From positions 110,412-174,411 of the forward strand of contig JAYKHR010000045.1 in the NCBI GenBank assembly GCA_035285125.1: DNA of 64,000 nucleotides. Reading direction: 5' to 3'. The position numbers were made by a program, and so were the translations under genes. Shown in pieces: positions 1 to 64,000 of this stretch. Origin of the DNA: Candidatus Sericytochromatia bacterium (GTDB taxonomy: Bacteria; Cyanobacteriota; Sericytochromatia; S15B-MN24; JAQBPE01). The first letter of the stretch is position 1. Every line of letters begins with the position of its first letter. The notes beneath the pieces were generated by a model. That model made no database searches and had not been told where the DNA came from. It saw only the letters and a program-made list of their open reading frames with translations.

Positions 1-213
1 CTTCAGGACTACGTCTCACGGGAGGTGGGGGTGCGGGTCTGGGTGAGCCCCTCGGGTCACGTGGCGCGCACCCAAGTCGTGCGCTCCAGCGGCCGCCGGG
101 ACGTCGACCAGGCCGCGCTGGAGGCAGTCGGGGCCTGGCGCTTCGCCCCCTGGCCGGCAGGCCCTGGGTTGGATCAGGTGGAAGACCTCGTGGTGCCGGT
201 CTCGCCGCGCTGA
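1..213 (+). CDS. Window-truncated 3' end of the TonB C-terminal-domain protein (mirror copy of 57656..57868)
   Basis: Frame-1 translation ...LQDYVSREVGVRVWVSPSGHVARTQVVRSSGRRDVDQAALEAVGAWRFAPWPAG... matches the C-terminus of the 57656..58417(-) product. It shows a TonB_C-like pattern (V.V.V....G.V......SSG...LD.AA..AV..W.F.P). TGA at 211-213. Confidence 0.7.
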   Translation, partial: LQDYVSREVGVRVWVSPSGHVARTQVVRSSGRRDVDQAALEAVGAWRFAPWPAGPGLDQVEDLVVPVSPR

Positions 214-224
214 CGCGTCCCGCG

Positions 225-275
225 CGGCCATTTATTTGACGTATCAAAATATTTCCAGGCAAAATAGTCTCCGCA
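225..275 (+). promoter_or_regulatory. AT-rich island upstream of the RND operon with a -35-like TTGACG and the inverted repeat TTGA-cgta-TCAA
   Basis: catttatttgacgtatcaaaatatttccaggcaaaatagtc is much more AT-rich than the surrounding DNA. TTGACG lies at 236-241 and TTGAcgtaTCAA at 236-247. I could not place a convincing -10 box. Confidence 0.25.
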
Positions 276-320
276 GGCCGGTCCACGCCGCCACCCGCGC
301 CCCGGAGGTCCTAGCTCCCA

Positions 321-1607
321 ATGCGTCGTAGCCTCGTCGTTGTCCCCCTGTTGCTCGGCATCGCGGCAGCCCCTCTCGCCTGCAAGGCCAAGCAAGAGGA
401 GAAGCCGGCCGAGGTCCCCGCCGTCCTGACGGTGGAGACCCGGCCTGTCGAGGCGCGGCAGCTGCCGCGCACGCTGGAGGTCACGGGCTCCGTCGCCGCG
501 TGGGAGCCGATGCCCGTCATCCCGGCGGCCAACGGCCTGCGGGTCGTGGCCGTGACCGCCGAGGAGGGCCAGATGGTGGGCCGCGGGCAGGTGCTCGCGG
601 TGCTCGACGACGCCACGCTGAAGGCGCAGCTCGACGCGGCCCGCGCCCGGGCCCGCATCGCGGAGGCCCAGCTGCAGAAGGCCCGCCACCCGATGCGCCT
701 GCAGGACCTCCGCAGCACGGAGGCCGCGCTCGTGCAGGCCGAGGCCGCGGCCCGGCAGGCGCAGGACGCCTACGTGCGCAGCCAGGCTTTGGCAGCCGAG
801 GGTGCCGTGACGCCGATGGAGCTCGTGGGCCGCCAGGCCGCGGCCGAGCAGGCCCGCGCGGCGGCCGACCAGGCCCGCGAGCGGCTCTCGCTCGCCCGCG
901 AGGGCTCGCGGCCGGAGGACCTGGCCATTGCCGAGGCCCAGGCCGACGAGGCCCGCGCCACCCTGGCCCAGATGGAGGCGCTGCACGCCCAGACGCGCGT
1001 CAAGGCGCCGGACGCGGGCAAGATCATCCGCAAGGACGTCCACCTCGGGGATGCCTCCGCCGTCGGCAAGGCGATGTTCCAGATGGTCCGGCTGGGCCGG
1101 CTGCAGGTGGAGGCGCTCGTGCCCGAGGCCGACCTCGGCCAGGTGAGGCCGGGCCTGCTGGCCCGCGTGGGCTCGGATGCCAGGCCCGACCTGCAGGCGA
1201 GCGGCGTCATCCGGGAGGTCAGCCCGGCGGTGGACCTCGCGAGCCGCCAGGCCACCATCCGCATCGACATCCCGGAGGCCTCGGGCCTGCGCGTGGGGAT
1301 GTTCGTGCGGGCCCAGCTGGCGCTCGGGCAGGTGTCCGCGCTGACCGTGCCCGCATCGGCCGTCGTCACGAAGGAGGCGGGCAGCGAGGTGTTCGTGCTG
1401 GATGGCAGCATCGCCCGCAGCCGCAGCGTCGTGCCTGGGGCCAGGGCCGGGGGCTGGGTGGCGATCGCCGAGGGCCTCAAGGCCGGCGAGCAGGTCATCA
1501 CGGCCGGCGTCGGCTTCCTGAAGGACGGTGACAAGGTCGACGTCGCGCCGCCGAAGGCCGCCTCGCCGGGCAAGCCACAGCCAGGGAAAGCCACCGCGGG
1601 CTCCTGA
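321..1607 (+). CDS. RND efflux periplasmic adaptor (membrane-fusion protein, HlyD/AcrA family), lipoprotein
   Basis: 428 aa. Signal peptide plus lipobox (LLLGIAAAPLAC). Long Ala/Gln/Arg-rich coiled-coil hairpin (about residues 95-215) flanked by beta-rich segments (VKAPDAGKIIRKDV, GMFVRAQLAL). GGAGG upstream of the ATG. Stop is 16 nt before the RND permease ATG. Confidence 0.9.
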   Translation: MRRSLVVVPLLLGIAAAPLACKAKQEEKPAEVPAVLTVETRPVEARQLPRTLEVTGSVAAWEPMPVIPAANGLRVVAVTAEEGQMVGRGQVLAVLDDATLKAQLDAARARARIAEAQLQKARHPMRLQDLRSTEAALVQAEAAARQAQDAYVRSQALAAEGAVTPMELVGRQAAAEQARAAADQARERLSLAREGSRPEDLAIAEAQADEARATLAQMEALHAQTRVKAPDAGKIIRKDVHLGDASAVGKAMFQMVRLGRLQVEALVPEADLGQVRPGLLARVGSDARPDLQASGVIREVSPAVDLASRQATIRIDIPEASGLRVGMFVRAQLALGQVSALTVPASAVVTKEAGSEVFVLDGSIARSRSVVPGARAGGWVAIAEGLKAGEQVITAGVGFLKDGDKVDVAPPKAASPGKPQPGKATAGS

Positions 1608-1622
1608 GGCGAGAGGCCCGCC

Positions 1623-4600
1623 ATGAACGTCTCTGCCTGGGCCATCAAGCGCCCCATCCCCGTCATCCTGCTCTTCTTGATGCTGACCCTGGTGGGGCTC
1701 TTCAGCTACCTCCGGCTCGGCGTCAACGACAACCCCGACGTCGACTTCCCCCTCATCGTGGTGGCTGTCTCGCAGGCCGGTGCCTCCCCGGCCGAGCTCG
1801 AGACCGAGGTCACGCGCAAGGTCGAGGACTCGCTCGTCGGCATCACGGGGCTCGACCACATCACCTCGACCGTCTCGGAGGGCGTGTCGACGACGGTGTG
1901 CGAGTTCAAGATTGGCACCCGCTCCGAGACGGCGCTGAACGACGTCCGGGACGCCGTCTCGAGGATCCGCCAGACGCTGCCCGGCGACATCACCGAGCCC
2001 TCCATCACGCACCCCAACTTCAGCGGCGAGCCCTTCGCCACCTTCACCGTCTCGTCGACCAGGCGCCCGATGGCCGAGCTGTCGCGCCTCATCGACGAGG
2101 ACATCACCCGCTCCTTGCTGGCCGTGCCGGGCGTCGCGCAGGTGCGCCGCTCCGGCGGGCTGACGCGGGAGGTGCGGATCGACCTCGAGCCTGCCCGGCT
2201 GCGGGCCCACAGGCTCACGGTGGAGGACGTGAACGGGCAGCTCAGGCAGGCCAACGTCAACCTGCCCGGCGGCCGCGCCGACGCCGGCGGGCGCGAGCAG
2301 TCGATCCGGACGCTCGGCTCCGCTGGCTCGGTGGAGGCGCTGGCCCGGCTGCCGATCGCCCTGCCGCAGGGCGGCACCGTCAGGCTCGACGCGCTCGGGC
2401 GGGTCGCGGACAGCCACGCGGAGGTGCGGCAGAAGGCGTTCCTGAACGGCCAGCCGTGCGTGGCGTTCTCCGTCGTGCGCTCGCAGGGCTCGCCCCTCGT
2501 GCAGACCGAGGAGGCCACCCGCCAGCAGGTCGAGGCGCTCGCGGCCACGCTGCCGCCGGACGTGAAGGTCGAGCTCATCCGCACGATGGCGGACTTCACG
2601 CGGGACTCCCACGAGGCCACGATGGACGCGCTGTACCTCGGCTCGGCGCTGGCCGTGGCCGTGATCTTCATCTTCCTGCGCAATGGCCAGGCGCTGTTCA
2701 TCTCGGCGCTCGCCATCCCGCTCTCGGTGATCGCGACCTTCGGCGTCATGAAGCTGCTCGGCTACACCCTCAACGGGATGACGACGCTGGCGCTCACGCT
2801 CGTGGTCGGCATCCTCGTGGACGATGCGATCGTCGACCTCGAGAACATCTACCGCCACATCGCGATGGGCAAGTCGCCCATGAGGGCTGCCCTGGAGGCC
2901 ACCGACGAGATCGGCCTCGCCATCGTCGCCACCACCATGACGATCGTCGCCGTGTTCATCCCGGTGGGCTTTATGGGCGGCATCCCCGGGATGTTCTTCC
3001 GCTCGTTCGGCGTCACGGTGGCCGTGGCCGTGCTGTTCTCGCTGCTGGTCGCCCGGACCCTCACGCCGATGATGGCCGCCCACCTGCTGCCGGAGCGGCT
3101 CGCCCACGCCGAGGACCGGGCGCCCTGGCGCGAGCCCTACATGCGCCTGCTCGAGTGGGCCCTCGCCCACCGCTGGAAGACGCTGACCGGGGCCCTGGCC
3201 GTGTTCGTCGGCTCGATGGCGCTGGTGCCCGTGATCCCCAAGGGCTTCATCGACCTCGGCGACATCGGCCAGGCCATGGTCCAGATCTCCCTCCCCGCAG
3301 GCTCCACGATCGAGGAGACGGAGCGCGTGGTGATGGAGACGAGCCAGCTGCTCGCGGCCCGGCCGGAGTCCCAGCTGGTCTTCGCGACCGTCGGCTCGGC
3401 CTCGAACTCGGCCGGGGGCTCCCTGGTGCAGTCGGCCAGCTCCGTCACGCGCGGCACCGTGAACGTGGTGCTCAAGCCCCGCGACCAGCGCACGCTGACG
3501 CTGGAGGCATTCCAGGACCAGCTGCGCCCGGAGCTTGCCCGCATCCCGGGCGCGCGCGTGGCCTTCGCCCAGTTCGGGGCGACGGGCTCCGCCAAGCCCG
3601 TGAACGTGCTGCTGCGCGGCTCGGACGGCCGGCTGCTCGAGCAGGTGGGGGCGCAGGTGCTCAAGGAGATGCGCACCCTGCCAGAGCTGCGGGACGTCAC
3701 GAGCACCGCCGCGGAGCTCCGTCCGGAGGTCGTGATCAGGCCCCACCTGACGCGCGCCGCCGAGCAGGGGGTCTCCGTCGCGGCCATCGGGCGGGTGGCC
3801 CGCCTCGCGACCCAGGGCGATGCCGAGTTCAACCTCGCCAAGTTCAACGCCGACTCGCGCCAGCTGAACATCCGCGTGCAGCTTGCCCCGTCGGCGCGGG
3901 CCGACCTGGCCGCCATCGGAGACCTCCTGGTGCCCGGCCGGGCTGGCCTCGTGCCCCTGCGGACGGTGGCCGACCTCCACTTCGGCACGGGCCCCGTGCA
4001 GATCGACCGCTACGACCGCGCCCGCCAGATCACCTTCACGGCCAACCTGACGGCCGGCGACATGGGCACGGCCCTCGCGAAGGTCGCCGAGCTGCCCAGC
4101 ATCAAGGCCCTGCCGGCCGGCATCACCCAGGGCACGGTGGGCGAGTCCAAGGTGATGATGGACATCTTCACCGAGACCCTGATCGCCCTCGGCACGGGCA
4201 TCATGGCCATCTACGCCGTGCTGGTGCTGCTCTTCGGGGGCTTCCTGCAGCCGCTGACCATCATGATGGCGCTGCCCCTGTCCATCGGCGGGGCGATGGC
4301 CGGCCTGCTGGTCTTCGGCAAGGAGCTCGGTCTCTACGCGCTCATCGGCGTGATGATGCTGATGGGCCTCGTCACCAAGAACTCGATCCTGCTCGTCGAG
4401 TACGCGCAGATGGCCCGCAACCAGGGCGCCACGCGCCGGGAGGCGCTGCTGCGCGCCGGGCGCGACCGCCTGCGGCCCATCTTGATGACGACGATCGCCA
4501 TGATCGCCGGCATGCTGCCCATCGCCCTGGAGCTGGGCACGGGCACCGAGATCCTCTCGCCGATGGCCGTCGCCGTGATCGGGGGGCTCGTCACCTCCAC

Positions 4601-4742
4601 GCTGTTCACGCTCGTCGTGATCCCGGCGGCCTTCACCCTCATCGACGACATCCAGCGCACGGCCTGGGGCTGGCTCGGCAAGCGGCTGCCGGCGCCGGAC
4701 GAGCCGGGCGACGGGGCCGCGCCGGCAGAGCCGACGGCCTAG
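1623..4742 (+). CDS. RND efflux permease, AcrB/HAE1 family
   Basis: 1039 aa. N-terminus [29 protein letters not shown]. Two large periplasmic loops between hydrophobic blocks. Conserved TM4-type motif [17 protein letters not shown] and TM10/11-type [14 protein letters not shown]. Confidence 0.95.
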
Positions 4743-5644
4743 GGCGCGGGCATCGGCAGGCCTGCCCGCCAGGCCCGGCGCAGCGCCACGGCCCGGTCGA
4801 CCTCGTTGGTGACGAGCCCATCCACGCCCCAGCGCAGCAGCCGCGCCATGGCCGCGGGCTCGTCCACCGTCCAGGCGAACAGCGGCAGCCCCTGCCCGTG
4901 GGCGGCCGCGACGACGGGGCCGCCGAGGGCCTCGTGCCAGCTCAGCACCAGGTCGGCGTGCGCGCCCAGCGCCCGGGTGGGCGGTGGCTCCAGCGGCCGC
5001 ACCAGCAGGCCGAGGGGGCGGTCGGGCGCCAGCCCCGCCAGCCGGCGCAGCGCGGCGCGGTGGAAGGAAATCAAGATGGCGCCGCCCGGCGGCGTGTGGC
5101 TGCCCAGCGCCTCGGCCACGCGCCGCACGAGCCCGGGGTGGGCCTCCTTGAGCTCGACCACCGCCACGGCCCGGCCCGCGAGCACCGCCAGCGCCTCCGC
5201 TACGGTGGGCACGGGCTCCCCGCGCCAGCGCGGGTGCTTCCAGCCACCCGCGTCGAGCCGCCGCAGCTCGGCGAGCGTCAGGCTGGCGACCTCCCCCCGG
5301 CCGCTGGTGGTGCGATCCACGGTGGGGTCGTGCATGAGCACGGCCTCCCCGTCGCGCGTGAGGCGCACGTCGAACTCGACGGCATCGGCCCCCGCCTCGA
5401 CGGCGGCCCGCAGGCTGGCGAGGGTGTTCTCGGGGGCCAGGGCCGAGTAGCCCCGGTGGGCGACGATCCAGGGCCGCGGGAGCGCGGGCAGGGGCCGCTT
5501 GTGGTAGGCCGCCGGGGCGGCCTGCCCCGACCAGGCGACGAGCTGCTCGCCGATGGCCCGCCCCCCCCGCGCCAGCGGGGCGCACGCCGTTGCCAGGGCC
5601 ACGTGAGCCACGAGCGCCGCCGCCAGCGCATGCCGCCTGCCCAT
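4739..5644 (-). CDS. Glycerophosphodiester phosphodiesterase (GDPD) family protein, secreted or lipoprotein
   Basis: Motifs WIVAHRGYSALAPENTL, AVEFDVRLTRDGEAVLMHD and LFAWTVDEP. Hydrophobic N-terminus MGRRHALAAALVAHVALATAC. The ORF runs up to 5674, but I prefer the ATG at 5644. Its stop overlaps the RND stop (CTAG 4739-4742). Confidence 0.85.
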   Translation of the reverse strand: MGRRHALAAALVAHVALATACAPLARGGRAIGEQLVAWSGQAAPAAYHKRPLPALPRPWIVAHRGYSALAPENTLASLRAAVEAGADAVEFDVRLTRDGEAVLMHDPTVDRTTSGRGEVASLTLAELRRLDAGGWKHPRWRGEPVPTVAEALAVLAGRAVAVVELKEAHPGLVRRVAEALGSHTPPGGAILISFHRAALRRLAGLAPDRPLGLLVRPLEPPPTRALGAHADLVLSWHEALGGPVVAAAHGQGLPLFAWTVDEPAAMARLLRWGVDGLVTNEVDRAVALRRAWRAGLPMPAP

Positions 5645-5678
5645 GGGCCGGCCCCCCTTTCCCGTGCCCCGCACGCCG

Positions 5679-7592
5679 TCAGAGCATGAAGCCGTAGAGC
5701 ACCTCGCCGTCGGGCGAGACCGTCAGCCCGCTGACGGGCCGCTCGGGCGTCCCCCGGTCCCACTCGACGTGGTGGGTCGCGCCCGTGTCGACGTCCACCG
5801 CCAGCACGCTCGTGCCGATGGCATACGCATACACGACCACCGGCTGCGTGGCGACCAGGGCGGCGGTGTCGTAGCTCGACACGTACAGCTCGCGCCGGCG
5901 CCAGGAGTACGCCAGCGTGCGGCCCATGAAGATGTTGTCGACCAGCAGGGTGTTCGTGCCGCCGTTGGCGGGGTTCACGGCCCAGATGGCCGTCCACCGC
6001 GTGTCCCCAGCCTTGGGGTGCTGGGCCAGCAGCCAGCCCGGCGGGCTCGAGTAGCCCGGCGTCACGTCGAAGGCGACGTCGTAGCACCGGCTGCTGGCCG
6101 GCAGCCGCTCGACGGGTGGGTGCCCGACGGCCACCGGCACCGTCGCTGGCGGCGTGCCCGTGACCTCGTAGAGCGAGGCGCCCTGGGCGGCGCGGTCGTT
6201 CGCGAGGTAGAGCCGCTCGCCGAAGCGCCGGAAGGCGTTGTAGACGTTGGATGCCGACTCGATGGGCATGTACGGCTGCCACGTGAACGCGCTGAGGCTG
6301 GCATCAACGGGCGTGCCGCGCAGGAGCTGCTCCGAGTCGCCGTGGGCCAGCACGGCGGCGCTGCCGGGCTCCCGGACGGCGCCACGAACGGCATTCTGCC
6401 AGGCCGTGGCCACCGGGTCGCGCAGCACCCCGGTCCCGGTGTCGTAGATGCGCAGCTCGGGGCCGTGGGCGAGCAGGATGTACCGGGAATCGTAGAACGA
6501 GCCGTACCAGCGCGTCACGCGGGCGGGGTTGGCCGGCCGCCCCATGTCGACGAGCCGGAAGCGGCTGCCCAGACCATCCCGCCGCCGCTTGCGCTCGGGC
6601 GTGGGCACCCAGCCAGCCGGCTCACCCGTCAGCCGCAGGCCCGGCGCCAGCCCGCTGAAGCCCAGCTCACCCGCCACCCCGATCGTCGGCCGGTCGAGCG
6701 GGAAGTCCTCCGCCGTGAAGGGGACGGTGCCGGACGCCACCGCGAGCGGCTCGAGCGGGAGCCGTGCAAGCTCGGCGCGCACGGCCCCGTCCAGCGCGGC
6801 AAAGGCGCCAAGCCGGCCGAGCGCCGCCCGCAGGGCGTCCGAGGAGGCCGCCAGCCCGTCCGGGCCGAGGCCCGTGACGAGGTCGTCGGCCCAGGCCGGC
6901 TGCCTGGCGAGGGCCTCCTCGAGCGCCGCCACGGCCCGCCTGGCGGCCTCGAAGGCCTGCGCCACGCCGGCCTCCCGGGCCGCCTGCGGCCGCAGCAACT
7001 GGAGCTTGAAGACGCCCTGGAAGGCGCGAGCGGCGGCCGTGCTCGCGGGGCTGAGCACGAGCCGCAGCGTCACGTCGCCGGCCTCGCGCAGGGCGTAGCC
7101 CCGGGCAGGCGCGGCCAGGAGCCGCCCCTGGCCGTCGAGCAGCGCGACGAAGGCCTGGGAACCCGTCTTCGCGACCAGCCGGACGACCTGGCCTGCCGCC
7201 AGCGGCGGCAGCGCAAGGTCGAAGGCCCCGGCCGCGTCCGTCCGCAGGGTGCCGCCGCCGGCCTCCTCCCAGGCCGTGAGGGGCACCGCCCGCCCCGTGG
7301 CGAGGTCCCAGGCCGTGAGGCTGGCGCCCTCCACGGGCTGGCCGTTAACGGCCACGCTGCCGAGCAGCCGGCGGCGGATGGCGGGCAGGGGCGTCGCAGG
7401 CGCCGGGGCGGGCGAGGCCGACGCCGGCGGTGGTGAGGCGCTGCCCGGGGCGGAGGGCGCCAGGGACGCGGGAGGCCCTCCCCCCGGAGCCGCGCCTGCC
7501 GTCGGCGCCGGGCTCAGCCCGGCCGGCGGGGCACAGCTCGGCAGCAGGAAGGCTCCGACCAGGAGGGACAGGGCGAGGCGCGAGGGGACCAC
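5679..7592 (-). CDS. Lipoprotein of unknown function: Pro/Ala-rich linker, carboxypeptidase-regulatory-like beta-sandwich, Ala-rich helical region and a beta-rich C-terminal domain
   Basis: 637 aa. GTG start preceded by GGAGAA. Signal plus lipobox-like LLPSCAPP. VAVNGQPVEGASLTAWDLATGRAV...TDAAGAFDL resembles CarboxypepD_reg-type sandwiches. The architecture parallels the three large paralogs at 22273..28934. Confidence 0.7.
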   Translation of the reverse strand: MVPSRLALSLLVGAFLLPSCAPPAGLSPAPTAGAAPGGGPPASLAPSAPGSASPPPASASPAPAPATPLPAIRRRLLGSVAVNGQPVEGASLTAWDLATGRAVPLTAWEEAGGGTLRTDAAGAFDLALPPLAAGQVVRLVAKTGSQAFVALLDGQGRLLAAPARGYALREAGDVTLRLVLSPASTAAARAFQGVFKLQLLRPQAAREAGVAQAFEAARRAVAALEEALARQPAWADDLVTGLGPDGLAASSDALRAALGRLGAFAALDGAVRAELARLPLEPLAVASGTVPFTAEDFPLDRPTIGVAGELGFSGLAPGLRLTGEPAGWVPTPERKRRRDGLGSRFRLVDMGRPANPARVTRWYGSFYDSRYILLAHGPELRIYDTGTGVLRDPVATAWQNAVRGAVREPGSAAVLAHGDSEQLLRGTPVDASLSAFTWQPYMPIESASNVYNAFRRFGERLYLANDRAAQGASLYEVTGTPPATVPVAVGHPPVERLPASSRCYDVAFDVTPGYSSPPGWLLAQHPKAGDTRWTAIWAVNPANGGTNTLLVDNIFMGRTLAYSWRRRELYVSSYDTAALVATQPVVVYAYAIGTSVLAVDVDTGATHHVEWDRGTPERPVSGLTVSPDGEVLYGFML

Positions 7593-7726
7593 GGCGGTTC
7601 TCCGGCAAGCCGTTCAGGGACCGACCCCGCTCGTACCCCGCCCAGGGCCGTGACATACGTCGCCGCCTCGATCCTTTCCCTGGCGCGCCTGAAAGCGCGC
7701 GTTGCCCGGCCGGACCCGGTCCCCGC

Positions 7727-9022
7727 TCAGGCCCGAGAGGCCGTAAAGACGACGGGTTCAGCCGGGCGTGCGGATACGGGCAAGGTGACGACGAAGTTGC
7801 TTCCCTCGCCTGGCGTGCTGGTCACCGTCAGCGTTCCCTGGTGCCCCCCCTCGATGATCGCACGGCTGAGCGTCAGGCCAAGTCCGAGGCCCCGGCTCCC
7901 CGACTGGCCGGGACAGGCCTGGAAGAACGGTTCGAAAACCCGAGCCAGGTGCTCGGGTTCGATGCCGACCCCCGTGTCGACCACCCGCAGCTCGGCGGCA
8001 CGTGGCATCCTGGCCAGCTGCACCTCCACGCGCCCCCCGGCCGGGGTCGCCTTGCGCGCGTTATCAAGGAGGTTTTGCAGCACCTGGTTCAGGCGGTCTG
8101 CATCGGCCTCGATGGAGACCCCTTCTGACGGCATGTCCGTGACCAGCGTGATGCCTGCCGCGTCGAACGCTGGCCGCTGCGCGTTCGTCACCTGGTGCAC
8201 CAGGTCGTTCAACTGGGTGGGGCCCTTCTCGCAGGAGAGTCCATGCGTTCGCAAGCGAGCCAGCTCGAACACGTCATTCACCAGGCGTTTCAGCACCAGG
8301 GACTGCTCCTCGGCCACTTGGAGCAGCCCCGCGGTCGGCTCGGCCAGAGCCTGACCCTGACCGCTCCTCAGAATGTGAAGCGCGGTGATCACGGAGGTAA
8401 GGGGCGTCCTGAGCTCGTGGCCGATGGTGGTGATGAACTGATACTTCGCGGCATCCAGCCGGGCCAGCTCCTCGTTGTGGAGGCGCAACTGCGCGTTCGT
8501 GGTTTCGATCAGGAAGACCAGCATGCCAACCCCAACCATCAGGTTCAGCACCATCGAAACCGAGTACCCGACCCAGGCCCAGGGCGTGTGCGCCAGGACA
8601 GGATAGGAGAAAAACCAGAGGCCGGAGATGACAACGGGCAGGCCCAGGAATCTGGAGCCGGCGGCCTGGTGGGTTCGCAGGATGCTCCATCCCAGCCACA
8701 CGTGGAGCCAAGAATAGGCAAGCATGGAGGGCAGGACCACCACATTGAAAGGCTGCCCCCACGCAGCAAGGCCGGCGCCAGGAAGGCCAGTAGCCACCAA
8801 GAAAAGGGGGAGGCGACGCGCGGTCATCGGGGCGTCACGGCGCAAGACCCGAGAGGCCTGAACGAGGCACCAGCAAATCGCGTTGACCAGGACAACTTCC
8901 AGACCCCACAACCATCCGGGACGTCCAAAGAAGGCTGCAAACATCTCGGACAGCAGGAGGCAAAGCCCCCCCCGTAGGCGCACAGCCACAGTCTGAAGAA
9001 CGGGGTCTGGTGGTGCCTCCAA
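7727..9022 (-). CDS. Sensor histidine kinase (polytopic N-terminus, HisKA + HATPase_c); no adjacent response regulator. The N-terminus probably extends to GTG 9096 through a frameshift at 8966-8973
   Basis: H-box FITTIGHELRTPLTSV. N-box LNQVLQNLLDNARKAT. G1 VVDTGVGIEPEHLARVFEPFFQ. G2 GSRGLGLGLTLSRAII. Several hydrophobic helices lie upstream of the HisKA domain. See the finding on the C8 tract. Confidence 0.9.
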   Translation of the reverse strand: MEAPPDPVLQTVAVRLRGGLCLLLSEMFAAFFGRPGWLWGLEVVLVNAICWCLVQASRVLRRDAPMTARRLPLFLVATGLPGAGLAAWGQPFNVVVLPSMLAYSWLHVWLGWSILRTHQAAGSRFLGLPVVISGLWFFSYPVLAHTPWAWVGYSVSMVLNLMVGVGMLVFLIETTNAQLRLHNEELARLDAAKYQFITTIGHELRTPLTSVITALHILRSGQGQALAEPTAGLLQVAEEQSLVLKRLVNDVFELARLRTHGLSCEKGPTQLNDLVHQVTNAQRPAFDAAGITLVTDMPSEGVSIEADADRLNQVLQNLLDNARKATPAGGRVEVQLARMPRAAELRVVDTGVGIEPEHLARVFEPFFQACPGQSGSRGLGLGLTLSRAIIEGGHQGTLTVTSTPGEGSNFVVTLPVSARPAEPVVFTASRA

Positions 9023-9197
9023 ATCCAGGCTGACATAACCAAGATCGTCGCCACGCCAAGGACGTTGCTGATACTGGCCTGCTCAACTTGTGTCACAATG
9101 GCTCCGTGGAGGTTTCGAAGTCGTGCGCACCCGTGTGTCGCCAATTTTCCACGGTCAACAATAGCGGACCCTGCAGGAAAGGTTCAACCATCCTCCG

Positions 9198-11655
9198 ATG
9201 AGACGCCACGCTGACTACGTCGACCTGGCCTTCGGGATGTTTGCGGAATCCGCGCGACGCGGGGTCCTGTTTCACACGGCCGAGGATGAGGTCCTCGACG
9301 GGCGCTGCATCACCGTGACCGGCCAGAAATGGCTCAACTTCGCATCCTGCTCCTACCTGGGGCTGGAGCTCGATGAGCGCCTGAAGGCTGGCGCCATCGA
9401 GGCGGTGAGCCGCTACGGCACCCAGTTCTCCGCCTCACGCGCCGCGGTCTCCGCACCTCCGTACAAGGAGCTGGAGGCGCTGCTGGAAGCCGTGTTCGAC
9501 GCCATCCCCCTGCCCACGCCCACCACGTCGCTCGGCCACATCGCAGCCTTGCCGGCGCTGGTCGAGGACACGGATCTGATGGTGCTCGACCAACAGGTGC
9601 ACGCGAGCGTGATGAACGCGGCGAACCTGGCGCGGGTGCACGGGGCCGGCCTGGAGGTGATCCGTCACAACAACCTCGCCCAGCTGGAGGACATCCTGGT
9701 GCGTGAACGCGGTCGTCGCCGCCACATCTGGTACCTGGCGGATGGCGTCTACAGCATGTACGGAGACTTTGCGCCGATCGAGGCGCTGATGAAGCTGCTC
9801 GGGCAGCACGAGCAGCTCCACCTGTACGTCGACGACGCCCACGCCATGAGCTGGTGCGGCCAGCACGGGCGCGGCTTCGTGCTCGGCAACACGCCGTTGC
9901 ACCCCAGGATGGTGGTGGCGACCTCCCTGAACAAGGCCTTTGCCTGCGCGGGTGGCGTGCTCCTCTTGCCAGACCCGAAGCTGCGCGCCAGGGTGCGCAT
10001 GGGCGGTGGACCGTTGATTTTCTCGGGGCCCCTCCAACCTCCCATGCTCGGGGCCGCCGTGGCCGCGGCCAGGCTCCACTTGTCCCCCGAGTTTCCAGCC
10101 CTCCAGCACGAGCTGCTGGAGCGCATCCGACACTGCAACCGGGTCTGCAACGCACTCGGGCTGCCCCTGGTGTCCCAGGACGAGAGCCCCGTCCGCTTCA
10201 TCGCCACAGGCCTGCCGCAGGTCAGCTACGACATGGTCGAGCGGTTGCAGCGGGAGGGCTTTTACCTGACTGTCGCGGTCTTCCCCTTGGTCCCGATGAA
10301 GCGGGCGGGACTGCGCCTCACGCTGACCCGGCACCTGAGCCTCGACGACATCAGCCGGCTGGCAGAGGCGGTGGCCCACCACCTGCCGTTGGCCCTGCAG
10401 CAAGCAGGTTCTTCCTTGGAAGAGGTCCGGGCCGCGTTTCAACTCGGGGAGGCAGAGCACCCGCAAGCCGTCGCGAGGCCCACACCGACGCACCTGCGGC
10501 TCGAGAAGGTCACCTCCATCGCCCGGCTCGATGCCGAGGAGTGGGACGCGCTGCTGGGGAATCGCGGCACCTTCGGCGCGGAGGCCCTGGCCCTCCTGGA
10601 AGCCACCTTTGAGGGGCAAGCCCACCCCGAAAACAACTGGCGGTTCCTGTATTACCTCGTGCGAGATGGCGCGGGGAAGGCCGTTGCCGCCACGTTCTTC
10701 ACCGAGACCCTCTGGAAGGACGACATGATCGCCTCTCCCGACGTGTCGAGGCTCGCCGAGCAGCGGCGCCGGAAGGACCCCACCTTTTTGACCTCACGCA
10801 CCCTGGCGATGGGATCGCTGCTGACCGAAGGGGACCACCTCTACCTGGACCGCACGGGCGACTGGCGAGAGGCGCTCCGGCTGATCCTTCGCGACGTCGC
10901 AGAGGAACAATCCCACGGCGCCCGGGTGCTGGTGCTGCGAGACCTCGACGCAGAGGATCCCGAGTTGGACGCCTACCTGTTGTCCCAAGGCTTCGCCCGC
11001 TACCTGATGCCCGAAACGATGGTGCTCGACCTGGCGCCGGATTACAGGCTCGACGACTACATGGCGCGCCTCACGCGGCGGTCGCGCCGCTTCCTCAAGC
11101 AAGAGGTGTTGCCCAGGACCTCGCAGCTCAAGGTTCGCCTGGCTGGGGGCGAGGCGCCGGCGCTGAGCCAGGACGAGTTGCGCTACCTTCACCGCCTGTA
11201 TGCCAACGTTCAGGCTCGCAGCTTCGAACTCAACACCTTCACGCTCCCCCTGGCACTTTTCGAGCGGATGAACGGGAGGCAGGCCTGGGAATTCCTGCTG
11301 CTCCACGTTCCCCCTGAAGCTGGGGGGGCCTGCAGACGGGCAGCCCGTGGCTTTCTTGGCCGCGCACCGGGGGCCGGGCCCCTACGTCCCGCTCCTGGTG
11401 GGGCTGGATTACCGCTACGTCGAGTCTCACGGGGTCTACCGGCAGGCGATCTGGGCCGCCATCGGACGGGCTCGCGCGGTGGGGGCCACGCGCGTGTGCT
11501 TCGGGATGGGGGCGGCCCTCGAAAAGCATCGTTTCGGGGCAACGGGAAGCCGCCACGCCATTTACTTCCAGGTCGCCGACACCTACAACTTCGAGGTCCT
11601 GCTCCAACTGATGGGCGAGGTGGGCCGGAGCCCCGCCCCGCTCGGCCAGCCCTGA
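9198..11655 (+). CDS. Fusion protein: PLP-dependent alpha-oxoamine synthase (BioF/Kbl/Spt family) plus a C-terminal FemAB/GNAT-fold (BioF2-like) acyltransferase domain. Frameshifted as assembled at the G7 tract 11322-11328
   Basis: N-terminal half: NFASCSYLGLELDERL, YVDDAHAMSW and the PLP-lysine context VVATSLNKAFACAGGVL. C-terminal half: ARLDAEEWDALL...FLYYLVRDGAGKAVAATFF...LLHVPPEAGG in frame 3. It continues in frame 1 as PADGQPVAFLAAHRGPGPYVPLLVGLDYRYVESHGVYRQAIWAAIGRARAVGATRVCFGMGAALEKHRFGA, with TGA at 11653-11655. The frame-3 tail to 12002 is Arg/Gly/Pro junk that overlaps the convergent gene. Confidence 0.8.
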
Positions 11656-11659
11656 GCGC

Positions 11660-12838
11660 TCACCGCGGAATCCGCGTGGCGAGCTGGCCGAGCACCCGGG
11701 AGGCCCCCGCCGCGAGCGCGGCGAGCCCGGCAAGCATTGCCGCCACAGGCCGCGGTGCAGCCTGCGGCGCCAGGCTGGCGGGCCCCGCCGTGGCCTCGGG
11801 CGGCGGTGCCGCAAGGGCCGGCTCCTCCCCCGCCTGGGGCGGCTCCCCGGGCAGCGGCGGCGGCGCGGCCGGCAGCCCCCCCGGATGCGCGGGCGTCGCG
11901 GGGGCCGCCAGCACCGCCTGGTGGAGGTCCCGCGTCAGGCCCGCGATGCGCGCCCAGGTGTTCCCCCCGGGCGCCTCCCGCGTGAGCACGGCGAGCACGT
12001 AGCTGCGCCCGGCCACCTCGATGATGGCGACGTCGTGCGTGACCTCGGAGGTCTCGCCCGTCTTGTGGTAGACGCGGGCGTCGCGGGGCAGCCCGGCCGG
12101 GATCTTGTCATGGTCGAGCTGGCGGCCGAGGATCGCCTTCATGCGCGCGCTGGCCGCGGGCGAGACGAGGGTGCCAGCCTGAAGCCGCACCAGCATCGTT
12201 GCCATGTCGAGGGCCGTCGTGCGGTTGCGCCCGCCCGGCGAGGCGTCGTCTCGCACGGTGTTGCCGGCGCTGAGCTTGCGGGCCAGGACCGTCGCCGGCG
12301 CCCCCCAGCGGCTGAAGCCCGCGGCCAGGGCCGTGCGGTCGAGGCCATCGAGCAGGGTGTTGGTCGCCACGTTGTCGCTGCGGGTGATCAGCACGTCTTG
12401 CAGCGTGGCGAGCGACACCCGCGTGCCGGGCCGCAGGTGCGGACGCGCGTCGCCCGGCGGCGACCACGTGCCCGTCATGTTGGCGGCCTTCACCGCGACG
12501 GAGGCCGCGGGGTCGAGGCGGCCGGCCTCGATGGCCTCCTGCACGGCCGCGAGCAGCGGCAGCTTGATCACGCTCGCCGCCGGGAAGGCCACCTGGCCGT
12601 GGCGCATCGCCAGCCGGTTGGTGGCGGGCTCGACCAGCACGATGCCTGCCGCCGACAGCCCCCAGCGCCTCGCCGCGGCATCGAGCGCGGCCTGCAAGGC
12701 GGCATCGGGCCTCGCCGGGAGCGAGGCGACAGGGGCCGGCGCGGGCGCGGCGGGCACGGCGTCGCCCTGGCGCGGCGGGGGGGGCGGCGCCAGCTCGGAT
12801 CGCCGGGGGACGGGCTGCAGGGGGGAGACTGCGGGCAT
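11660..12838 (-). CDS. Class A beta-lactamase-fold serine hydrolase with a Pro/Ala-rich C-terminal extension and a hydrophobic tail
   Basis: SxxK (AASVIKLPLL), SDN (TRSDNVATN) and KTG (YHKTGETS) motifs occur in the canonical order. I prefer the ATG at 12838 (MPAVSPLQP...); the ORF runs up to 12967. C-terminus ...PRPVAAMLAGLAALAAGASRVLGQL. Confidence 0.8.
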   Translation of the reverse strand: MPAVSPLQPVPRRSELAPPPPPRQGDAVPAAPAPAPVASLPARPDAALQAALDAAARRWGLSAAGIVLVEPATNRLAMRHGQVAFPAASVIKLPLLAAVQEAIEAGRLDPAASVAVKAANMTGTWSPPGDARPHLRPGTRVSLATLQDVLITRSDNVATNTLLDGLDRTALAAGFSRWGAPATVLARKLSAGNTVRDDASPGGRNRTTALDMATMLVRLQAGTLVSPAASARMKAILGRQLDHDKIPAGLPRDARVYHKTGETSEVTHDVAIIEVAGRSYVLAVLTREAPGGNTWARIAGLTRDLHQAVLAAPATPAHPGGLPAAPPPLPGEPPQAGEEPALAAPPPEATAGPASLAPQAAPRPVAAMLAGLAALAAGASRVLGQLATRIPR

Positions 12839-13108
12839 TGGATCACGACCTCCTGGCTGCCTTGTCCTGGGCCCTGGTTCCAATCCGGTTTCAGCGGCGG
12901 CCTGGCGGGCGCCTGCCCGCCCCCGCCAGGCCAGCCCCCCACCAGTCTTGATCAGGCCTCGCAGCAACGATCTCGGGGCTTATGAAAAATTTTTCGCCCG
13001 CGGGACGAAAGGTCCGGGCGGCTCGGGCCTACAATTAAAGGAAAGTTAAGTCTTGATTCAGGAAATTTAAAGTCGCCCCGCGACCTTTCACAGGAGCTCT
13101 TCCAACTC

Positions 13109-13654
13109 ATGCGCACCCTACTTCCCTTGCTCTCCCCCACCCTCGCGGTGCTCGTGCTCGCCGCCGCGACCGGCTGCGCCACCGGCGCCGGCCCCGTCCG
13201 GGTGGCCCCCGTCCAGGCGTCCGCGGCGCTGGAGGCCGAGCGCGCCTACTCGATCGAGACCCTGCTGGGCATCGGCCCCGTCTATGGCAAGAAGCTGCGC
13301 GAGGCCGGCATCACCAGCACCGCCAAGCTGGTGACGGCCACCGGCACGCGCTACAAGCGGCAGACGCTCGCCGCGAAGGCGGACATCCCCTACAAGCTCG
13401 TGCTCGCCTGGTCGCAGAAGGTCGCCCTGATGGAGCTGCCCGGCGTCGGCCCGCGCCAGAGCAACCTGCTCGCCGCCGTCGGCGTCGAGTCGGTCCAGGA
13501 GCTCGCCCGCCGCGACCCCGCCAACCTGCACGAGCGGCTGGCCATCGCCAACACCTTCAAGCCCCGCTTCGTGGACGGCACGCCGTCGCTCGCGACCGTG
13601 ACGAGGTGGGTGGAGGGGGCGCGTCGCCTGGCCGCCCGGACCGACGCCGAGTAA
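13109..13654 (+). CDS. DUF4332-like (helix-hairpin-helix type) lipoprotein
   Basis: 181 aa. Signal plus lipobox LAAATGC. LLGIGPVYGKKLREAGITSTAKL and LMELPGVGPRQSNLLAAVGVESVQELARRDPANLHERL match the DUF4332 pattern as I know it. Confidence 0.75.
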   Translation: MRTLLPLLSPTLAVLVLAAATGCATGAGPVRVAPVQASAALEAERAYSIETLLGIGPVYGKKLREAGITSTAKLVTATGTRYKRQTLAAKADIPYKLVLAWSQKVALMELPGVGPRQSNLLAAVGVESVQELARRDPANLHERLAIANTFKPRFVDGTPSLATVTRWVEGARRLAARTDAE

Positions 13655-13673
13655 CGCGCTCCGCGCCCTCCAA

Positions 13674-13705
13674 GGCTCCGTCCCCCCGGGGGCGGGGCCT
13701 TTTTG
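13674..13705 (+). terminator. Rho-independent terminator candidate after the DUF4332 gene
   Basis: GC-rich imperfect hairpin ggctccgtcccccc/ggggcggggcc followed by TTTTT (13700-13704), 20 nt after the TAA stop. Confidence 0.6.
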
Positions 13706-13791
13706 CCGGGCCCGGCGCGGGACGCGAGCGGCCTGCTGGGGTATGAGACCACCAGGCGGGCCGGGCCGCTCGCCGGGTCGGAGAGCCGTCG

Positions 13792-15132
13792 ATGTTCCCT
13801 CTTCAGCGTTCCTGGTTCCACGCCCCGCTCGCCACCGTGGTGGTGCTGGCGGCCTGCACGGCGGCCCCGCCGACCACCTCCGAGGGCGCCGGCAAGGCAG
13901 GGACCAGCCGGCCTCAGAAGAAGGCGACGCCCGCCGCGTCGCTGACCGCGTCGCCGCCGGGCACACCCAAGCCGTCCCTCACGCCTGCCAGCGCCTCACC
14001 TCCGGCCTCGGCCTCGCCACCGGGCACCCCGAAGCCCTCAGCCAGCGGCCTCACCACGCCCACCCCAACCCCCAGCGCCAGCGGGACCGCCCCCGTCACC
14101 CCCGCGGCCAGCGCCAGCCCTGCCTCGACGCCCGTCCCCTCCAACCTGCCGTCCCCCGGCAACGCCACCGTCGGCACGTTTGCCGGCACCGGGGCCGTGG
14201 GGATGGTCAACGGCGCCGCCAACGGCACGGCCACCTTCAAGGAGCCCAAGGGGCTCGCCCTGGGTCCCGACGGGGCGGTGTACGTCGCCGACACGGGCAA
14301 CCACATGGTCCGCAAGGTCAAGGACGGGCAGGTGACGACGGTGCTGGGAGACGGCACCTTCACGACGCCCAACGACGCGGCGCGCCTGCGCAGCCCCGAG
14401 GACGTGGCCGTGGGACGCGACGGCGTCGTGTACATCAGCGACACCGCCAACCACCGCATCCGCAAGCACAAGCCAGGGACGGTGGACACCGCCGGCAAGC
14501 CCATCACGGACTGGATCATCGGGAACGGCGGCCAGGGCTTCGCAGACGGCGAGGCCGACACCGCCGAGGTCAACGGCCCCTCGGGCATCGCCCTCACGGC
14601 CGACCAGACCAAGCTGTGGGTGGTGGACTCCGGCAACAACACGATCCGGCTTGTCACGCTGGCGACCCGCGCGGTGGTGACGGTGGCGGGCAAGGCGGGC
14701 GTGCTGGGCAACGCCGACGGCACGGGCGAGACGGCCCGCTTCAGCGTTCCGAAGGGGTGCTTCGCCGTGGGCAACGACACGCTCTACGTCGCGGACTCGG
14801 GCAACGAGAAGATCCGCAAGGTGGTGCTCGCGGGGAATCAGGGCACCGTGACCACGGTGGATTTCCCCGGGCTCTTCGCGCCAGCGGACGTGTTGCTCTT
14901 CGGCCCCTACCTGTTCGTGTCGGATGAGGTGCTGCGCACCGTCGAGCGCAAAGAGGAGGCCTCGGGCACCAAGGAGGTGCTCGCACGGTCTACAACAGAG
15001 GGCTTCGTCGATGGCGACGCGCTCACCACCGCGCAGTTCCGCAGCCTGGCCGACCTGCTCGTGATGCCGACGGGCGAGATCCTCGTCGCCGACTACGGCA
15101 ACAACCGCATCCGCAAGATCACGCAGAAGTGA
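13792..15132 (+). CDS. NHL-repeat beta-propeller lipoprotein with a Pro/Ser/Thr/Ala-rich linker
   Basis: 446 aa. Lipobox VVLAAC. About 100 aa of P/S/T/A-rich linker. Repeated NHL blades: GLALGPDGAVYVADTGNHMVRKV, VAVGRDGVVYISDTANHRIRK, IALTADQTKLWVVDSGNNTIRLV, NDTLYVADSGNEKIRKV, GEILVADYGNNRIRKI. Confidence 0.85.
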   Translation: MFPLQRSWFHAPLATVVVLAACTAAPPTTSEGAGKAGTSRPQKKATPAASLTASPPGTPKPSLTPASASPPASASPPGTPKPSASGLTTPTPTPSASGTAPVTPAASASPASTPVPSNLPSPGNATVGTFAGTGAVGMVNGAANGTATFKEPKGLALGPDGAVYVADTGNHMVRKVKDGQVTTVLGDGTFTTPNDAARLRSPEDVAVGRDGVVYISDTANHRIRKHKPGTVDTAGKPITDWIIGNGGQGFADGEADTAEVNGPSGIALTADQTKLWVVDSGNNTIRLVTLATRAVVTVAGKAGVLGNADGTGETARFSVPKGCFAVGNDTLYVADSGNEKIRKVVLAGNQGTVTTVDFPGLFAPADVLLFGPYLFVSDEVLRTVERKEEASGTKEVLARSTTEGFVDGDALTTAQFRSLADLLVMPTGEILVADYGNNRIRKITQK

Positions 15133-15156
15133 CGGGCCGTCAGCGAACGGCCCGTC
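15131..15156. terminator. Hairpin at the junction of convergent genes (possible bidirectional terminator; no U-tract)
   Basis: 9-bp perfect stem gacgggccg (15131-15139) / cggcccgtc (15148-15156) with 8-nt loop tcagcgaa. It overlaps both stop codons (TGA 15130-15132, TCA 15140-15142). Confidence 0.35.
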
Positions 15157-16390
15157 GCTCGCTCTCCGCGACCACCAGGATGTCGAGGGGAAACATTCCT
15201 GCGCCCCACTCGCGCAGCAGCTTGCCCTTGCCCCTGGGATCGAGCTCGAGCACGCGGTTGGTGGCGTTGGCCACGACGTAGAGCAGGCCCGTGTCGGGGT
15301 CCTGCGCCACCATGGCCGGAGAGACCTTGGCCGGCAGCAGCGCGCGCACCTTGCCCGTCGCAAGCTCCACCTTGACCACCTCGGGCGGCTCGTCGTAGAA
15401 GCTCGGGGCGTACAGCCACTTGCCGTCACGCTTGTCCACCACCGCGTTGTGGGGGCCCTCCCCCACCACCAGGGTGCGGGCGATCTGCCGCTTGGCCACG
15501 TCAATCTCGACCACCTTGTTGGTCGAGCGGTAGGCCGCGTACATGAAGCGGCCGTCCCGGCTGAAGTCGACCTTGTAGGGCATCGTGAGCGGCACGATGA
15601 GCCGCCCGAGCTCGCGGCGCCCGTCGGCCGTGTGGAAGGTGATGCCGCTGGCCCGGTTGCCCGGCGGCGAGTCGTGGTCGAAGCGCGTGACGGGCACGGT
15701 ACCGTTGCCCGTCGCCCCCTCCATCGGCAGCCCCGACTTGCCGCGCCGCCGGTGCAGCACGACGAGCTCCTTGCCGTCGGGCGTGTAGTTCAGGCTGGAC
15801 ACCTGGGTGTCGAAGGGGAACGGGGCGACCTCCAGGCGTTCGAGGTGCTGCCCCGTGCGCGCGTCGACGCGCACCACCCCCGGCGGGCTGAACGGCACCG
15901 TCCAGAGCGACCGCCCGTCGCGGGTGTAGAGGGCCTGGGCCGAGAGGCGGCCCAGGTTCGCCTGCCCGTGGCACTCGTGACAGCTGGTCTTGCCGGCGAA
16001 TTTGGCAGGCCCCAGGGCCTCATGGGGAGGAATCTTCGGGATGGGGGCCACCAGCATGTGGCGCTTGAACTCGCCGGTGCGGCCATCGAAGAACGACACG
16101 CTCTCCGAGCCCGTGTTCATGACCACGACCTCACGCCCATCTGGCGAGCGGGACCAGTTGTGCGGCAGGGCCCCCGTCGCCACCTTGCGGACCCGGTTGC
16201 GCGCCGGCTCGATGATGGTGACGGTGCCCTCGAAGACGTTGGAGACGAAGACCAAGGGGCCCCGCAGGTCCGGCGCGGCCGGCCTGGCATGCCCCGCGGG
16301 CGCCGGGCTCAAAAAGCCGAGCGTGAGGGCTGCAAGCCCCCACGCCCACGCCTTCCGAAGCCTGTCAGAGGTCAGGGTTCGAGGTGCCAA
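15140..16390 (-). CDS. Secreted YVTN/lactonase-type beta-propeller protein carrying a single CXXCH haem-c motif
   Basis: 416 aa. N-terminal signal AWAWGLAALTLGFLSPAPAGHA. Blade-like repeats VFVSNVFEGTVTIIEP, SPDGREVVVMNTGSESVSFFD, YTPDGKELVVL, FSRDGRFMYAAYRSTNKVVEIDV, DPDTGLLYVVANATNRVLELD. Motif SCHECHG is encoded at 15968-15982. Confidence 0.75.
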   Translation of the reverse strand: MAPRTLTSDRLRKAWAWGLAALTLGFLSPAPAGHARPAAPDLRGPLVFVSNVFEGTVTIIEPARNRVRKVATGALPHNWSRSPDGREVVVMNTGSESVSFFDGRTGEFKRHMLVAPIPKIPPHEALGPAKFAGKTSCHECHGQANLGRLSAQALYTRDGRSLWTVPFSPPGVVRVDARTGQHLERLEVAPFPFDTQVSSLNYTPDGKELVVLHRRRGKSGLPMEGATGNGTVPVTRFDHDSPPGNRASGITFHTADGRRELGRLIVPLTMPYKVDFSRDGRFMYAAYRSTNKVVEIDVAKRQIARTLVVGEGPHNAVVDKRDGKWLYAPSFYDEPPEVVKVELATGKVRALLPAKVSPAMVAQDPDTGLLYVVANATNRVLELDPRGKGKLLREWGAGMFPLDILVVAESERRAVR

Positions 16391-16403
16391 GGTGGATGTC
16401 CCG

Positions 16404-17156
16404 TCACTTCTCCACGACGGCGATGAACCTCTTGAGCGTCATCGTGAAGTTCTCGCCGGGGGCCAGGTCCCTGATGCCCGCGGCAGGCTCATCGACCCAT
16501 CGGAGCAGCGGCCGGCCCGAGTCGTCCGTGCCCACGAGGTTCTTGAGTTCGAAGGTGACCTTCGGCGGCGGCTCGACGGTGGGCTGGGCCGTCAGGTTGC
16601 GCGGGACGAATCGCTGGCTGAAGGCCCGGTTGGCGTAGTCGAGCGAGACGTCGCCGCTATAGTTCTCGGGGCTGGCGCCACCGCGCCGGAAGATGTAGTC
16701 CATCTTCCACTTGGTCACCATGCCGGACCCGGCGAGCTGGTTGAAGTCGGGCTCGTTGCTCGCGACCGTGAAGCGGACCACGGCGTCCGTGGCGATGATG
16801 ATGTCGCCCGTGACGTAGCCGCTGCTGATGCCGAACATGCGGGCCCGGTGACCGACGGCGTCACCCTGCCGGATGGTGTACTTGAAGGCGCCGTTGTTGG
16901 TGGTGGTGGTAGAGGTCCGGCCGTCGTACGAGGACCGGTAGTGCAGCACCGTGATGCCAGGGAAGCCCTTGGCGCCCAGGTTCGAGTCACTCGAACCCTC
17001 GTAGAGCCGGTTGGAGATGTTGGCCGGCGGCGGCGGGGGGGGCGGGTTGCGGCCCGTGCCCATGCCGGCCTCGGCCGGGATGGCGGGGAGCAGGGTGGAG
17101 CCGACGAGGGTGGCGCAAGCCAGCACGAGGGTGCGGCGGTTGAACATCTGAAGCAT
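16404..17156 (-). CDS. Secreted hypothetical protein (250 aa) with a poly-Pro stretch after the signal peptide
   Basis: ATG at 17156 is preceded by AAGGAAG. MLQMFNRRTLVLACATLVGSTLLPAIPAEA signal. Protein-like composition. I recognise no family. Sits 13 nt upstream of the beta-propeller gene. Confidence 0.6.
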   Translation of the reverse strand: MLQMFNRRTLVLACATLVGSTLLPAIPAEAGMGTGRNPPPPPPPANISNRLYEGSSDSNLGAKGFPGITVLHYRSSYDGRTSTTTTNNGAFKYTIRQGDAVGHRARMFGISSGYVTGDIIIATDAVVRFTVASNEPDFNQLAGSGMVTKWKMDYIFRRGGASPENYSGDVSLDYANRAFSQRFVPRNLTAQPTVEPPPKVTFELKNLVGTDDSGRPLLRWVDEPAAGIRDLAPGENFTMTLKRFIAVVEK

Positions 17157-17225
17157 GGAATCTTCCTTTCGACTTGAATCAGGCAAGCTCTGCAGCTGTC
17201 GGACGAACGAGAGGGGCGGGCCGCC

Positions 17226-18602
17226 CTAGTTCGTCACCACCGCCGGCGAGTTGGAGCCACGCATCGTGTAGGTCGCCCAGAAGTACCCGCGCTCCTGGAA
17301 CACGGTGGCGAGCACGGGCTTCGTCCAGCCGGTCCCGAAGTCGTACTGGTAGCAGGGGAAGAAGGCCTGGCCGTTGGTCAGCGAGATCGGGTACTGCCTC
17401 TCGACCTCCTTGCCGACGACCCACTTCACCTTGACCTCCGCGCCCGGCTTGATCACGGCGCCGCCGAGGTCGAGGTCGGCGAAGTTGACGGGCAGGAAGG
17501 GGGCGATCTGATCGGTCGGGGTCGGGGACTGCGTCGAGTCGTTCCAGAGCGTGTAGGTCTGAAGCGGACCGTACAGGTCGCCGTAGGGCTTGCCGTCGCG
17601 CGGCAGGGGGTTGAGCCACGTCAGGCGGATTTCGGTCTCTTCCTCCCCGTCGGGCATCTGAAGCGCCCCCGCGGGGACCTCCATATACACCGTGTACAGC
17701 TCCTCGTCCGTCAGCGCGGCGAACAAGCCGAAGGCCCGCGCAGGGTCCAGCACGGAGGCGTTGGTGACGCCCGCCGCCACGGTGCCCGTCAGGGGCGTGC
17801 TGTGCGCCACGCCGCCCTGCGCGATGTTGATGCGGGTGACCTGCCGGTCGAGCCGCAGCACCTGCGTGTGGTAGGTGGCGGTCTCGTTGGGGTAGACGCC
17901 GAGGAAGTCGTCAAAGGGCACGTAGCCAGCCGCGTTCGAGCCGACGCGGATGGGGGAAGCCGGCGAGGGCTTGGCCTTGATCTGGTACCAGCCGTCAGCG
18001 TTGGTGGTGGTCTGCTGGAGCTCCGTCATCACAGGGACGTTCGCCGCGGGATTGCCCTTGTCGTCGATGATCCGTCCGACGATGGTGGCATCGCCGCCCT
18101 TCGGGAAGACCTCACCCACCTTGGGGTCGACATAGACCGAGGGGCGCGTCCAGTTGACGGCCTCGGTGAGCGGCTTGGCCGCGTTGAAGGGCAGGTTGGA
18201 GACGGGCACGTCGGTGAAGCCCGGCGCAGCCGCCGCGTTGACCACCACGGGTTGGGTCGGCGGCGCGTAGTCGGGCAGCGCACCTGCAGCTCCCGCAGCG
18301 CCTGGGGTCGTCCCGGCAGGGCCTGCCACCTGTCCGGCCGTCCCGGGCGCCGGGCCCGCGGCCGTGTCCGTCTTGCCAGGCGCCTTCAGGCCGGGGACGT
18401 CCTCAGGAGAGAGGAACTGCGGGCCACCCTTGCCCTGGTTGACGGTGCCGGTGCCGCGGGGGGCGACCCCCTGCGTCTGGTTGCCACCCAGGTTTGCCGC
18501 GGGGTTGGCGCAGCCCCAGGCCGCCACGGCAAAGGCGGCAGCGGTAAGCGTGAGGCGCCCCCGGTAGCGCGTGAGCCAGGGGTTGGTTTGGTTCGAGCTC
18601 AC
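17226..18602 (-). CDS. Lipoprotein of unknown function with a carboxypeptidase-regulatory-like beta-sandwich segment
   Basis: GTG at 18602 is preceded by GAAGGAGG; the ORF runs up to 18662. Lipobox-like AVAAWGC. ATIVGRIIDDKGNPAANVPVMTELQQTTTNADGWYQIKAKPS resembles CarboxypepD_reg. 458 aa. Confidence 0.65.
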   Translation of the reverse strand: MSSNQTNPWLTRYRGRLTLTAAAFAVAAWGCANPAANLGGNQTQGVAPRGTGTVNQGKGGPQFLSPEDVPGLKAPGKTDTAAGPAPGTAGQVAGPAGTTPGAAGAAGALPDYAPPTQPVVVNAAAAPGFTDVPVSNLPFNAAKPLTEAVNWTRPSVYVDPKVGEVFPKGGDATIVGRIIDDKGNPAANVPVMTELQQTTTNADGWYQIKAKPSPASPIRVGSNAAGYVPFDDFLGVYPNETATYHTQVLRLDRQVTRINIAQGGVAHSTPLTGTVAAGVTNASVLDPARAFGLFAALTDEELYTVYMEVPAGALQMPDGEEETEIRLTWLNPLPRDGKPYGDLYGPLQTYTLWNDSTQSPTPTDQIAPFLPVNFADLDLGGAVIKPGAEVKVKWVVGKEVERQYPISLTNGQAFFPCYQYDFGTGWTKPVLATVFQERGYFWATYTMRGSNSPAVVTN

Positions 18603-18963
18603 AAGACCCTCCTTCATCAGCACGACGGGAGCCCGATGGCCCCGCTTAACGTTTCGGTTCAATCTCCATGCCCTGTGCCCGTTCGGTGTTAACCCGTCGT
18701 GGCAGGCAAGGGGCCCGAACCGACCGATTCCGAGTTCCCGAGGGTCCGGCGCAGCAGCCTCCGCCCCCCTGTTTCAGTTATGCCCGGGCATCATCACCTG
18801 GCTGATTAATGGAAGGTTAACCAGATCGCCCGGAAGGCCGGAAGATCGGGCCCCGTCCGCACAACCGGTTAAGGTTCAGCAAAGCCTGAGTTGTGACACG
18901 CAACCCCAGCGCGGCCAGGTGGGACAACGACCGAAGCAGCCCCGCCCCCTCAGGAGTACCGCC

Positions 18964-19383
18964 ATGCCCGTTGGCGCGCCGACCCGCAAGCCGCTGCTCG
19001 GCCTGATCATGCAGCGCGAGGGATTGATCGACGAGGCCACGCTGGCGCTGGCCGTCGAGGCCTGGGAGGCCCTGCGCGGGGAGGTCGGGTACGTGCCCTT
19101 CGGCCGCGTGGTGCTGGAACTCGGGATCTGCGATGCCGAGACGCTGGGCCCCTACCTGCACCTGCAGCGCCAGCTGGCCGTCGCGCCGGGGCCGCGCAAG
19201 CCGCTCGGGCACCTGCTGATCGAGAACGCGGTGCTGACGCCCTCTCAGGTGGCGATCGCGCTGAAGCTGCAGCGGGCCACGGGCAAGCCGCTCGGCACCC
19301 TGCTGGTCGAGGAAGAGGTGCTGCGCGAGCCTCAGCTGGAGGTGCTGCTCCGCTTCCAGGCCCGTAGCGTGCAGGCCGCCTGA
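18964..19383 (+). CDS. Small stand-alone protein built from MshEN/T2SSE_N-like repeats (putative c-di-GMP receptor)
   Basis: 139 aa from ATG 18964. The upstream part of ORF 18571..19383 is junk-like. Four ~24-residue units resemble the MshEN motif: LLGLIMQREGLIDEATLALAVEAW, FGRVVLELGICDAETLGPYLHLQ, LGHLLIENAVLTPSQVAIALKLQ, LGTLLVEEEVLREPQLEVLLRFQ. Confidence 0.6.
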   Translation: MPVGAPTRKPLLGLIMQREGLIDEATLALAVEAWEALRGEVGYVPFGRVVLELGICDAETLGPYLHLQRQLAVAPGPRKPLGHLLIENAVLTPSQVAIALKLQRATGKPLGTLLVEEEVLREPQLEVLLRFQARSVQAA

Positions 19384-19478
19384 CGCCCTGAAGGCCCGCC
19401 TGGCCGCTTGCTCGCCCCCTGGGGGTTTGCTACGATAGCCCTTCTGGCGCTCATTTCGAAGCGAGAAGGCAGGCAGCC

Positions 19479-20783
19479 GTGCGATTCAAACACCTCGAGC
19501 ACCCGTCGATGGGGCTCCACGTGCTTGCCACGGACAAGTTCAAGACCAACACCGTGGTCGTGACCATGCGCCTGCCGCTCGAGCAAGGCCGCGTCACGCG
19601 GGTGGCCCTGCTGCCCTATGTCCTGACGCGCGGCACGGCGACCCACCCGAGCGTGCGGTCGATGAACGCGGCGCTCGACCAGCTGTACGGGTCATTCCTG
19701 ACGGCCGACGTGCACAAGCTCGGCGATCGACAGGTCGTGCAGTTCCGCCTCGAGCTGCCCAACGGCAAGTACATCCCGGGCCGCCCCGAGCTGCTGAGGC
19801 AGGGCCTCGCCTTACTCTACGAGGTGCTGACCCGTCCCGTGCGGGAGGCCGGTGCCCTCAAGGCGTCCTTCGTCGAGCTGGAAAAGGACGCGCTGCGGAA
19901 GCGGGTCGAGGGCATCTTCAACAACAAGGCGTCCTACGCGCGGATCCGCTGCGTCGAGGCGATGTTCCCGGGCGACGCCTACGGCCTGTTCGCCGGGGGT
20001 CGGATCGAGGACCTGCCCGCCATCGACCCGGCGGCGCTGGAGGCCGAGTACGGTCGCCTGCTGGCCGAGAGCACGATGGATGCCTTCGTGGTGGGCGACG
20101 TCGACCCCGACGCAGTGGCTGAGGAGCTGCGCCGCGTCTTCACCTTCGAGGGCCTGCGGGCGGGGCGCCCCGTGGAAGCCCCGATGGCGCCAGGCGTGCC
20201 GCTGCCACCGGTCGCGCCTGCGGTGCGCCGGATCACGGAGGCGCAGGACGTGAACCAGGGGCAGCTCGTGGTGGGGCTGCGCACGCCCGTGCGGCTCGTG
20301 GACCCGGGCTACCACGCGATGGCGGTGTACAACGGCGTGCTCGGGGCCTTCGCGCACTCCAAGCTGTTCATGACGCTGCGGGAGCAGGAGAGCCTGGCCT
20401 ACGCCACGGGCTCGCGCTACGACCCCCACCGGGGCGTGCTGTTCATCCAGGCCGGCATCGACGTGGCCAACGAGCCGCGGGCCGTCGCCGTCGTCGAGGC
20501 CGCCCTCGAGGCGATGCGGCGGGGAGAGGTCTCGGAGCAGGAGCTCGCACAGACGCGCGCCATGATGCTGCACGGCCACCACGAGGTCGAGGACAGCCCG
20601 GGCAGGCTGATCATGCAGGCCTTCGAGGCGCTGGTCGCGGGCCGGGAGCACCCGCACGAGGCGCTGGCGGCGGTGCTGCCCACCATCGGCGTCCCCGAGG
20701 TCGCGGCCGCCGCTGAGACCCTCCGGCTCGACACCGTGTACTTCCTGCGCGACGCGCAGCCCGCCCCGACGGCCGCCCCCTAG
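19479..20783 (+). CDS. M16 (pitrilysin/insulinase) family protein lacking the HxxEH zinc motif (probable non-catalytic partner)
   Basis: 434 aa, GTG start. M16-like N- and C-terminal halves (LFMTLREQESLAYATGS..., GVLFIQAGID). LLPYVLTRG occupies the position where HxxEH is expected. Confidence 0.85.
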   Translation: MRFKHLEHPSMGLHVLATDKFKTNTVVVTMRLPLEQGRVTRVALLPYVLTRGTATHPSVRSMNAALDQLYGSFLTADVHKLGDRQVVQFRLELPNGKYIPGRPELLRQGLALLYEVLTRPVREAGALKASFVELEKDALRKRVEGIFNNKASYARIRCVEAMFPGDAYGLFAGGRIEDLPAIDPAALEAEYGRLLAESTMDAFVVGDVDPDAVAEELRRVFTFEGLRAGRPVEAPMAPGVPLPPVAPAVRRITEAQDVNQGQLVVGLRTPVRLVDPGYHAMAVYNGVLGAFAHSKLFMTLREQESLAYATGSRYDPHRGVLFIQAGIDVANEPRAVAVVEAALEAMRRGEVSEQELAQTRAMMLHGHHEVEDSPGRLIMQAFEALVAGREHPHEALAAVLPTIGVPEVAAAAETLRLDTVYFLRDAQPAPTAAP

Positions 20784-20791
20784 GAGGTCCC

Positions 20792-22093
20792 GTGCAAGTC
20801 CGCACCTTCGACACCCTCAAGGAGTCCGTGTACGAGGAGACGCTGCCCAACGGGCTGGTGGTCCAGCTCGTGCCGCGGCCCGGCTACGCGAAGACCTTCG
20901 CCGTCTTCACGACCCGCTACGGGTCGGTCGACAACCACTTCCAGCGGGAGGGAGAGCCCGCCTGCCAGGTGCCCGACGGCATCGCGCACTTCCTCGAGCA
21001 CAAGCTGTTCGAAGAGGAGTGGGGGGACATCTTCCACACCTTCTCGAGCCAGGGCGCCTCCGCCAACGCCTTCACGAGCCACAACCGCACGGCCTACCTG
21101 TTCTCCGCCACCGACCAGGTCGAGACGAACCTCGAGACGCTGCTGGACTTCGTGCAGCGGCCCCACCTGACGCCCGAGAACGTGGAGAAGGAGAAGGGCA
21201 TCATCGAGCAGGAGATCCGCATGTACGACGACATGGCGTACTGGCGGGCCCACCGGCACCTGCTCGAGAACCTGTTCCACGTGAACCCGGTGCGCATCGA
21301 CATCGCAGGGACGGCCGAGTCGATCGGCCGCATCGACCGCGAGACGCTGATGGCCTGCTACGAGACGTTCTACCACCCCAGCAACATGCGGCTGTGCGTG
21401 GTGGGCGACCTCGCGCCGGACCGCGTCATGGCCCTCGTGCGGGAGAACCAGGCGCGCAAGGCCTTCCCGCCGGCCCGCCCGATCACGCGCGTCTTCCCAC
21501 CCGAGCCGCCTGAGCCCGCGCGCCGGACGCACACCGTGCGGCTCGCCGTCTCTCGGCCGATGGTGCTGCTCGGCTGGAAAGACCGGACGACGACGCCTGC
21601 GGAGGGTCACCTGCGGCGCACGCTGCTGATGGGCCTGCTGCAAGACGTGATGTTCGGCCGCTCGTCCGCGCTGTTCCAGGACCTGCTCGACCAGGGCGCC
21701 ATCGACGACATGCTCGCCTACGACTACGACCTCGGCGAGGGCTTCGGCTACTCGTACATCGGGACGGAGACGGACGACCCGGCCGCCTTCGAGCAGGCCG
21801 TGCTCGCCGCCGTCGAAGCCTTCCGCCGCGAGGGCCTGCCCGCGGACGAGTTCGAGCGGGCCGGCCACAAGCAGATCGGGGACTACCTCTACACGCTCAA
21901 CAGCCCGGAGGCCGTGGCGAACCAGGTGACGGAGGTCGCCTTCCAGCACGGCGACTACTTCGCCATCCCCGAGTTGTTGACCAGGCTCACGCGGGAGGAA
22001 GCCGAGGCGTTGCTGCGGGAGCACTTCGATCCGGCCCAGTGCGTCACCTCGATCGTGCTGCCGGGCGGCGAGGCGCCCACGCCGGAGGGCTGA
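20792..22093 (+). CDS. M16 family zinc metallopeptidase (active-site HxxEH present)
   Basis: 433 aa. AGGAGG lies upstream of GTG 20792. GIAHFLEHKLFEE carries HFLEH, encoded at 20987-21001. Downstream Glu-rich EKEKGIIEQEIRMY is typical of M16. The gene starts 8 nt after the preceding M16 gene. Confidence 0.9.
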   Translation: MQVRTFDTLKESVYEETLPNGLVVQLVPRPGYAKTFAVFTTRYGSVDNHFQREGEPACQVPDGIAHFLEHKLFEEEWGDIFHTFSSQGASANAFTSHNRTAYLFSATDQVETNLETLLDFVQRPHLTPENVEKEKGIIEQEIRMYDDMAYWRAHRHLLENLFHVNPVRIDIAGTAESIGRIDRETLMACYETFYHPSNMRLCVVGDLAPDRVMALVRENQARKAFPPARPITRVFPPEPPEPARRTHTVRLAVSRPMVLLGWKDRTTTPAEGHLRRTLLMGLLQDVMFGRSSALFQDLLDQGAIDDMLAYDYDLGEGFGYSYIGTETDDPAAFEQAVLAAVEAFRREGLPADEFERAGHKQIGDYLYTLNSPEAVANQVTEVAFQHGDYFAIPELLTRLTREEAEALLREHFDPAQCVTSIVLPGGEAPTPEG

Positions 22094-22272
22094 CAGGTGC
22101 AAAGGACGCGCTGGGCGTCCCGATGGCGGTCACCCCCCGGCCGGACGGGCGGCGGACCGTCGCCGATGCGGGCCACGGCCAGGTCCGCATGGTCCCGGCG
22201 GAGCCCCTGCCAGGAGGCTTCACGACGCCGCGGGCTCGTTTTCAGCGCGCTGGCGAGGGGTACGTTGGGGCC

Positions 22273-25203
22273 ATGGCGCGCCTCCCCCGGCTTCGGACGC
22301 TCGGCACGGCCCTGCTGGTGTTGCTGGTCGGCTGTCAGGCCGCAGGTCCAGCCAGCGGGCCGCGACCCAAGGCCGGCGCCTCGCGCCCTGGCCGGGTGCT
22401 CCCCAGCGCCGTCTCGGCCAAGGGGAGGGTGGTCGTCGTGCCCCAACGCGGCACGGCCAGCACCCTCACGGGCAAGGCGAAGCTGATCGCCCACCCGGGC
22501 GGCGCCCTGATCAGCGATCAGGGGGGGGCCCTGATCAGCGATCAGGGGGGCGGCCTGATCAGCGACCAGGGCGGCGGCGTTATCAGCAACAGCGGCGGCC
22601 GGCTGCTCGGCAACAACGGCGCGGGTCTCACGGGCCCGGCACGGCGGGTGGTGCTGCAGGCGGGCGCGGGCCTGGGCATCTACGGCCTCGCGGACGCGGA
22701 GCTGCGCCTCTTCGACGCCACGGGGCGGCTGCTCGTTGACGAAGCGGGCAAGCCCCTCGCGGCCACCACCGGCTCCGACGCGGCGTTCCGCCTCGAGGCG
22801 GTGCTGCCCCCCGGAAACCTCGTCGCCCGCATCAGGCTCTGGGACGGCGGCGAGCTCACCGCCATCGTGGCACAAGACGGGGCCCAGCAAGCGTCCCTGG
22901 AGCTCACCACGGCCTCCTCGCTCGGCGCCAGCTACGTGCTGGGGCTCGTGGCTGGCCAGCAGGCGGTCCTCGACAAGCTCCCCCGGGCCGAGAGCGACCG
23001 CCTCAACCGCGAGCTCGACGTCGTGCGCGGCTTCGCCAGGGGCGCCTTCGCGCACCAGGCCGCCACCCTCGATGCCATCACGGCCAAGCTCCGGCAGCGC
23101 GTCCCCGCCGTGGACCGCGTCGCCGAGGACATCAAGGCCCTGCTGCTCGGCCAGGCCCGGCTCGGCAGCGGCCGGCTCGCCACCGAGGTCCCGCTGGGCG
23201 GCCCCGGGGCCGTGGTCGCGACCCCCCGCGGGCTGCTCGTGACGGAGCTTCGCCCCGGTCGCGTCCGGCGGCTGGCGGCAGATGGGACGCTCGAGACCTT
23301 GGTGGACAAGGGCTTCGGCAGCTTCAAGACGAACCACCCGGGCCTGCAGGACCTCGTGGAGGCCCCCGATGGCACCCTGTACCTGACGCAGCGCAACGCC
23401 TTCCGGGTCTACCGGCTCGCGCCCGGCGCCCCTCCGGAGGCCTGGCTCGGCACGGGAGCGCAGGGCCGCGACCCGGCGGGCCCGCGCACGGCCATGCGCG
23501 TCGCGCCCCGCTCGTTGGCCCTCGGGCCCGACGGCACCTTGTGGGTGGGGGAGGAGCGCGGCGGCGGAGAGACCAAGCTCACGCCGCCCAGGCTCATCGC
23601 GGTGCGACCGGACGGGCGCACGGAGGTGTTCCAGGACCCGGCCTGGGGGCCGGGCAGCGTGACCGGGCTGGCAGCAGGCCCCGAGGGCACGGTCTGGGCG
23701 CTGCACGTCGGCACGGCGCCCGCAGCCGAGGGGTACAAGCCGGTGGGGCGCGTCAGCCGCCTCAGCGCAGGTCGCTTCGAGCCCGTCGCGCAGGGGCTGC
23801 CCGCGGGAGAGTGGGCAGACCTCGCGCTCGCCCCCGACGGCACGGTCTACGTGAGCACCGACGGCCCCGAGGGCATCAGGGTGGTGGCGGCGGACGGCAG
23901 CTGGCCCGCGCTGCCGCAGGCGGACGCCCTGCGGGCGCTGGGCCTCCGCCGCGCCAGCGGGCTCGGCGTGGGCCCGGACGGCACGCTGCACGTGACGGAC
24001 ATGGCCTCCAACCTGGTCGCCTCCCTCCCGCCGGGCGGCCTCCCGCGGCTCGTGGCAGGGACGCAGGCGCTGTTCCAGTCCGGGGAGGGCCGGGGCTTCG
24101 CGATCAACCTGCCCGGCGGGCTCGCGTTGGACGGGCAGCAGCGCCTGTTCATCTCCGAGGTGGGCAGCCACACCATCCGGGCCTTCGACGGCCACAGCCT
24201 CGTGACGGTGGCGGGCACGGTGGCCGGCCACGGCGGGGACGGAGGCCCGGCCACCGAGGCCCGCCTCGCGGGCCCCAAGGGCGTGGCCTGGGGGGCCAGC
24301 GGCCTTTGGGTGGTGGACGAGCAGAACGGCGTCCTGAGGCGCATGCGCCCGGACGGCGTGATGGAAACGGCTGCCGGGCAGGACCGCGGCGCGAAGCCGC
24401 TGGCGCCGGGCGAGAGCGTCGGGAGCGACGTCAGCACCTTCGGAGGGGGGATCGGGCTCACGCTGGGGCCCCGCGGCGAGCCCGTCTGGGCGAACGCCAA
24501 GGTGCGCCAGGTGCAGTGGCTCGACACGGCTGGTGGCACGCCGGTGGTGCGACACCTGCTCGGCGCCGCCCAGGACTTCTCGGAGGGGGCCGTGAACTCG
24601 GCCATCAGCAACCTGTTGCTCGGCCCGAGCACCCTCGAACCGGGCGACATTCGCCTCATCGTGCCCTTCGGCGTCGCCTTCGGGCCGGATGGCGCCCTGT
24701 ACGTCTCGGACAGCGGCACCATGCAGGTCTACCGCGTGCGGGGCTTCGGCACGGCCAGCCCCACGCTGGAGGTGTTCGCCGGCCTGCACGTCAGCGAGGT
24801 GCTGGGGCGCCTCGCGCAGGACCCGACGCTGCCGGACGAGGAGGGGCGCCCCGCCCGCGAGGCGATGCTCGGCGTGCCGACGGGCATCGCGTTCGATGCC
24901 GCGGGCAACGTGTACGTGTGCGAGGCCGGCACCCGCAACCTGGACGCCCTGGTGCCGCTGCTCGGGCGCGACTTCCCGATCGATCTCGGGCTGCTGCCCG
25001 TCTTGCCGACGCGCATCCGCCGCATCACGCCGGCGGGCGTCATCACCACGGTGGCCGGGCCCGGCGGGAGGCGCTTCGCGAATCCGGACGCCGAGGAGGC
25101 CCTCGTGACGCCCACGGGGCTCGCCTGGTTCCCGGACGGCCGGCTCGCCATCGCAGACTCGGGCAGCAACCTCGTGCACATCCTGCCGGCCGGGAGCTAC
25201 TGA
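22273..25203 (+). CDS. Large lipoprotein, paralog 1: octapeptide repeats, beta-sandwich, helical linker and about 12 NHL-type blades (double propeller)
   Basis: ATG 22273 gives MARLPRLRTLGTALLVLLVGCQA (lipobox); the ORF extends upstream to 22039 without protein-like sequence. 976 aa. Repeats GGALISDQ. YGLADAELRLFDATGRLLVDEAGKPL...ARIRLWDGGELTAIV sandwich. Blades such as LALGPDGTLWVGEE, LHVTDMASNLVASL, GLWVVDEQNGVLRRM, GALYVSDSGTMQVYRV, GNVYVCEAGTRNLD, GRLAIADSGSNLVHILPAGSY. Confidence 0.8.
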   Translation: MARLPRLRTLGTALLVLLVGCQAAGPASGPRPKAGASRPGRVLPSAVSAKGRVVVVPQRGTASTLTGKAKLIAHPGGALISDQGGALISDQGGGLISDQGGGVISNSGGRLLGNNGAGLTGPARRVVLQAGAGLGIYGLADAELRLFDATGRLLVDEAGKPLAATTGSDAAFRLEAVLPPGNLVARIRLWDGGELTAIVAQDGAQQASLELTTASSLGASYVLGLVAGQQAVLDKLPRAESDRLNRELDVVRGFARGAFAHQAATLDAITAKLRQRVPAVDRVAEDIKALLLGQARLGSGRLATEVPLGGPGAVVATPRGLLVTELRPGRVRRLAADGTLETLVDKGFGSFKTNHPGLQDLVEAPDGTLYLTQRNAFRVYRLAPGAPPEAWLGTGAQGRDPAGPRTAMRVAPRSLALGPDGTLWVGEERGGGETKLTPPRLIAVRPDGRTEVFQDPAWGPGSVTGLAAGPEGTVWALHVGTAPAAEGYKPVGRVSRLSAGRFEPVAQGLPAGEWADLALAPDGTVYVSTDGPEGIRVVAADGSWPALPQADALRALGLRRASGLGVGPDGTLHVTDMASNLVASLPPGGLPRLVAGTQALFQSGEGRGFAINLPGGLALDGQQRLFISEVGSHTIRAFDGHSLVTVAGTVAGHGGDGGPATEARLAGPKGVAWGASGLWVVDEQNGVLRRMRPDGVMETAAGQDRGAKPLAPGESVGSDVSTFGGGIGLTLGPRGEPVWANAKVRQVQWLDTAGGTPVVRHLLGAAQDFSEGAVNSAISNLLLGPSTLEPGDIRLIVPFGVAFGPDGALYVSDSGTMQVYRVRGFGTASPTLEVFAGLHVSEVLGRLAQDPTLPDEEGRPAREAMLGVPTGIAFDAAGNVYVCEAGTRNLDALVPLLGRDFPIDLGLLPVLPTRIRRITPAGVITTVAGPGGRRFANPDAEEALVTPTGLAWFPDGRLAIADSGSNLVHILPAGSY
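22498..22641 (+). repeat. In-frame 24-nt (octapeptide) tandem repeat, 6 units: GGALISDQ x2, GGGLISDQ, GGGVISNS, GGRLLGNN, GAGLTGPA
   Basis: Read directly in the coding frame of paralog 1. The first three units are near-identical at the DNA level. Confidence 0.9.
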
Positions 25204-25259
25204 GGGGGTGCCGGGCCGGCCGGTTCGAGGCCGCGCCGTGCGGGTACCTGATCCCCACG

Positions 25260-28112
25260 ATGTCTCGAGCGAGCCTGCGCCTGACCCTCACCGCGGCCCT
25301 GCTGGCCCTGTGCCTGGGCTGCCAGGCCAGCGTCGTGGCACGTCCCGGCCGGTCCCCACGGCCGCCGGGGCCGCTGCAGCCGGCAGCCTCCCCGGCCGCC
25401 CCCGGCCAGGCCGGCGCGACCCTCGCCGTGCCCCAGCGGGGCCAACCCACCCGCCTCACGGGGCTCGCCCGCCTCATCGCCGACCCGGGCGCCCCCCTGG
25501 TCGGGGACGCCGGGGGAGGGCTGCTGAGCAACACCGGAGGCGCCCTGCTCAGCGACCTCGGGGGCGCCGTCATCAGCAACAACAGCGGCACCGTCGTGAG
25601 CAACAACAGCGCCGCCATCGTGAGCAACAGGGGTGGCAGCCTCACGGCCTCTCGCCGCGTGCTGCAGGCCGGCAGCGGCCTTGGCGTCTATGGCCTCTCA
25701 GACGCCGAGGTCCGCCTGTACGACGCCGCCGGGCGGCTGCTCGTCGACGAGGCTGGCCGGCCCCTCGCAGCGACGACGGGCCCGGACGCCACGTTCAAGC
25801 TCGAGGCCGTGCTGCCGCCCGGGAACCTCGTCGCCCGCGTCAGGCTCTGGGACGGGGGCGAGCTGACCGCCATCGTCGCCCGCGAGGGTGCCAGCGAGGC
25901 CACCCTCCCCCTCTCGACGGCCTCCACCCTGGGCGCCACCTACGTCCTCGGCCTCGTCGGGGGCCAGCAAGCCACGCTCGACAAGCTGCCACGCAGCGAG
26001 AACGAGCGCCTGGTGCGCGAGCTCGACGTCGTGCGCGGCTTCGTGCGGGGCGCCTTCAAGCACGAGGCCACGACCCTCGATGCCATCACGGCCGGGCTGC
26101 GCCAGCGCGTCCCGGCCGTCGAGCAGGTCGCTGCGGAGGTCAAGGCCCTGTTGCTCGGCCAGGCCGAGCTCGGGGCGGGCCGCCCCGCCACGGAGGTGCC
26201 GCTGGGCGGGCCCCTGCACCTGGCCGTGTCGCGGGAGGGACGCCTCGTGATCGGCGAGCTGATCACGGGCCGCATCCGGGAGTTGCAGCCGGACGGCACG
26301 CTTGCGCTGCTGCTCGACCAGACCCACGGCCGCATCAAGCACAACGCCTTCTCGCTCTCCGGCCTCGTGGAGGGGCCGGATGGCACGCTGCACGCGGTGG
26401 TCAAGGGGGCCAACAAGGTGCTCCGCGTCTCGCGGTCAGCGCAAACGGTCTCCGTCGTGCTCGGGACGGGGAAGGAGGGCCGGAGCGCCCCGACCGACCC
26501 GCTGAAGGCGGACTGCACGCCCCTCTGCCTGGCCCTGGGGCCGGACGGCACGCTCTGGGTGGGCGAGCGGTCCAGCCGCGCTGCCGGCGGCCCCCCTCGG
26601 CTGCTGGCCCTGCGGCCTGGCGGGACGCTGGAGGCCTATACGCCCGAGGGCAGCCACAACATCCTGAGCGTGGCGGTAGGGCCCGGGGGGGCCGTGTACT
26701 CGCTGCGCTGGGACAGCGACGCTAATTCCTGCACCCTGTGGCGCCTCGACCCCGGGGGGCGCTGGACCCAGCTTGCCGCCGGGCTCGCCACCGAGGGCCA
26801 GGGCGGGCTGTGCGTCACGCCCGAGGGCAGGCTGCTGCTCAGCGAGGGGAGGCGCGGTCGGGTGCTCGCGCTGCAGCCCGACGGCACGCTCGCGCCCCTG
26901 GACGGGCTGAGCCCAGGCCCCGCGATCCCAGGGGCGCTGGTCGCCCACCCGGACGGCACCGTGTTCATCGCCGACCTCGCCTCGAACGTGGTGTGGGCCT
27001 GGCGTGCGGGCAGCCCTCCCCGGCCCGTGGCGGGCACGGCCGCCGCCTTCCAGCTGGGAGAGACCCAGGCCTTCGCCATCAACACACCCCTCGGGCTGGC
27101 CGCAGACGGCCAGGGGGTGCTCCACATCGCCGAGGCGGGCAGCCGCAGCGTGAAACGCTTCGATGGCAAGGGACTCGCGGTTGTGGCGGGCGGCGGCAGC
27201 ACCTCCGAGGAGGGCGTGCAGGCCCGTGAGGCCCTGCTGAAAAGCCTCACGGGGATTGCTTGGCACGACGGCGCCCTGCACCTGATGGACCAGGGCAGCC
27301 AGCACATCCTCCGCGTCGGCCCGGACGGCACGCTGCAAACCCGGCACCGGCTCCCGAGCCTCAATGAAGCCTTCGGGCTGGCCTTCGGGCCGGACGGGCA
27401 GCCCTGGTGGACCCGGCCCGTCACGGGCGAGCTGCTCCGGCTGCTGCCCAGCGGTGAGGCCGTCCCGGCCGTGGGGCGCGGCGCGCTGACCAGCGCCCAG
27501 CGCGCCGTGGCCCTGATCGGCCTGGCCGAGGCCGTCGGCCCGGACCCGGCGGAGCTGGCGACGGTCATGCCCGTGGCCGTGGTGCGCGACCCGGACGGCC
27601 ACATGGTGTTCTGCGACGCGGCGGCCGGGCGGGTGTACCGGGTGCGCACCGGCAGCCCCGGGACGGTGGAGCTCGTGGCCGGCCTGCCCCTGAGCCAGGC
27701 CATCCCGCGGGCGCTGGAGCTCAAGGCCGGCCCCGGCCTGGCGGCGGAGAACGGCCTGCAGGCCCGGGACGCGGTGCTATCCGTCCCGCTCGGCCTCGCC
27801 TTCGACGCGGCCGGCAACCTCTACGTCGCGGAAAGCGGCGACCGCAACCTGGAGGCCATGGCCCCCACGCTCGGCGCCAGCATCCCACTCGACGCCTCCC
27901 TGCTGGTGGGCATGCCCCCCCGCATGCGCCGCATCACGCCCGCGGGCGTCATCACGACGATCGCGGGCCCCGGCGGCAAGTTCTTCACGAGCCCCGAGGG
28001 CGAGGACGCCCTGTCCATGCCCATCGGCCTCCTCGTGATGCCCGACGGGCGCCTCGTGATCGCAGACGCTGGCAGCAACATGGTGCGCATCCTGCCGGCC
28101 GGGAGCTACTGA
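25260..28112 (+). CDS. Large lipoprotein, paralog 2 (same architecture as 22273..25203)
   Basis: ATG 25260 gives MSRASLRLTLTAALLALCLGCQA. The upstream 573 codons of ORF 23541..28112 overlap paralog 1 out of frame and are junk-like. 950 aa. Collinear with paralog 1, including NERLVRELDVVRGF and the C-terminus GRLVIADAGSNMVRILPAGSY. Confidence 0.8.
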   Translation: MSRASLRLTLTAALLALCLGCQASVVARPGRSPRPPGPLQPAASPAAPGQAGATLAVPQRGQPTRLTGLARLIADPGAPLVGDAGGGLLSNTGGALLSDLGGAVISNNSGTVVSNNSAAIVSNRGGSLTASRRVLQAGSGLGVYGLSDAEVRLYDAAGRLLVDEAGRPLAATTGPDATFKLEAVLPPGNLVARVRLWDGGELTAIVAREGASEATLPLSTASTLGATYVLGLVGGQQATLDKLPRSENERLVRELDVVRGFVRGAFKHEATTLDAITAGLRQRVPAVEQVAAEVKALLLGQAELGAGRPATEVPLGGPLHLAVSREGRLVIGELITGRIRELQPDGTLALLLDQTHGRIKHNAFSLSGLVEGPDGTLHAVVKGANKVLRVSRSAQTVSVVLGTGKEGRSAPTDPLKADCTPLCLALGPDGTLWVGERSSRAAGGPPRLLALRPGGTLEAYTPEGSHNILSVAVGPGGAVYSLRWDSDANSCTLWRLDPGGRWTQLAAGLATEGQGGLCVTPEGRLLLSEGRRGRVLALQPDGTLAPLDGLSPGPAIPGALVAHPDGTVFIADLASNVVWAWRAGSPPRPVAGTAAAFQLGETQAFAINTPLGLAADGQGVLHIAEAGSRSVKRFDGKGLAVVAGGGSTSEEGVQAREALLKSLTGIAWHDGALHLMDQGSQHILRVGPDGTLQTRHRLPSLNEAFGLAFGPDGQPWWTRPVTGELLRLLPSGEAVPAVGRGALTSAQRAVALIGLAEAVGPDPAELATVMPVAVVRDPDGHMVFCDAAAGRVYRVRTGSPGTVELVAGLPLSQAIPRALELKAGPGLAAENGLQARDAVLSVPLGLAFDAAGNLYVAESGDRNLEAMAPTLGASIPLDASLLVGMPPRMRRITPAGVITTIAGPGGKFFTSPEGEDALSMPIGLLVMPDGRLVIADAGSNMVRILPAGSY
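25488..25655 (+). repeat. In-frame octapeptide repeat, 7 degenerate units: GAPLVGDA, GGGLLSNT, GGALLSDL, GGAVISNN, SGTVVSNN, SAAIVSNR, GGSLTASR
   Basis: Read directly in the coding frame of paralog 2. Confidence 0.85.
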
Positions 28113-28154
28113 CCGCCGGTTCACAGCTCTGGGAGCGGGGTAGGGAGAGGAGGT

Positions 28155-28934
28155 ATGGCCCGCTCGGTTCCCCACGCCTCCCTGATAGCTACCCTGCTGG
28201 CAATCAGCCTCGGCTGCCAGGCCGTGGGCCCCGGCCGCCCGACCGCGCCCAAGCGCACGACGCCGTCCAGCACTGCCAAGGCCATCCCGGCGCCCGCCCT
28301 GGCCCGGCCTGGCGAGCCCCGGCGCATCCCCCAGCAGGGCCAGCAGACCCGCCTCGCGGGCCTCGCCCGCCTCATCGCCCACCCCGGCGGGGCCCTCATC
28401 AGCGACCAGGGGGGGGCCCTCATCAGCGACCAGGGGGGCGCCCTGATCAGCGACCAGGGCGGGGCCGTCATCAGCAACAACAGCGGGAGCATCATCAGCG
28501 ACCAAGGCGGCTCGCTCATCGGCAACAACGGCGGCGGCCTGCTCGGCAATACCAAGGCCCAGCGCCTGCTGCAGGCAAGCTCTGGCCTCGGCGTCTACGG
28601 CCTCGCCGACGCCGAGATCCGCCTCTACGACGCCGCCGGCCGGCTGCTCGTCGACGACGCCGGCAAGCCCCTCGCCGCCACGACCGGCCGCGACGCCACC
28701 TTCCAGCTCGAGGCTGTGCTGCCGCCAGGCAACATGGTGGCCCGCATCAAGCTCTGGAATGGCGGCGAGCTCTCTGCCATCGTCGCCCGCGACGGCGCCC
28801 AGCAGGCGTCGCTCGCGCTCACCACTGCCTCCTCGCTGGGGGCCACCTACGTGATGGGCCTCGTCAAGGGCGACCAGGCCATCCTGAACAAGCTGCCCGC
28901 CGCCGAGAACGACCGCCTCAACCGCGAGCTCGAC
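28155..28934 (+). pseudogene. Paralog 3 of the large lipoprotein family, truncated after 260 codons by the palindrome axis
   Basis: GGAGAGGAGG lies upstream of ATG 28155. MARSVPHASLIATLLAISLGCQA lipobox, octapeptide repeats and beta-sandwich are collinear with paralogs 1 and 2 up to ...NDRLNRELDV. There the paralogs continue VRGF..., but this sequence turns into its own reverse complement. Confidence 0.75.
28386..28553 (+). repeat. In-frame octapeptide repeat, 7 units: GGALISDQ x3, GGAVISNN, SGSIISDQ, GGSLIGNN, GGGLLGNT
   Basis: Read directly in frame. The first three 24-nt units are nearly identical. Confidence 0.9.
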
Positions 28935-29714
28935 GTCGAGCTCGCGGTTGAGGCGGTCGTTCTCGGCGGCGGGCAGCTTGTTCAGGATGGCCTGGTCGCC
29001 CTTGACGAGGCCCATCACGTAGGTGGCCCCCAGCGAGGAGGCAGTGGTGAGCGCGAGCGACGCCTGCTGGGCGCCGTCGCGGGCGACGATGGCAGAGAGC
29101 TCGCCGCCATTCCAGAGCTTGATGCGGGCCACCATGTTGCCTGGCGGCAGCACAGCCTCGAGCTGGAAGGTGGCGTCGCGGCCGGTCGTGGCGGCGAGGG
29201 GCTTGCCGGCGTCGTCGACGAGCAGCCGGCCGGCGGCGTCGTAGAGGCGGATCTCGGCGTCGGCGAGGCCGTAGACGCCGAGGCCAGAGCTTGCCTGCAG
29301 CAGGCGCTGGGCCTTGGTATTGCCGAGCAGGCCGCCGCCGTTGTTGCCGATGAGCGAGCCGCCTTGGTCGCTGATGATGCTCCCGCTGTTGTTGCTGATG
29401 ACGGCCCCGCCCTGGTCGCTGATCAGGGCGCCCCCCTGGTCGCTGATGAGGGCCCCCCCCTGGTCGCTGATGAGGGCCCCGCCGGGGTGGGCGATGAGGC
29501 GGGCGAGGCCCGCGAGGCGGGTCTGCTGGCCCTGCTGGGGGATGCGCCGGGGCTCGCCAGGCCGGGCCAGGGCGGGCGCCGGGATGGCCTTGGCAGTGCT
29601 GGACGGCGTCGTGCGCTTGGGCGCGGTCGGGCGGCCGGGGCCCACGGCCTGGCAGCCGAGGCTGATTGCCAGCAGGGTAGCTATCAGGGAGGCGTGGGGA
29701 ACCGAGCGGGCCAT
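28935..29714 (-). pseudogene. Mirror copy of truncated paralog 3
   Basis: Exact reverse-complement twin of 28155..28934. The two 645-aa ORFs (27777..29714(-), 28155..30092(+)) are identical chimeras that read through the axis. Confidence 0.75.
29316..29483 (-). repeat. Mirror copy of the paralog-3 octapeptide repeat
   Basis: Exact reverse complement of 28386..28553. Confidence 0.9.
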
Positions 29715-29756
29715 ACCTCCTCTCCCTACCCCGCTCCCAGAGCTGTGAACCGGCGG

Positions 29757-32609
29757 TCAGTAGCTCCCGGCCGGCAGGATGCGCACCATGTTGCTGCCAG
29801 CGTCTGCGATCACGAGGCGCCCGTCGGGCATCACGAGGAGGCCGATGGGCATGGACAGGGCGTCCTCGCCCTCGGGGCTCGTGAAGAACTTGCCGCCGGG
29901 GCCCGCGATCGTCGTGATGACGCCCGCGGGCGTGATGCGGCGCATGCGGGGGGGCATGCCCACCAGCAGGGAGGCGTCGAGTGGGATGCTGGCGCCGAGC
30001 GTGGGGGCCATGGCCTCCAGGTTGCGGTCGCCGCTTTCCGCGACGTAGAGGTTGCCGGCCGCGTCGAAGGCGAGGCCGAGCGGGACGGATAGCACCGCGT
30101 CCCGGGCCTGCAGGCCGTTCTCCGCCGCCAGGCCGGGGCCGGCCTTGAGCTCCAGCGCCCGCGGGATGGCCTGGCTCAGGGGCAGGCCGGCCACGAGCTC
30201 CACCGTCCCGGGGCTGCCGGTGCGCACCCGGTACACCCGCCCGGCCGCCGCGTCGCAGAACACCATGTGGCCGTCCGGGTCGCGCACCACGGCCACGGGC
30301 ATGACCGTCGCCAGCTCCGCCGGGTCCGGGCCGACGGCCTCGGCCAGGCCGATCAGGGCCACGGCGCGCTGGGCGCTGGTCAGCGCGCCGCGCCCCACGG
30401 CCGGGACGGCCTCACCGCTGGGCAGCAGCCGGAGCAGCTCGCCCGTGACGGGCCGGGTCCACCAGGGCTGCCCGTCCGGCCCGAAGGCCAGCCCGAAGGC
30501 TTCATTGAGGCTCGGGAGCCGGTGCCGGGTTTGCAGCGTGCCGTCCGGGCCGACGCGGAGGATGTGCTGGCTGCCCTGGTCCATCAGGTGCAGGGCGCCG
30601 TCGTGCCAAGCAATCCCCGTGAGGCTTTTCAGCAGGGCCTCACGGGCCTGCACGCCCTCCTCGGAGGTGCTGCCGCCGCCCGCCACAACCGCGAGTCCCT
30701 TGCCATCGAAGCGTTTCACGCTGCGGCTGCCCGCCTCGGCGATGTGGAGCACCCCCTGGCCGTCTGCGGCCAGCCCGAGGGGTGTGTTGATGGCGAAGGC
30801 CTGGGTCTCTCCCAGCTGGAAGGCGGCGGCCGTGCCCGCCACGGGCCGGGGAGGGCTGCCCGCACGCCAGGCCCACACCACGTTCGAGGCGAGGTCGGCG
30901 ATGAACACGGTGCCGTCCGGGTGGGCGACCAGCGCCCCTGGGATCGCGGGGCCTGGGCTCAGCCCGTCCAGGGGCGCGAGCGTGCCGTCGGGCTGCAGCG
31001 CGAGCACCCGACCGCGCCTCCCCTCGCTGAGCAGCAGCCTGCCCTCGGGCGTGACGCACAGCCCGCCCTGGCCCTCGGTGGCGAGCCCGGCGGCAAGCTG
31101 GGTCCAGCGCCCCCCGGGGTCGAGGCGCCACAGGGTGCAGGAATTAGCGTCGCTGTCCCAGCGCAGCGAGTACACGGCCCCCCCGGGCCCTACCGCCACG
31201 CTCAGGATGTTGTGGCTGCCCTCGGGCGTATAGGCCTCCAGCGTCCCGCCAGGCCGCAGGGCCAGCAGCCGAGGGGGGCCGCCGGCAGCGCGGCTGGACC
31301 GCTCGCCCACCCAGAGCGTGCCGTCCGGCCCCAGGGCCAGGCAGAGGGGCGTGCAGTCCGCCTTCAGCGGGTCGGTCGGGGCGCTCCGGCCCTCCTTCCC
31401 CGTCCCGAGCACGACGGAGACCGTTTGCGCTGACCGCGAGACGCGGAGCACCTTGTTGGCCCCCTTGACCACCGCGTGCAGCGTGCCATCCGGCCCCTCC
31501 ACGAGGCCGGAGAGCGAGAAGGCGTTGTGCTTGATGCGGCCGTGGGTCTGGTCGAGCAGCAGCGCAAGCGTGCCGTCCGGCTGCAACTCCCGGATGCGGC
31601 CCGTGATCAGCTCGCCGATCACGAGGCGTCCCTCCCGCGACACGGCCAGGTGCAGGGGCCCGCCCAGCGGCACCTCCGTGGCGGGGCGGCCCGCCCCGAG
31701 CTCGGCCTGGCCGAGCAACAGGGCCTTGACCTCCGCAGCGACCTGCTCGACGGCCGGGACGCGCTGGCGCAGCCCGGCCGTGATGGCATCGAGGGTCGTG
31801 GCCTCGTGCTTGAAGGCGCCCCGCACGAAGCCGCGCACGACGTCGAGCTCGCGCACCAGGCGCTCGTTCTCGCTGCGTGGCAGCTTGTCGAGCGTGGCTT
31901 GCTGGCCCCCGACGAGGCCGAGGACGTAGGTGGCGCCCAGGGTGGAGGCCGTCGAGAGGGGGAGGGTGGCCTCGCTGGCACCCTCGCGGGCGACGATGGC
32001 GGTCAGCTCGCCCCCGTCCCAGAGCCTGACGCGGGCGACGAGGTTCCCGGGCGGCAGCACGGCCTCGAGCTTGAACGTGGCGTCCGGGCCCGTCGTCGCT
32101 GCGAGGGGCCGGCCAGCCTCGTCGACGAGCAGCCGCCCGGCGGCGTCGTACAGGCGGACCTCGGCGTCTGAGAGGCCATAGACGCCAAGGCCGCTGCCGG
32201 CCTGCAGCACGCGGCGAGAGGCCGTGAGGCTGCCACCCCTGTTGCTCACGATGGCGGCGCTGTTGTTGCTCACGACGGTGCCGCTGTTGTTGCTGATGAC
32301 GGCGCCCCCGAGGTCGCTGAGCAGGGCGCCTCCGGTGTTGCTCAGCAGCCCTCCCCCGGCGTCCCCGACCAGGGGGGCGCCCGGGTCGGCGATGAGGCGG
32401 GCGAGCCCCGTGAGGCGGGTGGGTTGGCCCCGCTGGGGCACGGCGAGGGTCGCGCCGGCCTGGCCGGGGGCGGCCGGGGAGGCTGCCGGCTGCAGCGGCC
32501 CCGGCGGCCGTGGGGACCGGCCGGGACGTGCCACGACGCTGGCCTGGCAGCCCAGGCACAGGGCCAGCAGGGCCGCGGTGAGGGTCAGGCGCAGGCTCGC
32601 TCGAGACAT
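29757..32609 (-). CDS. Large lipoprotein paralog 2 (mirror copy)
   Basis: Exact reverse-complement twin of 25260..28112, with identical translation in ORF 29757..34328(-). Confidence 0.8.
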   Translation of the reverse strand: MSRASLRLTLTAALLALCLGCQASVVARPGRSPRPPGPLQPAASPAAPGQAGATLAVPQRGQPTRLTGLARLIADPGAPLVGDAGGGLLSNTGGALLSDLGGAVISNNSGTVVSNNSAAIVSNRGGSLTASRRVLQAGSGLGVYGLSDAEVRLYDAAGRLLVDEAGRPLAATTGPDATFKLEAVLPPGNLVARVRLWDGGELTAIVAREGASEATLPLSTASTLGATYVLGLVGGQQATLDKLPRSENERLVRELDVVRGFVRGAFKHEATTLDAITAGLRQRVPAVEQVAAEVKALLLGQAELGAGRPATEVPLGGPLHLAVSREGRLVIGELITGRIRELQPDGTLALLLDQTHGRIKHNAFSLSGLVEGPDGTLHAVVKGANKVLRVSRSAQTVSVVLGTGKEGRSAPTDPLKADCTPLCLALGPDGTLWVGERSSRAAGGPPRLLALRPGGTLEAYTPEGSHNILSVAVGPGGAVYSLRWDSDANSCTLWRLDPGGRWTQLAAGLATEGQGGLCVTPEGRLLLSEGRRGRVLALQPDGTLAPLDGLSPGPAIPGALVAHPDGTVFIADLASNVVWAWRAGSPPRPVAGTAAAFQLGETQAFAINTPLGLAADGQGVLHIAEAGSRSVKRFDGKGLAVVAGGGSTSEEGVQAREALLKSLTGIAWHDGALHLMDQGSQHILRVGPDGTLQTRHRLPSLNEAFGLAFGPDGQPWWTRPVTGELLRLLPSGEAVPAVGRGALTSAQRAVALIGLAEAVGPDPAELATVMPVAVVRDPDGHMVFCDAAAGRVYRVRTGSPGTVELVAGLPLSQAIPRALELKAGPGLAAENGLQARDAVLSVPLGLAFDAAGNLYVAESGDRNLEAMAPTLGASIPLDASLLVGMPPRMRRITPAGVITTIAGPGGKFFTSPEGEDALSMPIGLLVMPDGRLVIADAGSNMVRILPAGSY
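32214..32381 (-). repeat. Mirror copy of the paralog-2 octapeptide repeat
   Basis: Exact reverse complement of 25488..25655. Confidence 0.85.
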
Positions 32610-32665
32610 CGTGGGGATCAGGTACCCGCACGGCGCGGCCTCGAACCGGCCGGCCCGGCACCCCC

Positions 32666-35596
32666 TCAGTAGCTCCCGGCCGGCAGGATGTGCACGAGGT
32701 TGCTGCCCGAGTCTGCGATGGCGAGCCGGCCGTCCGGGAACCAGGCGAGCCCCGTGGGCGTCACGAGGGCCTCCTCGGCGTCCGGATTCGCGAAGCGCCT
32801 CCCGCCGGGCCCGGCCACCGTGGTGATGACGCCCGCCGGCGTGATGCGGCGGATGCGCGTCGGCAAGACGGGCAGCAGCCCGAGATCGATCGGGAAGTCG
32901 CGCCCGAGCAGCGGCACCAGGGCGTCCAGGTTGCGGGTGCCGGCCTCGCACACGTACACGTTGCCCGCGGCATCGAACGCGATGCCCGTCGGCACGCCGA
33001 GCATCGCCTCGCGGGCGGGGCGCCCCTCCTCGTCCGGCAGCGTCGGGTCCTGCGCGAGGCGCCCCAGCACCTCGCTGACGTGCAGGCCGGCGAACACCTC
33101 CAGCGTGGGGCTGGCCGTGCCGAAGCCCCGCACGCGGTAGACCTGCATGGTGCCGCTGTCCGAGACGTACAGGGCGCCATCCGGCCCGAAGGCGACGCCG
33201 AAGGGCACGATGAGGCGAATGTCGCCCGGTTCGAGGGTGCTCGGGCCGAGCAACAGGTTGCTGATGGCCGAGTTCACGGCCCCCTCCGAGAAGTCCTGGG
33301 CGGCGCCGAGCAGGTGTCGCACCACCGGCGTGCCACCAGCCGTGTCGAGCCACTGCACCTGGCGCACCTTGGCGTTCGCCCAGACGGGCTCGCCGCGGGG
33401 CCCCAGCGTGAGCCCGATCCCCCCTCCGAAGGTGCTGACGTCGCTCCCGACGCTCTCGCCCGGCGCCAGCGGCTTCGCGCCGCGGTCCTGCCCGGCAGCC
33501 GTTTCCATCACGCCGTCCGGGCGCATGCGCCTCAGGACGCCGTTCTGCTCGTCCACCACCCAAAGGCCGCTGGCCCCCCAGGCCACGCCCTTGGGGCCCG
33601 CGAGGCGGGCCTCGGTGGCCGGGCCTCCGTCCCCGCCGTGGCCGGCCACCGTGCCCGCCACCGTCACGAGGCTGTGGCCGTCGAAGGCCCGGATGGTGTG
33701 GCTGCCCACCTCGGAGATGAACAGGCGCTGCTGCCCGTCCAACGCGAGCCCGCCGGGCAGGTTGATCGCGAAGCCCCGGCCCTCCCCGGACTGGAACAGC
33801 GCCTGCGTCCCTGCCACGAGCCGCGGGAGGCCGCCCGGCGGGAGGGAGGCGACCAGGTTGGAGGCCATGTCCGTCACGTGCAGCGTGCCGTCCGGGCCCA
33901 CGCCGAGCCCGCTGGCGCGGCGGAGGCCCAGCGCCCGCAGGGCGTCCGCCTGCGGCAGCGCGGGCCAGCTGCCGTCCGCCGCCACCACCCTGATGCCCTC
34001 GGGGCCGTCGGTGCTCACGTAGACCGTGCCGTCGGGGGCGAGCGCGAGGTCTGCCCACTCTCCCGCGGGCAGCCCCTGCGCGACGGGCTCGAAGCGACCT
34101 GCGCTGAGGCGGCTGACGCGCCCCACCGGCTTGTACCCCTCGGCTGCGGGCGCCGTGCCGACGTGCAGCGCCCAGACCGTGCCCTCGGGGCCTGCTGCCA
34201 GCCCGGTCACGCTGCCCGGCCCCCAGGCCGGGTCCTGGAACACCTCCGTGCGCCCGTCCGGTCGCACCGCGATGAGCCTGGGCGGCGTGAGCTTGGTCTC
34301 TCCGCCGCCGCGCTCCTCCCCCACCCACAAGGTGCCGTCGGGCCCGAGGGCCAACGAGCGGGGCGCGACGCGCATGGCCGTGCGCGGGCCCGCCGGGTCG
34401 CGGCCCTGCGCTCCCGTGCCGAGCCAGGCCTCCGGAGGGGCGCCGGGCGCGAGCCGGTAGACCCGGAAGGCGTTGCGCTGCGTCAGGTACAGGGTGCCAT
34501 CGGGGGCCTCCACGAGGTCCTGCAGGCCCGGGTGGTTCGTCTTGAAGCTGCCGAAGCCCTTGTCCACCAAGGTCTCGAGCGTCCCATCTGCCGCCAGCCG
34601 CCGGACGCGACCGGGGCGAAGCTCCGTCACGAGCAGCCCGCGGGGGGTCGCGACCACGGCCCCGGGGCCGCCCAGCGGGACCTCGGTGGCGAGCCGGCCG
34701 CTGCCGAGCCGGGCCTGGCCGAGCAGCAGGGCCTTGATGTCCTCGGCGACGCGGTCCACGGCGGGGACGCGCTGCCGGAGCTTGGCCGTGATGGCATCGA
34801 GGGTGGCGGCCTGGTGCGCGAAGGCGCCCCTGGCGAAGCCGCGCACGACGTCGAGCTCGCGGTTGAGGCGGTCGCTCTCGGCCCGGGGGAGCTTGTCGAG
34901 GACCGCCTGCTGGCCAGCCACGAGCCCCAGCACGTAGCTGGCGCCGAGCGAGGAGGCCGTGGTGAGCTCCAGGGACGCTTGCTGGGCCCCGTCTTGTGCC
35001 ACGATGGCGGTGAGCTCGCCGCCGTCCCAGAGCCTGATGCGGGCGACGAGGTTTCCGGGGGGCAGCACCGCCTCGAGGCGGAACGCCGCGTCGGAGCCGG
35101 TGGTGGCCGCGAGGGGCTTGCCCGCTTCGTCAACGAGCAGCCGCCCCGTGGCGTCGAAGAGGCGCAGCTCCGCGTCCGCGAGGCCGTAGATGCCCAGGCC
35201 CGCGCCCGCCTGCAGCACCACCCGCCGTGCCGGGCCCGTGAGACCCGCGCCGTTGTTGCCGAGCAGCCGGCCGCCGCTGTTGCTGATAACGCCGCCGCCC
35301 TGGTCGCTGATCAGGCCGCCCCCCTGATCGCTGATCAGGGCCCCCCCCTGATCGCTGATCAGGGCGCCGCCCGGGTGGGCGATCAGCTTCGCCTTGCCCG
35401 TGAGGGTGCTGGCCGTGCCGCGTTGGGGCACGACGACCACCCTCCCCTTGGCCGAGACGGCGCTGGGGAGCACCCGGCCAGGGCGCGAGGCGCCGGCCTT
35501 GGGTCGCGGCCCGCTGGCTGGACCTGCGGCCTGACAGCCGACCAGCAACACCAGCAGGGCCGTGCCGAGCGTCCGAAGCCGGGGGAGGCGCGCCAT
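32666..35596 (-). CDS. Large lipoprotein paralog 1 (mirror copy)
   Basis: Exact reverse-complement twin of 22273..25203, with identical translation in ORF 32666..35830(-). Confidence 0.8.
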   Translation of the reverse strand: MARLPRLRTLGTALLVLLVGCQAAGPASGPRPKAGASRPGRVLPSAVSAKGRVVVVPQRGTASTLTGKAKLIAHPGGALISDQGGALISDQGGGLISDQGGGVISNSGGRLLGNNGAGLTGPARRVVLQAGAGLGIYGLADAELRLFDATGRLLVDEAGKPLAATTGSDAAFRLEAVLPPGNLVARIRLWDGGELTAIVAQDGAQQASLELTTASSLGASYVLGLVAGQQAVLDKLPRAESDRLNRELDVVRGFARGAFAHQAATLDAITAKLRQRVPAVDRVAEDIKALLLGQARLGSGRLATEVPLGGPGAVVATPRGLLVTELRPGRVRRLAADGTLETLVDKGFGSFKTNHPGLQDLVEAPDGTLYLTQRNAFRVYRLAPGAPPEAWLGTGAQGRDPAGPRTAMRVAPRSLALGPDGTLWVGEERGGGETKLTPPRLIAVRPDGRTEVFQDPAWGPGSVTGLAAGPEGTVWALHVGTAPAAEGYKPVGRVSRLSAGRFEPVAQGLPAGEWADLALAPDGTVYVSTDGPEGIRVVAADGSWPALPQADALRALGLRRASGLGVGPDGTLHVTDMASNLVASLPPGGLPRLVAGTQALFQSGEGRGFAINLPGGLALDGQQRLFISEVGSHTIRAFDGHSLVTVAGTVAGHGGDGGPATEARLAGPKGVAWGASGLWVVDEQNGVLRRMRPDGVMETAAGQDRGAKPLAPGESVGSDVSTFGGGIGLTLGPRGEPVWANAKVRQVQWLDTAGGTPVVRHLLGAAQDFSEGAVNSAISNLLLGPSTLEPGDIRLIVPFGVAFGPDGALYVSDSGTMQVYRVRGFGTASPTLEVFAGLHVSEVLGRLAQDPTLPDEEGRPAREAMLGVPTGIAFDAAGNVYVCEAGTRNLDALVPLLGRDFPIDLGLLPVLPTRIRRITPAGVITTVAGPGGRRFANPDAEEALVTPTGLAWFPDGRLAIADSGSNLVHILPAGSY
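35228..35371 (-). repeat. Mirror copy of the paralog-1 octapeptide repeat
   Basis: Exact reverse complement of 22498..22641. Confidence 0.9.
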
Positions 35597-35775
35597 GGCC
35601 CCAACGTACCCCTCGCCAGCGCGCTGAAAACGAGCCCGCGGCGTCGTGAAGCCTCCTGGCAGGGGCTCCGCCGGGACCATGCGGACCTGGCCGTGGCCCG
35701 CATCGGCGACGGTCCGCCGCCCGTCCGGCCGGGGGGTGACCGCCATCGGGACGCCCAGCGCGTCCTTTGCACCTG

Positions 35776-37077
35776 TCAGCCCTCCGGCGTGGGCGCCTCG
35801 CCGCCCGGCAGCACGATCGAGGTGACGCACTGGGCCGGATCGAAGTGCTCCCGCAGCAACGCCTCGGCTTCCTCCCGCGTGAGCCTGGTCAACAACTCGG
35901 GGATGGCGAAGTAGTCGCCGTGCTGGAAGGCGACCTCCGTCACCTGGTTCGCCACGGCCTCCGGGCTGTTGAGCGTGTAGAGGTAGTCCCCGATCTGCTT
36001 GTGGCCGGCCCGCTCGAACTCGTCCGCGGGCAGGCCCTCGCGGCGGAAGGCTTCGACGGCGGCGAGCACGGCCTGCTCGAAGGCGGCCGGGTCGTCCGTC
36101 TCCGTCCCGATGTACGAGTAGCCGAAGCCCTCGCCGAGGTCGTAGTCGTAGGCGAGCATGTCGTCGATGGCGCCCTGGTCGAGCAGGTCCTGGAACAGCG
36201 CGGACGAGCGGCCGAACATCACGTCTTGCAGCAGGCCCATCAGCAGCGTGCGCCGCAGGTGACCCTCCGCAGGCGTCGTCGTCCGGTCTTTCCAGCCGAG
36301 CAGCACCATCGGCCGAGAGACGGCGAGCCGCACGGTGTGCGTCCGGCGCGCGGGCTCAGGCGGCTCGGGTGGGAAGACGCGCGTGATCGGGCGGGCCGGC
36401 GGGAAGGCCTTGCGCGCCTGGTTCTCCCGCACGAGGGCCATGACGCGGTCCGGCGCGAGGTCGCCCACCACGCACAGCCGCATGTTGCTGGGGTGGTAGA
36501 ACGTCTCGTAGCAGGCCATCAGCGTCTCGCGGTCGATGCGGCCGATCGACTCGGCCGTCCCTGCGATGTCGATGCGCACCGGGTTCACGTGGAACAGGTT
36601 CTCGAGCAGGTGCCGGTGGGCCCGCCAGTACGCCATGTCGTCGTACATGCGGATCTCCTGCTCGATGATGCCCTTCTCCTTCTCCACGTTCTCGGGCGTC
36701 AGGTGGGGCCGCTGCACGAAGTCCAGCAGCGTCTCGAGGTTCGTCTCGACCTGGTCGGTGGCGGAGAACAGGTAGGCCGTGCGGTTGTGGCTCGTGAAGG
36801 CGTTGGCGGAGGCGCCCTGGCTCGAGAAGGTGTGGAAGATGTCCCCCCACTCCTCTTCGAACAGCTTGTGCTCGAGGAAGTGCGCGATGCCGTCGGGCAC
36901 CTGGCAGGCGGGCTCTCCCTCCCGCTGGAAGTGGTTGTCGACCGACCCGTAGCGGGTCGTGAAGACGGCGAAGGTCTTCGCGTAGCCGGGCCGCGGCACG
37001 AGCTGGACCACCAGCCCGTTGGGCAGCGTCTCCTCGTACACGGACTCCTTGAGGGTGTCGAAGGTGCGGACTTGCAC
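35776..37077 (-). CDS. M16 zinc metallopeptidase with HxxEH (mirror copy)
   Basis: Exact twin of 20792..22093; identical 433-aa ORF. Confidence 0.9.
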   Translation of the reverse strand: MQVRTFDTLKESVYEETLPNGLVVQLVPRPGYAKTFAVFTTRYGSVDNHFQREGEPACQVPDGIAHFLEHKLFEEEWGDIFHTFSSQGASANAFTSHNRTAYLFSATDQVETNLETLLDFVQRPHLTPENVEKEKGIIEQEIRMYDDMAYWRAHRHLLENLFHVNPVRIDIAGTAESIGRIDRETLMACYETFYHPSNMRLCVVGDLAPDRVMALVRENQARKAFPPARPITRVFPPEPPEPARRTHTVRLAVSRPMVLLGWKDRTTTPAEGHLRRTLLMGLLQDVMFGRSSALFQDLLDQGAIDDMLAYDYDLGEGFGYSYIGTETDDPAAFEQAVLAAVEAFRREGLPADEFERAGHKQIGDYLYTLNSPEAVANQVTEVAFQHGDYFAIPELLTRLTREEAEALLREHFDPAQCVTSIVLPGGEAPTPEG

Positions 37078-37085
37078 GGGACCTC

Positions 37086-38390
37086 CTAGGGGGCGGCCGT
37101 CGGGGCGGGCTGCGCGTCGCGCAGGAAGTACACGGTGTCGAGCCGGAGGGTCTCAGCGGCGGCCGCGACCTCGGGGACGCCGATGGTGGGCAGCACCGCC
37201 GCCAGCGCCTCGTGCGGGTGCTCCCGGCCCGCGACCAGCGCCTCGAAGGCCTGCATGATCAGCCTGCCCGGGCTGTCCTCGACCTCGTGGTGGCCGTGCA
37301 GCATCATGGCGCGCGTCTGTGCGAGCTCCTGCTCCGAGACCTCTCCCCGCCGCATCGCCTCGAGGGCGGCCTCGACGACGGCGACGGCCCGCGGCTCGTT
37401 GGCCACGTCGATGCCGGCCTGGATGAACAGCACGCCCCGGTGGGGGTCGTAGCGCGAGCCCGTGGCGTAGGCCAGGCTCTCCTGCTCCCGCAGCGTCATG
37501 AACAGCTTGGAGTGCGCGAAGGCCCCGAGCACGCCGTTGTACACCGCCATCGCGTGGTAGCCCGGGTCCACGAGCCGCACGGGCGTGCGCAGCCCCACCA
37601 CGAGCTGCCCCTGGTTCACGTCCTGCGCCTCCGTGATCCGGCGCACCGCAGGCGCGACCGGTGGCAGCGGCACGCCTGGCGCCATCGGGGCTTCCACGGG
37701 GCGCCCCGCCCGCAGGCCCTCGAAGGTGAAGACGCGGCGCAGCTCCTCAGCCACTGCGTCGGGGTCGACGTCGCCCACCACGAAGGCATCCATCGTGCTC
37801 TCGGCCAGCAGGCGACCGTACTCGGCCTCCAGCGCCGCCGGGTCGATGGCGGGCAGGTCCTCGATCCGACCCCCGGCGAACAGGCCGTAGGCGTCGCCCG
37901 GGAACATCGCCTCGACGCAGCGGATCCGCGCGTAGGACGCCTTGTTGTTGAAGATGCCCTCGACCCGCTTCCGCAGCGCGTCCTTTTCCAGCTCGACGAA
38001 GGACGCCTTGAGGGCACCGGCCTCCCGCACGGGACGGGTCAGCACCTCGTAGAGTAAGGCGAGGCCCTGCCTCAGCAGCTCGGGGCGGCCCGGGATGTAC
38101 TTGCCGTTGGGCAGCTCGAGGCGGAACTGCACGACCTGTCGATCGCCGAGCTTGTGCACGTCGGCCGTCAGGAATGACCCGTACAGCTGGTCGAGCGCCG
38201 CGTTCATCGACCGCACGCTCGGGTGGGTCGCCGTGCCGCGCGTCAGGACATAGGGCAGCAGGGCCACCCGCGTGACGCGGCCTTGCTCGAGCGGCAGGCG
38301 CATGGTCACGACCACGGTGTTGGTCTTGAACTTGTCCGTGGCAAGCACGTGGAGCCCCATCGACGGGTGCTCGAGGTGTTTGAATCGCAC
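37086..38390 (-). CDS. M16 family protein lacking HxxEH (mirror copy)
   Basis: Exact twin of 19479..20783; identical 434-aa ORF. Confidence 0.85.
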   Translation of the reverse strand: MRFKHLEHPSMGLHVLATDKFKTNTVVVTMRLPLEQGRVTRVALLPYVLTRGTATHPSVRSMNAALDQLYGSFLTADVHKLGDRQVVQFRLELPNGKYIPGRPELLRQGLALLYEVLTRPVREAGALKASFVELEKDALRKRVEGIFNNKASYARIRCVEAMFPGDAYGLFAGGRIEDLPAIDPAALEAEYGRLLAESTMDAFVVGDVDPDAVAEELRRVFTFEGLRAGRPVEAPMAPGVPLPPVAPAVRRITEAQDVNQGQLVVGLRTPVRLVDPGYHAMAVYNGVLGAFAHSKLFMTLREQESLAYATGSRYDPHRGVLFIQAGIDVANEPRAVAVVEAALEAMRRGEVSEQELAQTRAMMLHGHHEVEDSPGRLIMQAFEALVAGREHPHEALAAVLPTIGVPEVAAAAETLRLDTVYFLRDAQPAPTAAP

Positions 38391-38485
38391 GGCTGCCTGC
38401 CTTCTCGCTTCGAAATGAGCGCCAGAAGGGCTATCGTAGCAAACCCCCAGGGGGCGAGCAAGCGGCCAGGCGGGCCTTCAGGGCG

Positions 38486-38905
38486 TCAGGCGGCCTGCAC
38501 GCTACGGGCCTGGAAGCGGAGCAGCACCTCCAGCTGAGGCTCGCGCAGCACCTCTTCCTCGACCAGCAGGGTGCCGAGCGGCTTGCCCGTGGCCCGCTGC
38601 AGCTTCAGCGCGATCGCCACCTGAGAGGGCGTCAGCACCGCGTTCTCGATCAGCAGGTGCCCGAGCGGCTTGCGCGGCCCCGGCGCGACGGCCAGCTGGC
38701 GCTGCAGGTGCAGGTAGGGGCCCAGCGTCTCGGCATCGCAGATCCCGAGTTCCAGCACCACGCGGCCGAAGGGCACGTACCCGACCTCCCCGCGCAGGGC
38801 CTCCCAGGCCTCGACGGCCAGCGCCAGCGTGGCCTCGTCGATCAATCCCTCGCGCTGCATGATCAGGCCGAGCAGCGGCTTGCGGGTCGGCGCGCCAACG
38901 GGCAT
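38486..38905 (-). CDS. Stand-alone MshEN/T2SSE_N-like protein (mirror copy)
   Basis: Exact twin of 18964..19383. Confidence 0.6.
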   Translation of the reverse strand: MPVGAPTRKPLLGLIMQREGLIDEATLALAVEAWEALRGEVGYVPFGRVVLELGICDAETLGPYLHLQRQLAVAPGPRKPLGHLLIENAVLTPSQVAIALKLQRATGKPLGTLLVEEEVLREPQLEVLLRFQARSVQAA

Positions 38906-39266
38906 GGCGGTACTCCTGAGGGGGCGGGGCTGCTTCGGTCGTTGTCCCACCTGGCCGCGCTGGGGTTGCGTGTCACAACTCAGGCTTTGCTGAACCTTAA
39001 CCGGTTGTGCGGACGGGGCCCGATCTTCCGGCCTTCCGGGCGATCTGGTTAACCTTCCATTAATCAGCCAGGTGATGATGCCCGGGCATAACTGAAACAG
39101 GGGGGCGGAGGCTGCTGCGCCGGACCCTCGGGAACTCGGAATCGGTCGGTTCGGGCCCCTTGCCTGCCACGACGGGTTAACACCGAACGGGCACAGGGCA
39201 TGGAGATTGAACCGAAACGTTAAGCGGGGCCATCGGGCTCCCGTCGTGCTGATGAAGGAGGGTCTT

Positions 39267-40643
39267 GTGAGCTCGAACCAAACCAACCCCTGGCTCACGC
39301 GCTACCGGGGGCGCCTCACGCTTACCGCTGCCGCCTTTGCCGTGGCGGCCTGGGGCTGCGCCAACCCCGCGGCAAACCTGGGTGGCAACCAGACGCAGGG
39401 GGTCGCCCCCCGCGGCACCGGCACCGTCAACCAGGGCAAGGGTGGCCCGCAGTTCCTCTCTCCTGAGGACGTCCCCGGCCTGAAGGCGCCTGGCAAGACG
39501 GACACGGCCGCGGGCCCGGCGCCCGGGACGGCCGGACAGGTGGCAGGCCCTGCCGGGACGACCCCAGGCGCTGCGGGAGCTGCAGGTGCGCTGCCCGACT
39601 ACGCGCCGCCGACCCAACCCGTGGTGGTCAACGCGGCGGCTGCGCCGGGCTTCACCGACGTGCCCGTCTCCAACCTGCCCTTCAACGCGGCCAAGCCGCT
39701 CACCGAGGCCGTCAACTGGACGCGCCCCTCGGTCTATGTCGACCCCAAGGTGGGTGAGGTCTTCCCGAAGGGCGGCGATGCCACCATCGTCGGACGGATC
39801 ATCGACGACAAGGGCAATCCCGCGGCGAACGTCCCTGTGATGACGGAGCTCCAGCAGACCACCACCAACGCTGACGGCTGGTACCAGATCAAGGCCAAGC
39901 CCTCGCCGGCTTCCCCCATCCGCGTCGGCTCGAACGCGGCTGGCTACGTGCCCTTTGACGACTTCCTCGGCGTCTACCCCAACGAGACCGCCACCTACCA
40001 CACGCAGGTGCTGCGGCTCGACCGGCAGGTCACCCGCATCAACATCGCGCAGGGCGGCGTGGCGCACAGCACGCCCCTGACGGGCACCGTGGCGGCGGGC
40101 GTCACCAACGCCTCCGTGCTGGACCCTGCGCGGGCCTTCGGCTTGTTCGCCGCGCTGACGGACGAGGAGCTGTACACGGTGTATATGGAGGTCCCCGCGG
40201 GGGCGCTTCAGATGCCCGACGGGGAGGAAGAGACCGAAATCCGCCTGACGTGGCTCAACCCCCTGCCGCGCGACGGCAAGCCCTACGGCGACCTGTACGG
40301 TCCGCTTCAGACCTACACGCTCTGGAACGACTCGACGCAGTCCCCGACCCCGACCGATCAGATCGCCCCCTTCCTGCCCGTCAACTTCGCCGACCTCGAC
40401 CTCGGCGGCGCCGTGATCAAGCCGGGCGCGGAGGTCAAGGTGAAGTGGGTCGTCGGCAAGGAGGTCGAGAGGCAGTACCCGATCTCGCTGACCAACGGCC
40501 AGGCCTTCTTCCCCTGCTACCAGTACGACTTCGGGACCGGCTGGACGAAGCCCGTGCTCGCCACCGTGTTCCAGGAGCGCGGGTACTTCTGGGCGACCTA
40601 CACGATGCGTGGCTCCAACTCGCCGGCGGTGGTGACGAACTAG
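39267..40643 (+). CDS. Lipoprotein with a CarboxypepD_reg-like segment (mirror copy)
   Basis: Exact twin of 17226..18602. gatGAAGGAGGgtcttGTG was read directly at 39251-39269. Confidence 0.65.
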   Translation: MSSNQTNPWLTRYRGRLTLTAAAFAVAAWGCANPAANLGGNQTQGVAPRGTGTVNQGKGGPQFLSPEDVPGLKAPGKTDTAAGPAPGTAGQVAGPAGTTPGAAGAAGALPDYAPPTQPVVVNAAAAPGFTDVPVSNLPFNAAKPLTEAVNWTRPSVYVDPKVGEVFPKGGDATIVGRIIDDKGNPAANVPVMTELQQTTTNADGWYQIKAKPSPASPIRVGSNAAGYVPFDDFLGVYPNETATYHTQVLRLDRQVTRINIAQGGVAHSTPLTGTVAAGVTNASVLDPARAFGLFAALTDEELYTVYMEVPAGALQMPDGEEETEIRLTWLNPLPRDGKPYGDLYGPLQTYTLWNDSTQSPTPTDQIAPFLPVNFADLDLGGAVIKPGAEVKVKWVVGKEVERQYPISLTNGQAFFPCYQYDFGTGWTKPVLATVFQERGYFWATYTMRGSNSPAVVTN

Positions 40644-40712
40644 GGCGGCCCGCCCCTCTCGTTCGTCCGACAGCTGCAGAGCTTGCCTGATTCAAGTCGA
40701 AAGGAAGATTCC

Positions 40713-41465
40713 ATGCTTCAGATGTTCAACCGCCGCACCCTCGTGCTGGCTTGCGCCACCCTCGTCGGCTCCACCCTGCTCCCCGCCATCCCGGCCGAGG
40801 CCGGCATGGGCACGGGCCGCAACCCGCCCCCCCCGCCGCCGCCGGCCAACATCTCCAACCGGCTCTACGAGGGTTCGAGTGACTCGAACCTGGGCGCCAA
40901 GGGCTTCCCTGGCATCACGGTGCTGCACTACCGGTCCTCGTACGACGGCCGGACCTCTACCACCACCACCAACAACGGCGCCTTCAAGTACACCATCCGG
41001 CAGGGTGACGCCGTCGGTCACCGGGCCCGCATGTTCGGCATCAGCAGCGGCTACGTCACGGGCGACATCATCATCGCCACGGACGCCGTGGTCCGCTTCA
41101 CGGTCGCGAGCAACGAGCCCGACTTCAACCAGCTCGCCGGGTCCGGCATGGTGACCAAGTGGAAGATGGACTACATCTTCCGGCGCGGTGGCGCCAGCCC
41201 CGAGAACTATAGCGGCGACGTCTCGCTCGACTACGCCAACCGGGCCTTCAGCCAGCGATTCGTCCCGCGCAACCTGACGGCCCAGCCCACCGTCGAGCCG
41301 CCGCCGAAGGTCACCTTCGAACTCAAGAACCTCGTGGGCACGGACGACTCGGGCCGGCCGCTGCTCCGATGGGTCGATGAGCCTGCCGCGGGCATCAGGG
41401 ACCTGGCCCCCGGCGAGAACTTCACGATGACGCTCAAGAGGTTCATCGCCGTCGTGGAGAAGTGA
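40713..41465 (+). CDS. Secreted hypothetical protein, 250 aa (mirror copy)
   Basis: Exact twin of 16404..17156. AAGGAAGattccATG was read at 40701-40715. Confidence 0.6.
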   Translation: MLQMFNRRTLVLACATLVGSTLLPAIPAEAGMGTGRNPPPPPPPANISNRLYEGSSDSNLGAKGFPGITVLHYRSSYDGRTSTTTTNNGAFKYTIRQGDAVGHRARMFGISSGYVTGDIIIATDAVVRFTVASNEPDFNQLAGSGMVTKWKMDYIFRRGGASPENYSGDVSLDYANRAFSQRFVPRNLTAQPTVEPPPKVTFELKNLVGTDDSGRPLLRWVDEPAAGIRDLAPGENFTMTLKRFIAVVEK

Positions 41466-41478
41466 CGGGACATCCACC

Positions 41479-42729
41479 TTGGCACCTCGAACCCTGACCT
41501 CTGACAGGCTTCGGAAGGCGTGGGCGTGGGGGCTTGCAGCCCTCACGCTCGGCTTTTTGAGCCCGGCGCCCGCGGGGCATGCCAGGCCGGCCGCGCCGGA
41601 CCTGCGGGGCCCCTTGGTCTTCGTCTCCAACGTCTTCGAGGGCACCGTCACCATCATCGAGCCGGCGCGCAACCGGGTCCGCAAGGTGGCGACGGGGGCC
41701 CTGCCGCACAACTGGTCCCGCTCGCCAGATGGGCGTGAGGTCGTGGTCATGAACACGGGCTCGGAGAGCGTGTCGTTCTTCGATGGCCGCACCGGCGAGT
41801 TCAAGCGCCACATGCTGGTGGCCCCCATCCCGAAGATTCCTCCCCATGAGGCCCTGGGGCCTGCCAAATTCGCCGGCAAGACCAGCTGTCACGAGTGCCA
41901 CGGGCAGGCGAACCTGGGCCGCCTCTCGGCCCAGGCCCTCTACACCCGCGACGGGCGGTCGCTCTGGACGGTGCCGTTCAGCCCGCCGGGGGTGGTGCGC
42001 GTCGACGCGCGCACGGGGCAGCACCTCGAACGCCTGGAGGTCGCCCCGTTCCCCTTCGACACCCAGGTGTCCAGCCTGAACTACACGCCCGACGGCAAGG
42101 AGCTCGTCGTGCTGCACCGGCGGCGCGGCAAGTCGGGGCTGCCGATGGAGGGGGCGACGGGCAACGGTACCGTGCCCGTCACGCGCTTCGACCACGACTC
42201 GCCGCCGGGCAACCGGGCCAGCGGCATCACCTTCCACACGGCCGACGGGCGCCGCGAGCTCGGGCGGCTCATCGTGCCGCTCACGATGCCCTACAAGGTC
42301 GACTTCAGCCGGGACGGCCGCTTCATGTACGCGGCCTACCGCTCGACCAACAAGGTGGTCGAGATTGACGTGGCCAAGCGGCAGATCGCCCGCACCCTGG
42401 TGGTGGGGGAGGGCCCCCACAACGCGGTGGTGGACAAGCGTGACGGCAAGTGGCTGTACGCCCCGAGCTTCTACGACGAGCCGCCCGAGGTGGTCAAGGT
42501 GGAGCTTGCGACGGGCAAGGTGCGCGCGCTGCTGCCGGCCAAGGTCTCTCCGGCCATGGTGGCGCAGGACCCCGACACGGGCCTGCTCTACGTCGTGGCC
42601 AACGCCACCAACCGCGTGCTCGAGCTCGATCCCAGGGGCAAGGGCAAGCTGCTGCGCGAGTGGGGCGCAGGAATGTTTCCCCTCGACATCCTGGTGGTCG
42701 CGGAGAGCGAGCGACGGGCCGTTCGCTGA
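41479..42729 (+). CDS. Secreted beta-propeller protein with a CXXCH motif (mirror copy)
   Basis: Exact twin of 15140..16390. tgt cac gag tgc cac lies at 41887-41901. Confidence 0.75.
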   Translation: MAPRTLTSDRLRKAWAWGLAALTLGFLSPAPAGHARPAAPDLRGPLVFVSNVFEGTVTIIEPARNRVRKVATGALPHNWSRSPDGREVVVMNTGSESVSFFDGRTGEFKRHMLVAPIPKIPPHEALGPAKFAGKTSCHECHGQANLGRLSAQALYTRDGRSLWTVPFSPPGVVRVDARTGQHLERLEVAPFPFDTQVSSLNYTPDGKELVVLHRRRGKSGLPMEGATGNGTVPVTRFDHDSPPGNRASGITFHTADGRRELGRLIVPLTMPYKVDFSRDGRFMYAAYRSTNKVVEIDVAKRQIARTLVVGEGPHNAVVDKRDGKWLYAPSFYDEPPEVVKVELATGKVRALLPAKVSPAMVAQDPDTGLLYVVANATNRVLELDPRGKGKLLREWGAGMFPLDILVVAESERRAVR

Positions 42730-42738
42730 CGGCCCGTC
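42713..42738. terminator. Mirror copy of the convergent-gene hairpin
   Basis: Exact reverse complement of 15131..15156. Confidence 0.35.
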
Positions 42739-44077
42739 ACTTCTGCGTGATCTTGCGGATGCGGTTGTTGCCGTAGTCGGCGACGAGGATCTCGCCCGTC
42801 GGCATCACGAGCAGGTCGGCCAGGCTGCGGAACTGCGCGGTGGTGAGCGCGTCGCCATCGACGAAGCCCTCTGTTGTAGACCGTGCGAGCACCTCCTTGG
42901 TGCCCGAGGCCTCCTCTTTGCGCTCGACGGTGCGCAGCACCTCATCCGACACGAACAGGTAGGGGCCGAAGAGCAACACGTCCGCTGGCGCGAAGAGCCC
43001 GGGGAAATCCACCGTGGTCACGGTGCCCTGATTCCCCGCGAGCACCACCTTGCGGATCTTCTCGTTGCCCGAGTCCGCGACGTAGAGCGTGTCGTTGCCC
43101 ACGGCGAAGCACCCCTTCGGAACGCTGAAGCGGGCCGTCTCGCCCGTGCCGTCGGCGTTGCCCAGCACGCCCGCCTTGCCCGCCACCGTCACCACCGCGC
43201 GGGTCGCCAGCGTGACAAGCCGGATCGTGTTGTTGCCGGAGTCCACCACCCACAGCTTGGTCTGGTCGGCCGTGAGGGCGATGCCCGAGGGGCCGTTGAC
43301 CTCGGCGGTGTCGGCCTCGCCGTCTGCGAAGCCCTGGCCGCCGTTCCCGATGATCCAGTCCGTGATGGGCTTGCCGGCGGTGTCCACCGTCCCTGGCTTG
43401 TGCTTGCGGATGCGGTGGTTGGCGGTGTCGCTGATGTACACGACGCCGTCGCGTCCCACGGCCACGTCCTCGGGGCTGCGCAGGCGCGCCGCGTCGTTGG
43501 GCGTCGTGAAGGTGCCGTCTCCCAGCACCGTCGTCACCTGCCCGTCCTTGACCTTGCGGACCATGTGGTTGCCCGTGTCGGCGACGTACACCGCCCCGTC
43601 GGGACCCAGGGCGAGCCCCTTGGGCTCCTTGAAGGTGGCCGTGCCGTTGGCGGCGCCGTTGACCATCCCCACGGCCCCGGTGCCGGCAAACGTGCCGACG
43701 GTGGCGTTGCCGGGGGACGGCAGGTTGGAGGGGACGGGCGTCGAGGCAGGGCTGGCGCTGGCCGCGGGGGTGACGGGGGCGGTCCCGCTGGCGCTGGGGG
43801 TTGGGGTGGGCGTGGTGAGGCCGCTGGCTGAGGGCTTCGGGGTGCCCGGTGGCGAGGCCGAGGCCGGAGGTGAGGCGCTGGCAGGCGTGAGGGACGGCTT
43901 GGGTGTGCCCGGCGGCGACGCGGTCAGCGACGCGGCGGGCGTCGCCTTCTTCTGAGGCCGGCTGGTCCCTGCCTTGCCGGCGCCCTCGGAGGTGGTCGGC
44001 GGGGCCGCCGTGCAGGCCGCCAGCACCACCACGGTGGCGAGCGGGGCGTGGAACCAGGAACGCTGAAGAGGGAACAT
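42737..44077 (-). CDS. NHL-repeat lipoprotein (mirror copy)
   Basis: Exact twin of 13792..15132; identical 446-aa ORF. Confidence 0.85.
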   Translation of the reverse strand: MFPLQRSWFHAPLATVVVLAACTAAPPTTSEGAGKAGTSRPQKKATPAASLTASPPGTPKPSLTPASASPPASASPPGTPKPSASGLTTPTPTPSASGTAPVTPAASASPASTPVPSNLPSPGNATVGTFAGTGAVGMVNGAANGTATFKEPKGLALGPDGAVYVADTGNHMVRKVKDGQVTTVLGDGTFTTPNDAARLRSPEDVAVGRDGVVYISDTANHRIRKHKPGTVDTAGKPITDWIIGNGGQGFADGEADTAEVNGPSGIALTADQTKLWVVDSGNNTIRLVTLATRAVVTVAGKAGVLGNADGTGETARFSVPKGCFAVGNDTLYVADSGNEKIRKVVLAGNQGTVTTVDFPGLFAPADVLLFGPYLFVSDEVLRTVERKEEASGTKEVLARSTTEGFVDGDALTTAQFRSLADLLVMPTGEILVADYGNNRIRKITQK

Positions 44078-44163
44078 CGACGGCTCTCCGACCCGGCGAG
44101 CGGCCCGGCCCGCCTGGTGGTCTCATACCCCAGCAGGCCGCTCGCGTCCCGCGCCGGGCCCGG

Positions 44164-44195
44164 CAAAAAGGCCCCGCCCCCGGGGGGACGGAGCC
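44164..44195 (-). terminator. Mirror copy of the rho-independent terminator candidate
   Basis: Exact reverse complement of 13674..13705 (cggcAAAAAggccccgcccccggggggacggagcc). Confidence 0.6.
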
Positions 44196-44214
44196 TTGGA
44201 GGGCGCGGAGCGCG

Positions 44215-44760
44215 TTACTCGGCGTCGGTCCGGGCGGCCAGGCGACGCGCCCCCTCCACCCACCTCGTCACGGTCGCGAGCGACGGCGTGCCGTCCACGA
44301 AGCGGGGCTTGAAGGTGTTGGCGATGGCCAGCCGCTCGTGCAGGTTGGCGGGGTCGCGGCGGGCGAGCTCCTGGACCGACTCGACGCCGACGGCGGCGAG
44401 CAGGTTGCTCTGGCGCGGGCCGACGCCGGGCAGCTCCATCAGGGCGACCTTCTGCGACCAGGCGAGCACGAGCTTGTAGGGGATGTCCGCCTTCGCGGCG
44501 AGCGTCTGCCGCTTGTAGCGCGTGCCGGTGGCCGTCACCAGCTTGGCGGTGCTGGTGATGCCGGCCTCGCGCAGCTTCTTGCCATAGACGGGGCCGATGC
44601 CCAGCAGGGTCTCGATCGAGTAGGCGCGCTCGGCCTCCAGCGCCGCGGACGCCTGGACGGGGGCCACCCGGACGGGGCCGGCGCCGGTGGCGCAGCCGGT
44701 CGCGGCGGCGAGCACGAGCACCGCGAGGGTGGGGGAGAGCAAGGGAAGTAGGGTGCGCAT
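44215..44760 (-). CDS. DUF4332-like lipoprotein (mirror copy)
   Basis: Exact twin of 13109..13654. Confidence 0.75.
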   Translation of the reverse strand: MRTLLPLLSPTLAVLVLAAATGCATGAGPVRVAPVQASAALEAERAYSIETLLGIGPVYGKKLREAGITSTAKLVTATGTRYKRQTLAAKADIPYKLVLAWSQKVALMELPGVGPRQSNLLAAVGVESVQELARRDPANLHERLAIANTFKPRFVDGTPSLATVTRWVEGARRLAARTDAE

Positions 44761-45030
44761 GAGTTGGAAGAGCTCCTGTGAAAGGTCGCGGGGCGACTTT
44801 AAATTTCCTGAATCAAGACTTAACTTTCCTTTAATTGTAGGCCCGAGCCGCCCGGACCTTTCGTCCCGCGGGCGAAAAATTTTTCATAAGCCCCGAGATC
44901 GTTGCTGCGAGGCCTGATCAAGACTGGTGGGGGGCTGGCCTGGCGGGGGCGGGCAGGCGCCCGCCAGGCCGCCGCTGAAACCGGATTGGAACCAGGGCCC
45001 AGGACAAGGCAGCCAGGAGGTCGTGATCCA

Positions 45031-46209
45031 ATGCCCGCAGTCTCCCCCCTGCAGCCCGTCCCCCGGCGATCCGAGCTGGCGCCGCCCCCCCCGCCGCGCC
45101 AGGGCGACGCCGTGCCCGCCGCGCCCGCGCCGGCCCCTGTCGCCTCGCTCCCGGCGAGGCCCGATGCCGCCTTGCAGGCCGCGCTCGATGCCGCGGCGAG
45201 GCGCTGGGGGCTGTCGGCGGCAGGCATCGTGCTGGTCGAGCCCGCCACCAACCGGCTGGCGATGCGCCACGGCCAGGTGGCCTTCCCGGCGGCGAGCGTG
45301 ATCAAGCTGCCGCTGCTCGCGGCCGTGCAGGAGGCCATCGAGGCCGGCCGCCTCGACCCCGCGGCCTCCGTCGCGGTGAAGGCCGCCAACATGACGGGCA
45401 CGTGGTCGCCGCCGGGCGACGCGCGTCCGCACCTGCGGCCCGGCACGCGGGTGTCGCTCGCCACGCTGCAAGACGTGCTGATCACCCGCAGCGACAACGT
45501 GGCGACCAACACCCTGCTCGATGGCCTCGACCGCACGGCCCTGGCCGCGGGCTTCAGCCGCTGGGGGGCGCCGGCGACGGTCCTGGCCCGCAAGCTCAGC
45601 GCCGGCAACACCGTGCGAGACGACGCCTCGCCGGGCGGGCGCAACCGCACGACGGCCCTCGACATGGCAACGATGCTGGTGCGGCTTCAGGCTGGCACCC
45701 TCGTCTCGCCCGCGGCCAGCGCGCGCATGAAGGCGATCCTCGGCCGCCAGCTCGACCATGACAAGATCCCGGCCGGGCTGCCCCGCGACGCCCGCGTCTA
45801 CCACAAGACGGGCGAGACCTCCGAGGTCACGCACGACGTCGCCATCATCGAGGTGGCCGGGCGCAGCTACGTGCTCGCCGTGCTCACGCGGGAGGCGCCC
45901 GGGGGGAACACCTGGGCGCGCATCGCGGGCCTGACGCGGGACCTCCACCAGGCGGTGCTGGCGGCCCCCGCGACGCCCGCGCATCCGGGGGGGCTGCCGG
46001 CCGCGCCGCCGCCGCTGCCCGGGGAGCCGCCCCAGGCGGGGGAGGAGCCGGCCCTTGCGGCACCGCCGCCCGAGGCCACGGCGGGGCCCGCCAGCCTGGC
46101 GCCGCAGGCTGCACCGCGGCCTGTGGCGGCAATGCTTGCCGGGCTCGCCGCGCTCGCGGCGGGGGCCTCCCGGGTGCTCGGCCAGCTCGCCACGCGGATT
46201 CCGCGGTGA
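45031..46209 (+). CDS. Class A beta-lactamase-fold serine hydrolase (mirror copy)
   Basis: Exact twin of 11660..12838. Confidence 0.8.
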   Translation: MPAVSPLQPVPRRSELAPPPPPRQGDAVPAAPAPAPVASLPARPDAALQAALDAAARRWGLSAAGIVLVEPATNRLAMRHGQVAFPAASVIKLPLLAAVQEAIEAGRLDPAASVAVKAANMTGTWSPPGDARPHLRPGTRVSLATLQDVLITRSDNVATNTLLDGLDRTALAAGFSRWGAPATVLARKLSAGNTVRDDASPGGRNRTTALDMATMLVRLQAGTLVSPAASARMKAILGRQLDHDKIPAGLPRDARVYHKTGETSEVTHDVAIIEVAGRSYVLAVLTREAPGGNTWARIAGLTRDLHQAVLAAPATPAHPGGLPAAPPPLPGEPPQAGEEPALAAPPPEATAGPASLAPQAAPRPVAAMLAGLAALAAGASRVLGQLATRIPR

Positions 46210-46213
46210 GCGC

Positions 46214-48671
46214 TCAGGGCTGGCCGAGCGGGGCGGGGCTCCGGCCCACCTCGCCCATCAGTTGGAGCAGGACCTCGAAGTTGTAGGTGTCGGCGACCTG
46301 GAAGTAAATGGCGTGGCGGCTTCCCGTTGCCCCGAAACGATGCTTTTCGAGGGCCGCCCCCATCCCGAAGCACACGCGCGTGGCCCCCACCGCGCGAGCC
46401 CGTCCGATGGCGGCCCAGATCGCCTGCCGGTAGACCCCGTGAGACTCGACGTAGCGGTAATCCAGCCCCACCAGGAGCGGGACGTAGGGGCCCGGCCCCC
46501 GGTGCGCGGCCAAGAAAGCCACGGGCTGCCCGTCTGCAGGCCCCCCCAGCTTCAGGGGGAACGTGGAGCAGCAGGAATTCCCAGGCCTGCCTCCCGTTCA
46601 TCCGCTCGAAAAGTGCCAGGGGGAGCGTGAAGGTGTTGAGTTCGAAGCTGCGAGCCTGAACGTTGGCATACAGGCGGTGAAGGTAGCGCAACTCGTCCTG
46701 GCTCAGCGCCGGCGCCTCGCCCCCAGCCAGGCGAACCTTGAGCTGCGAGGTCCTGGGCAACACCTCTTGCTTGAGGAAGCGGCGCGACCGCCGCGTGAGG
46801 CGCGCCATGTAGTCGTCGAGCCTGTAATCCGGCGCCAGGTCGAGCACCATCGTTTCGGGCATCAGGTAGCGGGCGAAGCCTTGGGACAACAGGTAGGCGT
46901 CCAACTCGGGATCCTCTGCGTCGAGGTCTCGCAGCACCAGCACCCGGGCGCCGTGGGATTGTTCCTCTGCGACGTCGCGAAGGATCAGCCGGAGCGCCTC
47001 TCGCCAGTCGCCCGTGCGGTCCAGGTAGAGGTGGTCCCCTTCGGTCAGCAGCGATCCCATCGCCAGGGTGCGTGAGGTCAAAAAGGTGGGGTCCTTCCGG
47101 CGCCGCTGCTCGGCGAGCCTCGACACGTCGGGAGAGGCGATCATGTCGTCCTTCCAGAGGGTCTCGGTGAAGAACGTGGCGGCAACGGCCTTCCCCGCGC
47201 CATCTCGCACGAGGTAATACAGGAACCGCCAGTTGTTTTCGGGGTGGGCTTGCCCCTCAAAGGTGGCTTCCAGGAGGGCCAGGGCCTCCGCGCCGAAGGT
47301 GCCGCGATTCCCCAGCAGCGCGTCCCACTCCTCGGCATCGAGCCGGGCGATGGAGGTGACCTTCTCGAGCCGCAGGTGCGTCGGTGTGGGCCTCGCGACG
47401 GCTTGCGGGTGCTCTGCCTCCCCGAGTTGAAACGCGGCCCGGACCTCTTCCAAGGAAGAACCTGCTTGCTGCAGGGCCAACGGCAGGTGGTGGGCCACCG
47501 CCTCTGCCAGCCGGCTGATGTCGTCGAGGCTCAGGTGCCGGGTCAGCGTGAGGCGCAGTCCCGCCCGCTTCATCGGGACCAAGGGGAAGACCGCGACAGT
47601 CAGGTAAAAGCCCTCCCGCTGCAACCGCTCGACCATGTCGTAGCTGACCTGCGGCAGGCCTGTGGCGATGAAGCGGACGGGGCTCTCGTCCTGGGACACC
47701 AGGGGCAGCCCGAGTGCGTTGCAGACCCGGTTGCAGTGTCGGATGCGCTCCAGCAGCTCGTGCTGGAGGGCTGGAAACTCGGGGGACAAGTGGAGCCTGG
47801 CCGCGGCCACGGCGGCCCCGAGCATGGGAGGTTGGAGGGGCCCCGAGAAAATCAACGGTCCACCGCCCATGCGCACCCTGGCGCGCAGCTTCGGGTCTGG
47901 CAAGAGGAGCACGCCACCCGCGCAGGCAAAGGCCTTGTTCAGGGAGGTCGCCACCACCATCCTGGGGTGCAACGGCGTGTTGCCGAGCACGAAGCCGCGC
48001 CCGTGCTGGCCGCACCAGCTCATGGCGTGGGCGTCGTCGACGTACAGGTGGAGCTGCTCGTGCTGCCCGAGCAGCTTCATCAGCGCCTCGATCGGCGCAA
48101 AGTCTCCGTACATGCTGTAGACGCCATCCGCCAGGTACCAGATGTGGCGGCGACGACCGCGTTCACGCACCAGGATGTCCTCCAGCTGGGCGAGGTTGTT
48201 GTGACGGATCACCTCCAGGCCGGCCCCGTGCACCCGCGCCAGGTTCGCCGCGTTCATCACGCTCGCGTGCACCTGTTGGTCGAGCACCATCAGATCCGTG
48301 TCCTCGACCAGCGCCGGCAAGGCTGCGATGTGGCCGAGCGACGTGGTGGGCGTGGGCAGGGGGATGGCGTCGAACACGGCTTCCAGCAGCGCCTCCAGCT
48401 CCTTGTACGGAGGTGCGGAGACCGCGGCGCGTGAGGCGGAGAACTGGGTGCCGTAGCGGCTCACCGCCTCGATGGCGCCAGCCTTCAGGCGCTCATCGAG
48501 CTCCAGCCCCAGGTAGGAGCAGGATGCGAAGTTGAGCCATTTCTGGCCGGTCACGGTGATGCAGCGCCCGTCGAGGACCTCATCCTCGGCCGTGTGAAAC
48601 AGGACCCCGCGTCGCGCGGATTCCGCAAACATCCCGAAGGCCAGGTCGACGTAGTCAGCGTGGCGTCTCAT
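46214..48671 (-). CDS. Alpha-oxoamine synthase / FemAB-GNAT-like fusion, frameshifted at C7 46541-46547 (mirror copy)
   Basis: Exact twin of 9198..11655. Confidence 0.8.
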
Positions 48672-48846
48672 CGGAGGATGGTTGAACCTTTCCTGCAGGG
48701 TCCGCTATTGTTGACCGTGGAAAATTGGCGACACACGGGTGCGCACGACTTCGAAACCTCCACGGAGCCATTGTGACACAAGTTGAGCAGGCCAGTATCA
48801 GCAACGTCCTTGGCGTGGCGACGATCTTGGTTATGTCAGCCTGGAT

Positions 48847-50142
48847 TTGGAGGCACCACCAGACCCCGTTCTTCAGACTGTGGCTGTGCGCCTACGGGGG
48901 GGGCTTTGCCTCCTGCTGTCCGAGATGTTTGCAGCCTTCTTTGGACGTCCCGGATGGTTGTGGGGTCTGGAAGTTGTCCTGGTCAACGCGATTTGCTGGT
49001 GCCTCGTTCAGGCCTCTCGGGTCTTGCGCCGTGACGCCCCGATGACCGCGCGTCGCCTCCCCCTTTTCTTGGTGGCTACTGGCCTTCCTGGCGCCGGCCT
49101 TGCTGCGTGGGGGCAGCCTTTCAATGTGGTGGTCCTGCCCTCCATGCTTGCCTATTCTTGGCTCCACGTGTGGCTGGGATGGAGCATCCTGCGAACCCAC
49201 CAGGCCGCCGGCTCCAGATTCCTGGGCCTGCCCGTTGTCATCTCCGGCCTCTGGTTTTTCTCCTATCCTGTCCTGGCGCACACGCCCTGGGCCTGGGTCG
49301 GGTACTCGGTTTCGATGGTGCTGAACCTGATGGTTGGGGTTGGCATGCTGGTCTTCCTGATCGAAACCACGAACGCGCAGTTGCGCCTCCACAACGAGGA
49401 GCTGGCCCGGCTGGATGCCGCGAAGTATCAGTTCATCACCACCATCGGCCACGAGCTCAGGACGCCCCTTACCTCCGTGATCACCGCGCTTCACATTCTG
49501 AGGAGCGGTCAGGGTCAGGCTCTGGCCGAGCCGACCGCGGGGCTGCTCCAAGTGGCCGAGGAGCAGTCCCTGGTGCTGAAACGCCTGGTGAATGACGTGT
49601 TCGAGCTGGCTCGCTTGCGAACGCATGGACTCTCCTGCGAGAAGGGCCCCACCCAGTTGAACGACCTGGTGCACCAGGTGACGAACGCGCAGCGGCCAGC
49701 GTTCGACGCGGCAGGCATCACGCTGGTCACGGACATGCCGTCAGAAGGGGTCTCCATCGAGGCCGATGCAGACCGCCTGAACCAGGTGCTGCAAAACCTC
49801 CTTGATAACGCGCGCAAGGCGACCCCGGCCGGGGGGCGCGTGGAGGTGCAGCTGGCCAGGATGCCACGTGCCGCCGAGCTGCGGGTGGTCGACACGGGGG
49901 TCGGCATCGAACCCGAGCACCTGGCTCGGGTTTTCGAACCGTTCTTCCAGGCCTGTCCCGGCCAGTCGGGGAGCCGGGGCCTCGGACTTGGCCTGACGCT
50001 CAGCCGTGCGATCATCGAGGGGGGGCACCAGGGAACGCTGACGGTGACCAGCACGCCAGGCGAGGGAAGCAACTTCGTCGTCACCTTGCCCGTATCCGCA
50101 CGCCCGGCTGAACCCGTCGTCTTTACGGCCTCTCGGGCCTGA
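48847..50142 (+). CDS. Sensor histidine kinase (mirror copy); probable true start GTG 48773 via a frameshift at G8 48896-48903
   Basis: Exact twin of 7727..9022. Confidence 0.9.
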   Translation: MEAPPDPVLQTVAVRLRGGLCLLLSEMFAAFFGRPGWLWGLEVVLVNAICWCLVQASRVLRRDAPMTARRLPLFLVATGLPGAGLAAWGQPFNVVVLPSMLAYSWLHVWLGWSILRTHQAAGSRFLGLPVVISGLWFFSYPVLAHTPWAWVGYSVSMVLNLMVGVGMLVFLIETTNAQLRLHNEELARLDAAKYQFITTIGHELRTPLTSVITALHILRSGQGQALAEPTAGLLQVAEEQSLVLKRLVNDVFELARLRTHGLSCEKGPTQLNDLVHQVTNAQRPAFDAAGITLVTDMPSEGVSIEADADRLNQVLQNLLDNARKATPAGGRVEVQLARMPRAAELRVVDTGVGIEPEHLARVFEPFFQACPGQSGSRGLGLGLTLSRAIIEGGHQGTLTVTSTPGEGSNFVVTLPVSARPAEPVVFTASRA

Positions 50143-50276
50143 GCGGGGACCGGGTCCGGCCGGGCAACGCGCGCTTTCAGGCGCGCCAGGGAAAGGATCG
50201 AGGCGGCGACGTATGTCACGGCCCTGGGCGGGGTACGAGCGGGGTCGGTCCCTGAACGGCTTGCCGGAGAACCGCC

Positions 50277-52190
50277 GTGGTCCCCTCGCGCCTCGCCCTG
50301 TCCCTCCTGGTCGGAGCCTTCCTGCTGCCGAGCTGTGCCCCGCCGGCCGGGCTGAGCCCGGCGCCGACGGCAGGCGCGGCTCCGGGGGGAGGGCCTCCCG
50401 CGTCCCTGGCGCCCTCCGCCCCGGGCAGCGCCTCACCACCGCCGGCGTCGGCCTCGCCCGCCCCGGCGCCTGCGACGCCCCTGCCCGCCATCCGCCGCCG
50501 GCTGCTCGGCAGCGTGGCCGTTAACGGCCAGCCCGTGGAGGGCGCCAGCCTCACGGCCTGGGACCTCGCCACGGGGCGGGCGGTGCCCCTCACGGCCTGG
50601 GAGGAGGCCGGCGGCGGCACCCTGCGGACGGACGCGGCCGGGGCCTTCGACCTTGCGCTGCCGCCGCTGGCGGCAGGCCAGGTCGTCCGGCTGGTCGCGA
50701 AGACGGGTTCCCAGGCCTTCGTCGCGCTGCTCGACGGCCAGGGGCGGCTCCTGGCCGCGCCTGCCCGGGGCTACGCCCTGCGCGAGGCCGGCGACGTGAC
50801 GCTGCGGCTCGTGCTCAGCCCCGCGAGCACGGCCGCCGCTCGCGCCTTCCAGGGCGTCTTCAAGCTCCAGTTGCTGCGGCCGCAGGCGGCCCGGGAGGCC
50901 GGCGTGGCGCAGGCCTTCGAGGCCGCCAGGCGGGCCGTGGCGGCGCTCGAGGAGGCCCTCGCCAGGCAGCCGGCCTGGGCCGACGACCTCGTCACGGGCC
51001 TCGGCCCGGACGGGCTGGCGGCCTCCTCGGACGCCCTGCGGGCGGCGCTCGGCCGGCTTGGCGCCTTTGCCGCGCTGGACGGGGCCGTGCGCGCCGAGCT
51101 TGCACGGCTCCCGCTCGAGCCGCTCGCGGTGGCGTCCGGCACCGTCCCCTTCACGGCGGAGGACTTCCCGCTCGACCGGCCGACGATCGGGGTGGCGGGT
51201 GAGCTGGGCTTCAGCGGGCTGGCGCCGGGCCTGCGGCTGACGGGTGAGCCGGCTGGCTGGGTGCCCACGCCCGAGCGCAAGCGGCGGCGGGATGGTCTGG
51301 GCAGCCGCTTCCGGCTCGTCGACATGGGGCGGCCGGCCAACCCCGCCCGCGTGACGCGCTGGTACGGCTCGTTCTACGATTCCCGGTACATCCTGCTCGC
51401 CCACGGCCCCGAGCTGCGCATCTACGACACCGGGACCGGGGTGCTGCGCGACCCGGTGGCCACGGCCTGGCAGAATGCCGTTCGTGGCGCCGTCCGGGAG
51501 CCCGGCAGCGCCGCCGTGCTGGCCCACGGCGACTCGGAGCAGCTCCTGCGCGGCACGCCCGTTGATGCCAGCCTCAGCGCGTTCACGTGGCAGCCGTACA
51601 TGCCCATCGAGTCGGCATCCAACGTCTACAACGCCTTCCGGCGCTTCGGCGAGCGGCTCTACCTCGCGAACGACCGCGCCGCCCAGGGCGCCTCGCTCTA
51701 CGAGGTCACGGGCACGCCGCCAGCGACGGTGCCGGTGGCCGTCGGGCACCCACCCGTCGAGCGGCTGCCGGCCAGCAGCCGGTGCTACGACGTCGCCTTC
51801 GACGTGACGCCGGGCTACTCGAGCCCGCCGGGCTGGCTGCTGGCCCAGCACCCCAAGGCTGGGGACACGCGGTGGACGGCCATCTGGGCCGTGAACCCCG
51901 CCAACGGCGGCACGAACACCCTGCTGGTCGACAACATCTTCATGGGCCGCACGCTGGCGTACTCCTGGCGCCGGCGCGAGCTGTACGTGTCGAGCTACGA
52001 CACCGCCGCCCTGGTCGCCACGCAGCCGGTGGTCGTGTATGCGTATGCCATCGGCACGAGCGTGCTGGCGGTGGACGTCGACACGGGCGCGACCCACCAC
52101 GTCGAGTGGGACCGGGGGACGCCCGAGCGGCCCGTCAGCGGGCTGACGGTCTCGCCCGACGGCGAGGTGCTCTACGGCTTCATGCTCTGA
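50277..52190 (+). CDS. 637-aa lipoprotein of unknown function (mirror copy)
   Basis: Exact twin of 5679..7592. Confidence 0.7.
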   Translation: MVPSRLALSLLVGAFLLPSCAPPAGLSPAPTAGAAPGGGPPASLAPSAPGSASPPPASASPAPAPATPLPAIRRRLLGSVAVNGQPVEGASLTAWDLATGRAVPLTAWEEAGGGTLRTDAAGAFDLALPPLAAGQVVRLVAKTGSQAFVALLDGQGRLLAAPARGYALREAGDVTLRLVLSPASTAAARAFQGVFKLQLLRPQAAREAGVAQAFEAARRAVAALEEALARQPAWADDLVTGLGPDGLAASSDALRAALGRLGAFAALDGAVRAELARLPLEPLAVASGTVPFTAEDFPLDRPTIGVAGELGFSGLAPGLRLTGEPAGWVPTPERKRRRDGLGSRFRLVDMGRPANPARVTRWYGSFYDSRYILLAHGPELRIYDTGTGVLRDPVATAWQNAVRGAVREPGSAAVLAHGDSEQLLRGTPVDASLSAFTWQPYMPIESASNVYNAFRRFGERLYLANDRAAQGASLYEVTGTPPATVPVAVGHPPVERLPASSRCYDVAFDVTPGYSSPPGWLLAQHPKAGDTRWTAIWAVNPANGGTNTLLVDNIFMGRTLAYSWRRRELYVSSYDTAALVATQPVVVYAYAIGTSVLAVDVDTGATHHVEWDRGTPERPVSGLTVSPDGEVLYGFML

Positions 52191-52224
52191 CGGCGTGCGG
52201 GGCACGGGAAAGGGGGGCCGGCCC

Positions 52225-53130
52225 ATGGGCAGGCGGCATGCGCTGGCGGCGGCGCTCGTGGCTCACGTGGCCCTGGCAACGGCGTGCGCCCCGCTGGCGC
52301 GGGGGGGGCGGGCCATCGGCGAGCAGCTCGTCGCCTGGTCGGGGCAGGCCGCCCCGGCGGCCTACCACAAGCGGCCCCTGCCCGCGCTCCCGCGGCCCTG
52401 GATCGTCGCCCACCGGGGCTACTCGGCCCTGGCCCCCGAGAACACCCTCGCCAGCCTGCGGGCCGCCGTCGAGGCGGGGGCCGATGCCGTCGAGTTCGAC
52501 GTGCGCCTCACGCGCGACGGGGAGGCCGTGCTCATGCACGACCCCACCGTGGATCGCACCACCAGCGGCCGGGGGGAGGTCGCCAGCCTGACGCTCGCCG
52601 AGCTGCGGCGGCTCGACGCGGGTGGCTGGAAGCACCCGCGCTGGCGCGGGGAGCCCGTGCCCACCGTAGCGGAGGCGCTGGCGGTGCTCGCGGGCCGGGC
52701 CGTGGCGGTGGTCGAGCTCAAGGAGGCCCACCCCGGGCTCGTGCGGCGCGTGGCCGAGGCGCTGGGCAGCCACACGCCGCCGGGCGGCGCCATCTTGATT
52801 TCCTTCCACCGCGCCGCGCTGCGCCGGCTGGCGGGGCTGGCGCCCGACCGCCCCCTCGGCCTGCTGGTGCGGCCGCTGGAGCCACCGCCCACCCGGGCGC
52901 TGGGCGCGCACGCCGACCTGGTGCTGAGCTGGCACGAGGCCCTCGGCGGCCCCGTCGTCGCGGCCGCCCACGGGCAGGGGCTGCCGCTGTTCGCCTGGAC
53001 GGTGGACGAGCCCGCGGCCATGGCGCGGCTGCTGCGCTGGGGCGTGGATGGGCTCGTCACCAACGAGGTCGACCGGGCCGTGGCGCTGCGCCGGGCCTGG
53101 CGGGCAGGCCTGCCGATGCCCGCGCCCTAG
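52225..53130 (+). CDS. GDPD family phosphodiesterase (mirror copy)
   Basis: Exact twin of 4739..5644. Confidence 0.85.
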   Translation: MGRRHALAAALVAHVALATACAPLARGGRAIGEQLVAWSGQAAPAAYHKRPLPALPRPWIVAHRGYSALAPENTLASLRAAVEAGADAVEFDVRLTRDGEAVLMHDPTVDRTTSGRGEVASLTLAELRRLDAGGWKHPRWRGEPVPTVAEALAVLAGRAVAVVELKEAHPGLVRRVAEALGSHTPPGGAILISFHRAALRRLAGLAPDRPLGLLVRPLEPPPTRALGAHADLVLSWHEALGGPVVAAAHGQGLPLFAWTVDEPAAMARLLRWGVDGLVTNEVDRAVALRRAWRAGLPMPAP

Positions 53131-56100
53131 GCCGTCGGCTCTGCCGGCGCGGCCCCGTCGCCCGGCTCGTCCGGCGCCGGCAGCCGCTTGCCGAGCCAGC
53201 CCCAGGCCGTGCGCTGGATGTCGTCGATGAGGGTGAAGGCCGCCGGGATCACGACGAGCGTGAACAGCGTGGAGGTGACGAGCCCCCCGATCACGGCGAC
53301 GGCCATCGGCGAGAGGATCTCGGTGCCCGTGCCCAGCTCCAGGGCGATGGGCAGCATGCCGGCGATCATGGCGATCGTCGTCATCAAGATGGGCCGCAGG
53401 CGGTCGCGCCCGGCGCGCAGCAGCGCCTCCCGGCGCGTGGCGCCCTGGTTGCGGGCCATCTGCGCGTACTCGACGAGCAGGATCGAGTTCTTGGTGACGA
53501 GGCCCATCAGCATCATCACGCCGATGAGCGCGTAGAGACCGAGCTCCTTGCCGAAGACCAGCAGGCCGGCCATCGCCCCGCCGATGGACAGGGGCAGCGC
53601 CATCATGATGGTCAGCGGCTGCAGGAAGCCCCCGAAGAGCAGCACCAGCACGGCGTAGATGGCCATGATGCCCGTGCCGAGGGCGATCAGGGTCTCGGTG
53701 AAGATGTCCATCATCACCTTGGACTCGCCCACCGTGCCCTGGGTGATGCCGGCCGGCAGGGCCTTGATGCTGGGCAGCTCGGCGACCTTCGCGAGGGCCG
53801 TGCCCATGTCGCCGGCCGTCAGGTTGGCCGTGAAGGTGATCTGGCGGGCGCGGTCGTAGCGGTCGATCTGCACGGGGCCCGTGCCGAAGTGGAGGTCGGC
53901 CACCGTCCGCAGGGGCACGAGGCCAGCCCGGCCGGGCACCAGGAGGTCTCCGATGGCGGCCAGGTCGGCCCGCGCCGACGGGGCAAGCTGCACGCGGATG
54001 TTCAGCTGGCGCGAGTCGGCGTTGAACTTGGCGAGGTTGAACTCGGCATCGCCCTGGGTCGCGAGGCGGGCCACCCGCCCGATGGCCGCGACGGAGACCC
54101 CCTGCTCGGCGGCGCGCGTCAGGTGGGGCCTGATCACGACCTCCGGACGGAGCTCCGCGGCGGTGCTCGTGACGTCCCGCAGCTCTGGCAGGGTGCGCAT
54201 CTCCTTGAGCACCTGCGCCCCCACCTGCTCGAGCAGCCGGCCGTCCGAGCCGCGCAGCAGCACGTTCACGGGCTTGGCGGAGCCCGTCGCCCCGAACTGG
54301 GCGAAGGCCACGCGCGCGCCCGGGATGCGGGCAAGCTCCGGGCGCAGCTGGTCCTGGAATGCCTCCAGCGTCAGCGTGCGCTGGTCGCGGGGCTTGAGCA
54401 CCACGTTCACGGTGCCGCGCGTGACGGAGCTGGCCGACTGCACCAGGGAGCCCCCGGCCGAGTTCGAGGCCGAGCCGACGGTCGCGAAGACCAGCTGGGA
54501 CTCCGGCCGGGCCGCGAGCAGCTGGCTCGTCTCCATCACCACGCGCTCCGTCTCCTCGATCGTGGAGCCTGCGGGGAGGGAGATCTGGACCATGGCCTGG
54601 CCGATGTCGCCGAGGTCGATGAAGCCCTTGGGGATCACGGGCACCAGCGCCATCGAGCCGACGAACACGGCCAGGGCCCCGGTCAGCGTCTTCCAGCGGT
54701 GGGCGAGGGCCCACTCGAGCAGGCGCATGTAGGGCTCGCGCCAGGGCGCCCGGTCCTCGGCGTGGGCGAGCCGCTCCGGCAGCAGGTGGGCGGCCATCAT
54801 CGGCGTGAGGGTCCGGGCGACCAGCAGCGAGAACAGCACGGCCACGGCCACCGTGACGCCGAACGAGCGGAAGAACATCCCGGGGATGCCGCCCATAAAG
54901 CCCACCGGGATGAACACGGCGACGATCGTCATGGTGGTGGCGACGATGGCGAGGCCGATCTCGTCGGTGGCCTCCAGGGCAGCCCTCATGGGCGACTTGC
55001 CCATCGCGATGTGGCGGTAGATGTTCTCGAGGTCGACGATCGCATCGTCCACGAGGATGCCGACCACGAGCGTGAGCGCCAGCGTCGTCATCCCGTTGAG
55101 GGTGTAGCCGAGCAGCTTCATGACGCCGAAGGTCGCGATCACCGAGAGCGGGATGGCGAGCGCCGAGATGAACAGCGCCTGGCCATTGCGCAGGAAGATG
55201 AAGATCACGGCCACGGCCAGCGCCGAGCCGAGGTACAGCGCGTCCATCGTGGCCTCGTGGGAGTCCCGCGTGAAGTCCGCCATCGTGCGGATGAGCTCGA
55301 CCTTCACGTCCGGCGGCAGCGTGGCCGCGAGCGCCTCGACCTGCTGGCGGGTGGCCTCCTCGGTCTGCACGAGGGGCGAGCCCTGCGAGCGCACGACGGA
55401 GAACGCCACGCACGGCTGGCCGTTCAGGAACGCCTTCTGCCGCACCTCCGCGTGGCTGTCCGCGACCCGCCCGAGCGCGTCGAGCCTGACGGTGCCGCCC
55501 TGCGGCAGGGCGATCGGCAGCCGGGCCAGCGCCTCCACCGAGCCAGCGGAGCCGAGCGTCCGGATCGACTGCTCGCGCCCGCCGGCGTCGGCGCGGCCGC
55601 CGGGCAGGTTGACGTTGGCCTGCCTGAGCTGCCCGTTCACGTCCTCCACCGTGAGCCTGTGGGCCCGCAGCCGGGCAGGCTCGAGGTCGATCCGCACCTC
55701 CCGCGTCAGCCCGCCGGAGCGGCGCACCTGCGCGACGCCCGGCACGGCCAGCAAGGAGCGGGTGATGTCCTCGTCGATGAGGCGCGACAGCTCGGCCATC
55801 GGGCGCCTGGTCGACGAGACGGTGAAGGTGGCGAAGGGCTCGCCGCTGAAGTTGGGGTGCGTGATGGAGGGCTCGGTGATGTCGCCGGGCAGCGTCTGGC
55901 GGATCCTCGAGACGGCGTCCCGGACGTCGTTCAGCGCCGTCTCGGAGCGGGTGCCAATCTTGAACTCGCACACCGTCGTCGACACGCCCTCCGAGACGGT
56001 CGAGGTGATGTGGTCGAGCCCCGTGATGCCGACGAGCGAGTCCTCGACCTTGCGCGTGACCTCGGTCTCGAGCTCGGCCGGGGAGGCACCGGCCTGCGAG

Positions 56101-56246
56101 ACAGCCACCACGATGAGGGGGAAGTCGACGTCGGGGTTGTCGTTGACGCCGAGCCGGAGGTAGCTGAAGAGCCCCACCAGGGTCAGCATCAAGAAGAGCA
56201 GGATGACGGGGATGGGGCGCTTGATGGCCCAGGCAGAGACGTTCAT
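53127..56246 (-). CDS. RND efflux permease, AcrB/HAE1 family (mirror copy)
   Basis: Exact twin of 1623..4742. Confidence 0.95.
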
Positions 56247-56261
56247 GGCGGGCCTCTCGCC

Positions 56262-57548
56262 TCAGGAGCCCGCGGTGGCTTTCCCTGGCTGTGGCTTGCC
56301 CGGCGAGGCGGCCTTCGGCGGCGCGACGTCGACCTTGTCACCGTCCTTCAGGAAGCCGACGCCGGCCGTGATGACCTGCTCGCCGGCCTTGAGGCCCTCG
56401 GCGATCGCCACCCAGCCCCCGGCCCTGGCCCCAGGCACGACGCTGCGGCTGCGGGCGATGCTGCCATCCAGCACGAACACCTCGCTGCCCGCCTCCTTCG
56501 TGACGACGGCCGATGCGGGCACGGTCAGCGCGGACACCTGCCCGAGCGCCAGCTGGGCCCGCACGAACATCCCCACGCGCAGGCCCGAGGCCTCCGGGAT
56601 GTCGATGCGGATGGTGGCCTGGCGGCTCGCGAGGTCCACCGCCGGGCTGACCTCCCGGATGACGCCGCTCGCCTGCAGGTCGGGCCTGGCATCCGAGCCC
56701 ACGCGGGCCAGCAGGCCCGGCCTCACCTGGCCGAGGTCGGCCTCGGGCACGAGCGCCTCCACCTGCAGCCGGCCCAGCCGGACCATCTGGAACATCGCCT
56801 TGCCGACGGCGGAGGCATCCCCGAGGTGGACGTCCTTGCGGATGATCTTGCCCGCGTCCGGCGCCTTGACGCGCGTCTGGGCGTGCAGCGCCTCCATCTG
56901 GGCCAGGGTGGCGCGGGCCTCGTCGGCCTGGGCCTCGGCAATGGCCAGGTCCTCCGGCCGCGAGCCCTCGCGGGCGAGCGAGAGCCGCTCGCGGGCCTGG
57001 TCGGCCGCCGCGCGGGCCTGCTCGGCCGCGGCCTGGCGGCCCACGAGCTCCATCGGCGTCACGGCACCCTCGGCTGCCAAAGCCTGGCTGCGCACGTAGG
57101 CGTCCTGCGCCTGCCGGGCCGCGGCCTCGGCCTGCACGAGCGCGGCCTCCGTGCTGCGGAGGTCCTGCAGGCGCATCGGGTGGCGGGCCTTCTGCAGCTG
57201 GGCCTCCGCGATGCGGGCCCGGGCGCGGGCCGCGTCGAGCTGCGCCTTCAGCGTGGCGTCGTCGAGCACCGCGAGCACCTGCCCGCGGCCCACCATCTGG
57301 CCCTCCTCGGCGGTCACGGCCACGACCCGCAGGCCGTTGGCCGCCGGGATGACGGGCATCGGCTCCCACGCGGCGACGGAGCCCGTGACCTCCAGCGTGC
57401 GCGGCAGCTGCCGCGCCTCGACAGGCCGGGTCTCCACCGTCAGGACGGCGGGGACCTCGGCCGGCTTCTCCTCTTGCTTGGCCTTGCAGGCGAGAGGGGC
57501 TGCCGCGATGCCGAGCAACAGGGGGACAACGACGAGGCTACGACGCAT
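56262..57548 (-). CDS. RND efflux periplasmic adaptor (mirror copy)
   Basis: Exact twin of 321..1607. Confidence 0.9.
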   Translation of the reverse strand: MRRSLVVVPLLLGIAAAPLACKAKQEEKPAEVPAVLTVETRPVEARQLPRTLEVTGSVAAWEPMPVIPAANGLRVVAVTAEEGQMVGRGQVLAVLDDATLKAQLDAARARARIAEAQLQKARHPMRLQDLRSTEAALVQAEAAARQAQDAYVRSQALAAEGAVTPMELVGRQAAAEQARAAADQARERLSLAREGSRPEDLAIAEAQADEARATLAQMEALHAQTRVKAPDAGKIIRKDVHLGDASAVGKAMFQMVRLGRLQVEALVPEADLGQVRPGLLARVGSDARPDLQASGVIREVSPAVDLASRQATIRIDIPEASGLRVGMFVRAQLALGQVSALTVPASAVVTKEAGSEVFVLDGSIARSRSVVPGARAGGWVAIAEGLKAGEQVITAGVGFLKDGDKVDVAPPKAASPGKPQPGKATAGS

Positions 57549-57655
57549 TGGGAGCTAGGACCTCCGGGGCGCGGGTGGCGGCGTGGACCGGCCTGCGGAG
57601 ACTATTTTGCCTGGAAATATTTTGATACGTCAAATAAATGGCCGCGCGGGACGCG

Positions 57656-58417
57656 TCAGCGCGGCGAGACCGGCACCACGAGGTCTTCCACCTGATCCAA
57701 CCCAGGGCCTGCCGGCCAGGGGGCGAAGCGCCAGGCCCCGACTGCCTCCAGCGCGGCCTGGTCGACGTCCCGGCGGCCGCTGGAGCGCACGACTTGGGTG
57801 CGCGCCACGTGACCCGAGGGGCTCACCCAGACCCGCACCCCCACCTCCCGTGAGACGTAGTCCTGAAGGGCCTCCAGGGGCACGGTGGGGTCGACCCGCC
57901 GCAGCAGCGGTCGCGCGACCAGCCCGTGTTTCAGCCAATCGACGGTGGGTGGGGTGCCCTCCCAGCGGGCCCGGCCGTCGCCGAACCGGGCCTGATCCTT
58001 GGGGACCCACTGCACCACGCGCTCCGCCCGCAGGTGGATCTCCCCGGACGCGTCGATGCGTCGGATGACGCCCTCCCACGTCAGGCGGTCGCCCACGGCC
58101 ATGCCATGGCCCTCGGCCAGGTAGGCCGTCCACGTCGGGCCGGGGCTCTCGGGCGCGGCGGCCACGTGGACCGCCACCAGGCCGGCCGCCGTGACATCCG
58201 GGGCCGTTCCCACGACCCAGCCGCTGCGGCGCATCCGCTGACCGGCGTGGGCGCGGTTCAGCCGGGCGAGCTCAGCCTGGAAGGGGCCGTCGGGAAGCCT
58301 GGCGGCTGCGCGGGCCACCTTCGCCCGGAGGGCGTCCTCCCGCGGCAGCGACTCGGCCCCCGCCGGGAGGGCGGGGGCCAGCAGCAGCGCGCAGAGGGCG
58401 ATCAGCAGGCGGTGCAC
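57656..58417 (-). CDS. Secreted protein with a C-terminal TonB_C-like domain (full length; crosses the end of the duplicated region)
   Basis: I prefer the GTG at 58417: VHRLLIALCALLLAPALPAGA is a signal peptide, and this start lies 8 nt after the SulP stop. The longer ORF to 58684 overlaps SulP with junk-like sequence. The C-terminal ~80 aa are TonB_C-like (see 1..213). Confidence 0.7.
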   Translation of the reverse strand: MHRLLIALCALLLAPALPAGAESLPREDALRAKVARAAARLPDGPFQAELARLNRAHAGQRMRRSGWVVGTAPDVTAAGLVAVHVAAAPESPGPTWTAYLAEGHGMAVGDRLTWEGVIRRIDASGEIHLRAERVVQWVPKDQARFGDGRARWEGTPPTVDWLKHGLVARPLLRRVDPTVPLEALQDYVSREVGVRVWVSPSGHVARTQVVRSSGRRDVDQAALEAVGAWRFAPWPAGPGLDQVEDLVVPVSPR

Positions 58418-58424
58418 CCGCCCA

Positions 58425-60005
58425 TCATACCCCCAGCGGTCCCGAGCCGCCGTGTCCGGCGCCCACCGCCGCCCGCGCGGTGCTGGGGCGGCTGCTCGCC
58501 TGCAGGCCGCGCAAACCATCCCAGTCCAGTTCGACGGTGCCGCCCGTGGGGGCGTGGCCCTGCTCCCAGCCGCCGAAGAACTCCAGGCAGGCGTGGTCGA
58601 TGTGCCGCAGGTCGCCGCCGTCGATGACGACGTCGGCACCGGCCGGCACCTTGGCGAGCGCCTTTTGGAGGTCCGGGAGGGCAAGGAACGTGGCTGCCCC
58701 GCGCAGCTTGAGGCGCACGCTGTTCGCCTCGGGACGGTGCTCGACGGCGATGTCGAGGTGGGAGAGCACCGACAGCTGGCGCACCAGCGCAGCGATGATG
58801 CCGATGATGATGTCCTTTAGCAGGTTGGTCGCCACGATGGCGCCCGCCGTCAGGAGGTAGATGCCGGCCTCGCTGCGCCCCGCCTTGAGCAGCTGGATCA
58901 AGGTGGCGGGCGCGAGCAGCTTGAAGCCCGTGTAGACGAGCAGCGCCGCCAGCGCCGTGAGGGGGACGCGCTCCAGCAGCCACGGCAGCAGGGCCACCGT
59001 GGCGAGGATCCACGTGCCGTGGAAGATCGTCGAAGCTCGCGTCACGGCGCCCGCCTGGACGTTCGCGGCCGAGCGCACGATCACGCCCGTCATCGGCAGC
59101 GCGCCCACGATGCCGCACAGCGCGTTGCCAAGGCCTTGCGCCATCAACTCGCGGTCCGGGTCGTGCCGGGGGCCGCCGTGCATCTTGTCGACGGCGGCTG
59201 CCGTCAGCAGGCTCTCGGCGCTGGCGATGACGGCCACCGCCAGCACGGCTTCGAAGATGGGGCCCTCGGCCAGCCGGGCGAGGTCCGCGAGGCCGACCAG
59301 CTTCAGCGAGCCGAGCAGGCTGTCGGGCAGGTCGACGTACCGGATGGGCAGGTGCAGCCAGGCTGCCGCCGCCGTCGCCGAGGCCACGCCCACCAGCGCG
59401 GGCGGGATGGCCCGCAGAGGGCCCGGAACATAGCTCCAGGCCAGCATCACGGCGATGGTGGCGAGCCCCACGGCGGCGGCGATGTGGTGCGTCGTGCCGT
59501 CCAGCGGGGCCACGCCTTTCCACAGCGCCTCCGGGAGGGCGAGGAGGTTCGCGAGGCCGCTGCCACGCGGCGCGTCATCGACCATCACGTGGACCTGGGC
59601 GGCGATGATCAGCGCGCCGATGCCCGCGAGCATGCCGTGCACCACGGCGGGGGAGATGGCGGAGAACCACCTGCCGAGGCGCAGCGTGCCGGCGGCCACC
59701 TGGACGACGCCGGCGGCGAGCACGATCACGCCGAGCATCGGCAGGCCGTGGCGCTGCACGAGCTCGAAGACGAGCACCGTCAGGCCCGCCGCCGGGCCGC
59801 TGACCTGCAGCGGGCTGCCCGCGAATAGGCCCACCACGATGCCGCCGATGATGCCCGTCAAGAGGCCCGCGGCCGGCGGCACGCCCGAGGCGATGGCGAC
59901 GCCCATGCACAGCGGCAGGGCGACAAGGAACACCACGAGCGACGCCATCAGGTCACGTGGCAGGGTCTCCCGCGCGGGGGCGGGAGGGGGCTGGGAGTTT
60001 GGCAT
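58425..60005 (-). CDS. SulP family inorganic anion (sulfate/bicarbonate-type) transporter with a C-terminal STAS domain
   Basis: 526 aa. DLMASLVVFLVALPLCMGVAIASGVPPAAGLLTGIIGGIVVGLFAGSPLQVSGPAAGL is the canonical SulP N-terminal region. The C-terminus (VRLKLRGAATFLALPDLQKAL...VVIDGGDLRHIDHACLEFF) is STAS-like. Confidence 0.92.
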   Translation of the reverse strand: MPNSQPPPAPARETLPRDLMASLVVFLVALPLCMGVAIASGVPPAAGLLTGIIGGIVVGLFAGSPLQVSGPAAGLTVLVFELVQRHGLPMLGVIVLAAGVVQVAAGTLRLGRWFSAISPAVVHGMLAGIGALIIAAQVHVMVDDAPRGSGLANLLALPEALWKGVAPLDGTTHHIAAAVGLATIAVMLAWSYVPGPLRAIPPALVGVASATAAAAWLHLPIRYVDLPDSLLGSLKLVGLADLARLAEGPIFEAVLAVAVIASAESLLTAAAVDKMHGGPRHDPDRELMAQGLGNALCGIVGALPMTGVIVRSAANVQAGAVTRASTIFHGTWILATVALLPWLLERVPLTALAALLVYTGFKLLAPATLIQLLKAGRSEAGIYLLTAGAIVATNLLKDIIIGIIAALVRQLSVLSHLDIAVEHRPEANSVRLKLRGAATFLALPDLQKALAKVPAGADVVIDGGDLRHIDHACLEFFGGWEQGHAPTGGTVELDWDGLRGLQASSRPSTARAAVGAGHGGSGPLGV

Positions 60006-60016
60006 GACGAGGCCCC

Positions 60017-60688
60017 CTAGATCTGGCGGCCCGCGTAGCGGGGCTCAGCCTCGGACCGAGGTTCCGTGGCCTCGGTGATGAGGTGGAAGGCCCGGTCGTG
60101 CGGATCGTATGCGAAGACCTGCCCGGTCTCGATCTCGTACACCCAGCCGTGCAGGTGCAGGTCGCCCCGCGCCAGGCGGGCGGCCACAGCCGGCAGCGTC
60201 CGCAGGTTCTCGAGCTGCACGAGCACGTTCTCCTTGATGCAGGCCGTCAGGCGCGCCTCGGGGTCCGTCACGTCGGCGTAATTCTCGGTCAGGATGCGCC
60301 GCGTGGCAGCCGCGTGCCCCAGCCACTCGTGGACGGCCGGCAGGCTCTCGGTGGTGCGCGGGTCGAGCAGGCCCTTCATCGCGCCGCACTGGGAGTGGCC
60401 GCACACGATGATGTCCTTCACGCCGAGCACCGCCACGGCGTACTCGACGGTGGCGCCCTCGCCGCCCCGGGCAGCGCCGTGGGGCGGCACGATGTTCCCC
60501 GCGTTCCGCAAGATGAAGAGCTCGCCTGGCTCAGTCTGGGTCAGCAAGTTGGGGACGATGCGCGAGTCGGCGCAGGTGATGAACAGCGTCTCGGGCGCCT
60601 GGTGCCGCGCGAGTTGCGCGAAGAGCTCCCGCTGGTCGCGGAAGTAATCCGTCTGGAAGGCGTGGATGCCGCGGATGAGCTTTTCCAT
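60017..60688 (-). CDS. Beta-class carbonic anhydrase
   Basis: 223 aa. AAGGAGG lies upstream of ATG 60688. Zinc-ligand and catalytic contexts are FITCADSRIVP and IIVCGHSQCGAMKG. The gene sits immediately upstream of SulP, which is a common pairing. Confidence 0.92.
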   Translation of the reverse strand: MEKLIRGIHAFQTDYFRDQRELFAQLARHQAPETLFITCADSRIVPNLLTQTEPGELFILRNAGNIVPPHGAARGGEGATVEYAVAVLGVKDIIVCGHSQCGAMKGLLDPRTTESLPAVHEWLGHAAATRRILTENYADVTDPEARLTACIKENVLVQLENLRTLPAVAARLARGDLHLHGWVYEIETGQVFAYDPHDRAFHLITEATEPRSEAEPRYAGRQI

Positions 60689-60752
60689 AGGTCGATGGTC
60701 CTCCTTAGGCGCGCCGTGACGGGCGCCGGGCCGGGTGGTCGGGCTGGGGACG

Positions 60753-61070
60753 TCAGGCCCGGCAAGGCGGCGCGCGGGCCCCGGGGGTGCGCCACGCCAG
60801 GGGGACCCAGCCCGGTCGGAGGGGCGTGTGGGTCAGGGCCAGCCAGGTCGGGCGCACGGGCCTCAGCGGGTCCGCCGCGCGCTTGCGCGCCACGACTCGG
60901 AGCGCCAGCGTGTCGCGCAGCACCGGGGCTGCCTCTTCTTCGGCCAACAGCGTGACGGCTGCGGGGTGCGGCCGCTGGCCCGCGGCCGGCGACAGGTTGG
61001 TCGCCCCCACGAGCACCAGCATCAAGGAGGCGAGCAGGAGGGCCCGCAGCCAGCGTGCGCGCTCAGCCAT
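60753..61070 (-). CDS. Small hypothetical protein with an N-terminal hydrophobic segment
   Basis: 105 aa. Its ATG overlaps the ArsR stop (ATGGCTGA, 61063-61070), suggesting translational coupling. N-terminus WLRALLLASLMLVLVGA. The C-terminal half is Arg/Pro-rich, so coding status is uncertain. Confidence 0.35.
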   Translation of the reverse strand: MAERARWLRALLLASLMLVLVGATNLSPAAGQRPHPAAVTLLAEEEAAPVLRDTLALRVVARKRAADPLRPVRPTWLALTHTPLRPGWVPLAWRTPGARAPPCRA

Positions 61071-61428
61071 CTCGCACCTCGCCGCTCCACGTCGCGCGCG
61101 CCGCGTTCATCAGCTGGCGGCGGTCCTCGACGCTCGCGAGGGGCTCTGCCAGGAAGCCCAGCCCCTCGAGCAGCCAGGCGGCGAGCTCGGGACGCCGCAG
61201 CCGGTAGAACACCCGGCGGCCTTCACGCCGCTCGCTGACGAGCCGGTGGGCGCGCAGCAGGCCCAGGTGCTGGGAGACGCCCGGCTGGGAGAGGCCCAAC
61301 GTGTCCGCCAGGGCCCGGACGTCGAGCTCGCGCAGGCCGAGCTCCTCCACAATTTGCAGGCGGGCCGGGTGGGCCAGCACGCTCAGGAGCGCTCCGAGTT
61401 CCTTGGCTGCCAGGTGACGGGCGGGCAC
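61063..61428 (-). CDS. ArsR/SmtB family transcriptional regulator (no cysteines)
   Basis: Winged-helix region LSVLAHPARLQIVEELGLRELDVRALADTLGLSQPGVSQHLGLLRAHRLVSERREGRRVFYRL. I prefer the GTG at 61428, 4 nt after AAGGAGG (61433-61439 on the minus strand). The ORF's ATG at 61458 lies inside the operator palindrome. Confidence 0.88.
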   Translation of the reverse strand: MPARHLAAKELGALLSVLAHPARLQIVEELGLRELDVRALADTLGLSQPGVSQHLGLLRAHRLVSERREGRRVFYRLRRPELAAWLLEGLGFLAEPLASVEDRRQLMNAARATWSGEVRDG

Positions 61429-61445
61429 AGGGCCTCCTTGGTTCG

Positions 61446-61483
61446 AATGTTCAAACATTCAAACCTTTGAATATTTGAACATT
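61446..61483. promoter_or_regulatory. Nested palindromic operator candidate in the arsR / ankyrin-gene divergent region
   Basis: AATGTTCAAA c ATTCAAA cc TTTGAAT a TTTGAACATT. The outer 10-bp arms (61446-61455 / 61474-61483) and the inner 7-bp arms (61457-61463 / 61466-61472) are both perfect. The site is AT-rich within ~70% GC DNA and lies directly upstream of the ArsR-family gene. Confidence 0.55.
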
Positions 61484-61630
61484 AGCACCTGGTGGGGGTC
61501 ATGACAAGGCCTTCCGGCGTGCGTGGGGCTCGGGCGCCGACGCCGTGATCTGGGCCGTGAGCTTGCCCCCCTCGGAGGGTAAAACTCAAGCAAAGACGAC
61601 CTTTTTCTATCATAACGTGGAGGCCCCCCG

Positions 61631-63238
61631 ATGCGCTCGCTTGCGCTCAAGATTGCCCTGACCTTGCCCCTGCTGCTGGCCGGCACGGCTGCACCCGCGG
61701 CGGCCTATTACCCTGACGAGCACGTCTGGGACCGCGAGTATCAGTCCGGCGCGGAGTGGGGCTACCCGCGAACCCGGCGCCCCGTGCCCTGGCTGCCCGC
61801 GGCGGGCTCGGGCTGGGGCTGGCAGGGCTGGCAGCAGGGCCACGCCCCGCGCGCGCAGCAGGCCTACACGGGCTTCACGCCGGCCTCGGGCTACATCCCC
61901 ATGTCTCAGGACTGGGCCTACCGCATCCAGGGTGACCAGCCCTGGGACCAGTCGGCCTGGAACGTGGCCTGGTGGAACCCCGCGGCTCCGATGATGACGA
62001 ACGCGCGCTACCGGTCCTCCGTCTACGACAGCGCCACCAACCCCTACTCGAACCAGATGCTCAACCGTGACCTGGCCCACGCTGCGGCCCTGGGCGACGT
62101 GGAGCGTGTCCGGACGCTGGTCTCCCACGGCGGTGACCTGAATGCCCGGGACTGGGAGGGCTACACGCCCCTCACGTGGGCCGCCCAGCACGGGCGTCGC
62201 GCCGTCGTCGAGTACCTCGTGACGCGTTACGCCCAGCCCAACGTCGTCGATCGCTGGGGCTACACGCCCCTGATGTGGGCCCTCCAGCAGGGCCACACCG
62301 ACGTCGCGGCGGTGCTGCTCCAGCACGGCGCCAACCCGCGGGTGGCAAGCGCCTTCGGCGTGACGCCCCTCGTGCTGGCCTCCTATGCCGCCAACGGCGC
62401 CTCCCGGCCCCTGGTCGAGGAGGCCCTCGCCGGTCGCCCGATCCGCGCCACGGACTGGTTCCGGACCGCCACGGCCGCGCAGCCTGGGATGATGTCGGCC
62501 CAGCCGCCTGTGCTCCTGCCGGGCGCCGCGGCCGCGCCCCAGCCCGCGCCTGGGTTGACGGTGCCGGGGGCGGCGCAGGGCGTGGTGACGCCCAGCATGA
62601 CCCTCAACGCCCCCACCCTGCCTGCCTATGCCCAGGGGGCCCTGCCCTCCACCGTCACCGTGACTGCCCCGAGCGCCGCACAGCTGCTCCAAGGACAGGT
62701 GCAGCCGGGCATCACCTACAGCGCGCAGCCGCAGCCCGGCCAGACCTACGGCGCACAGCCGCAGCCGGGCTTGCCGGCCGCTCCGATGGGGCCTGGACCC
62801 ACGATGTCCGTCAGCCAGCCCTCGGTGGCCGGGGCGCTGGAGCCCGAACCACTCTCTCTCGTGTCCACCGGCGTCGGGCAATCCGCCGGCGTCCTGGAGC
62901 CTCTGCCTGGTCGCGGGAGGCTCGACGGCGCGGCTGCGATCGCGGCCAACCCGAACCTCGGCTGGCGTCGGATCGCCGACATCGCCGGGCATTTCGGCAC
63001 CTCCTACCACCAGTTCGTGCTGGAGAACAACCAGCTGCCGCCAGCCGAGGCCGCGGCGGACCCCGACGTCACGATCGGCAAGTCGCTGGGCACCACCCTC
63101 TCGCGGGTGCTGCAGTCGCGCGACCTCGCGCGGGCGCGGCACGAGGTGGAGGACGTGCGGCTCACCGCACCCACGAGCAGCCGCTTCAAGGCGCACCTGG
63201 CGGTCCTCGATGAGACGCTCCGCGCCATGGGCCATTAG
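61631..63238 (+). CDS. Secreted ankyrin-repeat protein with a Trp/Tyr-rich N-terminal region and a Gln/Pro-rich C-terminal region
   Basis: 535 aa. GGAGG lies upstream of the ATG. Signal MRSLALKIALTLPLLLAGTAAPAAA. Ankyrin repeats LAHAAALGDVERVRTLVSHGGDLNARDWEGYTPLTWAAQHGRRAVVEYLV...RWGYTPLMWALQQGHTDVAAVLLQHGANP. Short repeats YSAQPQPGQTYGAQPQPG. Confidence 0.85.
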   Translation: MRSLALKIALTLPLLLAGTAAPAAAYYPDEHVWDREYQSGAEWGYPRTRRPVPWLPAAGSGWGWQGWQQGHAPRAQQAYTGFTPASGYIPMSQDWAYRIQGDQPWDQSAWNVAWWNPAAPMMTNARYRSSVYDSATNPYSNQMLNRDLAHAAALGDVERVRTLVSHGGDLNARDWEGYTPLTWAAQHGRRAVVEYLVTRYAQPNVVDRWGYTPLMWALQQGHTDVAAVLLQHGANPRVASAFGVTPLVLASYAANGASRPLVEEALAGRPIRATDWFRTATAAQPGMMSAQPPVLLPGAAAAPQPAPGLTVPGAAQGVVTPSMTLNAPTLPAYAQGALPSTVTVTAPSAAQLLQGQVQPGITYSAQPQPGQTYGAQPQPGLPAAPMGPGPTMSVSQPSVAGALEPEPLSLVSTGVGQSAGVLEPLPGRGRLDGAAAIAANPNLGWRRIADIAGHFGTSYHQFVLENNQLPPAEAAADPDVTIGKSLGTTLSRVLQSRDLARARHEVEDVRLTAPTSSRFKAHLAVLDETLRAMGH

Positions 63239-63256
63239 GCCGGCGCTGGCGACGCG

Positions 63257-63898
63257 GTGCTGAGCCGGGGGCGCTCCCTGGCGGCCGAGTGCGGCGTCAT
63301 CTTCGCCACCTTCGCCCTCGGGGCCTTCCTGGCCCGGGCGTGGGTGGTGGAGGCGCGCTTCATCCCCTCTGGCTCGATGCGCCCCACGCTCGAGGTCGGG
63401 GACAGGCTGCTGGTCGACAAGCTCACGCCGTGCTGGCGCCTGCCTCGCCGCGGGGAGGTGGTGGTGTGTCGGCCCCCCGTGCCGCTGCCGGGCCTGGGGC
63501 CCGCCCTGGTCAAGCGCGTCGTGGGGCTGCCCGGGGAGCGGTTGCGGATCCGGGGCCAGCGCCTGTGGGTGAACGGCAGCCCCCTCGCCGAACCTTGGGG
63601 AGCCGCGCCGATCGGCTACCCCGAGCCAGACTGGGGGGCGCTCGGCATGCCGGGCGGGGTTGTGCCGCCGGATGCCCTGTTCGTGCTGGGCGACAACCGC
63701 GGTGACAGCACGGACAGCCACGTCTTCGGCCCCGTGCCCGTCACCTGCCTGATCGGTCGCGCGGTGCTGCGGGTCTGGCCCCTGGACCGCTTCGGGGCCC
63801 TCAGCCGGGGGCCGGCCGCGAGGGTGGCTGGCAGGGCACCTGGCAAGGTGCGCAGGATCCGCATCTCAGCTGGAAACCCCGGCGGCGCGCTGGTATGA
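63257..63898 (+). CDS. lepB: Signal peptidase I (S26 family)
   Basis: 213 aa. Catalytic-Ser box IPSGSMRPTL, Lys box VKRVVGLPGERL, and box E FVLGDNRGDSTDSHVFGPV. A single N-terminal TM segment (VIFATFALGAFLA). Confidence 0.92.
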   Translation: MLSRGRSLAAECGVIFATFALGAFLARAWVVEARFIPSGSMRPTLEVGDRLLVDKLTPCWRLPRRGEVVVCRPPVPLPGLGPALVKRVVGLPGERLRIRGQRLWVNGSPLAEPWGAAPIGYPEPDWGALGMPGGVVPPDALFVLGDNRGDSTDSHVFGPVPVTCLIGRAVLRVWPLDRFGALSRGPAARVAGRAPGKVRRIRISAGNPGGALV

Positions 63899-63936
63899 TG
63901 AGGCGCCCGGAGGCGGGTGCGACGGAGGAGCCAGGG

Positions 63937-64000
63937 TTGGGCCAAGCCAAGGGCCGGCTGTTCATCATCGGGGGCGAGGAGCGCAAGACCGCGCCAGAGC
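63937..64000 (+). CDS. 5' end (21 codons) of a possible cyanophycinase / peptidase S51-like gene, cut by the window edge
   Basis: GGAGGAG lies 6 nt upstream of TTG 63937. The translation LGQAKGRLFIIGGEERKTAPE resembles the G-x-L-x-I-I-G-G-x-E-D-K start of cyanophycinases. This is too short for a firm call. Confidence 0.3.
   Translation, partial: MGQAKGRLFIIGGEERKTAPE

Follow-up and report, generated by a model that had tools for sequence, protein, structure and literature searches.

The DNA analysed here (the window, 64,000 nucleotides) belongs to a 278,690-bp NCBI contig from the metagenome-assembled genome of an uncultured Candidatus Sericytochromatia bacterium (72% GC), and most of it reads as a single giant palindrome. 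Does this palindrome exist in the chromosome of the organism, or only in the assembled record?

Extent and exactness of the palindrome

A sequence-only reading of the window had described a perfect palindrome devoid of spacer. Both parts of this description hold: when all pairs x and 57869-x were compared by script (x = 1 to 28934), we found 0 mismatches over 28,934 mirrored pairs, no loop and no N base, the axis lying at 28934|28935. Mirror symmetry over 57.9 kb cannot be chance. Positions 28935-57868 are matched exactly by the reverse complement of the left arm (1..28934), which the start of the window cuts short. The right arm (28935..57868) runs on in natural gene order into a segment without mirror partner within the window (57869..64000), which encodes a sulfate permease, a carbonic anhydrase, an ankyrin-repeat protein and a signal peptidase.

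It had also been claimed that the right arm enters non-duplicated sequence at this point. This is not knowable from the window, since 57868 merely mirrors window position 1 and the palindrome may extend further. A contig from a relative (JAYKHL010000034.1) aligns colinearly with window positions 62540 to 53161, straight across 57868|57869, so no event took place there. 57868|57869 is only the mirror of the window start and apparently no true boundary of the palindrome. The length of the source contig, 278,690 bp, is an even number, which is compatible with a palindrome covering the whole contig and says little.

The axis interrupts a gene of a lipoprotein array

The genes of the window are ordinary chromosomal housekeeping genes (RND efflux, M16 peptidases, carbonic anhydrase, signal peptidase), and their order is syntenic with contigs of relatives. 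A HlyD-like protein encoded near the window start has matches in relatives only, the best at 86% amino acid identity, in the genome and metagenome contig collections. Along the arm, an efflux pump is followed by a pair of M16 peptidases and then by three tandem NHL-repeat lipoproteins, designated 1, 2 and 3. Paralogue 1 (22123..25203, plus strand; P0029) is 1026 aa long as called, its lipoprotein start being probably at 22273, and symmetry places its mirror copy at 32666-35746 on the minus strand. Paralogue 2 (25260..28112, plus strand, 950 aa; P0028), mirrored on the minus strand at 29757-32609, has NHL and Vgb_lyase matches in Pfam and is on record as an exact product of the 278,690-bp contig; it shares 63% amino acid identity with P0001, a protein of a relative that is orthologous to the third copy.

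The axis lies inside this third copy. Members of the array are roughly 950-1030 aa long, and 260 of about 950 codons of the third gene are present, in both mirror copies: the genuine 5' part (28155..28934, plus strand) ends with ...NRELD at the axis, and its mirror occupies 28935-29714 on the minus strand. A GC3 frame analysis of 28155..28934 is among the evidence that these 260 codons are genuine, as is P0001, which is 80% identical across all 260 aa. P0001 goes on with ...VVRGF... past the point of the axis, up to aa 431, where its contig ends. A second orthologue (L019) is colinear across 6.95 kb at about 80% nucleotide identity and extends at least 1.9 kb beyond the axis point. The continuation ...RELD|VVRGF... 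is found in the two orthologues and in both paralogues of the window, with hundreds of further codons, and at the nucleotide level the natural continuation reads GCCGAGAACGACCGCCTCAACCGCGAGCTCGACGTCGT(G/C)CGCGGCTTC. The axis thus coincides with no biological landmark and cuts a sequence that is uninterrupted in two orthologues and two paralogues, as is expected of an artefact.

The sequence-only reading had noted for each open reading frame an identical twin on the opposite strand. The symmetry is confirmed, and the pair that crosses the axis (645 aa each) has to be reinterpreted as chimeric: in the frame at 28155..30092 (plus strand), as in its twin at 27777-29714 (minus strand), the reading passes after 260 real codons into the antisense of that gene. 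The exact 645-aa chimeric product is not found in the protein collection, where neighbouring genes of the source contig do occur.

Contigs from four related assemblies terminate within the same lipoprotein array. A family profile search returned 56 members, and paralogues 1 and 2 were the only array proteins that it recovered from the source contig; neither an intact third copy nor a 3' remainder from this organism was among the 56, which is weak evidence, the word index being lossy and missing true matches. The same holds for the C-terminal 191 aa of an orthologue used as query, which gave no match and missed its own orthologue as well. In the independent Logan assembly of SRR19514065, the arm is matched at 100% identity across 6,795 bp; among the genes looked up in Logan, no complete one came from the stretch that separates 19.2 kb from the axis.

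The junction lies on a short palindrome and within the longest exact repeat

The junction core, CGAC|GTCG (28931..28938), is an 8-bp natural palindrome centred on the axis, so that 4 bp of microhomology are available on each side. The columns CGCGAGCTCGACGTCG are invariant among the window gene, the two orthologues and the two paralogues, and the window departs from all four homologues only after 28938, that is, 4 nt beyond the axis. In the unique 35 kb, roughly 250 sites are palindromic over 8 bp or more; 0.7% of positions have palindromic arms of 4 bp or longer.

The axis is also contained, near the end, in a 29-nt exact repeat (28910..28938, plus strand) common to the third gene and paralogue 1 (22995-23023). 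This repeat measures at least 29 nt; no exact repeat in the non-redundant 35 kb is longer, and repeats of 29 nt or more make up 0.17% of that sequence. The axis therefore falls at an ambiguous position for assembly, combining the longest exact repeat with an array in which the contigs of four relatives end, and this is the context in which an artefact is expected. A real U-turn inversion or tandem inversion duplication (TID), too, is expected to have its junction at a naturally occurring, short inverted repeat that offers microhomology.

How the palindrome may have arisen

The sequence-only reading had favoured a fold-back chimera carried into the assembly. The truncation of the gene, the position of the axis in the longest inter-paralogue repeat and its location in an array where the contigs of four relatives end support this proposal, and we consider it highly probable that the palindrome belongs to the assembled record and not to the chromosome of the organism. 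The exact symmetry, the gene truncation, the microhomology, the repeat context and the contig breaks in relatives are direct observations, from which we infer that a chimeric read existed and that the assembler proceeded as follows. The true contig would run from the efflux pump through the M16 peptidase pair to NHL lipoproteins 1, 2 and 3, and the unique path would be lost about 780 bp into the third copy, where the sequence exactly matches copy 1. One or more of the molecules or reads sequenced would carry a fold-back junction here, created by a strand switch of a DNA polymerase at CGAC|GTCG, either in vitro, during end repair or during a strand-displacing step such as multiple displacement amplification (MDA), or in one single cell, by a replication U-turn that came to a dead end. 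With the correct continuation ambiguous or poorly covered in the paralogue array, the assembler may have followed the self-mirror link and returned along the contig on the opposite strand, which makes the arms identical by construction and leaves no spacer. Zero mismatches and zero spacer are then expected, because both arms would be one consensus read twice; it also follows from their identity that, on the artefact reading, the sequence does not tell which arm is the spurious one.

A physically chimeric molecule or read has to be postulated in this scheme, because an 8-bp palindrome is far too short for a self-mirror edge in a de Bruijn graph. A hairpin made purely by the graph was considered and rejected: such an edge needs about k-1 palindromic bases, and only 8 bp are native here. 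As for the sources of fold-back put forward earlier, a polymerase strand or template switch is favoured by the 4+4 bp of microhomology, whereas a missed hairpin adapter, like blunt ligation, would be expected to fall at a random position.

Comparable objects are known. In single-cell assemblies of cyanobacteria, palindromic contigs were noted and discarded as probable artefacts (PMC12755884), and SPAdes and MEGAHIT output palindromic unitigs whole (PMC9528984). Exact mirror halves, zero spacer and an axis devoid of biological landmark are shared by these contigs and the window, although the reported cases come from MDA single-cell genomes and the window from a contig of a metagenome-assembled genome. 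Among chimeras formed during MDA, 85% are inversions and 76.8% were primed at complementarities of at least 2 bp (Lasken and Stockwell 2007, PMC1855051), and the inverted junction, primed by a few complementary bases near the break, resembles the one described here (PMC1855051). MDA chimeras differ in that they usually carry an intervening deletion (form A'C), which leaves a short asymmetric spacer, whereas the switch point in the window is exactly symmetric, because the microhomology is itself palindromic.

The same final geometry could be reached by an artefact that involves no polymerase switch: a SMRTbell or hairpin adapter that was missed, template and complement read through in one nanopore read, or the end of the contig joined by a scaffolder to its own reverse complement through the 8-bp self-overlap. 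The last of these draws some support from the junction: a contig ending at 28938 (...CGACGTCG) has its last 8 bases in perfect overlap with the start of its own reverse complement, and a gap closer working on short overlaps could yield exactly such a junction. Such a join would still need wrongly oriented read pairs, however, and where an adapter was missed, or a strand read through, at some random fragment end, symmetric microhomology of at least 4 bp is expected only about 0.7% of the time. We regard this group of explanations as very improbable.

Microhomology at a short natural palindrome is equally the signature of a real fold-back or U-turn in vivo. A very recent inverted duplication, formed by a U-turn or by the first snap-back step of a TID at CGAC|GTCG, would have been fixed in the sampled population before its symmetric junction was remodelled. 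Stable TIDs, as studied in Salmonella, have junctions remodelled to asymmetry; the symmetric junction of the window, which bears no trace of such remodelling, differs from them. U-turn inversions and TIDs are real rearrangements in vivo with a raised copy number; a TID has in addition a second junction, and a third copy in direct orientation that restores the interrupted gene. Microhomology at a short inverted repeat is required by the models of U-turn, faulty template switch and TID alike (PMC4417113), and the junction lies exactly on such a repeat, with its 4+4 bp, as in the U-turn inversions and TIDs described (PMC4417113). Also in favour of this scenario are the inverted chromosome duplications centred on palindromes that are documented in E. 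coli (PMC3315005). However, SbcCD of E. coli attacks perfect palindromes that are long (PMC3315005, PMC4787754), and two undiverged arms of 28.9 kb or more, joined without spacer, would offer hairpin or cruciform cleavage a strong substrate. The axis gene is truncated in both copies, and the failure to recover an intact third copy from the source contig points, weakly given the lossy index, in the same direction. Finally, the axis falls on the longest repeat shared between paralogues, within an array at which the assemblies of four relatives break as well; roughly 250 palindromes of 8 bp or more are available in the unique 35 kb, and a biological event would have had no reason to choose this one. 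We therefore consider a real duplication improbable.

Replicon ends would account for the geometry only. Reading through a covalently closed hairpin telomere (as made by Borrelia ResT, phage N15 TelN or Agrobacterium TelA) gives a perfect palindrome without spacer, and so might a head-to-head replication intermediate of a linear replicon or, as a variant, joined terminal inverted repeats. The resolution site of a hairpin telomere, however, is a dedicated non-coding sequence, palindromic over tens of bases and lying beside a protelomerase system, whereas the natural palindrome of the window spans 8 bp, mid-way in a conserved lipoprotein gene whose orthologues and paralogues go on for hundreds of codons. 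The hairpin-telomere alternative raised by the sequence-only reading is refuted because the axis lies inside an open reading frame. The remaining evidence is in line with this: Pfam matches to protelomerase, integrase, terminal-protein or replication families, and thus to genes for the maintenance of linear replicons, were absent from the 20 main ORFs scanned, which cover the arm and its flank in the window; megablast of the 12 kb adjoining the axis gave no match in the plasmid and phage collections; and the continuation of the gene in relatives, between flanks of syntenic, chromosomal content, is not that of a physical chromosome or plasmid end. A linear chromosome of Streptomyces type with joined terminal repeats, considered on account of the 72% GC, was rejected, since gene content and relatives are those of Sericytochromatia and the axis is in an ORF. 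The probability that we leave to replicon ends as a whole is close to nil.

Consequences

If the palindrome is, as we favour, an assembly product, its biological significance is most likely nil, and its significance for data quality is real. A spurious mirror copy would then occupy no less than 29 kb of a public contig, perhaps much more, inflating genome size, duplicating about 20 genes, creating the two chimeric 645-aa ORFs and hiding the true continuation of the tandem lipoprotein array. Estimates of completeness, contamination and copy number would be distorted, as would analyses of synteny. Should the duplication be real after all, an uncultured lineage of Sericytochromatia would carry 29 kb or more in a freshly formed inverted duplication, still perfectly symmetric, that arose by a replication U-turn at the 8-bp palindrome inside the lipoprotein array; this would be a rare natural case of an unremodelled giant palindrome in a bacterium. 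Caught before processing of the SbcCD type or remodelling of its junction, it would offer a natural snapshot of the symmetric precursor in TID models.

Exact symmetry and gene content

The sequence-only reading had described a perfect palindrome without a spacer, and this holds at every base: in a scripted comparison of positions x and 57869-x, none of the 28934 mirrored pairs (x = 1 to 28934) was mismatched. The axis lies at 28934/28935, and the two arms of 28,934 bp (1-28934 and 28935-57868) are joined without spacer and contain no N bases. The GC content, 72%, is mirrored across the axis, as expected. Since 57868 is the mirror of position 1, the length of the arms reflects only where the window starts. 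The palindrome may continue to the left of it, and the flank that the sequence-only reading called non-duplicated (57869-64000) may have a mirror copy there. Contig JAYKHL010000034.1 of a relative aligns colinearly with the window from 62540 to 53161, across 57868/57869, without any break at that coordinate.

Pfam scans of 20 ORFs with GC3 support returned ordinary chromosomal genes. The mirrored arm carries an HlyD/AcrB RND efflux pair, a GDPD phosphodiesterase, a histidine kinase, a DUF4332 protein, beta-propeller proteins, an M16 peptidase pair and large NHL-repeat proteins; the unmirrored flank (57869-64000) carries a sulfate permease, a carbonic anhydrase, an ankyrin-repeat protein and signal peptidase I. 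These 20 ORFs included no transposase, integrase, protelomerase or replication gene, and 12 kb of sequence next to the axis had no match among plasmid or phage records. The closest relatives are Candidatus Sericytochromatia metagenome-assembled genomes (MAGs). By exact sequence, the proteins of the window are recorded from a single NCBI contig of 278,690 bp, the source contig. An independent Logan contig (L018, SRR19514065_148617; 6,795 bp) is 100% identical to window positions 12448-19242, so that the same strain is present in run SRR19514065.

Two regions of this gene content deserve mention on their own. The 8.5 kb stretch at 4705-13204 (mirror 44665-53164), in which GC falls to 0.645 at 8-10 kb, encodes the GDPD phosphodiesterase, a 644-aa protein without Pfam match, the histidine kinase and a 934-aa aminotransferase-domain protein. 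In its place, JAYKHL010000034.1 has about 1.5 kb with a beta-lactamase-like gene, and the stretch, which is flanked by blocks that are otherwise syntenic, may represent an indel or a small genomic island. In the unmirrored flank, 61631-63238 (+) encodes a secreted-looking protein of 535 aa with several ankyrin repeats, next to signal peptidase I. Ankyrin repeats are uncommon in bacteria.

The axis interrupts a gene of a tandem array

GC3 frame analysis and homology agree that the axis falls within a protein-coding gene. The M16 pair is followed by three tandem, same-strand genes for lipoproteins of roughly 950-1030 aa that carry NHL/beta-propeller repeats. These are paralogue 1 (22123/22273-25203), paralogue 2 (25260-28112) and a third gene that starts at 28155 and meets the axis after 260 residues. 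Across all of these first 260 residues, the axis gene is 80% identical to its orthologue from a related MAG (P0001), and its reading frame reaches the axis directly after ...DRLNRELD. P0001 and both paralogues go on with ...VVRGFAKGAF... for hundreds more residues. A JGI contig with four tandem copies (L019, Ga0310140_0002481) is colinear with window positions 22099-28938 at about 80% nucleotide identity, and its axis-gene orthologue runs at least 1.9 kb past the equivalent of the axis. As the homologues continue beyond this point, both mirrored copies of the axis gene are truncated. Each of the two 645-aa ORFs across the axis consists of 260 real codons followed by the antisense of the same gene; the protein collection has no entry for this chimera, whereas it does contain the products of its neighbours. 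A profile search found no intact third array copy on the source contig, which is weak evidence given a lossy word index: the word-indexed search missed the window's own paralogues and gave no match for 191 aa taken unchanged from a database protein, so that its negative results weigh little.

The array spans 22123-28934 (mirror 28935-35746) in the window, 3962-15581 in L019 and 10001-11293 in L001. Its proteins are NHL/Vgb-lyase-like beta-propellers, each with a lipobox (...LGC) and a glycine-rich linker of the (GGALISDQ)n type. Its position directly downstream of the M16 peptidase pair is conserved in several Sericytochromatia, with three copies in the window and four or more in the JGI contig.

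This array is also where assemblies break. The longest exact repeat of the non-redundant sequence is a 29-nt match between 28910-28938, that is, 25 nt before the axis and 4 nt after it, and 22995-23023 in paralogue 1. Of the non-redundant sequence, 0.17% lies in repeats of 29 nt or more and 0.56% in repeats of 25 nt or more. Contigs of four independent assemblies of relatives terminate inside the same array: JAYKHL010000034.1 stops after 431 codons of the orthologue, VKS61_03485 is partial (333 aa), VKP62_14200 is partial and adjoins a complete paralogue, and the JGI contig ends in the fourth copy. The fold-back thus sits exactly where a contig end is expected. None of the gene products looked up in Logan between 19.2 kb and the axis is on record, and near the array the SRR19514065 assembly seems to be broken up or to have low coverage.

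Sequence at the junction

In an alignment of the window with two orthologues and two paralogues, CGCGAGCTCGACGTCG is invariant in 5/5 sequences, and the window leaves the other four only past 28938, 4 nt beyond the axis. The native sequence reads ...GAGCTCGAC up to the axis and GTCGT(G/C)CGC... after it, so that a native 8-bp palindrome, CGAC/GTCG, is centred exactly on the axis, which indicates a fold-back with 4 bp of microhomology per side. The palindromic junction is CTCAACCGCGAGCTCGACGTCGAGCTCGCGGTTGAG, the natural continuation GCCGAGAACGACCGCCTCAACCGCGAGCTCGACGTCGT(G/C)CGCGGCTTC, and the prefix GCCGAGAACGACC, specific to the third copy, tells the latter apart from paralogue 1.

Palindromic arms of at least 4 bp occur at only 0.7% of positions (35 kb of non-redundant sequence). 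Such microhomology is rarely expected at a random fragment end, whether from a missed hairpin adapter, nanopore template-complement read-through or blunt ligation. The observed junction is what would result if a 3' end jumped to the complementary strand and a polymerase then extended it. The pattern matches chimeras of multiple displacement amplification (MDA), 85% of which are inversions, with priming mostly at short complementary stretches (PMC1855051). It equally matches replication U-turns at short inverted repeats in vivo (PMC4417113).

Origin of the palindrome

We consider a polymerase strand switch, followed by an assembler taking the self-mirror link, to be the most economical account, and hold it with considerable confidence. 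The true contig would end in the third paralogue; in one or a few molecules or reads, a strand-switch junction would have formed at the native 8-bp palindrome; and, the correct continuation being ambiguous, the assembler would have followed the self-mirror link and emitted the contig and then its own reverse complement. The absolute identity of the arms is then explained, as they are one consensus written twice, and so are the missing spacer, the truncation of both gene copies and the location of the axis. We infer a chimeric molecule or read because a palindrome of 8 bp could not by itself give rise to a self-mirror edge. The absence of mismatches, the gene truncated at the axis and the position on an assembly-breaking repeat thus bear out a fold-back chimera as the leading explanation. 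Among the sources earlier proposed for it, strand or template switching is favoured by the 4 bp of microhomology per side, while the missed hairpin adapter loses ground. An artefact formed without polymerase switching, by such an adapter or by a scaffolder closing the 8-bp self-overlap, appears improbable: palindromic arms of this size are too scarce to be expected from a missed adapter, and a scaffolder join would still need read pairs in the wrong orientation.

A real and very recent inverted duplication, by a U-turn or as the first step of a tandem inversion duplication (TID), would leave the same microhomology signature, and the symmetric TID precursor shares one tested feature with the window, a junction at a short inverted repeat. 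We nevertheless regard it as unlikely: the arms, of at least 29 kb, show zero divergence and zero spacer, although long palindromes should be subject to processing in these organisms (the structures that they form are cut by SbcCD in E. coli; PMC3315005, PMC4787754), the axis coincides with an assembly-breaking repeat and, as weaker evidence, the source contig yielded no intact third copy. The closed hairpin end or head-to-head replication intermediate of a linear replicon, also raised by the sequence-only reading, and joined terminal inverted repeats as well, are very hard to reconcile with an axis inside a conserved ORF, a native palindrome of only 8 bp, scanned ORFs devoid of linear-replicon genes, a chromosomal gene content syntenic with relatives, and the lack of any plasmid or phage match to the 12 kb next to the axis. 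Assignment to the hairpin telomeres was rejected, neither of the two defining features tested being present.

Self-mirrored contigs have precedents: SPAdes and MEGAHIT write out palindromic unitigs in full (PMC9528984), and exactly mirrored contigs in cyanobacterial single-cell assemblies were removed as likely artefacts (PMC12755884). The object in the window most probably belongs to a known class of assembly errors, the palindromic fold-back contigs, and the public contig should be trimmed at 28934/28935. The palindrome is most probably not a real genomic feature, and the tandem array of NHL lipoproteins that follows the M16 pair is still incompletely assembled in this genome.

Follow-up and report, generated by a model that had tools for sequence, protein, structure and literature searches.

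The window (the whole stretch of 64,000 nucleotides that we analysed) contains, at 9198-11655, a gene in which a PLP-dependent alpha-oxoamine synthase (AOS) domain is joined to a tandem-GNAT transferase domain. The fusion is confirmed as real, though its frame is interrupted (Table 1). The list of open reading frames gives a single frame of 934 amino acids here (9198..12002, plus strand), which past residue ~710 consists of Arg/Gly/Pro/Ala-rich filler overlapping a convergent beta-lactamase-like gene. When the intact homolog P0002 (69% identity) was used as a tblastn query, its residues 1-710 matched one frame and residues 710-813 the next; the true C-terminal continuation of the fusion lies in the +1 frame and reaches a stop at 11655. 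The frameshift that the original prediction had placed in this gene is therefore present in the assembly, at a run of seven G residues (G7). With one G deleted from the run, the gene encodes an 818-aa product that aligns across the junction to 11 homologs and keeps 90 of 90 family-invariant residues. The motifs TSLNKAF and YVDDAHA, on which the AOS assignment had been based, are both found in the translation. Pfam matches on both sides of the protein bear out its description as one polypeptide uniting a PLP-dependent AOS with a FemAB/GNAT-type transferase, and chance juxtaposition of the two domains is ruled out by the existence of more than 100 homologs of ~790-850 aa with the same architecture.

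Table 1. Coordinates of the fusion gene, its parts and its neighbors in the window.
Feature	Position	Strand	Remarks
Whole fusion gene	9198..11655	+	~818 aa on frameshift read-through; full-length alignment to intact homologs of 812-852 aa
AOS (PLP) domain	9285..10382	+	Residues ~30-395; Pfam PF00155; Schiff-base Lys246 at 9933-9935
Tandem-GNAT (FemABX-like) transferase domain	10503..11655	+	Residues ~436-818, split by the frameshift; assigned by Pfam, Foldseek, VIA-align and hhalign
G7 homopolymer, +1 frameshift site	11322..11328	+	Located by tblastn; G6 would give the frame back
Membrane sensor histidine kinase, divergent, conserved partner	7727..9144	-	HisKA + HATPase_c; ~472 aa read through; frameshift at C8 run 8966-8973
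Divergent intergenic region, kinase/fusion	9145..9197	.	53 nt; same divergent layout in locus L122, with a 65-nt gap
Mirror-image second copy of fusion gene	46214..48671	-	Assembly artefact, no second gene; lies in the palindrome

Positions 1-57868 of the window form a perfect palindrome, and the whole contig of 278,690 bp is identical to its own reverse complement with zero mismatches. The entire contig is a fold-back assembly artefact. As assembled, the synthase (at G7) and the adjoining kinase (at a C8 run, judged against close orthologs) each carry a single-base homopolymer frameshift, so the module is off. We lean only slightly against the possibility that these indels are real in the DNA, and that in the source organism the fusion gene and its partner kinase have recently become pseudogenes or form a phase-variable locus. 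Independent k-mer assembly of the probable source run gave G7 and no other form (depth 13.6, no differences over 9000-12100), and another sample from the same study has it too, in a 255-nt contig (Logan contigs, runs X1 and X2). In a census of homopolymers in the genome, 293 of the 367 G7/C7 runs lie in unbroken frames, which indicates that homopolymer errors are not widespread in the assembly. However, 11% of G7/C7 runs coincide with a frame change, compared to 4.7% of random positions, so some technical indels are still possible. The full set of invariant residues, with no further lesion seen in the fusion, also argues against inactivation, the runs are kept as contigs that carry no record of the platform and drop minor variants, and the MAG that includes the fold-back contig is 87.5% complete with 6.9% contamination. 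Two other runs, X3 and X4, yielded only short, partly divergent pieces that are uninformative about the tract.

The survey of the fused architecture that the original prediction had proposed returned 79 full-length loci across many phyla. Full-length fused homologs are present in at least 79 species genomes, from Bacteroidota, Myxococcota, Sericytochromatia/Cyanobacteria, Actinomycetota and others, and a profile of the C-terminal domain (E <= 1e-30) matches 369 clusters at the 50% identity level. Overall, carriers amount to hundreds of species, among them the cultured Solirubrobacter soli, Pontibacter oryzae, Flavobacterium frigoris, Blastococcus, Dactylosporangium and Paenibacillus. Open reading frames longer than 1000 aa at three loci (L011, L040 and L073) proved to be upstream read-through with no extra domains. 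A full-text literature search found no paper on the AOS-GNAT fusion or on DUF7793, a domain that accompanies it in Bacteroidota.

AOS enzymes open the synthesis of biotin, haem, sphingolipids, sulfonolipids and the quorum signals CAI-1/LAI-1. The N-terminal part of the window protein matches Pfam Aminotran_1_2 (PF00155) over residues 115-391, and it has the Schiff-base lysine, ring-stacking histidine, Asp-x-x-His and carboxylate-binding arginine that define the AOS superfamily within the aminotransferase class I/II fold. The window protein keeps all five of the residues H135, D212, H215, K246 and R373, which do not vary across the family, in agreement with the prediction that this part is an AOS. 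Its closest solved relative is Alb29 (8XHA, 8I7U), from the albogrisin pathway of Streptomyces albogriseolus, with E = 2e-42 compared to 3e-24 for the next structure and 3e-8 for the PDB entry of CqsA. The match spans ~380 residues, and the alignment to 8XHA (E = 4e-40) conserves the Lys, His and Asp-x-x-His positions (SLNK, QVH and DDAH). Alb29 takes L-glutamate and acyl-CoAs as substrates (PMC11906848). Unlike the fusion, it is a stand-alone enzyme of ~400 aa in a secondary-metabolite cluster, with no fused transferase.

By NCBIfam models, the AOS domain falls below the cut-off of each of the following types: it scores 258 bits with PRK07505, 168 bits with the BioF equivalog TIGR00858 (cut-off 426), 86-128 bits with the bacterial Spt models NF047599, NF047600 and NF047603 (cut-offs 500-670; at best 128 bits against 500), and 63 bits with the CqsA/LqsA autoinducer synthase model NF005526 (cut-off 428). 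We therefore rejected all three specific assignments. Genomes that carry the fusion also encode separate BioF, Kbl and Spt-like genes. In a phylogenetic tree of AOS domains, built without any CqsA sequence, the fused domains form one clade on a long branch with 100/100 support, apart from the BioF, Kbl and Spt-like paralogs of the same genomes. The Spt-like paralogs score 523-541 bits on domain pieces, and are separate genes in a separate clade. The placement of the N-terminal domain against BioF, Kbl and Spt-like sequences, called for in the original prediction, thus showed no clustering with biotin-pathway BioF. It is hardly credible that the fusion is simply the organism's BioF (8-amino-7-oxononanoate synthase) for biotin with an accessory domain, even though homologs are named '7-keto-8-aminopelargonate synthetase-like' in their sources and the MAG has no other AOS that reaches the bioF cut-off. 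Besides the low BioF score, the genome search found no bioB above its cut-off and biotin genes are absent from the neighborhood. Moreover, a true BioF is encoded separately in each of five Myxococcota carriers, where no other AOS is as distant from BioF as the fusion. We also considered Mycobacterium tuberculosis Rv0032 (BioF2), another uncharacterized AOS that bears an additional domain; it does not replace BioF, and among validated enzymes those closest to it are said to be Spt (PMC12910592). Compared by description, its extra domain is N-terminal (PMC12910592), the reverse of the AOS-then-GNAT order in the fusion, so we did not assign the fusion to the Rv0032 type.

According to the original prediction no ACP, reductase or ligase gene adjoins the fusion in the window, and so the pathway context is missing. 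The first statement is correct, but the second is not: the divergent histidine kinase is a conserved partner, and in some relatives acyl-supply modules adjoin the fusion or are part of it. The window kinase, whose first ~45-57 residues lie in another frame, is orthologous over its full length (42-43% identity) to the kinases beside two intact fusions, P0002 and P0003. Next to the fusion, these two closest relatives have only the divergent kinase in common with the window; the rest of the neighbors differ. More widely, 38 of 78 loci have a kinase within 1.5 kb, a density of 1.94 per 10 kb compared to 0.3-0.5 further off (4-6-fold); the clustering of neighborhoods excluded open reading frames that overlap the fusion gene (antisense shadow ORFs). 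About half of the loci have no kinase nearby–for example, those of Solirubrobacter, Mycobacterium angelicum and Paenibacillus. Outside the Sericytochromatia-like relatives only the kinase core aligns, and because no one sensor domain is common across the phyla, the adjacency could mean regulation of the enzyme and not sensing of its product. Bacteroidota have a further partner, DUF7793, which has a STAS/SpoIIAA fold and adjoins the fusion in 35 loci (35 of the 42 Bacteroidota loci), where the operon order is fusion, DUF7793, PAS hybrid kinase. A genome search of the MAG gave no match to DUF7793, and control genomes were likewise without a match.

With respect to acyl supply, loci L083 and L073 have FAAL-ACP or FAAL-ACAD directly downstream of the fusion, the Blastococcus and Spirulina loci have an AMP-ligase upstream, and P0289 is a single FAAL-ACP-ACP-AOS-GNAT polypeptide. 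No conserved reductase was found near the fusion in the neighborhood analysis of the homologs. Within the window, the gene string of the kinase includes a GDPD phosphodiesterase, and a 637-aa protein downstream of the kinase gave propeller-type leads only.

The C-terminal part of the window protein has weak Pfam matches to FemAB_like and Acetyltransf_6 (PF13480), which Pfam named 'BioF2-like'; the piece after the frameshift scores 27.4 bits with Acetyltransf_6 in the genome search and 18.4 bits when scanned alone. Among 59 homologs, 39 match PF13480 at E <= 0.01 and 10 match FemAB_like, and P0002 scores 45.3 bits with PF13480 against a gathering threshold of 22 bits. PF02388 (Pfam FemAB) does not match the domain. 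In the AlphaFold model of the P0002 C-terminal domain (pLDDT 93.8), two GNAT subdomains are predicted to form one unit that superposes on FemX and FemA. The best Foldseek match of this model is FemX (E = 9e-13, probability 1.0), and by VIA-align it has Z-scores of 20-23 to FemX, FemA and Sbb17/Sba18, with 273-307 aligned residues at only 11-15% identity. The original prediction of a BioF2-like/FemAB-type GNAT domain is thus borne out by both the profile matches and the modelled fold. By hhalign, the domain aligns to bona fide PF04339 proteins over 304 columns (probability 94.9%, identity 20%), which makes it a distant relative of PF04339 that lies outside PF04339 proper. The PF04339 alignment also reveals a C-terminal G...K..(R)(F)G-type motif region in common with Fem enzymes. 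In a word-prefiltered search we found no separate stand-alone family of the C-terminal domain: all 112 of 112 matches looked like fragments of the fusion family, many of them on short contigs.

The eleven top structural matches (Z 20.4-23.0) are all aminoacyl-tRNA-dependent members of the Fem family, and the next tier includes the aminoacyl-PG synthase domains of MprF. Since the nearest folds are aminoacyl-tRNA-dependent, the transferred group may be other than a fatty acyl. Whereas the acceptor of Fem enzymes is a peptidoglycan precursor, that of the C-terminal domain would be a small aminoketone. One could imagine an aminoacyl-tRNA-dependent transferase like FemX or Sbb17, whose product, an aminoacyl-aminoketone, could cyclise to a signal of the dihydropyrazinone/pyrazinone type. 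The Pfam matches to the Fem-related families PF13480 and PF04339 suit this idea, as does the consensus sequence where, following the predicted beta4 strands, we did not see by eye the canonical CoA pyrophosphate-binding motif (Q/R-x-x-G-x-G/A). Nevertheless we think it unlikely: the donor does not follow from a common fold, enzymes that use acyl-CoA (N-myristoyltransferases at Z ~17, VipF and GlcN N-acetyltransferase) lie only 3-5 Z units lower, and the FAAL and tandem ACPs fused in P0289 suit acyl-ACP donors at least equally well.

The original prediction had drawn a link to bacterial ceramide synthesis. In Caulobacter, as proposed for the fusion, a keto-amine made by an AOS (Spt) is then N-acylated (by bCerS); the proposed Caulobacter order places N-acylation before reduction (PMC11324152, PMC9386255). 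E. coli YghO is the counterpart of Caulobacter bCerS, CC_1154 (PMC9386255). Acyl activation of the FAAL/ACP type in some relatives of the fusion also resembles AasR/AcpR of the ceramide pathway. As a statement of homology, however, the link failed on both halves of the protein. The AOS domain scores far below the Spt cut-offs, in a clade distinct from the Spt-like genes with which it coexists. A likeness of the C-terminal domain to bCerS was not detectable, as hhalign of its profile against YghO of E. coli K-12 gave a probability of 0.4% (with one sequence on the YghO side, which limits sensitivity), and YghO belongs to no Pfam family. PF04339 did not provide a bridge either, because the stand-alone PF04339 proteins of the five Myxococcota carriers do not adjoin Spt, and YghO has no detectable relation either to them or to the fusion domain. 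The ceramide reading is one of analogy only. The fusion could still be a membrane-lipid enzyme that combines in one polypeptide the first two steps of ceramide-like or aminolipid synthesis, an Spt-like condensation and a bCerS-like N-acylation of the keto-amine, with a two-component neighbor that merely regulates envelope remodelling. The chemistry would fit the Caulobacter order, and the FAAL and ACP modules, the GDPD phosphodiesterase and the fold matches to acyl-CoA-using N-myristoyltransferases are all in its favor. In view of the two negative comparisons, the lack of a conserved reductase nearby and best fold matches that are aminoacyl-tRNA-dependent enzymes, we doubt this explanation.

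The adjacency of the sensor kinase points to a product that serves as a signal or is a regulated lipid, and away from biotin or classical ceramide synthesis. There is a functional analogy with the CqsA/CqsS system of Vibrio and LqsA/LqsS of Legionella, in which an AOS-family gene also adjoins the gene of a sensor histidine kinase (in many cases a hybrid kinase) and the enzyme takes a fatty acyl thioester as its acyl substrate, as we infer for the fusion. The coupling of synthase and sensor is seen in the 38 kinase-linked loci, and in the window and its two closest relatives as a divergent kinase ortholog. The likeness to known autoinducer synthases rests on this context and not on clade, given the low CqsA/LqsA score. 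The fusion also differs from those systems in its extra Fem-like transferase domain of ~380 aa, and in its partner kinases, which vary between a polytopic membrane domain and PAS and to which Bacteroidota add the STAS-like DUF7793.

Probably the enzyme first forms an amino-ketone, whose amine it then acylates; for a fusion of these two domains the original idea of both steps in one enzyme is still the most economical chemistry. From the family chemistry and the conserved catalytic residues, the N-terminal PLP domain would catalyse the condensation of an acyl thioester and an amino acid to an alpha-aminoketone. The classical substrates serine, alanine and glycine are unlikely to be this amino acid, and in relatives with FAAL/ACP modules the acyl group may come from fatty acyl-ACP or acyl-CoA. 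The FemABX-like domain, judging from its fold and its fusion to the synthase, would then move an acyl or aminoacyl group from acyl-CoA, acyl-ACP or aminoacyl-tRNA onto the new amine. This would block spontaneous dimerisation of the aminoketone and form an N-substituted long-chain aminoketone. Conserved gene context suggests a functional link of the product with the neighboring sensor histidine kinase, and in Bacteroidota also with DUF7793, in the manner of the CqsA/CqsS and LqsA/LqsS pairs; the product would most likely be a diffusible or membrane-borne signal, or else the enzyme may be the regulated output of the kinase. The best explanation that we can offer, and one about which we are evenly divided, is a bifunctional enzyme that makes a long-chain aminoketone, N-acylated or N-aminoacylated, and is tied to two-component signalling. 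A bolder proposal, which we regard as rather improbable, is that the AOS-Fem-like fusion and the kinase (with tandem DUF7793 in Bacteroidota) constitute an unrecognised system of cell-cell or envelope signalling across Bacteroidota, Myxococcota, Sericytochromatia and Actinomycetota. As its signal, this system would use an N-aminoacylated or N-acylated long-chain aminoketone, or a pyrazinone or oxazole formed when that compound cyclises, made partly by aminoacyl-tRNA-dependent chemistry.

The family defines a further deep clade of AOS enzymes, always fused to a Fem-type transferase and repeatedly wired to sensor kinases, for which the annotations 'BioF-like' and 'ceramide' are both misleading. 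If its product is a lipid, it would represent a new class of N-acyl aminoketone lipids. If the product is a signal, AOS-based signalling would reach far past Vibrio and Legionella, and Bacteroidota and Myxococcota would gain a testable candidate autoinducer system.

The window has a GC content of ~72%, and the open reading frame listed from the start of the fusion gene (9198) consists, past residue ~710, of Arg/Gly/Pro/Ala-rich filler that runs into a convergent gene; a well-formed continuation of the fusion lies in the +1 frame and ends at 11655. In tblastn searches P0002, an intact homologue of 814 aa with 69% identity, matches the window in one frame over residues 1-710 and in the next frame over residues 710-813. 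Removing one G from a G7 run gives an 818-aa product that can be aligned across the junction with 11 homologues, and 90 of 90 family-invariant residues are intact. From this match and the junction-spanning alignment, the motifs and coordinates that the original prediction gave for a protein joining a PLP-dependent alpha-oxoamine synthase (AOS) to a FemAB/GNAT-type transferase are correct. The divergent histidine kinase gene is also interrupted: relative to close orthologues its first ~45-57 residues are in frame -1 and the remainder in frame -3, and one C added to a C8 run restores an uninterrupted 472-aa protein. A Logan contig from the run that is probably the source, a lagoon metagenome, extends over 9000-12100 (word depth 13.6) without differences or gaps, and in another sample from that study a 255-nt contig is identical across the G7 tract; both are assembled contigs, which hide minor alleles. 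In a genome-wide census, 11% of G7/C7 runs showed a change of frame, compared to 4.7% of random positions. We regard it as possible, if somewhat doubtful, that the lesions in the fusion and the kinase are real in the DNA.

Features of the window discussed in the text
Feature	Positions	Strand	Remark
Palindrome	1-57868		perfect; centre 28934/28935
GDPD glycerophosphodiester phosphodiesterase	4739-5674	-	follows the kinase, same strand
637-aa protein without Pfam family	5679-7592	-	follows the kinase, same strand
Kinase	7727-9144	-	divergent from the fusion
C8 run	8966-8973		frameshift site in the kinase
Fusion gene	9198-11655	+	
Listed open reading frame	9198-12002		934 codons
G7 run	11322-11328		frame-switch site in the fusion
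Class-A beta-lactamase-like gene	11660-12967		convergent to the fusion; overlapped by filler
Apparent second copy of the fusion	46214-48671		artefact

Most of the window is a palindrome, and the whole 278,690-bp contig is its own reverse complement with 0 mismatches, the only such contig among 176. The palindrome is a fold-back assembly artefact in which each gene of the arm is present twice, and the second copy of the fusion is therefore artefactual. The host genome bin (4.25 Mb) is 87.5% complete with 6.9% contamination, and the nearest named relatives of the fusion protein, from Cyanobacteria bacterium UBA8530 and Candidatus Sericytochromatia, are consistent with placement in the Sericytochromatia. 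The same bin has a fragment of the AOS clade on a 5.8-kb contig (C96:2821-3420, locus L003), comprising residues 1-200 only and 51% identical to P0002; its possible origins are a truncated paralogue, contamination and mis-assembly. It also has two stand-alone Acetyltransf_6 proteins (C109:18915-19310 and C117:33040-33423; 53-55 bits) at positions unrelated to the fusion.

The N-terminal domain is an AOS with complete catalytic residues, and it reaches none of the curated NCBIfam cut-offs: PRK07505 'hypothetical protein' scores 258 bits (cut-off 342), bioF 168 (426), three Spt models 86-128 (500-670), Kbl 122 (460), ALAS 82 (339) and the CqsA-type model 63 (428). Among solved structures, the nearest in sequence are four entries for Alb29 (E = 2e-42; next match 3e-24), an AOS that joins L-glutamate to acyl-CoAs (PMC11906848). 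A maximum-likelihood phylogeny built from 36 AOS domains, with no CqsA, ALAS or Alb29 sequence among them, groups all 20 domains from fusions in a single clade (support 100/100), and a branch of ~3 substitutions per site separates this clade from the remaining domains. The clustering with biotin-pathway BioF that would have counted against the original prediction is not seen, and all five Myxococcota carrier genomes examined have a true BioF besides the fusion, which is the most BioF-distant AOS paralogue in each; their other paralogues include Kbl and Spt-like enzymes. No bioF or bioB exceeds its cut-off in the window's own genome bin. With the low bioF score, the separate clade and no bioB above its cut-off, a role in biotin synthesis is without support and very improbable.

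Matches to Acetyltransf_6, present in 39 of 59 homologues, and to FemAB_like, present in 10 of 59, bear out the assignment of the C-terminal half to the FemAB/GNAT type. Its AlphaFold model from P0002, a confident one (pLDDT 93.8, pTM 0.90), has two GNAT subdomains and a Fem-like fold: the top Foldseek match is FemX (E = 9e-13), followed by the clavulanate-pathway tandem GNAT, Sbb17/Sba18, FemA, VipF, aminoacyl-PG synthases and NMT. By VIA-align the eleven best matches (Z 20.4-23.0) are all aminoacyl-tRNA-dependent Fem-family enzymes, and the next tier (Z ~17-18) comprises MprF domains and acyl-CoA-using NMTs. By profile comparison the domain is distantly homologous to PF04339 proteins over its full length (hhalign 94.9%; 20% identity in 304 columns). 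There is no detectable relation by hhalign (0.4%) to E. coli YghO, which has no Pfam family and is given as the counterpart of the Caulobacter ceramide synthase CC_1154/bCerS (PMC9386255). Of the ceramide-like reading originally proposed, the analogy of reaction order therefore stands and homology, given the Spt and YghO scores, does not; any likeness to the ceramide pathway would be limited to that order. A search for stand-alone relatives returned matches that look like fragments of the fusion, and in an exhaustive profile search most full-length matches have the domain at ~425-815 in proteins of ~800-850 aa, so by sequence it appears essentially confined to the AOS fusion.

Full-length fused genes occur in at least 79 species-representative genomes, from Bacteroidota (Cyclobacteriaceae, Pontibacter, Flavobacterium frigoris), Actinomycetota (Solirubrobacter, Blastococcus, Geodermatophilus, Dactylosporangium, Mycobacterium angelicum), Myxococcota, Cyanobacteria/Sericytochromatia, Margulisbacteria, Paenibacillus, Reinekea and Alteromonadaceae. 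Some homologues carry the NCBI name 'bifunctional aminotransferase class I/II-fold PLP-dependent enzyme/GNAT family N-acetyltransferase', so the architecture is already on record; in the searchable literature we found neither a characterised member nor an account of its linkage to kinase or STAS genes.

Neighbouring ORFs were clustered, after removal of antisense shadows of the fusion, to find recurrent partners. In 38 of the 78 loci a histidine kinase is found no more than 1.5 kb from the fusion, and kinase density is 1.94 per 10 kb near the fusion, compared to 0.29-0.49 further out; across phyla these kinases have only the catalytic core in common. DUF7793, modelled with a STAS/SpoIIAA fold (pLDDT 93.8), adjoins the fusion in 35 loci, all among the 42 from Bacteroidota, as one to seven tandem copies. 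Operons of Bacteroidota have the order fusion-DUF7793-PAS/HisKA/HATPase/REC. Three Bacteroidota loci (L025, L076, L077) have five to seven paralogues immediately upstream of the fusion. The fusion is intact in the window's two closest relatives, and all three loci share a single neighbour, the divergent polytopic-membrane kinase (full-length identity to that of the window 42-43%), followed in one relative by an OmpR-type regulator; all other flanking genes differ. For the 637-aa protein, Atlas features give a lead only, to a possible NHL/Reg_prop propeller. Five Myxococcota loci (L015, L034, L038, L039, L042) encode a di-haem cytochrome c of ~300 aa (Cytochrom_C + Cytochrome_CBB3) just downstream.

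Acyl-activating enzymes are the third recurrent partner: an AMP-ligase is upstream of the fusion in Blastococcus and Spirulina, and Bradymonadia and Myxococcales have a fatty-acyl-AMP ligase (FAAL) with ACP or acyl-CoA dehydrogenase directly downstream of it. Among the fused forms seen, the most complete is a metagenomic protein of 1429 aa (P0289), a single FAAL-ACP-ACP-AOS-tandem GNAT chain. We infer that the AOS domain would condense an amino acid with a fatty acyl thioester to a long-chain alpha-aminoketone, whose amine the fused transferase would then cap. Free alpha-aminoketones dimerise readily, so an N-capping domain in cis makes sense. The fold ranking leans towards an amino acid cap added by Fem-type chemistry, and the FAAL/ACP fusions fit a fatty acyl cap from acyl-ACP. 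The module may be coupled to two-component signalling, either as a signal synthase paired with its sensor or as an output under kinase control.

Follow-up and report, generated by a model that had tools for sequence, protein, structure and literature searches.

The window, by which we mean the whole 64,000-nt stretch of DNA analysed here, comes from an NCBI contig of a Candidatus Sericytochromatia MAG, and the closest relatives of its proteins are found in Sericytochromatia MAGs. Pfam scanning placed its genes in efflux and enzyme families (HlyD/AcrB efflux, glycerophosphodiester phosphodiesterase, histidine kinase, aminotransferase, a beta-lactamase-family protein and M16 peptidases) and in a range of others (DUF4332, NHL and YncE propellers, TonB, SulP, carbonic anhydrase, ArsR, an ankyrin protein and signal peptidase), and every candidate gene scanned either belonged to an ordinary chromosomal family or gave no match. 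No resolvase-like gene was found among the scanned candidates in the 35 kb of unique window sequence, no phage- or plasmid-type genes were seen in the window, and no RNA genes or tRNAs lie at or near the axis of symmetry described below.

Towards the middle of the window a pair of M16 peptidase genes is followed by three tandem paralogues of a lipoprotein/NHL-propeller family, whose members are built from a lipoprotein-type signal (…LGCQ), GGxLISDQ repeats, a conserved N-terminal region (without a Pfam match) and propeller repeats of the NHL/Vgb-lyase type. The third paralogue is cut short. Its translation is normal as far as …DRLNRELD(V) (codon 260 or 261) and then turns into the antisense of itself, leaving a spurious chimeric open reading frame (28155-30092, 645 codons) that is meaningless, being paralogue 3 joined to its own antisense. 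The propeller part, about 690 codons, is absent, in agreement with the original prediction that everything after codon 260 is lost; the cut falls there in a gene of about 950 codons, whose orthologues reach at least 890 aa.

The cut coincides with the centre of a very large palindrome (Table 1). The two arms are exact reverse complements of each other over 28,934 nt each, at 100% identity and with a spacer of 0 nt, so that the second part repeats the first backwards with no divergence at all; 28,934 nt is a lower bound for the arm size, the left arm being truncated by the window edge. Arms that are 100% identical and have no spacer are what is expected of one sequence spelled twice. Around the axis, at 28921-28948, the sequence reads accgcgagctcgac on the left and gtcgagctcgcggt on the right, exactly as first reported, and the symmetry extends far beyond the 28 nt given at that time. 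The junction product reads ...GAGCTCGACGTCGAGCTC..., or in another excerpt ...GAGCTCGACGTCGAGCTCGCGG..., and as a stretch of 24 nt or more CGCGAGCTCGACGTCGAGCTCGCG. Each base in it is either native sequence or its reverse complement, with nothing inserted or untemplated and no trace of an adapter.

Table 1. Positions of the palindrome, the affected genes and matching contigs in the window
Feature	Position	Strand	Remarks
Left arm of perfect palindrome	1..28934	.	100% reverse complement of 28935-57868; cut by the window edge
Logan contig L004	12448-19242		100% identity
Paralogue 1, intact	22273..25203	+	homologous motif at 23011-23031
Paralogue 2, intact (P0018, 950 aa)	25260..28112	+	homologous motif at 26019-26039
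Paralogue 3, N-terminal 260-261 codons	28155..28937	+	ATG at 28155; lipoprotein signal, GGxLISDQ repeats and conserved N-terminal domain; truncated by the fold-back
29-nt exact repeat	28910..28938	+	same as 22995-23023 in paralogue 1; its right end is cut by the junction
Native 8-bp palindrome CGACGTCG	28931..28938	.	interval of breakpoint ambiguity; same motif at six homologous sites in three genomes
Mirror image of paralogue 3 N-terminal part	28932-29714	minus	
Right arm of perfect palindrome	28935..57868	.	runs on into unique sequence from 57869
Logan contig L006	57328-58604		100% identity; uninterrupted over 57868/57869 within the TonB gene
TonB-family gene spanning the end of the mirrored part	57656-58417	minus	
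Unique continuation of right arm	57869..64000	.	remainder of TonB-family gene, SulP, carbonic anhydrase, ArsR, ankyrin protein, signal peptidase
Logan contig L003	60403 to window end 64000, then onward		100% identity

The axis lies on a palindrome that is native to the gene family

Both intact paralogues carry GAGCTCGACGTCGTGCGCGGC at the position homologous to the axis (at 23011 and 26019), encoding NRELDVVRGF and VRELDVVRGF, respectively, just as the original prediction stated. When four genes from two related Sericytochromatia assemblies were added to these two, all six homologous sites read GAGCTCGACGTCGT(G/C)CGCGGC, and each contains the self-complementary octamer CGACGTCG. Among these genes is P0001, the closest orthologue of paralogue 3 (82% identical; MAG contig JAYKHL010000034.1), which at the homologous site reads GACCGCCTCAACCGCGAGCTCGACGTCGtccgcggc (divided by a bar, GACCGCCTCAACCGCGAGCTCGACGTCG / TCCGCGGCTTC). 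P0001 is the same as the window for 28 nt up to and through CGACGTCG, and beyond that point it continues as a normal gene. Going by this orthologue and by the three counterparts in a second relative (see below), the unrearranged paralogue 3 almost certainly contained CGACGTCG already, as had been proposed.

The motif also sets the limit to which the breakpoint can be placed. In BLAST comparisons both relatives remain collinear with the window up to 28938, while the alignments with the mirrored copy end at 28931 or 28925, in agreement with the earlier view that the breakpoint can be placed no more finely than 28931-28938. The axis falls within codons 257-261 of conserved coding sequence, through which the orthologues read.

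That the junction falls on the octamer is unlikely to be due to chance. Perfect palindromes of at least 8 bp are centred on only 248 (0.7%) of the 35,022 inter-base positions in the 35 kb of non-mirrored sequence, so that a junction placed at random would have a probability of about 0.007 of finding such microhomology. What would be expected of a template switch, a junction on a short pre-existing inverted repeat or palindrome, is what we see at CGACGTCG. At the same time, the native-like single strand folds into no special hairpin when compared with shuffled controls (z = 0.24), and the folding energy of the 3'-terminal 22-mer is only -1 kcal/mol, which suggests that pairing of the 8-mer between strands is more plausible than intrastrand snap-back.

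The axis also lies on the longest repeat shared between paralogues

The 29-nt stretch that ends at the junction (28910-28938) is the longest exact match between the N-terminal part of paralogue 3 and the other paralogues. A similar situation is seen in JGI contig Ga0310140_0002481, in which the genes are intact: exact repeats of 56 and 53 nt, longer than any others in the whole array, are shared by the orthologues of paralogues 1 and 3, and they span and directly follow the CGACGTCG motif. At the longest inter-paralogue repeat two paralogues are most easily collapsed into one path of a de Bruijn graph, and contigs are prone to stop there. Moreover, three related contigs do stop inside this lipoprotein/NHL-propeller family: P0001 ends at 431 aa, about 0.5 kb beyond the motif, and P0002 at 333 aa, both marked as partial, while the fourth paralogue of Ga0310140_0002481 (J_p4) reaches the end of its contig. 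The repeats of 29, 56 and 53 nt and these contig ends all point to the axis as a place where an assembly graph would be ambiguous or come to an end.

Relatives and contigs of the same population

The gene order of the window is shared with both related assemblies. Ga0310140_0002481 carries the family as an intact tandem array of four genes, with products of 991, 929, 956 and at least 890 aa; the second, third and fourth genes correspond to window paralogues 1, 2 and 3 (80, 73 and 78% identity); the motif CGACGTCG is present in all three of these counterparts, and the contig extends at least 1.9 kb beyond the point homologous to the axis, inside an intact gene. The site at which the window folds back is therefore not the end of a replicon in this relative.

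Over the stretches given in Table 1, three Logan contigs of run SRR19514065 match the window at 100% identity. One of them, L006, runs straight through the mirror image of window position 1, which suggests that the visible left end of the palindrome is not a second rearrangement junction in that assembly; judging from the sequence, it would be either the cut made by the window or the end of a mirrored graph edge. The source record has an even size of 278,690 nt, or 2 x 139,345, and the palindrome may thus reach well past the window, perhaps over the whole contig. If the record were to begin at window position 1, the left arm would probably be the artefactual mirror copy.

Three homologue searches for an intact paralogue 3 of the same population returned relatives only; the two of them that used a single sequence gave very few matches and missed even the window's own paralogues, so that they are weak as negative results. 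Scanning genome contigs for paralogue 3 found one related MAG only, and nothing was found by a protein scan of metagenome contigs or by a scan of viral contigs. Exact look-ups of the M16 peptidase, the chimeric open reading frame, AcrB and the carbonic anhydrase gave no match. In the protein collection we found neither the 70-aa partial TonB product that would start at window position 1 nor any of ten guessed truncated products of paralogue 3 (260-266 aa, with chimeric or native endings).

The 24-nt junction palindrome does occur in 13 metagenome contigs. All 13 are short natural palindromes with a perfect half-length of 12-19 nt, and the idea that the same fold-back recurs elsewhere was rejected on these grounds.

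A probable fold-back chimera enlarged by the assembler

Taken together, the sequence features at the axis lead us to read the palindrome as a template-switch fold-back chimera that was enlarged by the assembler, and hence as a misassembly in a public MAG and not as a structure of the chromosome; we put the probability of this reading at roughly 80%. The original prediction had named a strand or template switch at a short palindrome already present, whether in vitro or in vivo, as the source of the junction, and this idea gains support from the intact paralogues, from the orthologues and from the low chance probability (about 0.007) of hitting such a site.

The events could have run as follows. 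A 3' end finishing in the self-complementary CGACGTCG inside paralogue 3 would have annealed to its counterpart on the complementary strand and then been extended, perhaps during end repair or gap filling, during strand-displacement synthesis or during amplification. The product, in at least one sequenced molecule, would be a fold-back chimera with the junction described above. Going by the published behaviour of assemblers, such a junction would form an inverted loop in the de Bruijn graph at a point where the true continuation is hard to resolve, because it lies in the longest exact repeat between paralogue 3 and the other paralogues. An assembler walking through the loop would then spell the sequence backwards and generate a perfect palindrome without a spacer, each arm measuring 28.9 kb or more. 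In the real genome the most probable continuation is ...CGACGTCGT(G/C)CGCGGCTTC..., leading into about 690 further codons of paralogue 3.

Two considerations bear on the part played by the reads. A native palindrome of 8 bp cannot make an inverted loop at k of 21 or more, and some reads must therefore really contain the junction; an actual molecule in the sample would be an equally good source of such junction-spanning reads. Conversely, a rare chimeric link normally loses to a well-covered path, so that an artefact requires the true path to be weak or ambiguous at this place. It is the location of the axis on the inter-paralogue repeat, together with the published record of palindromic contigs, that tilts our reading towards the artefact.

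That record is considerable. Among SPAdes assemblies of the GC-rich M. bovis, 81 whole-contig palindromes were judged to be assembly errors and discarded (PMC9455707), and palindromic contigs in cyanobacterial single-cell genome assemblies were likewise judged to be errors and discarded (bioRxiv 10.1101/2023.06.06.543983). When SPAdes or MEGAHIT meets an inverted loop, it writes out the complete palindromic unitig (PMC9528984). As for the chimeras themselves, more than 85% of those formed during MDA are inverted, and in more than 70% priming took place over 2-21 complementary nucleotides (Lasken and Stockwell 2007, PMC1855051); libraries made by sonication or with enzymes contain chimeric reads centred on natural inverted repeats or palindromes, for which the PDSM model has been put forward (PMC10908179); and in some long-read data sets fold-backs account for 1-4% of the reads or more (PMC12870357).

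Alternative explanations

The junction could also have arisen in the living cell, if a break had formed or a fork had stalled within paralogue 3 and synthesis was then primed at CGACGTCG on the opposite strand, by fold-back priming or in an ODIRA-like manner. We consider this unlikely, and find it similarly hard to accept its expected product, either an end capped by a hairpin or, once replicated, an inverted duplication of giant size, carried by some or all members of the sampled population. Long perfect palindromes without a spacer are unstable in bacteria, where SbcCD cleaves them, and here a very long one would have to persist; if the palindrome is real, its size of at least 29 kb, and possibly 139 kb, per arm is unusually large for a bacterium to tolerate. 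An in vivo origin does predict exactly the junction sequence observed, it accounts for the non-random use of microhomology, and it supplies the junction-spanning reads that any assembler needs at k of 21 or more; the formation of palindromes from short inverted repeats is, moreover, established in yeast and mammalian cells (PMC7999016, PMC4689423). However, the cases described are usually interrupted repeats in which an asymmetric centre is kept, the same junction was not seen in other metagenome contigs, and L006 runs unbranched over 57868/57869, giving no sign of a second junction at the mirror image of the window edge. An event in the cell would also leave unexplained why the axis coincides with the inter-paralogue repeat that breaks the graph. 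We therefore regard it as improbable that a break in this Sericytochromatia gene array was healed through the 8-bp palindrome and that the resulting hairpin-capped end or giant inverted duplication dominates the assembly.

A join that is purely computational, in which the contig was connected to its own reverse complement by the structure of the graph and no chimeric molecule ever existed, would fit the location of the axis within the inter-paralogue repeat, and palindromic contigs are known from assemblers (PMC9455707, PMC9528984). Still, an inverted loop requires a perfect palindrome of k-1 nucleotides (PMC9528984), whereas the native one measures only 8 bp, and the non-mirrored sequence holds no natural inverted copies of the paralogues; this makes such a join very unlikely.

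A native hairpin telomere of a linear replicon, with reads running round a covalently closed end and the assembly mirrored as a result, is the explanation we find hardest to credit, in spite of the fact that a sequenced hairpin end would look like a perfect palindrome without a spacer. A dedicated target site outside conserved genes is not what lies at the axis: it sits inside conserved coding sequence and removes about 690 codons, its left flank is identical to that of an orthologue that goes on normally, and gene order is kept in the relatives, one of which extends beyond the axis. Nor do the neighbouring genes help, as they are of ordinary chromosomal kinds and none of the candidates scanned with Pfam in the 35 kb of unique sequence resembles a resolvase, and similarity to phages and plasmids does not rise above chance. 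A comparison of the axis region with known telomere sites, suggested at the outset, was run against phage and plasmid records and returned only chance-level matches (E of at least 0.01) inside unrelated genes. The case that the original prediction made against a dedicated telomere holds, in view of the truncation of a conserved gene, the shared gene order, the lack of a resolvase-like gene among those scanned in the window and the chance-level similarity to phage and plasmid records.

Implications

If the palindrome is a chimera enlarged in assembly, as we favour, it is first of all a matter of data quality, in that a public MAG record appears to hold a mirrored duplicate that measures 28.9 kb or more, together with a gene whose truncation is false; should all 278,690 nt be palindromic, the duplicated part could amount to 139 kb. 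Palindromic contigs inflate genome size and gene-copy counts, they yield spurious chimeric reading frames such as the one of 645 codons described above, and they are open to confusion with hairpin telomeres or inverted duplications. The locus may serve as a worked example at the level of single bases, suggesting that a fold-back chimera at an 8-bp palindrome and a graph-breaking repeat suffice for a giant palindrome to appear in an assembly. If, on the other hand, the structure were real, it would be a rare natural case of fold-back-primed palindrome formation in a bacterium.

Comparison with known systems

Hairpin telomeres are made by protelomerases such as TelN of N15, ResT of Borrelia and TelA of Agrobacterium. 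Like the window, they appear in an assembly as a perfect palindrome without a spacer, but they have a dedicated non-coding target and a resolvase gene, while the axis of the window lies in ordinary coding sequence that is unrearranged in relatives, and no resolvase was seen in the window.

Fold-back priming and ODIRA (PMC7999016, PMC4689423) share with the window a short inverted repeat that primes the opposite strand and leads to a large palindrome. They differ in that they mostly give interrupted repeats with an asymmetric centre derived from the loop and are described in eukaryotes, whereas the palindrome of the window is seen in an assembled sequence.

Other parallels come from sequencing artefacts. 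In the inverted chimeras of MDA a displaced 3' end primes again on the complementary strand over 2-21 nt, a range that includes the 8 nt of the window; such chimeras typically carry a deletion between the inverted segments, whereas the switch in the window would have taken place exactly on the same site, giving perfect symmetry. Artefacts of the PDSM type and fold-backs in long reads, again like the window, join the original strand to its inverted complement, and a natural palindrome marks the centre of the junction, but they are low-frequency events at the level of single reads in human data, while in the window the artefact would have been propagated into a consensus contig.

The palindromic contigs produced by de Bruijn assemblers differ from the window in that the arms of the window are unequal, with the right arm 6.1 kb longer. 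This would be explained if the window covers an internal part of a longer palindrome, or if mirroring was confined to a single graph edge. In other ways the likeness is close: the first part is mirrored exactly, which gives each of its genes an identical copy in reverse complement, paralogous gene families occur in a GC-rich genome, and the even size of the source record is compatible with a palindromic unitig.

Open reading frames at the palindrome axis

The palindrome creates two 645-codon ORFs at its axis, which overlap and are mutually antisense, each of them consisting of one half real gene and one half antisense nonsense. Neither of their protein products is present in the protein collection, where the only matches encoded by the window are paralogues 1 and 2 of the lipoprotein array, and therefore the depositor's annotation apparently called no product at the axis ORFs. 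Thirteen metagenome contigs (L007-L019; G+C 60-74%) naturally carry the 24-nt palindrome of the junction, CGCGAGCTCGACGTCGAGCTCGCG, which encodes RELDVELA on either strand. They show by example that, in GC-rich genomes, short palindromes of this kind within coding sequence are not rare.

Features of the window and of related contigs (L001 and L005, contigs of relatives)
Feature	Position	Strand
Tandem array of large predicted lipoproteins	window 22273-28937 (mirror 28932-35596); L005 3962-15581; L001 10001-11293	
645-codon ORF, palindrome-made	28155-30092	+
645-codon ORF, palindrome-made	27777-29714	-
645-codon ORF, strong third-position G+C (0.94)	5679-7613	-
Histidine kinase gene	7727-9022	-
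934-codon ORF with aminotransferase domain	9198-12002	
TonB-family gene	57656-58417	-

Extent of the palindrome and its other regions

On its left, the visible palindrome ends (window position 1, and 57868-57869) in-frame within the TonB-family gene. The record length, 278,690 nt, is even (2 x 139,345), so the entire contig may be palindromic, with the window an internal slice of it.

G+C content, 70-76% elsewhere, dips to ~64.5% at 8001-10000 (mirrored at ~47869-49868), a segment spanning the histidine kinase gene and the beginning of the 934-codon ORF. Since a GNAT match at 11272-11655 falls in a different reading frame from that of the 934-codon ORF, this ORF may join two separate genes or be a reading-frame artefact of high G+C. 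The 645-codon ORF outside the axis has no Pfam match.

The predicted lipoprotein array

The array is conserved in several Sericytochromatia assemblies, where it stands directly 3' of an M16 peptidase gene pair. Each member carries a signal with an LGCQ end and GGxLISDQ-type repeats; ~130 aa of its N-terminal part match nothing in Pfam, and it has two propeller regions of NHL/Vgb-lyase-like type. Single-sequence homologue searches with fragments of paralogue 3 yielded no more than 2-5 proteins, none of them with Pfam annotation, and missed the window's own paralogues, which an alignment-based search easily recovered; for a query so rich in repeats, a negative from a single-sequence search therefore carries little weight. 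The window holds three array members; the JGI relative (contig Ga0310140_0002481) holds at least four, including an additional first copy that is absent from the window.
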